Below are positions 1 to 64,000 of a stretch of 64,000 bases of DNA, in pieces. This DNA is from Dicyema japonicum (Eukaryota; Animalia; Dicyemida). The stretch covers positions 26,694 through 90,693 of the forward strand of contig RDEW01000050.1 of NCBI GenBank assembly GCA_011109175.1, read 5' to 3'. The notes below the pieces were generated by a model that saw only the letters and a program-made list of their open reading frames with translations, did not search any database and had not been told where the DNA came from. Each line of letters opens with the position of its first letter. Position 1 is the stretch's first letter. A program made the translations under genes and the position numbers.

Positions 1-620
1 CAGTTGGGTTGACAACCATAATGGGTGCTTTGCGTTTAAATCTCCACATATGATGATCTCATCGTAGATAGCCAATCTTGATAGGTTTGGATTAACATAG
101 TCCTTTGGGCAGGAGCCGGAAGGAGGCAAGTAGATATTCACGAGGCACATACTTCCTTTCGTTGTCCCAAGCAAGATTCCTATTGCCTCAGTAACTTCGT
201 CATTTCTAACAAGTTTTTTCACTTCCGAAGTAATGTCTCTGCATTTCATGTTCTTTTTGAATAGAGTAAGTAGTCCACCAACTCTTCTCTTTTTACGGTC
301 CATCCTGATTACCTCGTATCCAGGGAATGAAGGAGTGGAATCATGCATTCGGAGTTTAGTTTCTTGAATCATGGCCACGTCGATCTTTTGATTTGCCAGG
401 AGTGAACGGAGTTCCCTGACTTTTCCTTTAATTCCGTTGATGTTTTATTGGTAAATTTCTTTTCTCTACAGTGGGCTGAAGGTTTTCGCCGGGAATGTTT
501 ATACTTTCTTGAAACACATCGCCGGGGGACGATAATGACCCCGGGGCGAAGGGGTCTAATTGTCCATTTCGGGAGGGTATTAGAAGCCCTCTGGGGCGTT
601 GCCAAATCCTTTTGAATTTT
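1..620 (-). mobile_element. 5' part (UTR plus APE endonuclease) of non-LTR retrotransposon family B
   Basis: Minus strand encodes DVAMIQETKL, CLVNIYLPPSGSCPKDY and IICGDLNAKHPLW. Bases 1-120 closely match the reverse complement of 26167-26285. Confidence 0.85.
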
Positions 621-842
621 TTGAATTGGTGGACCACATAACGCCACGCTACAATTTATTATTACAAAAATTAGGATCAAAAAAATAAAAATTAAAAACC
701 AAGATTTTTTTTGAATAAATAGACTAAAAACTAAAAACCAATTATTTTTCGGCCGAATAGTGTTCATAAAGTATTCTTCACCATAGGATTTGTTCAGAAT
801 ACTAATATCTTATTATAAATTTCATAATTGTGGAATCCTTCC

Positions 843-1112
843 GAAATGTTAAAAAAAATAATGAATACAAAAAACAATTTGGAATATTAAATCAAAATTT
901 TCAATATTATTGAATATTATTTCCAATTATTGGAAATACAGTCATATTCAATATCTATTTCAACATATGCGATATTGAAATGTTAAAAAAAATAATGAAT
1001 ACAAAAAACAATTTGGAATATTAAATCAAAATTTTCAATATTATTGAATATTATTTCCAATTATTGGAAATACAGTCATATTCAATATCTATTTCAACAT
1101 ATGCGATATTGA
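843..1112. repeat. Direct tandem duplication, 134-bp unit x2
   Basis: gaaatgttaaaaaaaataatgaatac... starts at 843 and again at 977; the copies look identical. Confidence 0.9.
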
Positions 1113-1639
1113 CCTTTACATATTGTTTTCTGCTAAAATTTACTGTTGCTTTTAATGATAAAATAATAGGAACTTCATTGCTTCTTGGTCAATTCCACAG
1201 CATTCAAAACTATTAATTATTGACATAAATGCTATTTTTAATTGAAATGCATGTCATCAGGAAAAAACATTAGTTTTGATAAATTTGACAAATTTTTGTC
1301 AGTTTTCCCTGCGCTGTAGATGCTTCTGCAATTTTTCATTGCACTCTATAACTTTTTTATATGCGGAAAGTTTTTCTTTGATTATATATTTTTTTTGCCA
1401 TTCAACAGTTTGTAACTAAGAGGTTTGTTCACTTGATATGTTCATGTCAAAAATAACTGACTCCCAGATTCAAAAATTAAGGTATTCCAGCTTCCTAGCA
1501 AATCCAATAACACAATATCTACAATATCTATACTTTGCCTCACAATCTCTTGGCCTTAACGAAATACAAAAATAACTATTGAAATACAAACTAATTAACT
1601 TATAATTTCAACACAAAATTTTTAAGGCAGAACAATCTT

Positions 1640-2600
1640 GTTCATCTTGGGTGAGAGTTCTAGTTTATCACAGAACTTGTCAATCCCAAAGGACCCTAAA
1701 CAGCCCTCTCCCAAAATATCTTCATACTACGATACGAAAAAGAGTCAGTCGTGATCATCAGTAGAATCATACATATCTGTCATCTAACTAGAGTGGAATC
1801 AGCGATTGAAGGAAAACTGCAGATGCTTCGTGTCACTGTGCCTGATACACAAAGTGTGCAGTCTTGATTATAGATTTTTCGAGAGTCTTGGATATAATAA
1901 AAAGAAGTTATAGAAAGTCGTCGAAAGAATTATCATCCAAACAGTACACTGATAATATGCCTTTTACTACAAAATTCATACCATGCAGCTAAAAGGGAAG
2001 TACAAGATCAAAAATATTTCAGACTAATTGCATTGGCCTTCCCACGGTTAGCAAAGAGGCACAATAAAGTTAAGAACTCAAAATCGAGCCCATTGAAATC
2101 TTTTTAATAAATAATAAAAATGAAATTATTTCAAAGATCAAGGGTAAAACCAAAATAACTAACTCCTTGATCCTGACGGTTTCAGCGATTCCCTAAAATG
2201 TCTGCAGGCAACGAATTTGTCTCCCAATGCAAAGATAGTTTGATCCTTTTGATGCCTGCCAGAAATTGGGAGTCTCCTAAAAAAAATTACAACAAGCTAG
2301 ACAAGCTAGACACAAAGCACGAATTACAACAGAATTCGAATTAAAACAGAAACAGTTAAAGACACCTATTCTACCGAGCTGCCCTCTGTTTCAGACACTA
2401 TCAAAATATCTACAATCACACAGAGGTCTTTTCAAAATATCTCAAAAGATCTACAATCACTCATATACCATCCCCTATGAGAAAAACAGCACAGGATTCA
2501 CGACCCCACCAGATTCGTCATCTTCCTTCTCGGACTGGGATCACTAACCTAGTAAACAATTTTTTCTATTTGACACAGTTATCCTGGGGTGTAGTAATAA
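1640..2600 (+). mobile_element. Highly decayed LINE-like RT remnant
   Basis: Weak similarity to the decayed RT at 34440-35270 (cagccctctcccaaaatat vs caaccctctcccaatttat); no intact ORF. Confidence 0.35.
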
Positions 2601-3327
2601 CTGATTTGCCTATCATGATAGGAATCGAGTAATCTTAAAGAGCCATTGAGTTTCAATGCGTTCTGAAGTAACACCCTTTTGAAAGTCTTCTGAAAAAAGA
2701 GAGTGACTTCATGTTTATCCCTCTAGTTTTCTCTATAACAACGAGTCTAAAAATTGAAAATTATTTTTAAATGGAAAACGAGAAAACAAGTGGTGCAATG
2801 TTGATACTCGATTAACGATTTATTTTCCTTACTTCTGGTTACGTCATTTGATCAACCTTACTCAATAGACGCCCGGCATGTTCAAAGAAGTCGAAATTTT
2901 ATTTTCAAGAGTAACAAATTTATTCTGATTAAATTCAATCAAGCGTTCGAACATTATATTCACTATCAGGTGGATATTTAAATAACACGACTGAGACTAA
3001 TTTTTTCAGGTAATTACGATCCTCATCATTAAACTTTATTTCAGTAAAAGTATAGGATACATAATCTCTTTTACAACTGCTCGAGAATAGAGCTTATTTG
3101 TAGAGTTTAACAAAAATTGGTTAATTAAAACTATTTTCGGATAAAAGTTAGAGTTAGGATTATTGGTCTAACGGCGGGGCTCTTGTCATCAGGGTAAGCG
3201 TTTTTGTGATAGGATTTGGCTTTTGTTTACCTAAAAGTATAAAAGGTTTATCTAATATGTATTACAAGTTGACCTAAAAATTAAGAGTTGATTTTATTTT
3301 TATTTGTTAAATCAAAAATAAATACAG

Positions 3328-3400
3328 TAAACTCTCCCAAATTTTCCATTTTTGGTACCAGCATTTTTTTCGGCAAATTTGGGAATTGGGAAATTTCAGA
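3328..3400. repeat. About 72-bp hairpin-forming dispersed repeat (copy 1)
   Basis: Inverted arms cccaaattttcc / ggcaaatttggg; matches the reverse complement of 33551-33622. Confidence 0.75.
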
Positions 3401-3459
3401 TTTTAATCCATAATTGTCAACTCCAAAATTCTGGAAGACCTTAAAAAAGATGCAAATCA

Positions 3460-4110
3460 ACATTGTCTGGCTTGTTTGGTGTCAGCTTCAAGTGGAGGAA
3501 GTGGAGCATGGCTTGGTGCAATACCTTCCCAAACCTCGGAACCTTCTTCGATGACTATTCTTTGAGGATTGGAATCGGACAAAGGCTGCGACTGAACGTT
3601 TGTCAGAAACACCGATGCCGATGCGGGAAAACAGTTGATACGAAGGGATTGCACCCGCAGTCCTGCAGAATAAGCGCCGGAAGAGGACCACGTCATGCTG
3701 CTCTGAACGATATGATCGTCAGAGCTCTGAAGGATACAGGCTTCCCAGCACAGCTTAAACCAGTAAGTTTCGATCCAGAAGATAGAAAGACACCTGACCA
3801 GATGACCCTTTTCCCTTCCAATGTCTGGAAGATCTTTCGTCTGGGACGCAACTTGTGTAGACACGTTCTCAAGGACGAATATATACAAAACGGTTCAGAC
3901 ACTTGGAGCATCTGCCTCGACTGCGGAGAACCTAAAAATCAAGAAATATTCTTGCCTCGGGGATCGCTACCGATTTACTCCTGTTGCGACCGAATCATCG
4001 GGAGCCGTTGGTCCAATGACGGTTGAGATCTTGTGAGAACTCGGAGGAATGCTTGCCAAAAATGAGATTTTCGAAAGATGTCAATATTACTAAGCGGATG
4101 CACCATTAGC
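3460..4110 (+). mobile_element. CRE-clade non-LTR retrotransposon 3' fragment (Zn finger plus restriction-like endonuclease)
   Basis: CRCG...HPQSC...RHAALND...PD...WDATCVDT...PVATESSG motifs across frameshifted ORFs 3463-4026 and 3821-4036. Confidence 0.85.
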
Positions 4111-4930
4111 GTATGAAATTGATGAAAATGATAAAATACATGACAAATTCGATGACGTTTTTGCATGTTGAAAATAATCTTATTCTCAAAATGGGGTAAG
4201 GATTATGGAAAGAGTAGTCACATATAGGAAGAGAAGATGACTAAAATAGATTTAAAAGCAAACGCGCTATGACGAGATCACCAAAAAAGTTAACGTTTAT
4301 AAAAGTGCTGGATGTCATGTTTTCTGTGCTACAGAAATTTTCTGATCAATTATATTGAGAATACCAAACTTGGGCTCTTAGAAGTGACACCTCTGTAAAC
4401 CCTAACATCTTTGTGTGTTGTAAATCCAGGATTCGTCTTACAAATTCGATTACCTAACTTATGAAACAATTTTTGTGTGGAGTATTTCCCAAAGTGTTCT
4501 ACATCGTCCTTTTCTCAGCCAATTTGATCGTCTTCGATATGAGATAAATTGATGCTCAGAATGCTTCTTCATTTATCACAATTGTGGTCATGAAAGACAG
4601 CTAAACGTCAATTATGTTGTCGAGATACAATTTTGATTAATTTTTGCTATTTTTACTCAAATTTGAAACAAATTATGTGCATCAAGTTCCAATTGTCACG
4701 GAAACAGAAGCATCACAAATAATAAATATCTACCAAGAACCACCATATAAGATGGAGACATCCATTTGGTATTCCAATGCATCACAATAAAAAAATTAAT
4801 ATTGATGACTCGAAGTGCTAAAAGTAAAATTTAAAGTAAAAAAGATAAGAGTATTTTTTTAATTCTGGATTTTTATATTAATTATTTAATTTGAGTTTTA
4901 TTAATTTTAAATCTATAATTTTTAAACATA

Positions 4931-7331
4931 ATGCAAATTTCTTCATTGTATGCACTTTGCATTAATGAATATCGAAAAATCATTAATATGAAGAAATATG
5001 GCGGATTAAGCTCAAAGTCGAAGATGATGTTTGACAAAAGAATACATTATGAAATAGAATATTTGAAAGCACAAAATTCACAAAAGATATTATCAGTTTT
5101 GCATGATTTCTCAATATTAAGCAAACTCACAGAAGTATGTTACAACATTTTCCGCCTTGATTTGTCCAACAATCAAATTGATATTAAAGATCTAGCTGAT
5201 ATGTGCCAAAACCTACCAAATTTAACGAATATCAAGTTGGCTTATATTTCATCTTCCGAGAATATGCCTTATCTGAAGTATTTTCCAAATAATGTCAATT
5301 CTTTCACTCTTTTGGAATATGATGACCCAGTTTTACTTCATTTGCTATTTAAAAACGGATTCAGTGAAATTAGGTCACTAGAATTTTTTATCAGATTCTT
5401 TTCTTGAAAGAAGTAGTCCAAATAAAATTTATTGTTGCACAATCAAACTGATCATAGAACTCGAAAGAATTAATTTTGACAATGTTCTGGTATCCAATTT
5501 CGAAGAATTTAACAAAAGTCTTACCAGTCCCAGATCTCTAAGGTTTTTATTTTGTTAGATTAAGATACTTTTCGTATCCAAACAGTAAAGATGTCCATGA
5601 ATTAAGCTGTGATTGTAGAACGTTATTAAATTTAGCCACTAATTTAGAATTCTTTGATTTGTCAGGATTCTTGATTGATTATGGTTTACTAAACCCGTAT
5701 TTTGCTAGTTAACAATTAGAGAACTGTTGAAACACAGAATTGACACATTTTGCTTACAAAAAATATCGCAATTTTTTAAAAATAATGACAATGTGATATT
5801 ATAAAATATTTGTAGATTGAATCAAATTTACTCAAATATAATTTGGTTGATTCAATTTTTCACTTTGAGCATAAGGATGCGCTGATTTGTTCTACTTTAC
5901 ATTATATTAACAACTTCGACTCTGAAATTCGGCCTTCTCTTTATAAACGATTTTTGAGGGTATTTGAAATTATATTTTAGTTTATCTGCCGTTTGTTGAA
6001 AACATCACAAAATACTAATGTTATTCTACAAATCATGTAATCGCGTATGTTGACTTGATAGGTATTGTTTAAATACCGAAATCGATGGAATGAACATATC
6101 TGAATCTTATCGATGGTTTGAGTCCATGTTAACTTAGCCTTATTTATGAAGCTATCCTTGTTACTTTAAAAGCTCATTGTTGTGATCATACGGTAGTCAC
6201 ATTTTTTTATTTTTTCAGTTCAGAAATTTATTGTACACAGTTATAAGTTGCATAAAACCTTGGGAGTTACCAAATTTTGTATTTTGCTTGCTCATTTTTG
6301 ATTTTGTCTTTTTCATTTTTTACTCAAACATTCGTCAGGGATGTTCACATACACATCGAGGAATACACGAATGATTATGATGTCATGTATCCCACAATGA
6401 AGAGTAAAAGTATAGATATTTTGTCATATTTTGGATTTTGCGGAACAATCGAGGTAATTAGTTATTTTAAATTTAGTTTATTGTGAATCATATTAAAAAG
6501 TTTAAGGAAGTAGTAGCTTTCCCGTATTGTAATGTGGCTTGGAGGAATTTGTGGTATCTACTAGGTGATTTTGTTTTACTTTATGTGTTAGATGCAAACA
6601 AAAGAAATGCCACTTGGTTTGTTGAATTGGGAGGAATTGATCTTATTCTAGACTTCTTTATACAATTCCCTGAAAATGATATAATTTTAACTGATGACTT
6701 TATATATCCAGTTGTTAATGTTATTGAAAATCTAACTAAATTCGAGAATATTCGACCTCTGGTTATTAATAGTGGACTGATTAATTATTTATTGTACGTT
6801 TTGAGTAATTTTGATAAGAAATATGTAAATTTAGATTATCGGGCTGACATTATTGTCGCCATCAGCAATTGTTTATCGAACATAATGAGTGACTCCACTG
6901 AAGATTTGGAGATTTGCGATTGTCATGTTACTAAAAATCAATGCTTGTCTGAAAATATTCTCGATGCAATTGCTTCATGTTCAAATGATAATATGGGACA
7001 TTCACCTTATGAGGCATACTATCGGTAAGATATCATTTATACAAAAGATCTATTGATTCACTTGTAAACCTTTTAAATGAGGAATTAGACCAAAGACTAT
7101 GGTTTTGGGCCATTTGGGAATTTTCACGAATGGTTTACTACAAACGTACTATTTGTTGATTTAGTAGCCCAAATATTCATCCCAATGATGATGCCTAAAA
7201 ATGTCTTCAGCAAAATTGAAACTTTGGCTTCGCTATCAAATATCAAGGATCTACAAGAATATGCCATTGTCGTTAAAGAATCTTATAATGTATTTTTCTT
7301 ATTATTTTAGAATTATCTTTCGAATCACTAA
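4931..7331 (+). CDS. ZER1/ZYG11-family CRL2 substrate receptor (BC-box, LRR, ARM), multi-exon, with homopolymer frameshifts near 5385 and 5550
   Basis: N-terminal SSLYALCI (BC-box-like). AWRNLWYLLDANKRNATWFVELGGIDL, VIENLTKFENIRPLVI and YRSIDSLVNLL..LWFWAIWE resemble the ZER1 ARM region. About 12 introns of 21-27 nt. Confidence 0.8.
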
Positions 7332-8060
7332 TATTAACGATATTTTCTTTAATATTTTTTGTTCTCATAATTAAAACTTATTGAGACTTTAAGTTTAAAA
7401 TAAAGAGATTAATCAAATTTAGTGGTAATTACTTTCGAACTTCTTATTCGAAGTTTAAAATCCACAGAAAAGTGTCTGGGCTTATCTTCAAGTTTACCAT
7501 ATGTTTGATCGACTTCTTGGGAGGTATATAAAAAAAGGTATTTTCTCGGCCTGGTGAGAGAAGTGTTAGCTTTCCATGTTAAGGACAAGACCAACAAAAC
7601 TTTTGATTTATATAATATTATTGATTAAAAATTACATTTTTATATCTTTTAATTAATTTTAAAGAACGTATGAATTTTTGAATTTAAAAAGTTTAGTTAT
7701 TTAAGTTTATCAAGTAACCCTGGCATCATTAACTTTTGGAAGACCACCGGCTATTAAGTATGATCCAGTAAATGTCAGTCTTGTTTTGTAGAAAACTGTG
7801 TATTAATTCATGATATTCAAACATGTGATTTGTTGTGAACTAAGGGCAATTGCAAAAGGGACAGAGGATATCCTTTACATCATCCAATAAGTACGTCGGT
7901 AGAGTGGTGTAGTGCAATATCGACTTTTTTGAATTTTTTGAATTTTTTTTGAATCTATAAAAATTGTTCTTTTGGATTAAAATTCTAATTTTTAGTAATA
8001 TTAAATATTAATTTTATTGTATAAAATTAATATAAACTATTAATATTAATTTGAATCGTT

Positions 8061-9422
8061 ATGTCACGCTTGTTTGTTAAGACATCTGTTGAATATGATA
8101 ATCTCAAAATTATTCTGGAAGGAGGCTTACCTACTGTGCCTGCATGTGCTATGTGCAGGATCCGAAAAAAGTCCAAGAGCTTCGTTCTTAAAGGAGGAAG
8201 AATGTATCTAAAAGACCCAGAAGGCGATAAATTGATTATTGTTTCGGACAACGTTGAGGAAATGAAGTTTGTTGCTACTAAATTCATGATTTAACACATT
8301 GTGGCCAAAACATCCTAGAAGCATATTGTAAAGAACGATATTTTTTTGTGAAGAGAGATGTTATTCGCGATGTTGTTTCCAATTGTGAGACATGTCTTTT
8401 TGCCAGAAGTCTTAAGGAATATGATGAAGAAAATCATATAATAGCAACTCGGCCTAATGAGAGATTTCAAATAGATTTAATCGATCTTAAAAGGTATCAA
8501 TTTTTTATATTCTCTAGGTTTAGCGAGCATAATGATGGTTATTCGTGGCTTTTAACGGCTATTGATATTTATTCAAAATATGTTCATGGATTTTGGACCA
8601 TGTTTATATTTACAGTCGGACAATGGCTCCGATTTTAAAAACTCACATGTCACTGCAATTTGCAAGAAATATAACATTATTCAAATTCATTCACGTCCAA
8701 ACAAACCACGTAGTCAAGTTATACAATTGAATTATTTTTTATAGGAATTGTAAAAAGATTCAATCAGACAATCACTCGAACTTTGTCGAAGATGTTGTTT
8801 GATGATCCAAATTAATGTTGGAAAAAACAGATTAAAAAAGCTGTCCAATTTTATAATCTTAGTTATCATAGTTCAACAGGTTATATGTCCTTATATATAA
8901 ATTAGGTGACAATCCGTTTTGTCGTTACAGAGGCATCAAAGGATTTAATCCAATTCTCACTTATGTAGGCTACATTGAAAAAAATGATGAAGCAGTTGTG
9001 AATGGTTTGAGAGTTAAGCGAAATTTAGAAACTCAAATTGAAACAGAGAGATTCGTTAAATCAAGTGGAGAGGCAGGTTATCAATTTTTTTATTATTTCA
9101 TAGAATTTGACTTCATGCATTGTCCATTAGATTTGAATTCCCCTTATTTCAAAAGAATGAACAGAAAAATGGGTGTTCATTGCTCAAAATACTCATTCGA
9201 GAAAGGAGATGAGGTTAGTTAATTACATTGACAATATAGGTTTGCGTAAAAAAAGACCATGGGACAAATCCCTCGCTAAAGTTAGGGAAATTTGAATTTC
9301 CCTACAGTGAAAAAGTGAAAGTCGTAAATATATTGTCTAACAAGCGAATGACACTTCAATCAAATGAGGGACATACCGAGATCTTCCACATTAGTCGCGT
9401 TAAAAAGCTTAAAAAGAAATGA
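8061..9422 (+). mobile_element. Ginger-like (Gypsy-integrase-related) DNA transposon remnant containing tiny introns
   Basis: H..H..CETC Zn finger, RFQIDLID, LQSDNGSDF and SQGIVKRFNQT (rve DDE core). Intron gtatcaattttttatattctctag joins KR to FSEHND. No gag or RT nearby. Confidence 0.75.
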
Positions 9423-9689
9423 CTTACCTTTTCTTATAAATAAAATATATTTTTTGAATTTTTTGTCTTGATTGAAATTTAAATGAATACAATCGTCTAA
9501 CCTGGAATTTTTAATAGTTTAAAATGTTGAAAAATGAAGAGTTTTATTGTTGAAATTAATTTTTTAATTATTTAGAATGCTTCTCAGTATTATTAATAGT
9601 AAGATAATTTAATAATTTAAAAAATAAATTCAATTTCATTAACATAAATTTTTATATAATTTTAGTTTCATGTTTTTTTTGAGTAAACT

Positions 9690-12100
9690 GGTGATAAACT
9701 TGGATTGTTCATAATGCCTCTGACGATGAGTGAAATGTGTGATCCTCCATATATCGAAAATGACATAGGAAGTGACCACATCCCACAAACGATTGAATTA
9801 AAAACTGGTCCGGTTTACACACGACATTATTCATTGGATATGATGTCAGCAAAATTGATTGGAATCACTTCAATTTCTACATCAGGCTGAAAATTGGTAA
9901 TGTTTGTGATTTGGGGATTTCGAAACCGGAAGATATCGACATTCTGGATAACAAAATAAGATATTTGTTGTTAAGTTATCTGGAAAATTATGGAAAAAGA
10001 AAAAATCTGTTGCCGCAGAAAAATATGATAATAGGAGTAGAAGAACGCTCTTTGCGTCAGGAGAAGAATAAGTTAGAAAATAAATTAAAGAGGTGTTGGG
10101 ATATCTTCGACTCTCAAAAACTTATAATGCAGATCAAGATAGTGAAGAAGAAAATAATGGATGTTGTAAAGAAGAATGAAGAAAAGTATGGAAAAGAGAA
10201 TGTTCAAAGTTACGTCGACAGAACCTAAAATTTTGGAAACTATATGCAAGAATGAATTCTCGCAGTAATAAGAATGAAGAAATATCTCTCAAGTCAGATG
10301 ATAGTCTCACTATTCCAAAAGAAGAAATTCCAAATGTTTTACGTCGACAATTGTCCAAAATTCAAGAGATAGATCCGGCATCTTTTATTCAGATAGAAGT
10401 ACAAGATACAAGAAGTAGTTATAAAGAAAAGTCAAAACTGAGTGGTCCCTTGTGTCATTTTATAACGCTGGAAGAAATAAATGCTGCAATTAAGGGTTGC
10501 AAAAATAAAGCACCAGGGTGGGATTTTATGAGTATTTTCAAGAACGCAGACCCAATTTTAATTGAGTGCCTAAAAATATTATATAATTCTTCTTGGAGTT
10601 TTGGTCATGTTTCAGCTTATTGGAAACGAACAATTGTACGCATGGTTGTGAAAAAAGGAAAGCCAAGGTCAAAAGCAGATAGTTATAGGCCAATTAGCCT
10701 AGTTTCCTCAATATCGAAAGTTATGGAAAAAATTGTTTTCAATCGTCTATCAAGGCATGTTGAGGATAATAATTTTCTCTCTGATAATCAACTGGGATTT
10801 TGGCATAAAAAAGGGACTGGAGATTGCTTTAAAGAGCTAAGATCTGCAATCAAAATTTCACGAAATAAAAAGGAATTTCTTACAATAGCATGTTTGGATA
10901 TAACAAAAGCGTTTGACAGTGTTTGGCACTTTGGACTTCTTGATACGTTGTCAAAAGCAGATATTGGGAAAACTGCGTTATTATGGATAGAAAACTTTCT
11001 TTCAAAAAGAAAGTCATATATACGTGTTGGAAATTTAATTTCAAAGAAATTTGAATTGCGAAGAGGAGTTCTACTGGGTTCAATTCTCAGCCCGCTACTC
11101 TTCAATTGCGTAATGAGAGATTTGCCAAAAACAGAGAGCGTAAATAGTCTAATGATTATTTATGCTGATGACATTCTTGTGCTTGATTCAAGCATGAATA
11201 AACAAATTTCTTGGAAAAGGGTGGAAACCCATATTACTAAGATTGGAAAGTGGTGCCAAAACAATGGGTTGACTCTATCGAGGGAAAAAACAACAGTCAC
11301 TTGGATTGCAAGTAAAAGAAAAATATTAATCAATGTGTGAATACTGGGGATATAAAAATCTCTGAAGCATTGAAGTATATCGGATTGTTGATAGATCGAA
11401 GAGGATCTTTCAAGGAACATATTAAAACAAGAAGAAAGAAAGCTACAGGAATGTTGAAATCTTTAATTCGATTTCATTTGGAGCCTGAAACTTTTCTTTT
11501 TGTGTATTCAGCGTGTGTTAAACAATTCTTGATATATGGTTATCAAGGATAGTTTAGAACAAAAGAAAGTGATGTCTTTGTCAAAAAATTGGAAAAGTCC
11601 AGAAGATTTGCGATTAAATTGGCATATGGACTGGACTTAAAATCCAATATCGAAGAGGATTACGACCTGAAAGTCAGAAAGATAGAAAAATTATTACATC
11701 ACTTATGGAAAATGTGATGTAATTTTTGGGGTCCAAACGAAGTAGAGACATGTGGTGTCTCATAAAATGACCCAACACGATGAAAACAAACCCACTTAAT
11801 TAGTTTTGATTCAGGTTTTGGTTTCTTAACAGTAATTGGTTTTGGGTTTGTTAGAAAATAAAATTTGTCTTGTCTTGTCTTGTCGGATTTGCTATAAAGT
11901 AATCTTATATCTCGGTTCTTTTCCTTGGGGATTTAACCTCTTTACTTTACACCGGGATTTTACTTTTCTATTTTCCTTGGGGATTTAACTTATCTCTATT
12001 TTGTTTCTTTTGAGACAAAAATTAGTGGTTGTTAATGTTTTCAAGTGATAAATTTGTCTCTTCAGCCCGGACAGTATCAACGCCCCGGGTTCTTATGACA
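9690..12100 (+). mobile_element. Non-LTR retrotransposon family A (end of APE, RT, 3' UTR), lightly degraded
   Basis: GSDHIP, KAPGWD, YRPISL, LDITKAFDSV, GSILSPLLF and YADD motifs; closely similar to 31524-33085 including the 3' UTR. Confidence 0.92.
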
Positions 12101-12639
12101 TAGACAGTTATTAATAAAGTTAGTTGTGGCTTTCTCATGCAATTGGTGTTACATATCATCATCGCATCCCAATGTACTGTAAGATACGTCGTGGTACTTT
12201 TTCCTTTTAGATTCTTTAGCAGTTTCATCTGCGGCACCAGGGTACAACATTTACTTGACCAAATTCGAGAAAGATTCCGTGCACATACAATCTCAAGACC
12301 TTCTTTGGCTCTTTGCAAGGCTACGCTCTTGTCATCTCTTCTGTCAAGACCACTGGATCCAGAAGGCAAGTAACGTCTTCGATAGCCCTCCATCGATTTT
12401 AACATGACGAAGGAATCTTTCTTCACTGCGTCTGTATGAATAAGAATGNATACAAACCCACTTAATTAGTTTTTTTTTTTTTAAATGGTTCGACTTGTGA
12501 GTGTCTTAATACTACTCGTTTAATTTCGAGCAAAAAAAATCGATATTGCAAGTAGCGCATAGTTGCAAGTAGCGCTCGCGACATAATAAACATCATCATA
12601 GTTTAAAGAATAATTTTATTGAATATGGACTAGCTAGTA

Positions 12640-13068
12640 ATCATTCCTATCTATATATTTCGGCATATATGGCTGATGATAAATATCGGATTTTTAATTT
12701 TTATTTTTGTGCTAGAGAAAAAAAGATAACAAATGTCTTACGTAAAACGAAACTTTAAATGGATTAAACTAAGCAATCACTATCATTGCGGATTAATTAC
12801 ACAAAACTACTCCAATGGATTATCGATCAAAATTTGGTCTGTAAAATTACGATTTTCCGTAAAGATGATACTGTCGGATTTATTGGAAATGGTAATTTAA
12901 TCTACTGTAATTTAGACGAAGGATGTTTAGCCTCGCAATATCCGCGTAGACATCAATAATTGTAATCGTATGTGGAGTTATCGAACTGCTAATTACTGGA
13001 GTCGTTGTTACTTTATGCATCAAATCAAAATCTCATGAGGAATCAGCAGCATACCACCGCTTTAGTTA
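12640..13068 (+). pseudogene. Degenerate small single-pass membrane protein gene (copy 1)
   Basis: C-terminal hydrophobic IIVIVCGVIELLITGVVVTLCIK followed by a short tail; homologous to 28620-29930. Confidence 0.5.
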
Positions 13069-14069
13069 AGATAATTGGGATTTTGTAATTTAGTAAATGG
13101 GGTGAATTTGGGTTATTGTTGAATTTTTTAATTATTTGAATTAGTAAAGTTATAATCAATAAGTAAACTAAAAATCCAATATTAAGAAATAATTAAGGCA
13201 GTATTTACTTGATGTTGTAGACAACTGTAATGCGATCAAAAATAAATTTATTGGAATAACAGACAGAACTAAAATCATCCCTGTTCGTGGAACGATTATT
13301 TTCTTACTATTATCCTTACATACAATTATTCCCATTACTCAGTTGTATCCAAGAATTTATATGGAATAGCTTTTTTTCCGAATATTCTTCCAAAATAAAA
13401 AAAATCTCTCTCGTTGAACAAAATTCATCGATTATTTGCTTCACGTTTAATCCACTATAAAACTATTTTGGATTGAGTTCAAAATTCCGATTATGTTTTT
13501 TAAATTCTTTCCAAGATTTATGAATTATAAGTCTTTTCTACACAATCTTTATGACATCATGAATACATGCATATATATGTTTAATATTTAAGATTAATTT
13601 TTACTTTTAGATCCCAAACGACAAAATTGACTTACGACATATTAGATTTACTGGAGGGCCAATTGGTTTCTTGCAGGTCATGGTCATTTAATGTATCCAG
13701 ACATCTTCTGAATTGTCTCTTAGTCGATACTCAGTCCCTAATCATCAAACTGAATAAATCATATCTTATGTCATAAATACTATACCCACACAGAAAAAGT
13801 TTTAATATAAAAAGTAAATTTGTGTAATTCTCATATAGTAAACGAAAAGACCCCGCTCATCCAGAAAGTTATTCTTCATTTTAATAGTATTTTTTACACA
13901 ATATATGTACTGAAGGATTCCCTGTTGATTAAAAAATTGGTAAAAGAAACAAGACGAGTAGAACGAATTATCTGATTGAAACTTCCTGAGTTCGAAAGAT
14001 TATTTATTTCATAAAGAATATTATAAAAATTTTTGGAATTCAAATAAAAATAAAGTAAAATTTAAATTA

Positions 14070-17000
14070 ATGTCATTAAAATATATTCAAGTTATAAAAT
14101 TGAAACACCTTCATTATATGCATTATGCATTAATAACATTCGAATTTACTTTTTTATGTGCTGCAATGAACAAAAATATATAAAATTAAACGAGAAGTCT
14201 AAAAAAATGTTGTCCAAAAGAATCCTTATCGAATTGGAATATTTGAATTCATGTCGTGAGAACGATATATATTTACAAGATTCAAGTTTTTATGGGATAT
14301 CGGATGTAGTACGGAAAGACATATTTTGCCTGGAATTGACTCGTGAAGATGTTGACATTAAGGACGTTGTTAATATGACTCAAGTTTATCCAAATTTATC
14401 AAATATTACAATAGGAAGGATTTTTTCATCAGAAACGAATCCTTTTCTATCATTTTCCCCCAATGAGGTCAAATCATTCACATTATTGTTTTATGATGAC
14501 CCAGATTTGCTACATCAGCTATTTATGACTGGGTTTAAAAAACTAAGGTATCTCAACCTCCTTGGACTCAGTAGCACAACGACTTTTTATAACAGTACAC
14601 TAAAAATAATTGAAAAACTGGAACGCATAAATTTTCACAAAGTCTTAATTACTGATTTTAAAGAATTTATTGAAAGCATTAACAATCCAGCGTCTTTAAG
14701 GTTTATTTATATCAAATTTAGATATTTTATACATACATGTGACAGAAAATTAAAAAAATATGACTCTAATTTCTTTTCTCTTTTCAAAAAAGCCAAGAAT
14801 CTTACTTGCGTGAATTTATCTGGATATTTTATTAAAAGAAAAATACTAAAAAAGTTAACCAAGTTATTTATTTTAATAATTCAGACGAATCAGAAAACTA
14901 GGATTTAAAAAATTTCGTCATAAGAAAATTTTACATTTCAGTAAAAATATAATTCTGTATATTTATAAAAGAATATAGAAAGATATTCAATTAATTTTAA
15001 ATAATCTTTTATCGTCTGCCCAACATTTTGATAATAAAGTCAAACTTTTGAAATATGTTATTTTAATGATTATAAATAATTTATCTCATTATAAAGTTGA
15101 TTTTAAAATTGAAAATAAATTATTAAAACCATTTTTGAAAGTAATTTAAAATATAAATTTAGTTTATCCGTCTGCCCAACATTTTGATAATAAAGTCAAA
15201 CTTTTGAAATATGTTATTTTAATGATTATAAATAATTTATCTCATTATAAAGTTGATTTTAAAATTGAAAATAAATTATTAAAACCATTTTTGAAAGTAA
15301 TTTAAAATATAAATTTAGTTTATCCGTCGGCGCAATTATGATGATGTATATTTCATTAGATTTATATACAACATAACGAGTAACCAATCTATTTCGTATG
15401 CTACAAGATGGTATGAGCTGATTTCATCCATAGCTTTATTTTTGATATTTATCTTCATATTATAACCTATGATAATTTTGTATCACTATCTGATATCTAA
15501 TTTATAGTGGTTTTTTTAGTTTTTCGACAATTATAAACCCTGGGAGATATCTATTTTTGTTAGTTTATTTTTATTTTAGCTTCCTGCGCTGTCAATTATC
15601 ATTACAAGTGCTACTTACCAACATCGATTTTCTGATTATGTTGAATTAAACATACAAAATATGAGCATCGATTTTCTAGTTTATGTTGGCTATTCTGTAG
15701 GACTTGTCAAAGTTCATAAAACAATTTTATTTTAGTCATGTGTTGAACGTTTTAAAACAGAAGACGTTTACGATTCTGCCAAATTTGATTTGCTGAATTT
15801 CCTTATAGGTATTCTAAATATACTTTGTTAGAAGAAAATGAAAAGAATATGAAATTGTTTCTTAATTATAATGGACTTCATTATATTTTTAATTTTTTCG
15901 AAAGATATTGTGCTTCTCCACCTAATTACGAATATATATTGATTCCCTTTATCAAAATTATTGAAAATATAGCTAAATGCTCACACACCAGACATTTAAT
16001 ATGGACACATGGTCTGGTAAATCTTATATTGTAAAATTGTTGTTTAATGAAAAGGGACATGGAGTATCCTTACGATAATAATAGTGTAAACTATTGTATA
16101 TTTCGATGTATCTGCCAGATGTTACGTGATCCAAATGATATTTNACATTTTAAAACAGAAGACATTCGTGATTCTACAAAATTTGATATGTCATGTTTTC
16201 TTCTATGTATTTAAAATATATTTTGTTAGACGAGAATAAAAAGAATTTGAGTTTGTTTCTGGATTATAGTGGAATTTATTATATTTATAATTCTCTCGGA
16301 AAATGTTGCATATCTATGGCTGCTTACAATTTTAAATTAATTCCAATCATTAAAATCGTAGAAAATATAGCTAAATGCTCTAATTCCAAACATTTAATAT
16401 GTGAGTATGGTCTAATAAATGTTATAATTTAAAATTATTGTTTATTAAAAAAATGTATTATCCATACTACTACTTTGTAAGCTATTCTATTTTGAGATGT
16501 ATCTGCCAGATATTAAGTGATCCAAATGATTTTTTCCCAATATTTTTGAATTCTGATTTTAGCGATTTGAATCCATGCGAACCCATTCTAAATAAAATTG
16601 TTAAGTTAATAAAAGATTTTCCTTCTCTATTCAGCGATTATTACGACAGGTATTATTTCTTATTTTCTATCTTAAGGTCAATGAAGTCTACGATAAATTT
16701 ATTGGATGCTGACCGAATTTGGCTTTGGGCTGTGTGGGAATGTGCTAATCTAGCAAGGAGTAATCGTTATTTTTTATTTTTATAATAGCACGTAAATATA
16801 TGGACATTTTTGTTTCTCTTAACATTCTTATGAAAATNGTGTTTTTTCCTATTTTCAATCTTAGGTCAATGAAGTCAACGATAAATTTATTGAATGTAAA
16901 CGCAGATGAACGAATTTGGCTTTGGGCTGAGTGGGAATGTGCTAATCTAGCAAGAATATATCGTTTTTTCTTATTTTTATAATAGAACGTAGATATATGG

Positions 17001-17146
17001 ACATGTTTATTTCTCATAACATTATTATGAATATTGAGAATGTCTGTCTCTTATCCAATATGGAAGAGATCTATTATTATGCTGAAATTTTTTGAATAAA
17101 TTACAATGCTGTTATTTTTTTAATTTAGAATAACATTAAAGAGTAG
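14070..17146 (+). CDS. Second ZER1/ZYG11-like paralog, with internal duplicated segments (partly assembly artefact or pseudogene)
   Basis: TPSLYALCI, YDDPDLLHQLF, IIENIAKCSHTRHLI and RSMKSTINLL..RIWLWAVWE parallel copy 1; several intron positions are shared. Confidence 0.7.
15013..15328. repeat. Exact 156-bp tandem duplication within ZER1-like copy 2
   Basis: cgtctgcccaacattttg at 15013 and 15169; the unit includes one 22-nt intron. Confidence 0.9.
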
Positions 17147-17269
17147 TAAAGTTAATTTATATTGGGTTATTAATAATATTAATAATAAAATAAATATTTG
17201 AATTTCTGTTGTGATGTGCATGTTTTTTTCTAGTGGGCACAATAAAACATTAAATGGATTTATCTACGA

Positions 17270-18250
17270 AGGACCCCGACAAAGAAACCAATAATAACGT
17301 AGATTGTATGGTCTTTGGGCTATACGGAGCAAAAGAATCTATTTAAAATCCGATCTGAACAGCATTTATAGAGATCTCTCTAGGAGAGCTGAAGATAGCA
17401 ATAAGAGCTGTCAAGAATAAAGTTCCGGGCAGTGAATTCATCAAAGCTAGGATGTTCAAAGAAGGCCAAGAAATTTTATTCGAAGGGAGCCCAAAGGAAC
17501 TAGTGAATTGGGTGAAAGTATACCTAGAAGGAAAAAAATCCTATGTTAGATGTGGACGCTATTTTTCAAAAATGATATTATTGAAGAGAGGAGTCCCACA
17601 AAGATCAATTTTGAGCCCTATATTGTTTAATGTTCTAATGGCTGGTTTCCCGTCTCCGTCTACACCGAGTACGAGATCTCTGATAAACGCAGACGACGTG
17701 CTACTTTCTGATATGTCGAGATCGAGCACGATCTCAGAGAGGAGGCTCAATATGTAATGGAAGAAATAAAAGACTGGTGTGGTCTTCATGGGTTAAAACT
17801 GTCAGAAGAAAAATCTAGTGCTATAATGTTCCTCGGTCGGAATGGTAAAGTAAATCAGAAAGACTCCATATGCGGAATCAACATTGTGAGCTCCCTGAAG
17901 TATCTCGGAACAGTTTTTGAGAAATCTGGGAGCACATTGTGCAATTTTAAGCTAAAAGGGAAGAAAGCCTACCATGCGTAATTGTGTATGAGGAAATTGA
18001 GACTCGAAGCGGATATGTTTTTATTTTTTCATGTACGATCATCCCATCATACTTTTATGGACTGGAAGGATGGCACTGCATACAAAGAGCGTTTATTTTG
18101 CTTTTTGAACAATCGAGACGAGCAGGGATCAAAATTGCCCTACACAAAAGGTTCGACGAGAAGCTAGATAGAAATGAAAATTTGCTAGTAATGTCGATAA
18201 TAGATGCAGCAGAAAAAAAGATGGAAAACTTCTAAAAGAGATGCAGTATG
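17270..18250 (+). mobile_element. Internally deleted LINE RT fragment (related to family A)
   Basis: NKVPGSE, RGVPQRSILSPILF, NADDV and LKYLG motifs. Confidence 0.8.
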
Positions 18251-18938
18251 TTGCAGCACAAAACAAACAATAAGAGGGGTCTGAGAGCGCAGAGAAGAGT
18301 CCAAGCGTTTGTAGGACTTGCGTAATCAATTCAAATAACCCTCTTTAATTTTTCCTTGCTAATAAAGTTGTTAAAGTTAAAATCTTTCTCCATGTTTTTC
18401 AAATCTTTTAATAGTGAACTCTGAAGATATAATATGCGAGGAATTCATTAAGCTCTTTAAGTAAATTCTTTAATACAACTTCATGAAGGTGTAAACTTAG
18501 TTCGTGAAGTTTGTGTCCATTATCCCCAAAAGGCAACTTTCATTGAGATCTCTTTCAAATAAGCTATCATCTTCTGGGTTGTTAAAGCAGAATACAAAGT
18601 CCCCCATAAAACGTAGGGTCACTCTGGCCACAGCCGCAGAATCCAAGCCAGAAATTAAATTTGCAACCTTGTTATTTCCATGGGTTTTATCTGTAACATT
18701 AAGCACAACTGAGACGTATCCATTACTATCATTGGACATAATTTCATAATTATTATTTGAATTTTTCATCAAAGGTCATAGTAACAGTATAGCAACTGTA
18801 CAGAGACCGAAGGAGAGTGCTATTCTCAAATTCATCGTCAGAATATTACCAATTTCATCACATGGATAAAAACTCAACCAAGCATTCGTTGAATAACTGA
18901 TAGTCATTTGAGACAAGTTTTTTTTCCAATCACATTGC

Positions 18939-19138
18939 GCTCAGATGGCATAGTGGTTAGGTGTCGGGCTTAAGTGGCTTAGGCTGCGGGTTCGAATCTC
19001 GCTGCTGTTCACCTGGTGGAAGGTTCCACGCATCTACGATGCAGAAAGGGTTTGACGAGTGACGCCGTCATCAGTGGATACTCACTGCGGAACTGGATTG
19101 TCTAGAAAGGACACTCACACAAGAGAAAGAAAAAAAAG
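18939..19138 (+). mobile_element. tRNA-derived SINE or Pol III ncRNA
   Basis: A box TGGCATAGTGG at 18946, B box GGTTCGAATC at 18989, poorly paired anticodon arm around CTTAAG, structured body and A-rich tail. Confidence 0.7.
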
Positions 19139-20659
19139 TGAAGATCATTCCCTGGTTCTACGATTAATTAAAATTAACTGTTCTTTACATAAGTAAAGTG
19201 TGTGTTCTGCCTATGCGGTGCTATAAATACTATGGCTCTCGTGAAAAGACTTAAAAACATTGCGCTCAGAGAACTCTTTCTTTTTCAAAAACAGACATTT
19301 AGTTCGGTCATCCAGATCATAAAGGAATATGTCGATACCTCCACGGCTCCTGATAGTTACAAAGAATAAGAGTAAGGACAGTATCCACCAATGGCATCCA
19401 CATTTGGTTCCGAATAAAAGTATACACCAATGCATCTATAGTCATCAAATTTATATAATCACTTCAACGGTTGACCTAATTTTACTGTCAAATAGAAATA
19501 TGACCTAATTTTAAGGTAGAGGAAATCGTAATTCTTTTAACAGACATTCTCAGGACTTTCTCCAATGAGTCAATCGTCCAAGAACCACCCCCAGATAATC
19601 CGGTCTGTTAGATATCTTCAAGCTTTTACAAGATTACGATTTTCGGAGACATTTTTCACCATTAGCGTCGACTAATGCGATTTTAGCATGTTTTAGATCG
19701 ATGTTCTTGTAATAATTTTATCAAGATCTTCCGACTAACAAGCTGTGTATAAGATTCGTTTTTTATCACGATTGGATTGTGTATACGTAGTAGAGTCCTT
19801 AGTTCTTTTCTTTGGAAAGCATTTAGGTTATCAACACATGTTCGAGTTAGTTCCCACGTTCCCGAGATGTAGAAAAGTTTGGAATAGACGAAACTATTGT
19901 ATAGTCGTACTTTTACTTGTCTTGTAACATAAACTTTCTCAGTAATGCCGATTTTTGTCTATTCAGTGCTATTGTTTAGAATATCTTTCCTTGTTGAACC
20001 TCTTACAAATCGTCATGCAAAAACCTGACTTTTTTTGCTATCCTCTAAATCTCATCTTTCCCATTTGATTGTAATAAACTCTGTTTTTTATTCGTTCATT
20101 TCAGGGACAACTCTCCCAACAGGACCATGTTTAAGAACAGTCTGATATCATTGATTCTTTAAAAACAAAATCAGGCCATCCGCATATCTTAATTCCTAGA
20201 TAGAAATAGGACAATTTTTAGCTCTTGGATAACGAAGAATAGCTTCCATATAAACAACAAGAGAATTCATTATAATGGATAAGCTTATGAGTGCCAATGT
20301 GCGTTTTAAATTTGCAGTGGGCTCTGAGACAACACAGATTTCGAATTCTGTGTTTGAAAATAGAACCCACATAATCCTTAAACTGTCCTTGTATAGCAAC
20401 ATTTATAGTCTTTTTTCAGAATTCACTTAAAAATGATTTTTATGCATTTTGTAATTAACATTATTCAAAAGTTATTAAACTTTGTGACACAATTTTTTTA
20501 ACATTTTGACTAAGTTATTAAACATTTTGGCAAAGTTATCAAACTTCATGGTAAAGTTATTACACAAATCGGAAATCCCTGTATATTAAGTGAATTTTAT
20601 TAAATTATTTTTTAATTTTATTTAATTATCAAATAGTTTATTTAATAAAATTATTATTA

Positions 20660-21820
20660 ATTATAACGACTGTAATGTATGTAATAATTTTAATTTCTTG
20701 TGGTCACTAGTATATTAATCATTTTGGTATTTAATCCTATAGATGTTCAACTTCATCATCTTATACTTTCCATTCTGCATTTTGACAGAGAAAAATTGTC
20801 GAGAAGAATTAGATGGNTTAATTATAACGACTGTAATGTATGTAATAATTTTAATTTCTTGTGGTCACTAGTATATTCATCATTTTGGTATTTAATCCTA
20901 TAGATGTTCAACTTCATCATCTTATACTTTCCATTCTGCATTTTGACAGAGAAAAATTGTCGAGAAGAATTAGATGGGTCGAGTTATGTGTATTAAATAT
21001 TAATTATTAAGATTTTGGAGAAATTGTATACTTTCTGAACTAAAATATGATCCTAAAATTTATAAATTAAAAATTCATAACATAATATCTCTACATGGCA
21101 ATTTTTCTATTATTGAACTGAATGTGGTTATTTTGTATTAAATATTACTTATTATAGTATCTGTGAGTTTGATGATAGTTTAAGATATATAGACAAACAT
21201 ACTCTTCCATCTACCATTAAGGAATTGTTATATATATTATTAAATTAATAGGTATATGGATGATTGCAATTCCCTTGTATACATTGCAATCGATTTTGCT
21301 GGACATTTAACATCACTTCACGACGTGTACATTTTTTTAATTTATGTAGTACCTTTCCAACAAGCATAAAAGTTATTAAAGCATTTAGAATTAGTACCAG
21401 TAACGTTCGATTATATTAGTATTTTTAATAATAATATAGTGGTGTTATCGTTTGCATTGATTCATTCGATANGTCTGTATGTATGATGATAGTTTAAAAT
21501 ATGTTGACAAACATACTCTTCCATCTACCATTGAGGAATTGTTATATATATTATTAAATTAATAGGTTTATGGAATTATGCAATTCCCTTGTATACATGG
21601 CAATCGATTTTGCTGGACATTTAACATCACTTTTCTATGTGTACATTTTTTTAATTTATGTAGTACCTTTCCAGAAAGAATACAAGTTATTCAAGCATTT
21701 AGAATTAGTTCCAGTAATGTTCGATTTTATTTGTATTTTTAATAATAATATAGTGGTGTTATCGTTTGCATTGATTCATTCGATAAGGCAGAGGCGTATG
21801 ATATTATATTTATCATAGAC
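20660..21820 (+). pseudogene. Multi-exon LRR-like gene fragment, tandemly duplicated around single-n junctions
   Basis: LPSTIKELYMDDCNSLVYI-type repeats separated by GT-AG micro-introns; duplicated blocks flank n at 20817 and 21472. Confidence 0.45.
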
Positions 21821-21999
21821 ATAAACCTCTACCTAAAAAATGTATAAATCTCATAAATAATAGCTTGACTATGATACAAAGTGAGTTCGTTATTGAAAAC
21901 AACGAGCAGACTAGTGGAACATGTAATTAATAATGTTATTTCAGACTGCAGTGCCATTGTAGACAAGTACAATGTCCTTGGCAATTGCCTAATTATCAA

Positions 22000-23680
22000 C
22001 TAACATTTTACTAACTTAATCGGTTCTTTTTTCTAAGTTGGGGTTAATTAATTCAAATTTATTATGATTTAAATAAAATCCTGGTTGGACAACTGAATCA
22101 CACATCTCTACTCTTGACTCTGAAAGAATAATTTCAGTTAAAAAAAGATGAGGAAATGAATCAAATATGATAGGTTTTAAAGAACGGATAGGTTTCCTTA
22201 GATTTATGAATGACATGAGCATTATCCCAATTAATTTATATAGTTTTGAATTCTATCGACATAATTGTCACGGAGTTTGTTCTCAAGATATTCAAGGAGA
22301 TCGATTATATGAACACAGTTGCTTCTGAGAGAGTCAGACGTCCAAATTTCTTGAGAATATTCCTCGTCGGAGTAATTAAATGTATTGGCACATAACTTCT
22401 TTGTCATCCGGTGTCAAACTCTACGGATCAACACCCTGAATTTTTTTGATCCTTGAATCCCTGAATGTCGAAGGTGTTTTCTTCGTTATGCATTATTTTT
22501 TCAGCATTTCATTTCATAGACGGTTTAATCTTTCCATTATTAGGCATGAAATTTTTATAGTGACCTCAATCTAATTGTGATATGTAGAACCTCAATAAAA
22601 CTAGAGTTTTGGACATTTTCAAATAGATAGAGCTGGCGATACTAGGAAAACGCCAGGTTTGTTTTTAATATAAGAAAAATGAATTGGGTCATCTGATGTG
22701 AGGATCACAAAACCACGTTAATCAGACTATAATTATAAACGCCGTACATTCTGATTTGTCTTCAAAACCAGAAATAGTATTCTTCGAATCAAGTCGCTAA
22801 TTAAAATGGCATAGGGATTCTTGATGTAGAACTCAGATATATCTGTAGAACAAATATCAAGATTCTTGCCTTATAGACCTCCAACAGTAATCCATATTTC
22901 CTCGAAATAAACGTCCATGCTTACAAAATCACACAATAAATGACAAAAGACCTTTGGATTAAGAATTCTGAGCCAGTCGCCGTAGAAAATAGACGTTTCC
23001 CTACAGCAACGACTCAAACTTTCCATAAAACGTCCACGGAATTGTGTCCCGTCAATATATAACACTTCGATTTCTTTATTTCATTTCATTGACTACCAAA
23101 ATGTCGATCTTAGAGCCCCTAGAAAGTAGTGTTAGTTCATTATGCCTTTTCTTAGGAATCGGCCATTCACTAGCAACATTTTGGTGACCTTGCTTATTCA
23201 AAACCAAGATTACTATCTCCATTGAATCTATCTATGTAATCGCGCACAGATAGTTAAGGTGTGACGTAATCTTTGATATTTCCGTAAATACCTTCTCTGA
23301 TAGATTGGGTGGGATTTCATTCGATTTTCGATTAATTTTTAGTGCCGTCATGACGTACGTGTCTTTGCTGTCCACGTTCTTCCAATATCGCTTATCATCA
23401 CTTGTTCATCATTTTACAACCCCACGCACGTGAATAAATGGAAAGCACGATCTTCCTAAACAAACTTATTTAGTACTCATGCGCAACTGAGACATCTCTC
23501 TTTATAGAAAAAAGATTTGCGTCCATAGCATTTGCAGTTGAAACACATCATTGGGCCTCTTTTGTACAATTCGCATGTGATTGGCACGTGAGCAATGTCG
23601 AAACCAAGTCGGACAAGCGATGTAGCTTCCACCTTTGATCCAACTAGAACCTTTATACAAGAGGGAGCTTCCATCTGCCT
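22000..23680 (-). mobile_element. Decayed LINE with an ORF1 zinc-knuckle remnant
   Basis: PMMCFNCKCYG...CLSCA resembles a CCHC knuckle; downstream sequence is heavily degraded. Confidence 0.5.
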
Positions 23681-23829
23681 TTTAGAAACGGCATTAGCCC
23701 GTGGTCGCGAGCCACAGCAATTACCGAGCCACAGACGTTACATGTGACAACTGAAATCAATGTCAATCATTGTCAAAAAATAAAATAATCAATTATTTCA
23801 AGAAAACATTAACTAATTATTTATAATTA

Positions 23830-24370
23830 GTTTTTAAGGTTTAGAATGCACTTTCTTCTGAACTCTTCTGATTACGAACCTTTTAAGTAATTATAAATTG
23901 AATACAACATCTCTAATGTTAAATTCATATTTCGATCGATGCAATCCCATCTTTTTATTCATCCTTTTATAATGAGAATTCAAGTCTACCCTAGGAAAAT
24001 CAACTTTGTAATCACCTTTTGTATAATTATAGAGAAAAAAACCTTTACTATATGTTTCGGGGATGTTGTACCTTCTGGCTCTGTTAATTCAGCAATATTA
24101 CTCACACTTTCTAGGTTGTCTTCACCGTCTCTCCCTGTTACAGTATTTTTAACAACGGTGCTGTATTCCGGAATCCCTCGATATCTTTGAAACAGACTAA
24201 AACCTACAAAAAAATAAAAGCACAAATTTACCTGTGGATGAATGAGGCGTTTGATTGTATTAAAACAATCCTTTCGAAAGTGCTTTATCCACTATTTCTT
24301 GTCATCCGAAACCATCATTTTCGACAAACTCCGTGAGATTGTCTGCTTGAATCTTTCAACAATCCTTTTG
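23830..24370 (-). mobile_element. Second Ginger-like integrase fragment (C-terminal part) with introns
   Basis: GIVERFKQTISRSLSKMM...YNQTPHSSTG, intron, FSLFQRYRGI; matches 8745-8945 with the same intron position. Confidence 0.7.
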
Positions 24371-24729
24371 GGTATTGTTAGGAGTTCATAATTTTGATTC
24401 TCAAATCTACAATATTAACTAATAAACTTTAAACATTTTGAGATTAATTAGATCAATCATTGCAGTCTTTTACAACTTGACGAATAACAGTTCTTTTGAT
24501 AGCGCAAAATCTCTTACGACAAAGAGCATCAAAAGCGTTATGTCCACAGTGATTTGTTTGGAGAATCTCCTGAGCAACAGTCCTCACTTTTTTTCTTTAC
24601 TAGGTAAGAGGTATCACAAGTTTGTGAAATCCGTTAACAGCTTTCAAATATAGCTTTTCATAAATAACAATAAAATTTTTATCTTTCTTTTTTATTTGGA
24701 ACCTCATTTGTTTCGCAATATTCACATCG

Positions 24730-26040
24730 TCAATAAACCCTTCCAACACTGTCATCAATTTGTTCCTATTAACCTAGTCAAAAGCTTTTGATAGCTCTAT
24801 TCCCAGAATTCATCAGCTGTTGATCTTCCTTCTGTGATCCCACTTTGACTTTCGGGTAGGTAGTCATAGGCGGGCCCTTTTATTCATTCAAATGAGCTTT
24901 TGATAGCTCTATTCCCAGAATTCATCAGCTGTTGATCTTCCTTCTCTGATCCCACTTTGACTTTCGGGTAGGTAGTCATAGGCGGGTCCTTTTATTCATT
25001 CAAATATAATTTTAGCTAAGACTATCCGTGGAGAATTTGATATTATAATAGGTCGTAAGTTTACAACCGTTCCTTTGGGTTTATTGGGTTATTGTATAGG
25101 TATTAGTAATCCCGTTCCCAGGGGCAAAGTTGAGTTAGTTGAAAACATTTCATTTAGTAGTGTAGCGATTTTTTCAAATAAGGGTGAGGGCCGTAATTCA
25201 GTAATTCTGGGTTCATTATTTGGTCCTGGGCTTCTGTTACTTTTTTAGTTTTTTGACATGCTTTTTTTACTTCCAAAATTGTAATTGGTTTTTTTAAAGG
25301 TTTAGGCTTTCCTTTGAATAGGGGAATTGCTGTAGTCACATTGAAAAGTTTTTCAAAATGTGTTGCACTTATTTCCGCTTGCTCTTCAGTATTCAGTAAT
25401 GTCTTGCTATTTTCGTCTTTGATGATTATTCGTTCTTTCCGGTTTTTTGTGGCGTAGTAAACGAGCGGTCATATACATTTGTGAATTATCCTTTAGTTGG
25501 ATATTTCATTGATTTTGCGAAGCAGTTCTTCTTGATGGAGAGTCTTGTTCAGTCTCCTGATTTTTCTACGGATTTTGTCCCTCTGACCCTGAAGAACTTT
25601 TTTCTTGTTATAGTCTTTTTTGTTTAGTATTTTTGTATAGATTTCTTTTAACTCCCTTGCAAACTCCTTTACTAGTTATGTATGTATCGTCCTCCCGCGT
25701 GCCGAGGTACTGGCTTGCTGCTTCGTTTATTATATACTTTGTGTGATTCCACGAAATTCCTACTGTTGAGTCTTTTAGATGAGAGTAGATGTATTTTTGG
25801 TAATTTTTGACTGTGTCTGGATGAGAGATTAGTTTTTCCGTTGCGCATCCATTTCTTGTATTCTCAATATTATTGTTTGTAATGTTGTTTTGTTCGATAC
25901 CATGTTTCTCCAGGCTGAAGGTGACAATAACCATTCTGTGATTGCTGACAGTTGTTGAACTTTTGTATAAGCGTGCGATTATAAGAGAGCGTTTGTCATT
26001 TATCCGGCATATAATATAATCAAATTGGTTGTATATAAGC
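24730..26040 (-). mobile_element. Decayed LINE (APE end plus RT, RTE-like) with an internal duplication of about 112 bp
   Basis: FDYII..SNHRMV, LRPII and ELSKAFD motifs; 24783-24893 is repeated at about 24895-25004. Confidence 0.7.
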
Positions 26041-26085
26041 CTGCCCAAAAAATTATTTTATTCCAAACCTATCAAGATTGGCTAT

Positions 26086-26166
26086 NNNNNNNNNNNNNNN
26101 NNNNNNNNNNNNNNNNNNNNNNNNNNNNNNNNNNNNNNNNNNNNNNNNNNNNNNNNNNNNNNNNNN
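26086..26166. other. Assembly gap
   Basis: Run of n; sequence just before the gap overlaps sequence just after it. Confidence 1.
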
Positions 26167-28460
26167 CCGGCTCCTGCCCAAAAGACTATGTTATTCCAAA
26201 CCTATCAAAATTGGCTATCTACGATGAGATCATCATATGTTGAGATTTAAACGCAAAACACCCATTATGGTTGACAACTTAACAGGCCGACACGAGAGGG
26301 AAGCTATTGTTATTGAAATCGGACTCCCTAACGATTCTGAACGATCCAGCGAAAAATACAAGGACCCCACTAAGAGAGACGGATCAGCTTACCTCACCGG
26401 ATTTAACACTCTGCTCAAAATTGATTGGTCAGTCCTCTACGAAACAAGAAGCGACCATAATCCAATTGTGATGAAGGTCATGAGAGAGGTCAGAGTGAGG
26501 AGAACACCTGCTAGTTATAACTAAAAAGCTGATAATTGGGAATTGTATCGCGCAATCTCTGATGATAGACTGAAGAATTGTTACTTGGTCAGCTTCAAAT
26601 CGCTAGAAAAAGCGATCAAATACTTTACTTGCACAATCCTAGAAGCAAGATCATTGGTTATTCCCAAGCATCGTCTAAACTCCTCTAATGGTCGAGGGAG
26701 GTCGGCATTGATCAAAGAAATAAATCACCTCAAAAAATCTAATTGGATCACATTAAAAACGAAACTCCGATCAGAGCTCTAAACAATGAAATAAACTTCA
26801 GAGAGTTCAAGGCCCAGAAATTGAAGTGGAATCGGATTCTTACAAAGGTAAATCACAACCGTAGTACCGGAGAAGTATGGAAACCCATCCGAAATGTTGC
26901 AAAGGGAGAAGAAACTTCCCGAGGATGACTATACTCAACGAGACGTTAACAATTTGATAAAATTCTACACAAAAATTTCGTACAAGGAACACAGGAAGTC
27001 GGAAGTGCTTCTCTCTTCATGGAGAAAACTGAAGAAGGATTCTAACCCAGTTTACTTCTCGGATGAAGACGTGAAGAATGTGCTACATTTTACAAGAACA
27101 ACGTACTCTGCCGGTCCCGACAACATTCCAGTAGTGTTATTGAAGAACCTTGGATATATTGGAGTCGGTTTTCTAACGTCGGTGTATAACTATTCAATTA
27201 ATTGCAATGTAATACCGTTGTTATGGATGCAAGCCAACATCCGACCTATACTGAAACCTGGAAAACCTAAGGAAGATCCGGCATCATTTAGACCTGTGTC
27301 ATTGTTATGTTCTATATCGAAAATCCTGGAAAGGCTTGTGCTTGGGAGAATCAAGGCTTTCTTACCAGAAAAGGATTTTAACACGGATTCAAGAGCGATT
27401 GTTCTACATCAACGTACATATGAGAAATTAACCAACTTCATTAGAGATGGTTTTTAAAACAAACCAAGGCATTTGAAGACAGTCTTATGTTCCATTGATA
27501 TTAACAAGGCCTTTGATTCTATTTCGAGAAAAATATTATCAAAGAAAATTTTCCAGTCCGAGATCCCGTGGAAGCTTAAACTTTGGATAACAAATTTCTT
27601 AAGGGGACGCCTCGGAGGACTGAAATCAGTCTCACGTCTTCTCCCAAACGGTGTCCCCCAAGGATCTCCTTTATCCCCCGCCTTATTCAATTTATACCTG
27701 GCAGACCTCCCGACACCGGAATCCAATAACGATGTTCTACTCTCATATGCGGACGACATTGTTTTGGCCTCGCGTGATCGGGATATCCAAAATGCTACAG
27801 AAAGATTACAAATTAACCTGGACCGACTCAACACCTGGGTAATGAAGATCCGACTCACGATAAATTCCAGAAAGTCGGTCACGTCTATGTTTACTTCGGA
27901 CAAAATGTTGGGAAGATGACTGTCAAGTTAAAATTGGACAACATTGAAATCCCCTTCACCAAATGTCAGAAGATCCTAAGCGTGACACTGGATACACACT
28001 TATGTTTGTCACCACACGTGGCAAACATTGTTCTGAAGTGCGAGAAGAGGATTAATGTATTAAAATGTTTATCTGGAATATGGAGACAGGTACCCACCCG
28101 GTCTTGATGAACATTTACAAGCAATACATCGAACATGCTTCTCGTACGCGTGTGCTTCGTGGGGACCTTTATTATCATGGACGAACACTAAGAAAATCGA
28201 GGACGTTCAAAAGAAGGCTTTCAGAATGACGGAGCGGTGGTCTTGTGGGAGACACAGAAGCGGACCGACTACTCTGGAGGCCCTCATTAAACAAAACTCC
28301 GGCATGCGGGAAGGTGGCCCTGCAAATACAGTCAGCCGCCCTGTACGAGCTTGTGTGGGTACGAGGGAGGAGCACCGGAAAAGAATGAGGATTTTGGCGG
28401 AGCGCATCGGGATCACGTGATAGTTAGTTGGTTTTACCGTGGTCTTGGGTGTTAAATAAA
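26167..28460 (+). mobile_element. Non-LTR retrotransposon family B (APE plus RT plus 3' end), frameshifted
   Basis: RSDHNP, SAGPDNIP, FRPVSLL, IDINKAFD, GVPQGSPLSPALF and YADD motifs; ends gttaaataaataa. Confidence 0.93.
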
Positions 28461-28619
28461 TAATTAAATTAACTATTGGTGTTCTTGTTAATTGAGAACT
28501 CTTTATTTCTTTCTCTTTGACCCAGTGATCCTGGAGGTAATAATAATATTGGTGTTGTTGGGTTTATAATATTAATAATTCAATATGGTAAGTGGTATAA
28601 AATAAATTATTTTAGATTG

Positions 28620-29933
28620 AAATCTACTTTACATTTGAAACTTGTGCCTGTCGGAATTCATGTTTGGACACTTGAGGCTGATATACTTTATTCAAAAACA
28701 ATAAGGATATACATTGTTTGTCGTAGATCGAAACTTCATATGGATTAAAAAAGGCAATCAATGTCATTGCGGATAAATTACACAAAACTACAGCAAAAGA
28801 TTTTCTATTGAAATTTCGTGAAGATTTGACTTTTGGATTATTGGCAATGGTAATTTAATCAACTGATTTTAAGATGAAGAATGTTTACTAGAACAATCAA
28901 CCGCAGAAAAACCATATAAACATCTGATAATTGGAATTGCATGCAGACTCATCGTCCTTTCAATAATTGGAGTCGTTATTACTCATTATTAGGGCGAACT
29001 AAGTTAAAAAAGTTAAAATTTAATAATAGTACCAAACTAAAGCTAAGGCCATTGTAAAGTATTATCCTAAAGAATTTATGATTCTTGAGGATGGTGCGCT
29101 ATATTGTCGACTCTGTTTGTGTAATATGAAATGCGAGAAAAGGCAAAAAAAGCCATTTTGTAAATTCCCATCAAAATTTATTTTGATGAAAATACATATA
29201 ACAATTATTTTTTCTAGATAATCTGACCGAATTGCACCAAACACACATTGACCAATATTCCAAAAATGATGATTGGGCTCTACAAGTAACCAGAGCATTT
29301 ATAAAGTCTGATATTCTAGTAAACAATCTATCTATGGCGTGGCTTAGAGAATTGTTTTACGGAGTTTATGTGACCTTATCTGAAGCTATTCGAACATTCC
29401 AGGTTTCCGAATAATGTCGCTATTGCAGATATTATCACCAAAGTACACGCTTCAGAATTGAACAAGCATGTGATAGTTTAGAATCGTTGGAATTTGGAAA
29501 TGACAACAAATTTATTAAAGAATACATAAATAAAAGGCTTCAAAAAATGATATTTCAAACATAACTAAAATGACTAATTCACACATATCTCTTGCCAAGT
29601 ATTCATTACTGAATTGTTAGCCAACTTAGTGCTCGGTTGAACAATGTTTTTCTGAGATAAAGAATTTTCTTAGATCCAAAAGACATTTTCTACCAGGAAA
29701 TTTAGAAAATTATGTAATTTGTGTGTGTAACAAAAAATTTTAGTGTTTTTATTGTTAGTTATAAAGTTAAATTTTTGGGTTAATTTTTTTAGTTTTTAAA
29801 TTAATAAAGTTAATTTTTTAGGTATAATTTTTTATTTTTTAGGTTAAAAAAATTCGCCATACTCTTTATATCAAATTAAAATTGCATCTGGATCCATACA
29901 TGAGCAGCATACCACTGCTTTAGTTAAAATAAT
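28620..29933 (+). pseudogene. Paralog of the 12640-13068 membrane protein gene, interrupted by hAT and followed by MULE
   Basis: Shared cgaaactt..atggattaaa, cattgcgga.taattacacaaaactac and agcagcatacca.cgctttagttaa segments. Confidence 0.6.
28990..29861 (+). mobile_element. Non-autonomous hAT element (CGGBP1-like Zn finger plus dimerisation remnant)
   Basis: Imperfect TIR TAGGGCGAACT / AATTCGCCATA; 8-bp TSD ctcattat / ctctttat; LYCRLC and SVEQCFS...NLENYV remnants. Confidence 0.8.
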
Positions 29934-30786
29934 GGTACTAGGATATTTGGCCGACAGATATTAGGCCGATAGACATTTGGCCGACACACATTTAGCCGAC
30001 GCCCCTACGGTACTTGTACATTTGGCCGATTAGGTTTTCAGTTATACTCTATACATGTTACATTATGTGAAACATGTACGGTTCCATTAGTGTACGCTAT
30101 TGTTCGAGATAAATCACAACAAATGTATACACAAATATTTTCTACTTTCACTTTGGGCAGTGTTTATGGCAAAAATACAAAATCTAGGACTGCAGGCATG
30201 GTGTAATGACCCAGCAAATGCAAACTTAATTGAAAGTATTTAAGCACTGGCATTTGTTCCTGTACCTCAAGTCATTGAGAGTTTCCGAGCACTCCTTGGA
30301 GATATTCTGACCTTTTTTGAGACAACATGGATCGGAGCCTTGCGACGTGGAAGGAGAAGACCATTGTTTATTTTGGAAACGTGGAATGTACACGACAGAC
30401 AGGCAGAAGGCTTCCCAAAAACTACGAATTCACTTGAAGGATGGCACAGATCTTTTTCACAAAGAGTGTTTATAAAACATCCAACCGTTTGTCGGCTTGT
30501 TGCAAAAATACGAAAAGAACAGTCGGAGTGGGAGTTTACAGTAGAACAAGTGATGGCCGGAATAACAATAAGACAAGTAAAGAAGTACCAGGATATAAAC
30601 AAAAGGATAAACAGTATTATTGAAAAATATGATGACTACACTCCAGTAGAATTTTTGACTGCTCTTTCTCATAAGCTTTAAGTAAATGTTTTTATCTTGA
30701 ATTTTATCTCTGAAATTTAAAACCAGAATTTCCTGTCGGCTAAACGTTTAACGGCCTAATATCTGTCGGCCAAATGTCCGGACACC
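29934..30786 (+). mobile_element. Internally deleted MULE (Mutator-like) DNA transposon
   Basis: About 50-bp TIRs built from atttggccgac repeats; exact 8-bp TSD aaaataat at 29926-29933 and 30787-30794; WNVH...TTNSLEGWH...HP transposase C-terminus. Confidence 0.9.
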
Positions 30787-30959
30787 AAAATAATTGGGAT
30801 TCATATTTTTTCTAAATTGGTAAAATTTAGTTAAGTTTTATATTTTCTTAAATTGAATTATAAAAAAATATCATAAGTTGTTTTAACTGTGAATTACTAA
30901 AGATTGCGTTGAAAACGCTAATGTAATGGCAAAATGACTAAGGCCTGAAAAAGCTGTCT

Positions 30960-31190
30960 AATAATCTAATACCTGAGAGGGATATCAATAGGATTCCTAT
31001 AGAGGTCAACCCACCTTTTTTCAAATCTTAATGAAAGGTGATTGTCGTCGATACAGGAAAGCCGTGGATACTTTGGAGGAACACGAGAAAATCCTCTCGA
31101 TCCTTTTGAGATGTACCAGGATCACTTAATTAGTTGGTTTTCTTCTTTCTTGGTGTTCCCTTCTCGGGGTTATTAATTAAATAAATAATA
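30960..31190 (+). mobile_element. 3' end of retroelement family C
   Basis: gatcacttaattagttggttt...ttggtgttccctt.tcggggtta is shared with 61870-61990. Confidence 0.6.
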
Positions 31191-31523
31191 TCATTTAGTG
31201 GTATTTATAATCTTTTGAATAATCAAAATATTATGAAACTTTGATAATTGCATAATAAAAAAATTTTTTGACTATTTAATTTTTAAATCGTCGATCAATC
31301 GCCCTTAGTCTGCATTTTAACATTTTTATGGTGGACTCCCTACACTCCATATTGAGAAACGGGTGCTTTCATAAAAATGCTCTAAGAATGCATTAGGTTG
31401 GTCAGTAATGAGAGATCTGAATATATTTCTCCAAAGAATAACACTATTCGTATTTCCAATATGAAGGAATTATATTCGGTATTTTGTTTGACGTGAAAAG
31501 AGTAATAACAGACTTTTCATCCT

Positions 31524-33085
31524 ATAACGCTGGAAGAAATAAATGCTGCAATTAAGGGTTGCAAAAATAAAGCACCAGGGTGGGATTTTATCCCAATGAG
31601 TATTTTCAAGAACGCAGGCCCAATTTTAATTGAGTGCCTAAAAATATTATATAATTCTTCTTGGAGTTTTGGTCATGTTCCAGCTTATTGGAAACGAACA
31701 ATTGTACGCATGGTTGTGAAAAAAGGAAAGCCAAGGTCAAAAGCAGATAGGCCAATTAGCCTAGTCTGCTCAATATCGAAAGTTATGGAAAAAATTGTTT
31801 TCAATCGTCTATCAAGGCATGTTGAGGATAATAATTTTCTCTCTGATAATCAACTGGGATTTCGGCATAAAAAAGGGACTGGAGATTGCTTTAAAGAGCT
31901 AAGATCTGCAATCGAAATTTCACAAATAAAAAGGAATTTCTTACAATAGCATGTTTGGATATAACAAAAGCGTTTGACAGTGTTTGGACTTTGGACTTCT
32001 TGATACGTTGTCAGTTGTTTTCAAAACTGCGTTATTATGGATAGAAAACTTTCTTTCAAAAAGAAAGTCATATATATGTGTTGGAAATTTAATTTCAAAG
32101 AAAATTGAATTGCGAAGAGGAGTTCCACAGGGTTCAATTCTCAGCCCGCTACTCTTCAATTGCGTAATGAGAGATTTGCCGAAAACAGAGAGCGTAAATA
32201 GTCAAATGATTATTTATGCTGATGACATTCTTGTGCTTGATTCAAGCATGAATAAACAAATTTCATGGAAAAGGGTGGAATCACCATATTACTAAGATTG
32301 GAAAGTGGTACCAAAACAATGGGTTGACTCTATCGAGGGAAAAACAACAGTCACTTGGATTGCAAGTAAAAGAAAAAATATTAATCAATGTGTGAATACT
32401 GGGGATATAAAAATCTCTGAAACATTGAAGTATCTCGGATTGTTGATAGATCGAAGAGGATCTTTCAAGGAACATATTAAAACACGAAGAAAGAAAGCTA
32501 AAGGAATGTTGAAATCTTTAATTCGATTTCATTTGGAGCCTGAAACTTTTCTTTTTGTGTATTCGGCGTGTGTTGAACCATTCTTGATATATGGTTATCA
32601 AGGATGGTTTAGAACAAAAGAAAGTGATGTCTTTGTCAAAAAATTGGAAAAGTCCAGAAGATTTGCGATTAAATTCACCTGAAAGTCAGAAAGATAGAAA
32701 AATTATTACATCACTTATGGAAAATGTGATGTAATTTTTGGGGTCCAAACGAAGTAGAGACATGTGGTGTCTCATAAAATGACCATACACAATGAATACA
32801 AACCCACTTAATTAGTTTTGGTTCAGTTTTGGGGTTTGTTAGAAAATAAAATTTGTCTTGTCTTGTCGGATTTGCTACAAAGTAACCTTATATCTCGGTT
32901 CTTTTCCTTGGGGATTTAACATCTCTACTTTACTCCTGGATTTTACTTTTCTATTTTCCTTGGGGATTTAACTTATCTCTATTTTGTTTCTCTTGAGACA
33001 AAACTTTGTGGTTGTTAATGTTTTCAAGTGATAAATTTGTCTCTTCAACCCGGACGGTATCAACGCCCCGGGTTCTTATGACATA
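31524..33085 (+). mobile_element. 5'-truncated copy of LINE family A
   Basis: Near-identical to 10460-12100; GVPQGSILSP and YADD motifs. Confidence 0.93.
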
Positions 33086-33109
33086 CGACAATAATTAATT
33101 AAAAATTCA

Positions 33110-33545
33110 AAAGTGCGAGAAGAGGATCAATGTATTAAAATGTTTATCTTGAATATGGTACCCAATCGGTCTTGATGAACATTTACAAGCAATACATCGA
33201 ACCATGCTTCTCGTACGCGTGTGCTTCGTGGGGACCTTCATTATCATGGACGAAAACTAAGAAAATCGAGGACGTTCAAAAGAAGGCTTTCAGAATGACG
33301 GAGCGGTGGTCTTGTGGGAGACATAGAACCGGACCGACTACTCTGGAGGCCCTCATTAAACAAAACTCCGGCATGCGGGAAGGTGGCCCTGCAAATACAG
33401 TCAGCCGCCCTGTACGAGCTTGTGTGGGTACGAGGGAGGAGCATCGGGAAAGAATGAGGATTTTGGCGGAGCGCATCGGGATCACGTGATAGCTAGTTGG
33501 TTTTACCGTGGTCTTGGGTGTTAAATAAATAAAAATAAATAAAAT
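33110..33545 (+). mobile_element. 5'-truncated copy of LINE family B (3' end)
   Basis: Near-identical to 28035-28460. Confidence 0.9.
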
Positions 33546-33550
33546 TTTAT

Positions 33551-33622
33551 TCTGAAATCTGCCAATTCTCAAATTTGCCACAATTTCGCTGGAACCAAAA
33601 ATGGCAAATTTGAGAGAGTTTA
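33551..33622. repeat. About 72-bp hairpin dispersed repeat (copy 2, inverted)
   Basis: Perfect 13-bp stem ctcaaatttgcca / tggcaaatttgag. Confidence 0.75.
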
Positions 33623-34439
33623 TTTATCATCTCCTAGAGGTATTAATAATTTATATACTCAAAGAGCTTTCAGGAGATTCAAAAATAATTAAAATATGAC
33701 GTGCAAGATAATCTTAAATATAATAAAGTGAGTATCATTGATAATGACAGGCAAAATGACAGGTGATGGTAACCAATCTAGCATGTCACATATGTTCGGA
33801 AGGCAGAGAAACTCACAGAGGAATCACCTTCTTACAGACAGGTATTAATCCTATGGGCAGTTTCAAGAATTCTCTAAAGCAGTATTTCTCAACAAAGGGC
33901 GATTCGAACCTCAGGGGGAAATTTTTCAAAACGCAAGCATCCTCGATCACTAGGAAAATATATTAAATTTTTTTAAAAGTCAAATGCAAAACTATAAAAA
34001 ATAAAAATAACTTTATTAGTACCTACAAATCCTCAAATATTAAGGGTTTGTGTATTCATACAAAGTTGGAGAAATTGTTATTTTAAAAGTCATTGAAAAT
34101 CGACACAACAGGATTTCCTTCTTTCAACGAATTTGAATCATACCTCAATACTCATATGGTCATGATCGGAAAATATCGTGATTTATGTATTTTTAAAAAT
34201 TTAAAAGTTTGCGCTAAATGTCTGTAGTAAAAAGTATATTGGTTTTAAAGCAGAAAATTGTTGAAAATTTTTTAATTTTAATATTATCGTCGTATGTACT
34301 CACATTCCGGAATTTGCTCCCATATTCCTCGAAAACCCAATATGAAGTGTGAAAAATTATATTTATTACATGTTATTTCTAGGCCCTGTTCCTCGCGGGG
34401 CCTTTTACGTGCTTATGGCAACGCGGGAGTGCTATTAAC

Positions 34440-35270
34440 TTATTTCTAGGTGAGTTGTCTCTCACCGAATTATTATGAGGGGAAATAATTATCTACATGG
34501 TGGGGCTGATACAAAAAAGGCTAAGAAAGACTTCTCTAAAGGATTGTCCCCCATTTTATTCGAGAAGACATCCAAGTGTCTGGCCTTCAACAAGTGTTCC
34601 GAGCAAACCATTCAACTTCCACACACTTTACAACCCTCTCCCAATTTATTTCAGGATTCAACGCGCCAAAGTCACATTTAAAGACTGTTCTTGTTTGAAG
34701 GCGTTGACAGTTAATTCGCAACAACGTGAAATCAAGGACATGATTTCTCTCAATGGAATGCCCCAAGGATCCTCACTATCTCCAACACTTCAATTTGTAT
34801 ATACACGACATGCCAAAACCCACATGCGGACGACATACTCATTGCTGCAAGGGATTACCCAGTCCCCACTCAAATGGTTCAGAGAATGCTCAATTCCTTA
34901 ACCCAATGATTGGAGAACTATGCTTGGAGGTGACAAAATCATTAGTGACCCTCTTTACATCTTGCTGATAACATTATATAAGGAAGCCTAAGACCACGAC
35001 GTGACATTCCTTTTTACAGCCACATCAACCATCCTGGAAGTGATAAGAGGTATCTAGACAGTTAAGAGTGGATAGGAAGCTCCAGGCCTACCTACAGTTC
35101 ACTGGGGAGCCACAGTGGAGTATAAGAGGCAGAGGGCTCAATTAGACAATAAGCTCTCGTAGCTGTTCTATTAATCAGAATCAAACCTTTTTGAAGGGAC
35201 TGAAGAACAGTCAGGAGGAAGATCATTAATGGTTAAATATTGACTTTTTTGGTTGGTTAAATAAATATTA
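34440..35270 (+). mobile_element. Decayed LINE RT fragment
   Basis: GMPQGSSLSPTL-FNLYIHDMP motif; ends ggttaaataaa. Confidence 0.65.
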
Positions 35271-35293
35271 ATTAATAAAAATAAGATTAATAA

Positions 35294-36034
35294 ATGAGCA
35301 GATTTCTAAAGTTATTTTCCTGTGTGACAAAAATGCGTATAATTATATAATTAGAAATATCCGACCAGTCTAAACTTTGCATACTTCCAAGTAAACGAGG
35401 GTATTCAATGTAGAATTTCTCAATAAAGACACAAAGTGGATAAAATCAAAAGCCATTGAAGGTAACGAACCTAAGACCTATCTCACTGATGGAGAAACAG
35501 TGTTCGAATTAGTCAAATTCTCTGACCCGAATAGCAGCATTTTCATGGACGACTATATTTTAGAGGGTTTTACTATTACTTACGTTCAGATCCAAGTTTA
35601 GTTTTCTTTACACCAGTCGATCCACTGTTTGTCCTTCTTCCGTATTTGTGTTCATCACCACAGTCTGAAGTAAGGATTCCTCCCACAGATTTGGAGGGAC
35701 TTGTTGATTACAACTTCAAACAACTGTCCCACGTGGGCGATGTTAAATGTTTTGTTTTTATAGTCAATTTCAGTAAGGAATGGTGTTTTTGTACTTTTAA
35801 TGAGTTAAAAACTCTGAACTGGTTGGAAAAGAAGACTAAAAGATGTGTTTTATCGTTAAAAGAGGAAATATCTGTTATAGACCCTTTATATTCTGCAGTC
35901 GACTTGATTGGAAGATATATTTCCAATGATATGGAGAATAAACTGAAAATAAAGATGGGAATTTATGATATTTTAATAAAAATGGGAAACGTATAAACTA
36001 TAAACCACTTACTCACTTTTTTAAAAAAATATGA
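35294..36034 (+). CDS. RNASEH2B: Ribonuclease H2 subunit B (compact)
   Basis: Spliced product has VFELVKF...FLTPVDPLFVLLPYL, KTLNWLEKK and AVDLIGRYI. A PIP-box-like KPLTHFFK ends at TGA 36032-36034 but needs a 1-nt shift near 35970. Confidence 0.8.
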
Positions 36035-36079
36035 TATTTTACTTATTTACTTTATTCTAAGGAAATTTCACAACTCAAG

Positions 36080-39000
36080 AATTACTACTTTTGTGAGAGT
36101 TTTGCGGATATTGCAACGCGAGAAATTACGGTTTGAATTGTACATCTTGCACGAGATATTTCCAATTCGGGTGTGTCCGACTGTCGAAATTGGCTGCGAG
36201 GTCTTTTTACAAATTGGACTGCGAATACTGTATGGATTCCGACCCCGTTCGCTGCTGTTATCTGACTGAATTCAGTCATCCCTTTTATTCTGGACAAATC
36301 GAACCATTTTTGCTAGGCCTATCGGAGAGTCGGAAAGGTAGACGTATTCCTCTGAGAATACCAAAGGCCGCTCGAATTCTCGCTGCTGAATGCCTCACGT
36401 CATTAATTGATAAAGCCATCAGCATCAGCGACCAGGCCTCTTGGATACGTCTACTAAGCTTTGCATCTATGACCCTTGGAATTTCTGCCTCAGAGCAAGC
36501 TCGCAACGGAACACTGGCCTCAAAAATCAAGAATACTTCTGCCTTTTTGGCCACTTCAACGCAGCAAAACTCTGGAATCGAGCCTGAGAAGTATTTCGGT
36601 GCAAACAGTTGTCTACAGAAGCTGGTAGTAAACAGGAAGATTCTAAAGCATTTCGAGAGAGAGAGAGAGAGAGAGAGTCAACCGAAAACTAATGAAAAGG
36701 GACTTTCGCGCAGCTGAAAGAGTGGTGTCTTGTGACGAAACGCTGTTGAAGCCGTGAAGTCTTGGAGTTATTGAGAAGGAAGCACCCTACTCCACCACCG
36801 AACCAGCGGAACTTGACAAAGCCAGAAATTTACTCCTACGGAATTTGAAGTAGTGCGTGGAATAAAGTCTTTTGCACCCAGTAGCTGCGGACGCCTGGAC
36901 GGACTGCGCCCAACTCATATAAAGGACTTAACCTCTGAAGCTACTGCTGAAGCAGGCCGTACCTTGTTCAACGTCTATCACCTTGCTGCTCACTCGAATA
37001 GTTAATGGTGATATTCCACGGAAAATCACTCGTCTGGGACGCAACGTGTGTGGAGATCTTCTTTTTTGTGGACATCTATTGGCATTCCGAAAAAGAGATG
37101 AAGGTGTCCGCCCAATTGCGATCGGCATTCCGAAAAGGAGATGAAGGTGTCCGCCCAATACATACTTTCGAAAGCTTGCTGCTAAAATCGCTTCCCGGAG
37201 AGTCTCCCACAATGTTGCTGAAGAGCTGTTCCCGACTCAACTTGGGGTGGGAGTGACCGGTGGTTGCAAGGCAGCAGTCCACGCCGCGAGGAGTTCAACA
37301 ACATTAATTCCCAGACCCAAAGGCTAGGCCTGAAGTTTAATATATCAGATGCCTTCAACACGCTGAGGAGAGACTGTATTTTGGAAACCTGTTGGAAGAG
37401 AGGTTCAGAGATTGGCCGGCTTGTACACTTATCGTATGGGACGGACTCAGTTTTAGTTTACGAAAACGATATCGTTTATTCGCGCACAGGCGTTCAGCAG
37501 GAGACTCTCTAGGACCTTTGCTTTTTTCAATGACAATTGACACAGTGGCACGAAACATGTAGTACTTGGACTACGCTACAATAGCTGGCCCATGGGAGAA
37601 CGTATATCAGGATATTTCTTCATCCATTCCAGCTCTAAACGAATTAGGTTAAGTTTCAACGTTATGAAATTGGAACTGATCAATATTTCCTGTTTGTCTC
37701 CAAACTTTTCTACTGCCTGCCAAGAATTCAGATCCCTACTTCCAGGTATCAGCATATCCTCCTTGGACAAGGTACACTTCCTTGGCTGCCCTCTCGGAAA
37801 CGACGAGCTGTAAAACTGCCTTTTGAATCATTTTGACAATACAGATATTCACAATTGTGATGATTCCTTTGTCAGTAATGAGAAGGCATTTCACAAAGGA
37901 TATGAAATTGTTGTATCTAAGGGTCGTCGTGAAGCAGATCTTAAGAGTAATGATTTTATATTTATGATGCGTCTGACTCAGTCTCGCAAAAATGAGGTCG
38001 CTGTTAGAATGCATGGGATCAAATAGTTTGGTTTACCGTGGTCATGGTTTGTTAAATAAATGCATGTAATTTGAGTTGAAGTGACCCTTCTTAACAACGG
38101 GAAGGTATAATTTGATAAAGTTTTTATATAATTTTTGAAAAGACACACAGGAGGGATATCGGTCTGAATGAGTCCTTTGGCTGTCCGGATTTCAAATCGT
38201 ATATTAGATAACTTCCATATGGATGAGATAGTTCCTATGCATAGAAAATTCTGGTGAGAGGCACGATGACCTATATTTTTTTAGTACAATTGTTGGAATA
38301 AGTTAATTTTTGAATTTGAATAGCTTTCTCCTCTATTGAAAGAACAATTGTAGTCTCTCTTGGACTTGAAAGGAACTTGTTGTGAGGTATAAAACTCACG
38401 AGGGAATAGTACCACCTTGTTTAACAACTTCCTGTTCTTCAGGTCATCGCAAGGGGATCTTTCCAGAGTTTGCTTCAAAGCACATCCACCACCTTAAAAA
38501 TAATTTTAATACTTTTGCTTGTGTCTACTTGACATGCACACAGCATTATTCCTCCTGAAAAACAGTCTCAACGTACAGAGGCTTGCATATGTCCTCCCTA
38601 TTTCACCCTGTATGACCAACTCGCACAGATTAACGATATCTTCCATACGACAGCGGAAAGTATCTTCAACGTCCGGTTCGAGGATTACTCATGGAAGCAA
38701 GTCACGCTGCCAGTGATACTCGGAGGATTTGGAATTCGGAACCCTGTGGACCTTTTTCTCCCTTCATATCTATCATCGCTAGTGGCCTGTAACTCCCATG
38801 TCAATAGAATTCTACACTCTCTACCTGAATTCTCTATTAACAAAGACGCCGGCCATGCACGTGAGGTCTGGAGCCGCACTTATCAGCTTTCCCTGCCATC
38901 CTCGTTCTCTCAACGGGGTTTGGACGATGTTATATGCTGGAATTCTTTCAAAGATTTGCTAGTGTCATTTAGCCAACATCGTCGTGCTTGTTCAGGGGCG

Positions 39001-39700
39001 TCTTCCGAGAGCAGTGCCTGGCTCAACGCCATTCCTAATGGAGTTTTGGGTACCTTTCTGGATGATGAATGCGTCCGTATCGGGATCTCATTGCGACTGG
39101 GATTAAAAGTCTGTGTTCCACATCCGTGCAGATGCGGAGACCAGATTTTGGCCTACACCCGCTCTCCTGCAGGTAGAGTGCAGGCAGATTTCACACACAT
39201 GGCCTTGAACGAAGTCGTTAGGTGAGTTTTGGACGCCGCCGGACACTCCTCCATGATCGAACCTGTTGGTCTTTACAGGCGGGACAGGAAACGACCAGAT
39301 GAGATGACAATCTTTCTTTTTGAAGCCGGGAAACCTTTTATCTGGGACGTTACCTGCACCGACACATTTGCCTCTTGCAACCTACTCCAGAGTGCCTCTG
39401 GTGCCTGTTATGCCGCTGAGAAGGCCGAGAAAATAAAACGGGGAAAGTAGGCGGTCCTACCCAGGATTTTTTGTTTGTTCCACTCGCCGTTGAGACGTCT
39501 AGTTCCCTTGCGCCTGTGAGGCTGGAATTCTTGAGTCGTCTAGGGAATCGGATCGCTACATGAACAGGAGACCCTGTTGAGAGCTGCTGGTAATTTAAGC
39601 AAATCTCGCTCGCTATCCTGAGAGGGAATAGCCACGCAGTCAGGACAGCCGCTATATAACCGTTTACTCTCTTTTCTTTAATTTGGTTAAATAAAATAAA
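36080..39700 (+). mobile_element. Near full-length but degraded CRE-clade retrotransposon (PHD-like finger, RT, RLE) with nested insertions
   Basis: RIPKAAR, DGLRPTHIKD, VRPIAIG, QLGVGVTGGC, AFNTLRR, TGVQQ, LGGFGIR, WLNAIP..LGTFLDD and RPD..WDVTCTDT motifs. Confidence 0.9.
37820..38060 (+). mobile_element. LINE 3'-end fragment inserted in the CRE element
   Basis: Ends gggatcaaatagtttggtttaccgtggtcatggtttgttaaataaa, similar to the family B 3' UTR. Confidence 0.6.
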
Positions 39701-39727
39701 AATTTTTTGTAAATAAAATTTAAAAAG

Positions 39728-42700
39728 ATGTATTCTTCGTTACGAAATTACATATTGCCGTTTTACGAGGAAAGAAACCCAATTTTCAAGTGTGATAAAC
39801 CGACTGAGAATGTTTTAGACAAATATGAGAATTTAGATAAAAACATCGAGCATACTGTTATTTTTATATCCATATATATTTGAGGATGATTCCCCTATTA
39901 ACTACGAGATGCAGCCTTGTGATAATATTACTTGGATTGGTGACAAATATTAATATTTCAGATCCACGAAACAAGAACTACATTTCCACAATAAAAGACA
40001 TTGGGGAAAGATCTAAACGACAGTATGAGGCACTCAACAGTCATGCTTCCTTTAATATACTACCAAACTCTAAATATGGAGAAATACTGGACGCATGCAA
40101 TGAAAACAGACAGAAAATTCAAGTTAGACTGACTTTGAATTACAGTCAAACCGACTATTGTTTCATTATATTGGACTGAACTGTCCACCAACTAAAAATG
40201 GGAAAATTTGGATTTTTAGAACCAACTCTAAGGATTTTTCTGATTTTGTTGAAATTGACAACGAAACGATTATGCATATCGTCAAATCACCTGCCATCTT
40301 TATATTCGATGTATCTGCCGCTGGGGCTATTATCCAGGATTTTAAAGTATTCACTCATTCTAGTTTAGAAATACATCAAAGGTCAGGACTACATACTCCT
40401 TGCTGCCTGTTCTGCAGATGAAAGGATAGCACGTGTCAGTAATTTACCAAATGACTTGTTCACCTGTTGTTTGACCTCTCCTGTCCTTACTTCCGTCAAC
40501 TGGTGGTTTTATTATTATTTTTAGGTTTCTTATGATTAATAATCAGAAATTTAAGAATATCTCCACGTTATTAGAGTTATATTATTATTTAATTAGAGAA
40601 TCCCTGGAAACTACAAGGACAGAAAAACCATCAATGGTCAACTTCACTGGATTCTTACTGCCATTCAGGACACTATGGCCTTCGAGATATTAAACTCGGG
40701 TTTTTTGTTTACTTACTTAGACAAATTTACTAATCTATTTCGTCGGGAGACTCTGGTCAGTTCACTTTTCAGGAACTACTTGCTGGCTTCTCACATTTTG
40801 GGCTATTATGGCATACATCCGGTCTCATACCCTTTTATTCCAAACACGGAAATTCATCCTCTGTGGTTTATCTTTGTTTTATTCTCGGGAATGTCTGGGA
40901 ATCTATTGTTGAAGAGGCAATACTTAACATTTTGTCCCCAAAATTTGAAAGTCCTAACCTTGCCTCAGGTTTCTTTGAAGAGGCGATCCAGTCGTTCGAG
41001 TTTTACACAAAAGTGAAGAGAAATGATGGTTCTCTGCTTCCGGCGATCCTCCAGGCTATTTTGGTTCAGAACAACCGTACAAGAGCATTTGCAGCACTCT
41101 GTGAGTATATTGATCTCGGTGGGGACTCAGCTGTGATGAATGTACTAATTATAGAGAATGTAGTTAGTGACTGCCGGATTTAGTAATTATATAATAAGAC
41201 TACTCCCCTCTTCCAAGGATACTTTGCAAACTCTTTTGTTGTTTGTTTGGGGTAGAATTATGACCGTTGATTATGTTTGTTTAATGTTTATTCTCAGAAA
41301 TCACAACAGGATTCAATGAATAATAATTTCTACAAATTATTCGTATCAGTAATTGCCAACCATGCATTATCTGACAAAACTAGGTCTTATGCTGGATACT
41401 GTCTAACTCTATTGGCTGATTCTGTCAACACAGGAGTCCTTGTTTGTGAAAACCAGGTATTTATAGTAAACCATCCCAGTCTTTGAATTTTGCCGACTCA
41501 ATCGTCGAAAGCTGTCTTTCCCTCTTCAACCAAGAGGAGAATTCTCACTACTATTTGTTCCTTACATCAAAGGTTATGACAATCCTAATATAGATTTATC
41601 AAAACAACCATTATTCCCACTCATCTGCCTATAATTTGGACATAGTTAAGAGTATTTGTCATTTTATGTTCAACAAATCCCCAATAGTATGTCATTGTGT
41701 CATTTATAGGTCAGAGCGGCCACTGTATATTGCCTCCGCTCTCTTTTGGTGAATCTTTACACAAACCCCGTAATAACTGATGATAAAATTAACATATACA
41801 CACAAGTTATCGACTGTTTGAGGAAGTCATACTCTAATGATGCCTGCTTTCTCGTTAGAATTGTTTGTTTTACATTTTACCACCAGGAGACCTCACTTTT
41901 AGTTTCTTCTCTCCTACTCAGTTTAATGTATTCCGAGATGACTTGTGACGAATCTATTTTCCTCAGAGTTCTTGGAAAGGTGTCTCTCCTTCGCTGAGGA
42001 TATCCATGCTTCGGAATCTATAACAAATGGTCCAAAATTTACTTATAGTGTTATTAAGTTGTTTCGATCACCACCTGTAAACCAACAAGTTACTTTAATC
42101 TGATCAAACAGGAAACTAAAGCGTGGATCATGACGGGTATGCTTAGCTGGGATCTCTACAGAAGACTGCATAGAGATTTTATGAGGCCCAATTATAGTCA
42201 CCACAAACTTAAATGCTCGGAAATATACGCCCGATTTGACCATGAAAATGATATTCGTTATAAAAACACGATGGACTGTGCGACAGATCTGTCTATTATC
42301 TCTGGTTTTTAGATTTTATAACTATAGATATGAGTCTATTTAGTAAAAGGAGGACAGTTTCACTCTCAGGAGGGAAATTGAGTCACAAAGTTATAGAGAT
42401 GAAGTACCAGACCTTTAGTAAAGAATTATTTGTATGCCATGACCTTGAGATTAGGTAATGTAGTATGTAATTAAAGTGTGATTAATGATTTATGTGCAAA
42501 AAGTGTGATTAAATCAACAAATTTAATTTCCTCATTTGAAATATTAAATGAACATGACAAAACCCTGTTATTAACAATATCTCGTACAAATCTGTGTAAT
42601 AATTAGGCAATCACTCCATCAATATTTACAGGAATGAAACAGGCTACGAATGTGTCAGATCATGGACTCCTTCTTTTAGTTTATACTAGTTTAATCAAAG

Positions 42701-43444
42701 AACCTGGAATTAGTTTGTGTTCTGCTTGGAGTCAAACCTTTGGGATCCTGGCAGTCTCTGATTATATGTCCATCTCTCTCTGGGACCTCGAATACGAGCT
42801 GATGACTACCGTTTTATGTTTTCTATATTTTAGAGAATTCCGTGTGTTTACTCTGGGATAACTTGCATAAAGTTTGATGATTCTGGAAACAAATATATTG
42901 CCACTTGCTTTGATAATGGATATGTGAGCATTTTCGATCTCCGAGAGAGGATTAGTTTATTATATATTGACAACTAAGATAGTCAGTCCAAGAATATTAA
43001 TTTTGGGAGTAGCATTTCTTCAATGATATTTGACTCTTCTCTTCCACAACCCCTTACATGCATCTTGTAAAGATTATTCTAATTTTAGATCAAATGGCCA
43101 AATATGTAGTTCTAAGATTATTGAAAAACAACAGATTAATGGATACAAGTTCCCTAGGAATATTTATTCTTCCATTTATCATCCCTTTTATAAGCTTATT
43201 GCTTGGTGATATGTCTGCTTATTATAGCTGCACTGACGATTCGAGAATCACTTTTGTTAATTCAAATATGATGACTTTGATGAATAATATATCTCCCATT
43301 ATTTACCCAAAAAATAGTTTTCAAGCCATCAAGTTCTGTTTTCATCAAATTGAGGTATTTCTCCAATCATTTTTATAGGGAAAGTTGGCGGTCTCTAATT
43401 TACAAGGAGTTGTCAACATTTATTATCATAATCAATACTTTTAG
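39728..43444 (+). CDS. RPTOR: Regulatory-associated protein of mTOR (Raptor), about 25 micro-introns, about 1050 aa
   Basis: WIDP, LFHYIG..PPTKNGKIWIF, FIFDVSAAG, LLAACSADE, LPNDLFTCCLTSP, IPG..DRKT..GQLHWILTAI and LFRRETLVSSLFRNYLLA, then HEAT and WD40 regions. Frame traced manually to TAG. Confidence 0.95.
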
Positions 43445-43499
43445 AAATTATAAATTTTTATTATTAAAATATTAACCCACTTTATCTAACAATAAAAAG

Positions 43500-43800
43500 T
43501 TAATATTTCTCAGGCAGGTTCGATTCTGGTTGCTGAAACAAGTCCGAGAGCGCCTTGTCCGATTGAACCCTCTGCCTCCTATACTCCAGTGTCAGGCTCT
43601 CTAGGGTCCGCTCTAATACAGTGGACTGTAGATAGGCCTGGAGCTTCCTATCTACCACCAACTGCTTCAGATAACCCTTGTGGTACTTTGTTACAATTCC
43701 TTCCCACTTAATACTATTGGAATAAAGAGGACCTTGCAACCAAGCATCTGCCCCATTTCGTTTGCATGCAAGTCATACTTCCTTTTTTTTCCACATCTAA
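43500..43800 (-). mobile_element. R4/Dong-like RLE retrotransposon C-terminal fragment
   Basis: KKRKYDLHANEMG...IPIVL.WEGIVTKYHKGYL...YLQSTVLERTLESL. Confidence 0.7.
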
Positions 43801-43859
43801 CAAGAATATTTTTTATGTAGTGACAAAAATGCACATCAACGATTGTTTTACATCTGTTG

Positions 43860-44420
43860 AAAGAATGCATACGCGTCCTCTTCGTCCACTTAGCAAGTTG
43901 GTGATCCAAAACTTGAGCTTCCCTGAGATCTCCGATTGAAATATTTTTTCTCAATAGTATCTTTCTCAGAACTGACTCGAACGCTTTGTTAATCGAGAAA
44001 ATCACTGTTTTCAAGTGTTTCGGCATATTTGGAAATCCACCTGGAATGAAGTTGGTCAATGTTTGTATGTTAACGTGGATCCCTCATTTTTGAATGATGC
44101 TGAAAGGTCTATCCGGTAAGAACTCTTTTATTCTCCGAGCACAAGCCTCTTAGGATATTAGACATTGAAAAAAGTAGAGACACAGGTCTAAATGACGCTG
44201 GGTCATCTTTTGGTCTTTTAAGTTTCAGTATTGGCCGAATATGTGCCTGTTTCCAGATTAATGTATATAATTTTGATTAATCGAACGAAGATCACGTTAG
44301 GAAGCTAACTCCCACGTCTCCAAGATTCTTGAGTAGGATGACTGGAATGTTATCAGGTCGTTATTCTTGTGAAACGTAGTTTATCCTTCTCCGAAAAGTA
44401 TAGCGGATCTGACACTCTTT
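43860..44420 (-). mobile_element. Decayed LINE family B RT fragment
   Basis: TNFI.GGF..PKHLKTVIFSINKAFES; homologous to 27050-27600. Confidence 0.8.
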
Positions 44421-44699
44421 TCAGTTTTAAAAATGCATCCGAAGCTGAGCTATTAACGACCCCCTACCTAAGAAGAAACCGTTATGGGCTTTATATAGAT
44501 GCTTATAATCATTCCCTTAGAGAAAAAAGTCATTATTACAAAAAATAAGTCACTTGTTTCTACGCAGCGTGATGTTCGGTGGACAATACATAACGATCGC
44601 ATCCATTAATTCATCGAAGGAGTTTTCCAAATGGATCACTTGCCTTCACCACAAAAATTCTACAAAATAACTCGGAGTATTTAATACCAGCAAAATATA

Positions 44700-45300
44700 A
44701 ACCCATAAAGTGACGCGCGGTACCTCTTAGTCTTATATTGCGGCATTTTGCGCTTTTCACATTCTAAATTTTCCTATTTAATTTTTGTGAGCCTCTCAAC
44801 AGTCTGCGTATGTGCACCTGTCCTCCGGTCTATAAAATTTCGTCTGCAAATTTATAAACGAATTTTGAAAAACCTGTGATTAACTTTGAGGTGCACATAG
44901 GCAAGAGCATTAAGATCTGGCGTTGAATAGCCTATTTCCAAGAATATATTAATTACAATTACCCTTCCATTTGTCAGTATGTATCACTGATCCCGTGCGA
45001 TACTGGTTTGTAAAAAAACTGTCGTGCCTTAAAGCCACGTACCTAAAAATAAAGTACTCACTTATTGTACCGTTTCTGACAGAACTATAAGTTCGACACC
45101 CGCTTTTATCGCACACCCATGTTGTATTCTACCGCTGATAGAAAGGGTCATCAAATGTCTTTTAAGGCATTTCTTTTCTTTCGGGAAGATTCCAACCTCC
45201 TGAAGGAAGGCAACTGACTCCATTTCAGAATGTGGTAGCTCGTAGTCCTTCAGTTTTGAATATTTTCGCATAACAACTATATCACTAATACCCACAAGCC
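44700..45300 (-). mobile_element. Merlin/ISXO2-like transposase remnant
   Basis: AFLQEVGIFPKEKKC Zn-ribbon start and NFIDRRTGAHTQTVERL motif. Confidence 0.7.
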
Positions 45301-45660
45301 GGTAAAAAATTCAAAATTTTATTTAATAAAATTTATAATAATATTTACAAATTCGGCATTGTTCATTTCTTTTATTTTTAGATCTAATATTAAAAAAATT
45401 TCATTAATTCATTTAGGGCCTTATTTCGTGAAGCATGTATTGAAAAAGAACCGAATTATTATTAATAAGCCAAAATTTACCACGTCAACACTAAGGCAAT
45501 CAGGTGATTTCGGCTTCTCAGCAATATTTTCATTTTTTCACGGCGTCGCTCTCGGAAACTGAAGTTTTACATTAGAGAATATAATTAAAAAAATATATAA
45601 TGTTTTAATTATTTAATTTTGAAACGTGATCAAATAAAGTTTGATTGCCTGTGGTCTATA

Positions 45661-47123
45661 ATGTGTGAACCTGATGAGATTAAGACTGATTGTCCAAAGT
45701 GCAATAAAATGGTTGATATTTGACTAACCCCAGGGAGTCACTCGATCAATAATTACTCCCATTCCAAATTTTCAAACAGTCTCCGTAAACTCATTTCGTT
45801 GTGATGACTGTGATTTTTTTGTACGTAATGTGGAGACATTTGATTACAAGCCTCACGGAGTCATAATCACACTGAATGGATCCTCTATCGATGTAATCCT
45901 TACTTAGACGATAGGATCTCTCTCGTCTTATAGTATTGAGTGAGAATTGCAAAGTTAGTTTCCCTGATGTGTTCTTGGATATTCCACCACAGAAAGACAA
46001 AAATGGTATATTCCCTATAATATTTCAGTTCTGAATACTATTGAGCGCTCCATCAGAGAATTTAGTAGCAACTTGATTATCATGCAAACTAAGAGAAGGG
46101 TTATGAGTTATATAAGTGTCAGGAAGAAGATCCCGATTTTGCTGATAAAGTAGATGTAATCCTCTCCTATTTTAAAAATGTTTTGGAGACTGGGGTGTTC
46201 AAAATTATACTAAATGATCCCTCAGGAAACAGCTATATTGAACTTTTGTAGTTTTGTTACCTCATTTTAGACAAGGAGGGGTCACTGTAGAAAATTACAC
46301 TCGTACTGAGGAGGATGACAGAATTCTGGGCTTAAAAGTTTTTGTTTTCAACAATATAGGAATTCTATGATGTCAAAGAGGAGAAGGAATATAATGATTG
46401 CGGAAACACGAAAGCCAGTGAGAATGATTTCTTAGTAATCCTAAATTGTTATTAAAGATAAACACATTAAAAGACATATGTGAGTCATGTAAGGAAGAAT
46501 GTGAAATGAATTGTCTTTTGGTGGATGTACCCCATTTTGACAAAGTAATAATGATGACTACTGTGTGCTGGCGATGTGGGCACAAGACCTGTCAGTTGAA
46601 ATCTGGGCAACCCTATCAAGCCTATGGAATCAGGTGGGAAATAAAGATCAGGTCGATGGATGACCTTATGAAGGAAGTTATACTGGTTGGGGTGTATTGA
46701 TTGTAGATTGAGTCCACCGTTATCAAAATCCCTGAATTAGAGTTTGAAAGTTCTGCTGGCATAGGACTGGACTCTACTTACACAACAGTTGGAGGGTATT
46801 TTAATCGGACTTAAAAATATGGTTTTGATTGTTTGTTTAGTAGATTATCTCCGCAACGTCAGCTTTTATAGATGACAGTGATATTTCTGACCAAAGTGAG
46901 GATGTCATTAATTTGTTAAAGAACATAGATGAGGTGGTATATGTGTATATTGTAGATTTGTAATAACACTTTTGGTGAGGTTACTCTATTGTTGGATGAT
47001 ATAACTGGTAATTGTAGAATACTAGTGGTTTTCATTTTTGTTATTTTAGAGTGAGGGGATGATAATATTGTGAGTACTAAATATAATAGAACAAGAGAAC
47101 AGGATGCACAGTTGGGACTTTGA
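45661..47123 (+). CDS. ZPR1: Zinc finger protein ZPR1 (two ZPR1 modules), with two apparent 1-nt indels
   Basis: CPKC..IPNF..SFRCDDC, LNDPSGNSYIE, YTRTEEDDRILGL, CESC..VPHFDKVIMM..CWRCG..KSG, IPELEFE, LDDITGN and YNRTREQDAQLGL. Confidence 0.92.
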
Positions 47124-47399
47124 TTATTGATTCCTTTAATTATTAATGTCTTATGGTCGGTAATAAGAGATTAATTATTTGAACGATTTTCGTCCTTGAT
47201 GAAGAAAATCCTTTTGGTGAGGCCATTCTATTACAATTCTTGCTTCTGTTGTGGTAAGGAACGTCCTTTATGGATTAAAAATTGTGAAAAGTTTTCTTAC
47301 TGAGAAACTTCCTGGAAGGTTTAAGCGATTCGGGGAAACGATTTATTAACAAAAATGAATGATTTAGATAATCAATACTTTGCAGACAGAATTGCGTTT

Positions 47400-48900
47400 C
47401 CACGTAATACGACAATCTCGATTCGTTTTCGAAGGATCCTTCCGCTCCCGACGTTCCTATAGCCACTGGTGTAAATCGGTCTCTAATGGCCGAGTACTTC
47501 TGGACCCTTGCCAAATCTGCTGTGTTGGCCGTAGATCTCAGTTTATGAACAGTCAATTGTTCCTCCATAACGGAATCTTTTTTTCTGGCGGACGTCAAGT
47601 CCCAATCCTTGTGCTACTACGATTCTAATACAGTCTTCGTACATAAGAGTTCCAAAGAAGCGCATGGAAATGCTTGGAGCCATGCACCACTCCCATGTTG
47701 TGCAGCATACAGAAAACAGGCAAACCGTTGTTGGTTCGACTCTTGCTTTATACTATCAACAATAGCATTGCAGGAAATTGCTACCCTGGATTTGATGCAT
47801 CTTCTGAGATCGGAAATCCTGCTTCCCTCCACTGTAAGCAAGCTTCGTCAAATACTGTGTCCAAGGAAAGTCCAGTAGGGTGACGTATGATTTCTTTGAC
47901 AAGATGACTGCAACTCGAAAACGACGATAGGTATGCCGGATGGGCGACCTATAAAGCCGATCTTAGGCCAACTCCTCCGAGACTTGAAGGAAGTTTGCAT
48001 TGTGTCCAACCCAGGTCATCAAAACGTAAATTCAGTAGTGACTCGGCTGTTTGCCTTAGCATCTGATCCAGGCTCAGTAGCAAATCTCGATGTCCGAAAC
48101 ACGGAGAACTCCGCATAGAGTATTGCAATTTCGGCAAACATATGCTTCTCATGGGAAAAAAGATGTGTGGGAGTTCAGAATAGCAAGTCTCTTCGTAAAG
48201 AGGGAAAGCACTTCCAAGCGGCTTCAATTGGACAGGAAATCCGGCAGCCTCAAGTCCCCAAGCAATATCTCCATTGATTGCGGCGTGTCTAGGACTCCTT
48301 CAGCACTCCTCCGGCAGGAGAGAGCGTGAAGACCTTTCGCGTCAACCATTTCTCCACATCTACACCAATGGGTCGTGCAAACGTCCATTCCGAGGCATAC
48401 GGAAACCCCAATCCTCGTCGCGTCATCATCCAATAGTGTCCCAAATAAGGTGCATGGTAAGGTTCTGAGCCAGGCTACACTCTTGTTCGTCGATGCAGAA
48501 GCCAGACAAGTCATGCTGATCAACCACAGGTTTTATCTCTTCTATGATTTTTGAGCATAAAAGCTTGTTCCATTCTCGTTGCTTATTAGCGTTCTTCGTG
48601 AATCAAACACCCAGTCACATCCAGACTTCCCGAACCATGCATACTACTGGTTCAGGGTCCGATCCGTTAATGTAGCGTATATCTGGCGTGTGAGACTACT
48701 GGAAGCATATGTCGAAGATAGGTAAGATTAATAATCGACTCGATGAGATTGTCCAGTTTAGCTGTAGGAGCAGACGTCAGATCTTGATATGGCCAGGACA
48801 CAGTCTATCCAGTCCTCCGATGCTACTGGCAGCAAACGATGCAATCCCGAGTCGCACATCTATAACGTTGATGGGTATCTTTAAAGTGTTTCAAGAGTAG
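47400..48900 (-). mobile_element. Cluster of rearranged CRE-clade fragments
   Basis: FGTLLDDDATRIGV..CRCG..GLHALSC, LPSSLGGVGLRSA, GAWLQAFP and RFTPVAIGTSG. Confidence 0.8.
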
Positions 48901-48999
48901 TGGGTATGCAAAGGTCGTCTGAAACCTCTCATAGAGTTTGTCAGGATTAGGCGGTGGTTTGGCTAAAGGTTTACATATTTGCGGGGTATGAATGCTGGT

Positions 49000-49335
49000 G
49001 AAGTTTTGTTTGTCCGGGCCACTCAAAAAAACGGAATTTATTGAGCAAAGTATCACCTATAGCTTGGTGGAACTTTTACCAGTTACCTTCTGAAGTAATT
49101 TCACTCTGCAAAAAAATTCTTGGAGCAGTTGCTATCACAGGTGGAATAAAACGAATTTTTTCGACTTTTGTATTCTTACATTCAAATTTACGAAATAGGA
49201 TGGGAATTGAAAAAGCTGCCAAACTTGTCTTTGTTTACAAGCTTTTAAATAAATACGATTTCCATTGTTTTTATTTTACTTTGTTTCCGAATAAAAATCA
49301 TTTAAATCAAAAAATCATGATTTTTAACAACCCTG
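49000..49335 (+). mobile_element. hAT transposon right end (dimerisation domain plus TIR)
   Basis: GIKRIFSTF..HSNLRNRMGIEKAAKLVF; ends ...aacaaccctg (CAGGGTT terminus). Confidence 0.8.
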
Positions 49336-49643
49336 GTTGCAATTGCCTCCGCTTGCTCTTCAGTATTGTCTTGCCAATTTTGTCTTTGATGGAAGAATTC
49401 CCTTCTCGTAAACACATTCATTATTATAAAAATGACTAGAAATCCATCAAAGTAGATGTTGGAGATATTCAATTTAAATTACTTAAAATGATCTTATCTT
49501 TGTTTACAAAAATTAAATAATAATATTGCCATTTACTAGACTTAATGTTTTCCTAGTTAATGATCGTGGTTGCAAGACAGAGACTCTTTTGATCATGAAT
49601 GGCCTAATGGAGATCTAAAAATGGAATTGTTAAAGTTTAATAG

Positions 49644-50704
49644 TTAAATGTGGTTATTGTAGGACATTATTATTGACATTAATGTCTTTTTATCAATTAT
49701 ATCCTTTATTGGGGATATATTAATAAAGGTATCACATATTTCTTGAATATCTTTACCAGTGAATGTCTAAATAGTAACACAATTTACTTGATTTGTTATT
49801 TCATGAAGTTCTCTAAAGAATGACCCCAATTCTGCGCGAGTTAGGTAATTTTTATTACCCTATCACTTGTTATTAACTAACGTGTCTTACATTATCACAA
49901 AATTGAAAAGTCCTGTTGATATCCTCCTTTGAAAGTTTTCCTGGCTTTTTGAATCCATTGTTGGCCATGAAATTCTCCTTGATTGGCAGTAAACAAAATA
50001 TTATTATTTATTTACCGAATCATCTCCTGTAAGTCTAATTTCCCGTCCTTATTAAAGTCAAATATTTCCAACTAGTTATACAATTGTAGAATTACCATTA
50101 TTTCACAATATTCCTGAAACTTTGACTCAGACACCTCGTTATACCCATGTTTTCTGAGTAAATAATGTAAAAATTTCTAAATTTGAGTTCAAATCAACAT
50201 TTAGTTCATGTTGTTCGATGAAACCATTAGAATCCTCATCAAATTCTATCCAAACCTTCATAAACTGAATGCTTGAGTTTAATTTGGTTTCCTCCCTGAA
50301 AAACAACAGAAATTGTTCGTCTCCCGGAAGTATTTGAGTTAACTGAGGTTCAAATTCAATTTACCTCTCTTAACTCAATCTTCCCGTCTTTGTTGCTGTC
50401 ATAGGCTTCCAAAAAGGTTTTCTTTAATTCCTTGAAGGCAGTGTTGGATATTGCCTGGATAATAGATTAGAGTACCTCATCCCCCGCTTCCAATTCAGTT
50501 ACACTGGAAACCAAATCCCTCAGAAAATTATCGACTTCTTTTTCATCAATGTAGGAGTTAGCTGTAGTTGTTATAAATAGTACAATTAGTATCGTAGTGA
50601 TGCCACGTCTCCATGAATTGATGAGCTGTCAATTTTACAAATTCTCTGCTCTGTCGATTTCGGAAACGCCTGAGCACATTTGTTCGTTCATTTGTACTGA
50701 ACAT
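49644..50704 (-). CDS. Calbindin-32/calretinin-family hexa-EF-hand protein (Cbp53E-like)
   Basis: KLTAHQFMETWHHYD, FLEAYDSNKDGKIELREL..ILP..EQFLL, FMKVWIEFDEDSNGFIE and FDFNKDGKLDLQEMIRLLPIKENF; 8 introns. Confidence 0.92.
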
Positions 50705-50913
50705 TGTAAAGTAATTGGAATCCCAATAATTTATGTAGTTTTCTTAAAACAGCTGTTATTGACGTTATTTAATAATAAATCCATTAACAGTTAGACCTCA
50801 GCATAATCAATGTGTTAACAATTAAAACATATTACGGCTATAATGCCCTTAGTTACCTTTATAATCAATTCACTACTGCGAATATATATTAAAGTACTTT
50901 TCAGTTCACTAGC

Positions 50914-53900
50914 ATGAAACAGACTATCAATCTCTCTAATCTTAGCATTGGAAGAGGACATATTGTTAAGGACAACAGTCATGAAAAGGTCAATGTAATT
51001 CTCGCCTCTAAAGTCATTTTACATTTATGTCTTTAGGAGAAACCGATCTACAATGTTGGTCTATATAATCAAGCTGGCCCACATAAAAACAAACTGATTT
51101 ACTTAAAAACTGCAAAAACATATTCTACAAAATATGGAGCTCTCGTTATTTTCTCAGAAAATCTCGTTGATGGAATGAGCGACTCTGAAATTAAAATGGA
51201 CAAAGAAAAAAACTACATATTTCTTAAAATATCAGATTTTTCCAAAGGATTCAGTAAAATTAACCTAAAGGTTTACAATTGTCTCAAATTTAAGGAAAAA
51301 CAAAAGTCAGTTCGTTGGTTAACCGCAGAACAATATCTTTCCAAATGGTCGCAAGTTACAAAAATTGATTCTGTTAGGATAAAACGTTGTATTAAATAAA
51401 TATTTCAGAACAATCAGAAGAAGCCAGAAATTTGATAATAAATGGTTTTATGATGAAGTACCATAATCTGAAGAAATCAATTTTTGGATTTCAGCCTAGT
51501 CCGCGAAATGTCCTCACAACCATCCTGAAAGAGGAAAAACATAGAATAAAGGAAAATAAAAAGGGTTTCTTTTTCATTAACCTCAGTCACTGGGAAATAT
51601 GGGAAACATGCTTTATATACTCGCTACTTTAATATAAATTCTACGATTCCACATATTGAGCATAAAAAGAAGAAATACAAGGAAATGTCCTCACAAGAAC
51701 AACACGACAAGCTCACTGATGAGATTGCCAAATCAGTGATAACTCAGGCCATCTTAACTCACCAAGTAACAACATTGTGAATTTTAGGAACTAAAAGCTG
51801 CAGCGTCCGAGAAATCAAGTTCTGATGAGGTTTTAAGATTTTATTATTCAGAAATCTTACAAAGATATTGAGTTGGTCAAACCAGAGATTTACATTAAGG
51901 ACTCTTTTGTGACGGATGACATTTATTCACTCAATGACTCTTCTGGTTTGTAATTTTGTGTATTTTCAGAAAAGGAAGATATAATAATAAAAAATTTGAC
52001 AAAAACTATTGAAAAACTAGGGCAATCTATTTTGGAGAAACCAGGATCTGGACAAGACATTGAGTCTGATTTAAGTGTAATCAACGTAGAATTCAATTTT
52101 AGGAGTTAACAAGAACTATGAGTCAAATAAAGGAAGATATCATACACCACATTCAGTCATCGTCCTCATCTATAAGTTTTTATAAAATATAATTTAAGTA
52201 AAATCTTTTGAATCTAAAGATGTTTTGGAAGACTTGAAATCACAAAATCAATTCAATGTTGTTGAACAAAGTAACTATGGTATATTGATATTCCAGATTA
52301 TGTTAAATGTGTAACTGATAAATCATCCACGAGTTCTAAGGATGTTAATGTAATCAATATTTATTATTTAGACAATTCCTTATATAAAATCACTAATTCC
52401 TTCAGAGGAACAATCAAAGTCTGAGTTGACAGCAGAGGTTATTTCTTGGTAATTTCAGAGCATTCAATTATCAGAGAAAAGTAAAGAATCCCTCAAAAGT
52501 TCAGTAAAGCTAATGTCGGAAATAAAAAGTATTCTTTCGAAAAGTCTCTCTGAGGATTCTAGTAATGAAAATATTTATTTTTAAGATCTGCAAGTCCTCA
52601 ACAAAATAGAAAGTGTCATAGAATCAGTAAAATCAAAAGTATTAACAATCAATAATTTATAGACTACAAGCACTCCAGAAGACAGCTCTCTCATCAAAAG
52701 TTTAGAAAGCATACGTGAAAACTTAGAAAGGAGAATTCATGTTTATTTTATTATACATAAAAGGATTCCCAAACGTCTGAGAAAATAGATAATTCGTCAT
52801 ATAAAGAACAACGAGAACTATTAAGTTCGGAGACTAAGGGTTGTGGTCAAATAATTGTACAAGAAAGTAAATCCTACGTTGATGAAGAGATCAGGTCTTC
52901 GGTTGAGAGTTTGCTGATATCTTTGGATAAGAAAATAGAGTCGATCGAAAAAACCATGCAGGTTTTATGTCTTATGAATACAAGACTTCATCTAAGAGTA
53001 GTATCAGTAAAAAGAATTACGAACTATCAGATTTGAGCTTTTCAAAACATTCCCAATCAGAAGAAAAGTCACAAGAGTCTCGTGTATGATTTCTAACTAA
53101 ATCCCCTCAGTCACATCTCCAAGAATCTAAAATAGAATCCTCCGAAGAGTCTCGTCCAAGATTTCCAGACGAATTGCAGTCAAGTTGTCCTCAGCATTCT
53201 CAACAAGAATACACGGAAGAATCCATATCAGAATTTAATCATGAAATAAAGTCTTATAAAGGAATACTAAAAACATCATCTGACAAGTCTGAGCAAAAAT
53301 CAGACCAAATACAGTCAGGATCACAAAAATCAGAGCAAAAATCAATCCAATTTCAGAGTATAGAGACTCTGAGTTGATATCAGATCAAATACATTCAGGA
53401 ACACAAAGGTCTGACCCAAAAGAAAGTTTAAAAGACTCTGAGATGATATCAAACAAAATGGAGTCCAAAGAATCAAAGTCAGTAGATGAACCTCAAAGTG
53501 ATATTTGTTCATCAAATTCAGACGTCTCTCACAAATCAGGATCATCACAACCCTCTAAACTCCAAAAATCAGATTATCCTCACGAAATATCAAAATATGA
53601 AAAGATAATATACGAAGGTTTAATTTCTGACAAAATTTAAGAATTACAAAAAACGTCAGAATCATCTCAAAGCATAAATTCCTTGGATGTCCCCAAACCA
53701 AAGGTAGAAAACGGAGGTAGTAGAAAATATAATATAAAAGAACATGAAAATATTAAACAAATCGGAAAACCCAATCCAAGTTCTACAAATGTTGAAAATG
53801 AAGTTTCAAAGAAAGACAAAATTTTATCGAAAAAGCAGATAGACCAATCGACAGATCATTCAACAGTGAAGGAAGGCAAAACAAAGCTGAGTATAAATCA

Positions 53901-55374
53901 GAGAATATATTTTAAGAAAAGAAAGTAAAAGACGGAGAAACCGAGAATATAAAACAATCGAAAATAATCAAAGAAGACAAAATAAGTTCAGAAATTGGTA
54001 GCAAAAAGAAAGAAGGAAAATCAGTGAAGCAAAAAGTTAAAAAAGCCGAAAAACAAATCAAAAAAACAGAAAAGGTATTCCAGTATAATTATACTTTAGA
54101 ATATAGAATCTACTGAGGAAAAACCAGTTTCGAATGAAGAGAACTCTAAAAGAATGAGTGATGTGGATAAACTGGAGTTACTCGAACCTGTAAACAGTAA
54201 TAATTATGACAGGAAAAGATTATAATATCTGAGAGAACCTCCAACGTATCTTCCGACTACAAGGAATCGTCATTAATAATTGATAAACTCGTTAAGGAGC
54301 AAACAGAGTCGACAAATGAATCCAAAAACATGGAGAATGTGCCTGAGTTTTCGTTCATTAGAGTGGAAGTATAATTTAAGTTTTATAAAAAGAGTGATCA
54401 AGAATCTGATGATCTCGGACACAGGTCGACAACATATGTTCAACCTCAAAGAAATCTATTTTATAAGGAGGACCTGAAAATAAAGGAAAGCAACACAGAA
54501 GTATAAAATTAATGACAAAAAAGGAATACGAAAGAAAGTCAATAAACAAGGAAATAAATTTAAAAAAGCGAGAATTAGCATTAAAGAAGAAACAAGAAAT
54601 GTCTGTGGCCAAACAAAAGGAACGAATGGATTTACTAAGAAAGCAGCAAGTCGAGAAGGAAATGGAAGAAAATCTCCAGCGTGAATTTAATGAACGAGTC
54701 AAACTCCAAGAATTGGAAGCTTTGTAATAGTTGATAACAACTTGTTAGAAAGCAGAAAGAAGAGGAGGAAAGACAGGCTCTCATGGAAGAGAACGCGAAA
54801 CAAATGGAAGAAAAAAATCAAAAGATACAGAAAGAGCGACGGGACAAAGAAAGAAGGGCATATATTCTGAAAATGCAAAAAATCAAGGAGAAGCAGGATG
54901 AGGAAGAACAACAACGACTGAGTGATGAACTAAATTTTAAAATAGAAATTGAACAAATGAAAAAACTTGAAGAGGAAAGAAGGTTGGAGAATGAGCGACA
55001 GATGATTTCCAAAATGAAAGAGGACGAGTATATAAAATATATGGAAGAAAAGAAGGAAAGGGAAAGAATTCAAAAAATAAATGAAGAACAGAAAAGGTTG
55101 TATTTTATTGTAGTTTTAAAGACTTGCTATGATTGAAGCTGAGAAATTGGCTTTGATTGAACAGAATAAAATTATTGCTGAAAAAAAGAAACAGGAAGGA
55201 ATTATCCTTGCCAGAACTATGTTTTTAAGAAATTTGAAGGAAGAAAATATTTGTGGGAAATATTCTTTAGAAATCACACGTGCATTTGTCTATTCATATT
55301 TTGAATTGCTACAATGGGTCTCTGATTCTGATGAAAATAAAGTTGAAGTTAATTTTATGGATAATTTAAACTAA
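50914..55374 (+). CDS. KIAA2012-like protein (conserved termini, S/E/K-rich middle, coiled-coil C-terminus)
   Basis: LSNLSIGRG..., KTYSTKYGALVIFSE and C-terminal ITRAFVYSYFELL resemble KIAA2012 as I recall it. More than 20 micro-introns traced; one apparent indel near 53340. Confidence 0.7.
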
Positions 55375-55439
55375 ATTTAATTTAATATCTAAATTTATTA
55401 TTTTTAATATTCTTATATTCAAATTTTGTTAAATTTTTC

Positions 55440-56260
55440 ACTTATACTTACCAACTGTCATAAAAAGCTCCCGTAGTCCGTTCATTTTTAGAAGTCCCTA
55501 TTGAGGGCCATTAGGAGGGTGAGGTTTGGTCGTCTATGGAATGGGCTAGCGTCAGGCCAAGTTAGCTGTTCTCAGAACGTGTCCAAAGAACATCTGCCTT
55601 CTTATGACCAAGATTGGTGAACACCTTATCCTCTCGTATACAGCATTTGCAATCCTGCACTAGCAATCGTTTTTCTTATCGCAATATCTTCCTGGTCAAC
55701 TATTAGGGTGCCTGTGTCAGATTTTGTTAGATTTCCCCTTTGAGTTTAGTAACTTCCGTTTTGTCCACGTTGACCTTAAGAAACCATTCAGAAAGTATCT
55801 CAATGAGTTTTAGCCGACTGAAAGAATCGAAAGCTTTTGACATATAAATTTCTAGGATTGTTGTCGCCGTTTTAAATTTCTGTACAGTTACACTCCCATT
55901 TATGGCTCCATACAGCATCTAACGTTACCCTTTTCAGTTTTCTTTTCGATCCTACGAAACAGATTTGATAACTTTGCCATCATAACTTGTCTTATGACCA
56001 CGTAGTTTTGCGTATGGCTGAATCCATATAAGCCGTGTTACATAGTATGTTATTTGCCAGGCAGTAATTGACAAGAAAGGTTCCTGGCAGCTCTCTTATC
56101 CCTCTGTAATGTCTTCCCATAAGTGTTTCCTCAACAGAGATTCGATTACTCACCTTGTCATTCAGATCCATAGCAAACAATTGGCATGATCTACGGGAGA
56201 TTTCCAAGGATGCCAAGGAATGGGTTGATGCATAAAACAACAGGTTCGGCTTGTCGGTTT
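55440..56260 (-). mobile_element. Decayed RTE-like LINE fragment
   Basis: ILEIYMSKAFDSFSRLKL, LKVNVDKTE and LCNT..RKTTW motifs. Confidence 0.6.
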
Positions 56261-56999
56261 TAGTTACCTACTTTAAAAAACTGACGAATGTTGGAGTCAC
56301 TTCTGGGTTTGGCTTCGTATTTTATAAGTGTGTCATGTTTTGCAGTATGAACATCAGGAGAATGACTTAGGAGACCTGCCACGGACTAATGAGGCGTTTA
56401 GTAAAAATTATTGAACTTATACGAGGTTGCCTCTCGTGGAAAGGGGAAATACTTTTATGGTGGAGTGTTGGGGAGTATTGACATGATTATCAGAGTTTTT
56501 TCTCATAAGTTTGTTGATTCCTTTGACGAGGTCTCTCTCATTCTTTATGCAGTTCCCTAGTAAATAGAGGAAGAATATTCTAACAAAGATAGAAATACGA
56601 AAGGCTGGACTGAAGCACTGAGGGCACATTAGAAATGTGAGCGATGGAATTAAGGTCAAGGCTCTCCCTTCTGTGCGTACTTCGCTTCACCGGCACTGAG
56701 CTGCTAAGTAGGATCTCAATGAGTTTAGACGAACCAAAGTTAAGGTAGTTCATAGCAGTATATAAAAAACTCAACTAATGACGATCGAGAGAACAATCTG
56801 AGTTTAATCAGAAAATTTTAACTTTTAGATTAAACTGATGCGATATTCGGCGAGACAATGTTTTCCGAATGGGAGGATTGCATAGAAACCGAAAAGGGTA
56901 GATGAAGTTTGATGATACAGTTGCTTTTTTATGACTGAAAATTCCTGTGGTTGATAGAATTTACAATTTATCAAGAACTGTCCTTCACTACACGACTCT

Positions 57000-58790
57000 G
57001 TCGTCTTGTTCAAAAAACTATTGATAACCTGTATTCAATTAAAGCTTAGACGTATTCTGGAATCACTTCTTTGAATTCAAAAATGGACAATACAAAGTTT
57101 CCTACAGATTATCGTCCGATTACCTGTATGACCACCTAAGACAAGTAGATGCTTTGTTGAGGTTGATGGTATTTGAGAACCAACTTGGAACTGCATGAAA
57201 CTACCAGGTTTCGTATTCTCATGAGAACTTATGTGAAAAAAGGATTTGATTCTGATCATAGCTACCTTATTTATTGTCTGTTTCCCTGTGTGGTCTACTC
57301 AGTTTGTTACGTCTGTCATGAACAGGTCAAGTGTTCATCTGCACTATAAAAACATAATATTGGTGAGATTACTATTGAAAAGGAGATTTTGCATGAGATA
57401 GTATGTTGCCGGTGTTTTTTGTACTCTGCCTCTAACCGTTGAGTAGACTTAATGTCCAATTCGTGCCCATCATTCATGAGGAGGTTTGTTTTAGCATGAA
57501 TTACCTTGTGTTTATTGATAACATAAACTGCTCTCTCGTGTGAATGTGATTAGTATTTAAAAAACTATATGACAGTTACATAACACTGGTCATTACTGTA
57601 AGGATTTTATTTCCAAATACTTGTCTGAAGGTGAAGGTGGGTAAAAGTTATTCGGAAACGTTCATGAGGTAATCCTCAGGTGAATCACGCCAGCTCTTTT
57701 TACAATTTATTCGGAAGCTATGGACGCCGCCAGACACCCCTCCATGCTCGAACCAGTAAGTCTTTGCAAGCGTGGTATGTGTGTTGACTATAAACATGGA
57801 ATTAAACTCAAGATAACTAAATTTTCCCAGATGATTTATTTTTTCCTGATCATGAGACGGAGAAATGGAAATTTAATGACCAAGCTTTGAATGAGAATAC
57901 AAATCCTCACAATATTTCTGATAAAACCTAGGAACAGAGTTGTAAGAATTAAGAAGCAAATAGCTGTACATCATTCGAGGAAGGACTTTCGCAAGGACAA
58001 CTGTTGTTTTGAATTAAATCGAGGAAGATTTTATCCGAACCTATCAGCAAGCAACGAAGTAACGTTATATGGTTTCGATGATGAGGATTGTATGTCGTTC
58101 TGGGAAAAAGTGTGGTCTAAAAGAAAAAGGATGCACGTGCCATATGACAGTGTGGGTAAAGTAAATACTGGTATTGAAGGCATGTTGTCAGAGTTCACAA
58201 ATGAGTTTATCCTGGATGTTATTAAATGGCTCCCTGATTGGAAGGCGTGTGGATGCGGCTCATATAACTTCTTTATTAAGAAAATGGAATCTTTACATGG
58301 CTTTTTATGTACTGAGATTAACCGAATTATTAATGGGGAATATATGCCTGAAAGTTGGTTTATACTGGAATAACCTATTTAATTCCTAAAAAGGATGATT
58401 GTGAGACTCCTAATGACTTACGTCCTATCACGTGTATGCCAACTTTATTTAAACTTATTATCAAATGTGTTAACTCTCAGATTTTGTGGATTCGTTTGGG
58501 CTATTATCTGACAATCAGCTGGGAACGAGGAAACATTGTCAGGCTAAGGAACAGGCCCTTATTAATCAATGCTTAAATAAGGAGTATGGAAACGCCCTTT
58601 ATTCTGCTTGGGTGGATGTGAAGAAGGCCTTTGATTCTGTTGACCATGAATTTTTATTTCATATATTGGACTGTTCAGGAATACCCCGTTGGATTGTTAA
58701 CTTTGTAAAGACCATAGTCAAAGTGGACTGTAAATCTCCACTTAGATGGAAGAAGAATTGGTTCTGTAAAACTGGGACGTGGAATTCTGA
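57000..58790 (+). mobile_element. R4/Dong-like RT fragments (two decayed pieces)
   Basis: GITYLIPK..LRPITCMPTLFK, NQLGTRK..KEQALIN and AWVDVKKAFDSVDH; a second YRPITCM at about 57110. Confidence 0.8.
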
Positions 58791-58820
58791 TTTATTGTTT
58801 TTAAATGAATTAAATTTAAA

Positions 58821-61779
58821 TTAGAAAATATGATTAGTGGTAGAATTAGTGTTATCAATTTGCTTTGGCCATACTAAACCCTCCCCAACAAACTTAGGTT
58901 TATCATTAATTATGGGAATAATATTATTTTTATTACTTATTCTAGCAATCATAATTTCTGTTTCCCTACAAAATAAGTCAATATTTACTTTTCTTGTTGT
59001 TCCTTTTTCTTTTGAGAGTAATACTTTTTCTTAATACTTTGCAACTCCATTCCCAACTTGTCAATGTCATGTTTGTACTCTTGACACTGAGACTCGTACA
59101 TATTTAATTCACTCGTTAATGACTAAATCATCAATATTCAACCACTTTAAGCTGACGACTCTTCTCTTTCAATGATCTCTGATATAATTGAACTTGTTCT
59201 ACCATTTCAGGACCAGGTTGTCTGGCCAATATTCGTTTAAGTTCCATGTATAACTTTTCCTTTTCTTGAATTTGCAACTCTTTCGCCACGACCTCTTCAG
59301 TTTTCTTTATAAGTCTCACTTGTAAGGCCTGAATTTTCTTTATCATTTCAAATGCTGATGGATCACTTCCCTGATAAATTACACAATAAATAGTACCTCA
59401 AGTTTACGCCATCTGTGAACATTCAAAGGTTTGTCCAACTCCTCTTCCAAAGCTCTTACCCTGTTTTTTTCCATTACCAATTGTTTTTGTAAGACAAAGA
59501 CTTCGTTTCTGATTTCGTCGTAGTTGGAAAGTGTCTTTTTAAGAGCCATCTGTTCTCCCCTCAGTCTCAAAATTTCTAATTTGAGAACTCTGATGTCCTC
59601 CACTCTATGTGAATATTGGACCTCTCCCTTTTGAAGGGTTGAAGATTGAATTTTTATTTTCTCGTAAAGCAAAGCTAGTTCATCATTTCTTCTGACCAAT
59701 TGTGATCCCAAAATATCCCTTTCTGAGATGACCTGATCCAACTCCTTTTTCTGTCTCAAATATTCATTATCAGCCTCCTGAATTATTTTCTGTAACCTTG
59801 ATTCTTCAATTTCCTGTTCCTCAATAATAACTTTGTTTTCGGCCAACATTTGCTTCAACTTTTGAAGTTGAATTTTCAGAGATTCCTTTTCCTTTTCGAT
59901 CCTCACAAAATTAGTATGTTCTGCTATGAGAGATTGTTCTTTAAATGTTATCATCTCCTTTAGCTGATCTATCTGGTGGTTCATGATTTTCAGTTTCCTC
60001 TTCATTTCTGAGATTTCATCCTAACATTAGTTTCAAGTAAACCTGAGATTCTATCAAATTTTTACTGTAGAGGTTCCTATCACTCCGAACTGCCTCATAC
60101 AAATTCTTCTGTTGCTTCAATTTGACCTCCCCTTCCGCAATCATCTTCTTGTAGTCAAATATCTGCATTTCCATCATTTTTATTTCTTCCATTTGATTTA
60201 ACACCTAAATTACAGATTCTGCAAACTTTCTGAGTCAGATCAGATGCCTCGTTTATGTAACGATCTCTTTCTTTTTCCAACTGAAATATTATTTTTCGTT
60301 GCTTGCTCGCTTCTTCTTTGTAAACTTCGACTTCTTGCTCAAGACCTCTCTTTCGTTTGTCATGGATTTGCACTAGGGAGGCATATTTGTCCACAGAATT
60401 TGTGACTTTGGTTAAATTCATAATTTAATCAATTTAATACTTTTTTTAGGACTTCACGTTCCTTTGTTATGTCGTCAATGAACTTCTTTTCTGACTCAAT
60501 CTTTCGTTTATGATCAATGATTTCTGATAAATTCTAATAAATTACCCTTCTCTAAGGTTGCTATCTGATTTTTGAGTGGGTTTTTACTCGCCTCGAGTTC
60601 TTCCTTCTCTTTTTCAGCCTGTTGGAGTTTTCTTGTGATGTTATCTCGATTCTTTCTAATTTTGTTGAATTCCATCTTCAGAGATGCAACTTCGTCGTTT
60701 AGTTGCTATAAATAATTAAATTATTTACTTTTAGTGACGTATTCTTATAACTATTTTCTGCTGATATTTTGTCCAACATTACCATTTGAGCTTCAGATTC
60801 CTGCTGTAGCTTTTTATAACGAGTTTGTAGGATCTCCGAATCATTCTTTAATTGATCATATGTTTGCTAAATTATATATTCACAATTACTTTTTGTTCAT
60901 TTATTAATGATTCTTTATTTTTCATTTCAATCTTAAATTTGTTAATCTGCACTTTTAACTCTTCCGTTTCTCTCTCCTTTTCCGCAATATTCTCTATTTT
61001 TTCATGCAATACTCTATCTGCCTTGTCTTTTTTTCTCTTTTCGTTTTGTAATTGTGTTTCGTTATCTCTTAAATCTGATTTCAACTAAAATATTATTTTA
61101 TATTTCAAACGTTGCTTATTTCTTCTTGAATCTCCGATAGCTTATTTTCAAGTGATTCGTTTGTCATTTTGACTTTATCACTGTTTTTCCGCAATTCCGT
61201 GATTGTCGTTAACAGTCCATCTCTTTCGTTAATCAACTCTGTTTTGGCATTGATCAATTCAGTGACACTATTTTTGATATTTTAATAAAACTTGACTTTT
61301 TGTCCAACTGCCATTCCAGAATCCTCAATCTGTTTACTCAAATCAGTTATTTCATCCTCCAAATTTTTGATTGAAATTCGGCTATCGATTTCTCGTTGCT
61401 GAGCAGCATCAACAATTTTCCACGCTTTTTCAATTTCCTTACATTATTTTCATAATTACAGATTTGAGTGCTGAAATTGTGTCTTGATCGTCTTTAGAAA
61501 TTCTCATAGCATCTGCAACCTTGGTTGTGTTTCCGATCAGTTCGGCATTCAATTCTCTGCATTTCTGCATCAATCGGATTTCATTTTCGTGAGAATTTAT
61601 CAAAGTTGTGTGCAATTTTTCATATTCAACACGAAATTTGTCAAGTGAAGGGTCACCAAATAATTCTTTTAATACCTAATTTTACTATAATTTGTTACTT
61701 CTTGGAAATCATGTTCCAATTCAGTAAAGGCAGCTTCGTTCATACATAAATGATCTTTCTCCAATTCATCCTCCCCCAT
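58821..61779 (-). CDS. CFAP58: Cilia- and flagella-associated protein 58, 13 micro-introns
   Basis: DPSLDKFRVEYEKLH, RLMQKCRELNAE, EIEKAWK, LYEAVRSDRNLYSKNLIESQ, ERDILGSQLVRRNDELALLYEKIKIQ and PLNVHRWRKLEGSDP. Confidence 0.97.
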
Positions 61780-61795
61780 TTAAAGTGATTTACTT

Positions 61796-61809
61796 GTTTC
61801 TATGAAAAC
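61796..61809. promoter_or_regulatory. RFX X-box upstream of CFAP58
   Basis: GTTTCTATGAAAAC matches GTHNYY-AT-RRNAAC, 17-30 bp upstream of the ATG of a ciliary gene. Confidence 0.65.
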
Positions 61810-61869
61810 ATTTTTTCAATTATTTAATTTATTATTTTTATAATTATATTATACAAATTGAACTAAATG

Positions 61870-61990
61870 AAGTGTTGGAAGATGGTTAGGAAAAACCTCT
61901 CGATCCTGTAGGCGTACCGGGATCACTTAATTAGTTGGTTTACTCCATTCTTGGTGTTCCCTTTTCGGGGTTATAAATAAATAAATTTGG
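61870..61990 (+). mobile_element. 3' end of retroelement family C
   Basis: Similar to 31075-31190. Confidence 0.6.
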
Positions 61991-62164
61991 TCGGCACAAG
62001 CAGATGTTCTTCCTTTGGTTCCTTCCTTGGATTAATTAGTTATTACTGTTTGTGCTGGGCTTACAAAAGTCTGGGGTTAATAATAATAACTTAAAGACAT
62101 CATCTATATTTAAATGTCACATGCCATTACGGTTACAATAAAAAAGGTACGGTACTTATATTTA

Positions 62165-63120
62165 ATTATTATTTGGTAAAGAAAGAGAGTAAATGGTCAT
62201 ATATAGGCTGCCCTGACTGCGTAGCTATTCCTCTTCTGGATGGCGAACTAGATTCCTTCAAATAACCAGCAGCGCTCACGAGGGTCTCCTGTTCGTGTAG
62301 CGATCCGATCTCCTAGACAACTCAAGAATTCCAACGTTGTAGGCGAAAGGGACCCAGCCGTCTCAACGTCGAGTGAGACAAACAAAAAATCCTTTGTTAG
62401 GACCGCATACTTTTACCGTTTCAACTTATCGACATTCTCAGCGGCAGACCAGGCACCAAAAGCACTCTGGAGTAGGTTGCATAAGGCGACCTTGTCGGTG
62501 CAGGTGACGTCCCAGACAAGAGGTTTACCGACTTCAAAAGGAAAGATTGTCATACCATCTGGTCGTTTCCCGTCCAGCCTGCAAAGACCGACCGTGGTGT
62601 CCAATTTTCTCTTAACGACTTCGTTCAAGGCCATGTGTCTGGAAATCTGCCTGCACTCTTCCTGCAGGAGAGAGGGTGTAATCCAAAACAGTCGATCTGG
62701 TCTCCGCATCTGCACGGATGTAAAACACAGACTTTTAATCCCAGTCGTACGGACGCATTCATTATCCAGGAAGGTACCTAAAACTCCATTGGGAACGGCG
62801 TTGAGCCAGGTACCGTTCTCGGAAGACTCTCCCGACAACAAACAGGCACGGCGTAGTTGTCTAGATGACACTAGCAAATCTTAGAAAATAATTCCTGCAT
62901 CGTACAGGCTCGCTGAGAGAACGAAGAAGGCAGGGATAGCTGATAAGCACTGCTCTATGCCTCACGAGCATTGCCGGCGTCCTTATCAACAGAGAATACA
63001 GGGAGGGAGTGTAGAATCCTATTGACAAGGATGTTGCAGGCCATTAGCGACGATATATATGCAGGGAGAGAAAGGTATATTAGTTTACGAATTCCAAGCC
63101 ATCCGAGTCTCACTGGCATC
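62165..63120 (-). mobile_element. CRE-clade 3' fragment, same family as 38700-39700
   Basis: WLNAVPNGVLGTFLD, RHMALNE and RPDGMTIFPFEVGKPLVWDVTC; shared 3' UTR. Confidence 0.88.
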
Positions 63121-63345
63121 ATATTAGCTATAATTCGATGCTAGACTCCGTACACTAATGAGGACTTAACCGTCCCTTAATGCTCTGTTTACTTGTCTCA
63201 AATCACCATTAAGGAATACGGGAAGTGTTATACACGGACAACCTCTGAACTTTTCCCAGATGTTTACAAATAATTCTTCCATTTAAAATATTTGCTGTCT
63301 TATCTCTCTCCATTCATAGAATGTGATCAAACAGTTTCTAGCACA

Positions 63346-63445
63346 TAGATATTTGTATGAAGAAAAAAAGAATATTGCCGAAAATGAGAAAGAAACGCAA
63401 GAATTAAAAGTCCAAATTAACAATTTTTAGAGTAAAATAAAAAAA
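63346..63445 (+). pseudogene. Inverted, degenerate copy of one CFAP58 exon segment
   Basis: Encodes KNIAENEKETQELKVQINNF versus ENIAEKERETEELKVQINKF at 60920-61020 (minus). Confidence 0.7.
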
Positions 63446-64000
63446 TATATCAAAACTTAATCTATTTTTAATGAATTTTTATAATTTAACTCATACACGT
63501 TTTATTTAACAATAAAATATTATTTATTAACAATAACGGGGAAGAGTGGATGCTGACATTACGGAGTAAGCGTTTCCGGGACAACTGCAATCCTAATAAA
63601 AAATGAAAATTCCAGGAAAATGGCATTTTATGGCAAAAATTACCCTAATCATAATTTCAACATTGAACGTGTGATAAACAATTCATAATGACAAAAGTGT
63701 TAAACTAAAAATATCTTTCAATTAAGTATGGGTCCTATCAAAGTCGACGACTCATTTCCCTTCATGATTTGTAAGGATGTTCGCTCAATAAGCTTTCTCA
63801 TTTATCCTTTTTTCTCTTCCATAATAAGCGAACAAACGTAGATTATCCACTAAAATGAGTTACAACTTTTATATTAAAAATTGAATTTATGAAAAACATG
63901 GCTTTTGAATTTAGGTTTTGTTATTATAATGGTTTTTTGTCATTTTAGTGGTTTTTTCAAAACAATGAAAGCAAAAAATATGAAGCATTGCACTATCGAT

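What the first reader, a model, noticed from the sequence alone, without database searches (positions are those of the whole stretch)
4931..61779. Candidate non-canonical splicing system: micro-introns with GT-TG and GT-GG boundaries recur in conserved genes
Seen: I traced roughly 90 introns by hand. Four of them, each in a different gene (ZER1-like, RPTOR, calbindin, CFAP58), have modal length (22-23 nt), a GT donor and an AT-rich body. Each is needed to restore frame, yet ends in TG (three) or GG (one), with no in-frame AG nearby. The terminal G is always kept and only the -2 A varies. Established: U2-type acceptors are almost invariably AG, read by U2AF35 and the Prp8/U5/U6 active site; TG acceptors elsewhere are rare and mostly alternative. 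Inference: a few percent of introns here use an obligatory NG acceptor chosen by distance from the donor, which implies a modified spliceosome.
Basis: partly seen in the sequence, partly recalled or inferred. Interest (0 to 1): 0.92.

Follow-up and report, generated by a model that had tools for sequence, protein, structure and literature searches.

The report
Tiny introns that end in TG
In the octopus-kidney parasite Dicyema japonicum, roughly one to three percent of the 22-base introns end in TG (perhaps also GG) instead of the near-universal AG, and for two of them transcript evidence shows removal exactly there, although the parts of the splicing machine I checked look normal; in humans such ends were reported to work only as side options next to an AG.

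Summary
The genome is Dicyema japonicum (67.5 Mb, 377 scaffolds). All four introns are in the sequence. CFAP58: a spliced contig (depth 398) lacks exactly the GT..TG intron, and DNA contigs (420x, 27x) confirm T at -2; the true length is 23 nt, the assembly having dropped one base. Calbindin: the TG-spliced model matches the deposited D. japonicum protein BAH29721.1 at 289/291 residues, and no AG alternative exists. ZER1-like: 46 paralogs end this intron in AG, while this copy and its sister copy end it in TG. RPTOR GT..GG fits homology in a single-copy gene, but no reads were laid on it. I found a fifth case, in glycyl-tRNA synthetase. Frequency is about 1.4% (0.5-3.3%), against 0.02% in human. 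'Modified spliceosome' is not supported so far. [quoted passage not shown] Best reading: the ordinary major spliceosome, with the branch A 7-8 nt from the end, docks the nearest Y-N-G when no AG is in reach. This scan noted TG and GG ends in many other windows of this genome; I found no paper describing them.

The parts
60419..60440 (-). CFAP58 micro-intron, GT..TG; true length 23 nt (the assembly lacks one base inside it); phase 0; joins ...REVLKK|NLTKV...
   Evidence: Spliced contig of run X5 (2616 nt, depth 398) leaves out exactly 60419-60440, with a unique gap placement. DNA runs X4 (420x) and X1 (27x) show no substitution here, only one extra base inside the intron, so the end stays TG. 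Ab initio posterior 0.82-0.86.
49994..50015 (-). Calbindin micro-intron, 22 nt, GT..TG; phase 2; joins ...EMIR|LLPIKENF...
   Evidence: The spliced 291-aa model equals D. japonicum BAH29721.1/B9ZYV8 at 289 positions, including the junction. No canonical alternative; retention gives a stop. The genomic -2 base was not checked by reads.
6279..6300 (+). ZER1-like micro-intron, 22 nt, GT..TG; phase 0
   Evidence: 46 paralogs have AG at this intron, and three of them have an intron identical to this one except for A at -2. TG occurs only in this copy and its closest sister copy on scaffold C352. No RNA test; expression of this copy is unknown.
40866..40888 (+). RPTOR micro-intron, 23 nt, GT..GG; phase 2; joins ...HPLW|NVWES...
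   Evidence: The upstream exon ends at human Raptor residue 379 and the downstream frame resumes in register within about one codon. Single-copy gene. No nearby AG. No reads were laid here.
15559..15579 (+). The same intron in the in-window ZER1-like paralog: 21 nt, canonical GT..AG (internal control)
4931..7331 (+). ZER1-like gene, one of at least about 50 paralogs; about 16 micro-introns
   Evidence: Weak PF22964 hit, E 0.0013; family list; gene model
39728..43440 (+). RPTOR gene, about 22 micro-introns; probable assembly indel near 43180-43200
49644..50704 (-). Calbindin gene, 8 introns, 291 aa
58821..61779 (-). CFAP58 gene, 13 introns (12 covered by the X5 contig); one base missing from the assembly behind 58882, so the true stop position differs
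26086..26166 (.). Assembly gap among retrotransposon fragments; not part of any of the four genes

Best explanation
These are ordinary U2-type micro-introns whose acceptor A(-2) mutated to T (probably also to G) and which the standard major spliceosome still removes. Shown: a TG end is in the DNA and is the junction used in the dominant transcript (CFAP58); the TG junction is in a deposited protein (calbindin); TG derives from AG by one change (ZER1-like family); the core acceptor-reading parts are conserved. Inferred mechanism: a 21-27 nt intron is recognised as a whole, with the donor GT and a branch A placed 7-8 nt from the 3' end. This leaves too little RNA to scan, so after branching the nearest Y-N-G docks. 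G(-1) still pairs with G(+1), and the -3 pyrimidine still meets the Prp8 alpha-finger glutamine. Only the A(-2) to branch-A Hoogsteen contact is lost, and fixed geometry makes that loss tolerable. AG wins when one is in reach; TG is the fallback. Early U2AF35 reading of AG is inferred to be dispensable for such introns.
For: RNA and DNA contigs at CFAP58. Calbindin protein identity. Paralog series 46 AG: 2 TG, with TG in sister copies. Fifth case in glycyl-tRNA synthetase, colinear with the human enzyme without a gap. In 265 canonical introns, A is enriched at -7/-8 (212 of 265), only 12 upstream AGs at a would-be length of 19 or more are skipped, but 22 TGs at 20-23 are skipped for a later AG. 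All five NG introns have A at -7 or -8 and Y at -3. Conserved machinery. Structural basis from the yeast P complex: G(-1)/G(+1) pair, A(-2)/branch-A pair, Gln1594 on the -3 pyrimidine, and Slu7 dispensable when the branch point to 3' splice site distance is under nine nucleotides (10.1101/212811).
Against: The branch point is inferred from base composition, not mapped. The A at -7/-8 (80% of canonical introns) and the lack of a nearby AG (78% of canonical introns have no second AG either) are weak discriminators for five cases. In yeast, U at -2 gives a strong second-step defect (10.1101/212811), and human AG>TG mutants are not spliced at TG (PMC2374985), so geometry alone may not suffice. Proofreading factors (Prp22/DHX8, DDX41) were not examined. 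FAM32A was not detected. U2AF35 has S34T. Logan contigs show only the dominant path, not efficiency. The RNA sample differs from the DNA sample.
Confidence: 0.6

Rival explanations
1. TG/GG ends are real and spliced, but need a lineage-specific change outside the parts examined: relaxed second-step proofreading (Prp22/DHX8, DDX41, loss of FAM32A or SDE2), U2AF35 S34T, or a U2AF35-like paralog.
For: FAM32A not found. U2AF35 carries Thr at Ser34, a residue that binds the -3 base. Prp8 has N to S next to the RNaseH hairpin. A weak U2AF35-like second hit lies at C112:1078543. Precedent in Fritillaria, where duplicated U2AF reads non-canonical ends (PMC13326754).
Against: The residues that contact -2A and the Prp8, Prp18 and U6 elements are conserved. 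There is no close U2AF35 duplicate, and the weak hit may be ZRSR2, since U12 snRNA is present. Failing to detect a short, fast-evolving protein in a micro-intron genome proves little. About 98% of introns keep AG.
Confidence: 0.27
2. The introns are removed by the minor (U12) spliceosome, which tolerates unusual ends.
For: A U12 snRNA is in the genome (85 bits); other notes of this scan report U12-type introns.
Against: The donors match GTATCCTT at only 3-5 of 8 positions, none has a CCTTAAC-like branch site, and the ZER1-like TG intron differs from its AG paralogs at the -2 base only.
Confidence: 0.04
3. The non-AG ends are assembly errors, minor alleles or decay in dead gene copies. This is excluded for CFAP58 but remains open for single sites, above all the RPTOR GG (my odds for that site alone: about 0.3) and for whether the ZER1-like copy is functional.
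For: Two run-length deletions shown in 3.2 kb; more are probable in Prp8, ZPR1 and RPTOR. Heterozygosity is 1.24% (PMC6736024). The ZER1-like family holds many broken copies. The RNA run is from another sample.
Against: DNA contigs at 420x confirm TG at CFAP58. The errors seen change run length and do not swap A for T or G; X4 shows no substitution over the gene. Two sister paralogs on different scaffolds share TG. CFAP58, RPTOR and calbindin show no sign of decay.
Confidence: 0.07
4. The pre-mRNA is edited to restore AG before splicing.
For: None; it cannot be excluded because the edited base would leave with the intron.
Against: U-to-A and G-to-A editing are not known in animal nuclear pre-mRNA (own knowledge).
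Confidence: 0.02

Closest known systems
Human TG 3' splice sites in U2-type introns (Szafranski et al. 2007, PMC2374985)
   Same: TG as the acceptor of U2-dependent introns, verified as genomic.
   Different: In human they are 0.02% of sites, always alternative and tied to a nearby AG, and the authors state they cannot work constitutively. Here TG is the only acceptor, the dominant junction, and about 1-3% of introns.
C. elegans germline non-AG acceptors TG, AT and GG (Ragle et al. 2015, PMC4484395)
   Same: TG and GG acceptors in short introns, favoured by closeness to the 5' side.
   Different: Three cases, each an alternative to an adjacent strong AG site and tissue-specific; introns about 67 nt at the median.
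Non-canonical introns of larvacean tunicates (Fritillaria; Soo et al. 2026, PMC13326754)
   Same: An animal whose major spliceosome removes introns without AG ends.
   Different: There most introns are non-canonical at both ends (AG/AC, AG/AT), the last base changes, and U2AF is duplicated. Here GT and the last G are kept, 98% of introns are canonical, and U2AF35 shows no close duplicate.
Ultra-short introns of dicyemids and myxobolids (Hadjez et al. 2026, PMC13644364; Zverkov et al. 2019, PMC6543705; Lu et al. 2019, PMC6736024)
   Same: Same organism and intron class: 20-27 nt, signals reduced to GT and AG, weak A residues just upstream of the end proposed as the branch site.
   Different: These papers describe the acceptor as AG and, in the passages I read, mention no TG or GG ends. 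Ogino et al. 2010 could not be read, and the calbindin protein was already deposited, so an earlier anecdotal mention is possible.

Membership tests
U2-type spliceosomal intron | GT donor | tested here: met
   All five start with GT
U2-type spliceosomal intron | AG acceptor | tested here: not met
   TG or GG; TG confirmed in DNA and RNA contigs for CFAP58
U2-type spliceosomal intron | Precise removal from the mRNA | tested here: met
   CFAP58 spliced contig and calbindin protein; not tested for RPTOR, ZER1-like or GlyRS
U2-type spliceosomal intron | Branch adenosine and lariat | tested here: inconclusive
   A at -7/-8 in all five and in 80% of canonical introns; no lariat data
U2-type spliceosomal intron | Descent from a canonical GT-AG intron | tested here: met
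   ZER1-like paralogs identical except for A at -2
U12-type intron | RTATCCTT donor and CCTTAAC branch site | tested here: not met
   3-5 of 8 donor matches, no branch motif, although U12 snRNA exists
Human-type alternative TG acceptor | Works only beside a nearby AG acceptor, as an alternative | tested here: not met
   No in-frame AG nearby; none at all for calbindin; TG junction dominant in CFAP58
Fritillaria-type non-canonical system | Duplicated, divergent U2AF subunits | tested here: not met
   One U2AF35 plus one weak 46% hit over 26 aa, and one clear U2AF65 locus
Fritillaria-type non-canonical system | Changed m6A pattern on U1/U6 | not testable with these tools
   A METTL16-family gene is present; modification state unknown

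The most novel reading that the evidence does not exclude
D. japonicum runs a genuine Y-N-G acceptor rule: several hundred introns (about 150-1000 of roughly 31,000) end constitutively and efficiently in TG or GG because second-step proofreading of the -2 base has been relaxed by a lineage-specific change in the spliceosome (for example loss of FAM32A, altered Prp22/DDX41, or U2AF35 S34T) that evolved with the 22-nt introns.
Probability: 0.25. Interest if true: 0.85.

Novelty: new variant of a known kind. Interest (0 to 1): 0.68.

Why it matters
The AG at an intron's end is among the most invariant signals in eukaryotic genes, and published human work concluded that TG cannot serve as a constitutive acceptor. 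An animal that uses TG as the only acceptor in conserved genes, with an apparently normal catalytic core, separates two things that are normally tied: recognising AG and docking the nearest G at a fixed distance from the branch point. It gives a natural set of hundreds of test introns for how much the A(-2) to branch-A contact and U2AF35 really contribute, which also bears on reading -2 splice-site variants elsewhere. In practice, gene predictors that require AG will break or mis-splice a share of Dicyema genes (with about 6 introns per gene, perhaps 5-15% of genes), which affects gene-loss claims for this reduced genome.

Tried and rejected
The first gene-model training collapsed on a tandem repeat and was rerun without it. 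The ab initio model finds planted non-canonical acceptors only 16-49% of the time (TG 40%, GG 41%) and missed the ZER1-like and RPTOR cases, so its class counts are only suggestive. Its other non-canonical calls (GT-TA, GT-CT, TA-AG, TT-AG) sit 1-2 nt from a normal GT or AG and are best read as assembly indels; this is shown for Prp8. No other dicyemid orthologs were found, so there is no cross-species test. Read laying has one call, and no two candidates lie within 6 kb, so only CFAP58 was tested; run X6 covered only part of that intron. Ogino et al. 2010 is not in the library. The SDE2 search used a yeast-type profile and is uninformative. The ABCE1 break in L027 turned out to be a canonical 34-nt intron. 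Spliced models were searched exon by exon, by reference; the joined step was left out of all search tools, and joined models were built only in local scripts.
Full report
Organism and setting. The assembly has 67,542,437 bases in 377 contigs, matching the published Dicyema japonicum genome of 67.5 Mb in 377 scaffolds (PMC6736024). The window's calbindin matches a D. japonicum database protein. A gene model trained on 281 kb gives introns of 20-27 nt with a mode of 22-23, and signals reduced to GT and AG, as published (PMC13644364). The N gap at 26086-26166 lies among retrotransposon fragments, more than 14 kb from the nearest candidate, and no model crosses it.

The four introns. They lie at + 6279-6300 (ZER1-like, TG), + 40866-40888 (RPTOR, GG), - 50015-49994 (calbindin, TG) and - 60440-60419 (CFAP58, TG). 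Retention shifts the frame in all four. Calbindin has no canonical alternative in the range searched; the others have only long alternatives that delete 6-33 residues. With equal priors for every non-canonical end and no homology input, the model picked the CFAP58 and calbindin TG introns, and GT-TG was its top non-canonical class.

CFAP58 is shown at DNA and RNA level. Run X5, listed as 'DNA?', behaves as RNA: one 2616-nt contig at depth 398 carries 279 gap letters. That equals twelve introns plus one inserted base; nine of the twelve deletions are listed in the table and three are inferred from the sum. One deletion is exactly 60419-60440. Its placement is unique and reads GT..TG, while the other eleven can all be read GT..AG. 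No retained-intron or alternative contig was laid, though contigs drop rare forms. DNA runs X4 (420x) and X1 (27x), one sample and probably the assembly's source, show no substitution in the intron but one extra base inside it. The true intron is therefore 23 nt and still ends in TG. X5 is a different sample, so an AG allele there is not formally excluded; but the DNA sample shows only TG in a conserved, otherwise intact ciliary gene.

Calbindin is supported at protein level. The model spliced at TG gives 291 aa and differs from BAH29721.1 at two positions, neither near the junction. Other animal calbindins align through the junction without a gap. The genomic -2 base was not checked by reads.

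ZER1-like shows the origin. Short pattern searches find this intron in 48 family members: all have GT, 46 have AG, and two have TG. Three AG copies have an intron identical to the window's except at -2, and two of those also share the next exon's first bases. The second TG copy is the closest paralog (92% identity, other scaffold) and shares a diagnostic exon base with the window copy, which points to one A-to-T change before a duplication rather than an assembly slip. That copy's T run is one shorter, so an independent loss of the A is also possible, and its next exon looks broken. At a second intron of the family one copy has AA, so the family does not prove that only -2 can vary.

RPTOR is the weakest case. 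The upstream exon ends at human Raptor 379 and the next frame resumes in register within about a codon. The gene is single-copy. No reads were laid, and the gene has a probable indel error elsewhere. Unchecked notes from this scan list several more GG cases.

A fifth case and the frequency. In 220 introns outside the window the model found a 24-nt GT..TG intron in glycyl-tRNA synthetase (L022:7317-7340). The flanking exons align with the human enzyme at 551-577 and 585-642, in exact register across the junction. Five in about 350 is 1.4% (95% interval 0.5-3.3%). The window alone gives 4 of 130 but is selected; the independent sample gives 1 of 220 at about 40% sensitivity. The human figure is 0.02% (PMC2374985).

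Assembly error as a rival. The scaffold has run-length errors: two shown in 3.2 kb and others probable in Prp8, ZPR1 and RPTOR. They explain most other odd ends that my model proposed. They do not explain TG at CFAP58, and none seen swaps A for T or G.

The machinery. U6 has a normal ACAGAGA box and AGC triad. U2, U5, SF1, U2AF65, Slu7, Prp18, Cactin and a METTL16-family gene are present. Prp8 residues 1447-1546 differ from human at two positions and keep the equivalents of yeast Gln1594 and Arg1604; the next exon and the RNaseH hairpin are nearly identical. The Prp18 conserved loop is intact. U2AF35 has no close duplicate and keeps Phe20, Cys27, Arg28 and His29, the residues around -2A and -3 in the crystal structure (PMC7505975); Ser34 is Thr. 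FAM32A was not detected. A U12 snRNA exists, but the five introns lack U12 signals.

Mechanism, inferred. Canonical introns have A enriched at -7/-8, rarely skip an AG once 19 nt long, but do skip TG for a later AG. All five NG introns have A at -7 or -8 and a pyrimidine at -3. In the yeast post-catalytic structure G(-1) pairs with G(+1), A(-2) pairs with the branch A, Gln1594 binds the -3 pyrimidine, and Slu7 is dispensable below nine nucleotides between branch point and acceptor (10.1101/212811). With the branch point at about that minimum distance, the nearest Y-N-G should be held at the active site, and only one contact is lost. I give this 0.6. A change in proofreading or in a factor I did not examine gets 0.27, because U at -2 is strongly harmful in yeast and human.

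Comparison and novelty. TG acceptors are known in human and C. elegans as rare alternatives beside an AG (PMC2374985; PMC4484395). Wholesale non-canonical splicing is known in Fritillaria with duplicated U2AF (PMC13326754). A constitutive, sole TG acceptor at percent level in micro-introns was not found in the literature searched; Ogino et al. 2010 could not be read. This scan has noted the same class in many other windows of this genome, one with RNA support by its own account; I treated those as leads only. Verdict: real feature, new variant of a known kind, interest 0.68. Joined spliced sequences were kept out of all search tools.

Noticed in passing
G000:C79:163471-163599 (-) and C112:1078543-1078620 (+): U12 snRNA (85 bits) and a weak U2AF35-like hit, possibly ZRSR2: the minor spliceosome appears to be retained in a genome of 22-nt introns.
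   Followed up: partly
L022:7317-7340 (+): 24-nt GT..TG intron in glycyl-tRNA synthetase, in exact register with the human enzyme.
   Followed up: yes
window 58882 and 60419; probable at about 46790, about 43180-43200 and L018 about 5925: Run-length indel errors in the assembly that frameshift CFAP58, ZPR1, RPTOR and Prp8; apparent broken genes in this assembly need read checks.
   Followed up: partly
window 4931-7331 and 14156-17095; about 50 loci genome-wide: Large expansion of a diverged ZER1-like LRR/ARM family, many copies broken or internally duplicated; one subfamily has lost an intron precisely (C1, C35, C268, C338 copies).
   Followed up: partly
L016:1433-2200 (+): U2AF35 has Thr at the Ser34 cancer hotspot and seems to lack a long RS tail.
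   Followed up: partly
L029 (-) 17784-17762 in the stitched L029+L030 coordinates: Model call GT-GA that may be another 22-nt GT..TG intron next to an indel error.
   Followed up: no
L018:1072-1051 (-): 22-nt GC..AG intron in an NAD kinase gene (posterior 0.99).
   Followed up: no
window 41980-41998 (+), approximate: RPTOR seems to need a 19-nt, unusually GC-rich GT..AG intron, shorter than any in the confident set, or there is a further assembly error.
   Followed up: no
L027 (-), ABCE1 gene near 1260-1225: A 34-nt intron that skips an AG at 27 nt, unusual under the first-AG pattern.
   Followed up: no
window 50914-55374 (+) and 20904-21884 (+): A 1275-aa low-complexity and coiled-coil gene with about 27 micro-introns whose C-terminus recalls KIAA2012 (from memory, no Pfam hit), and an internally duplicated membrane-protein-like gene of unknown family.
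   Followed up: no
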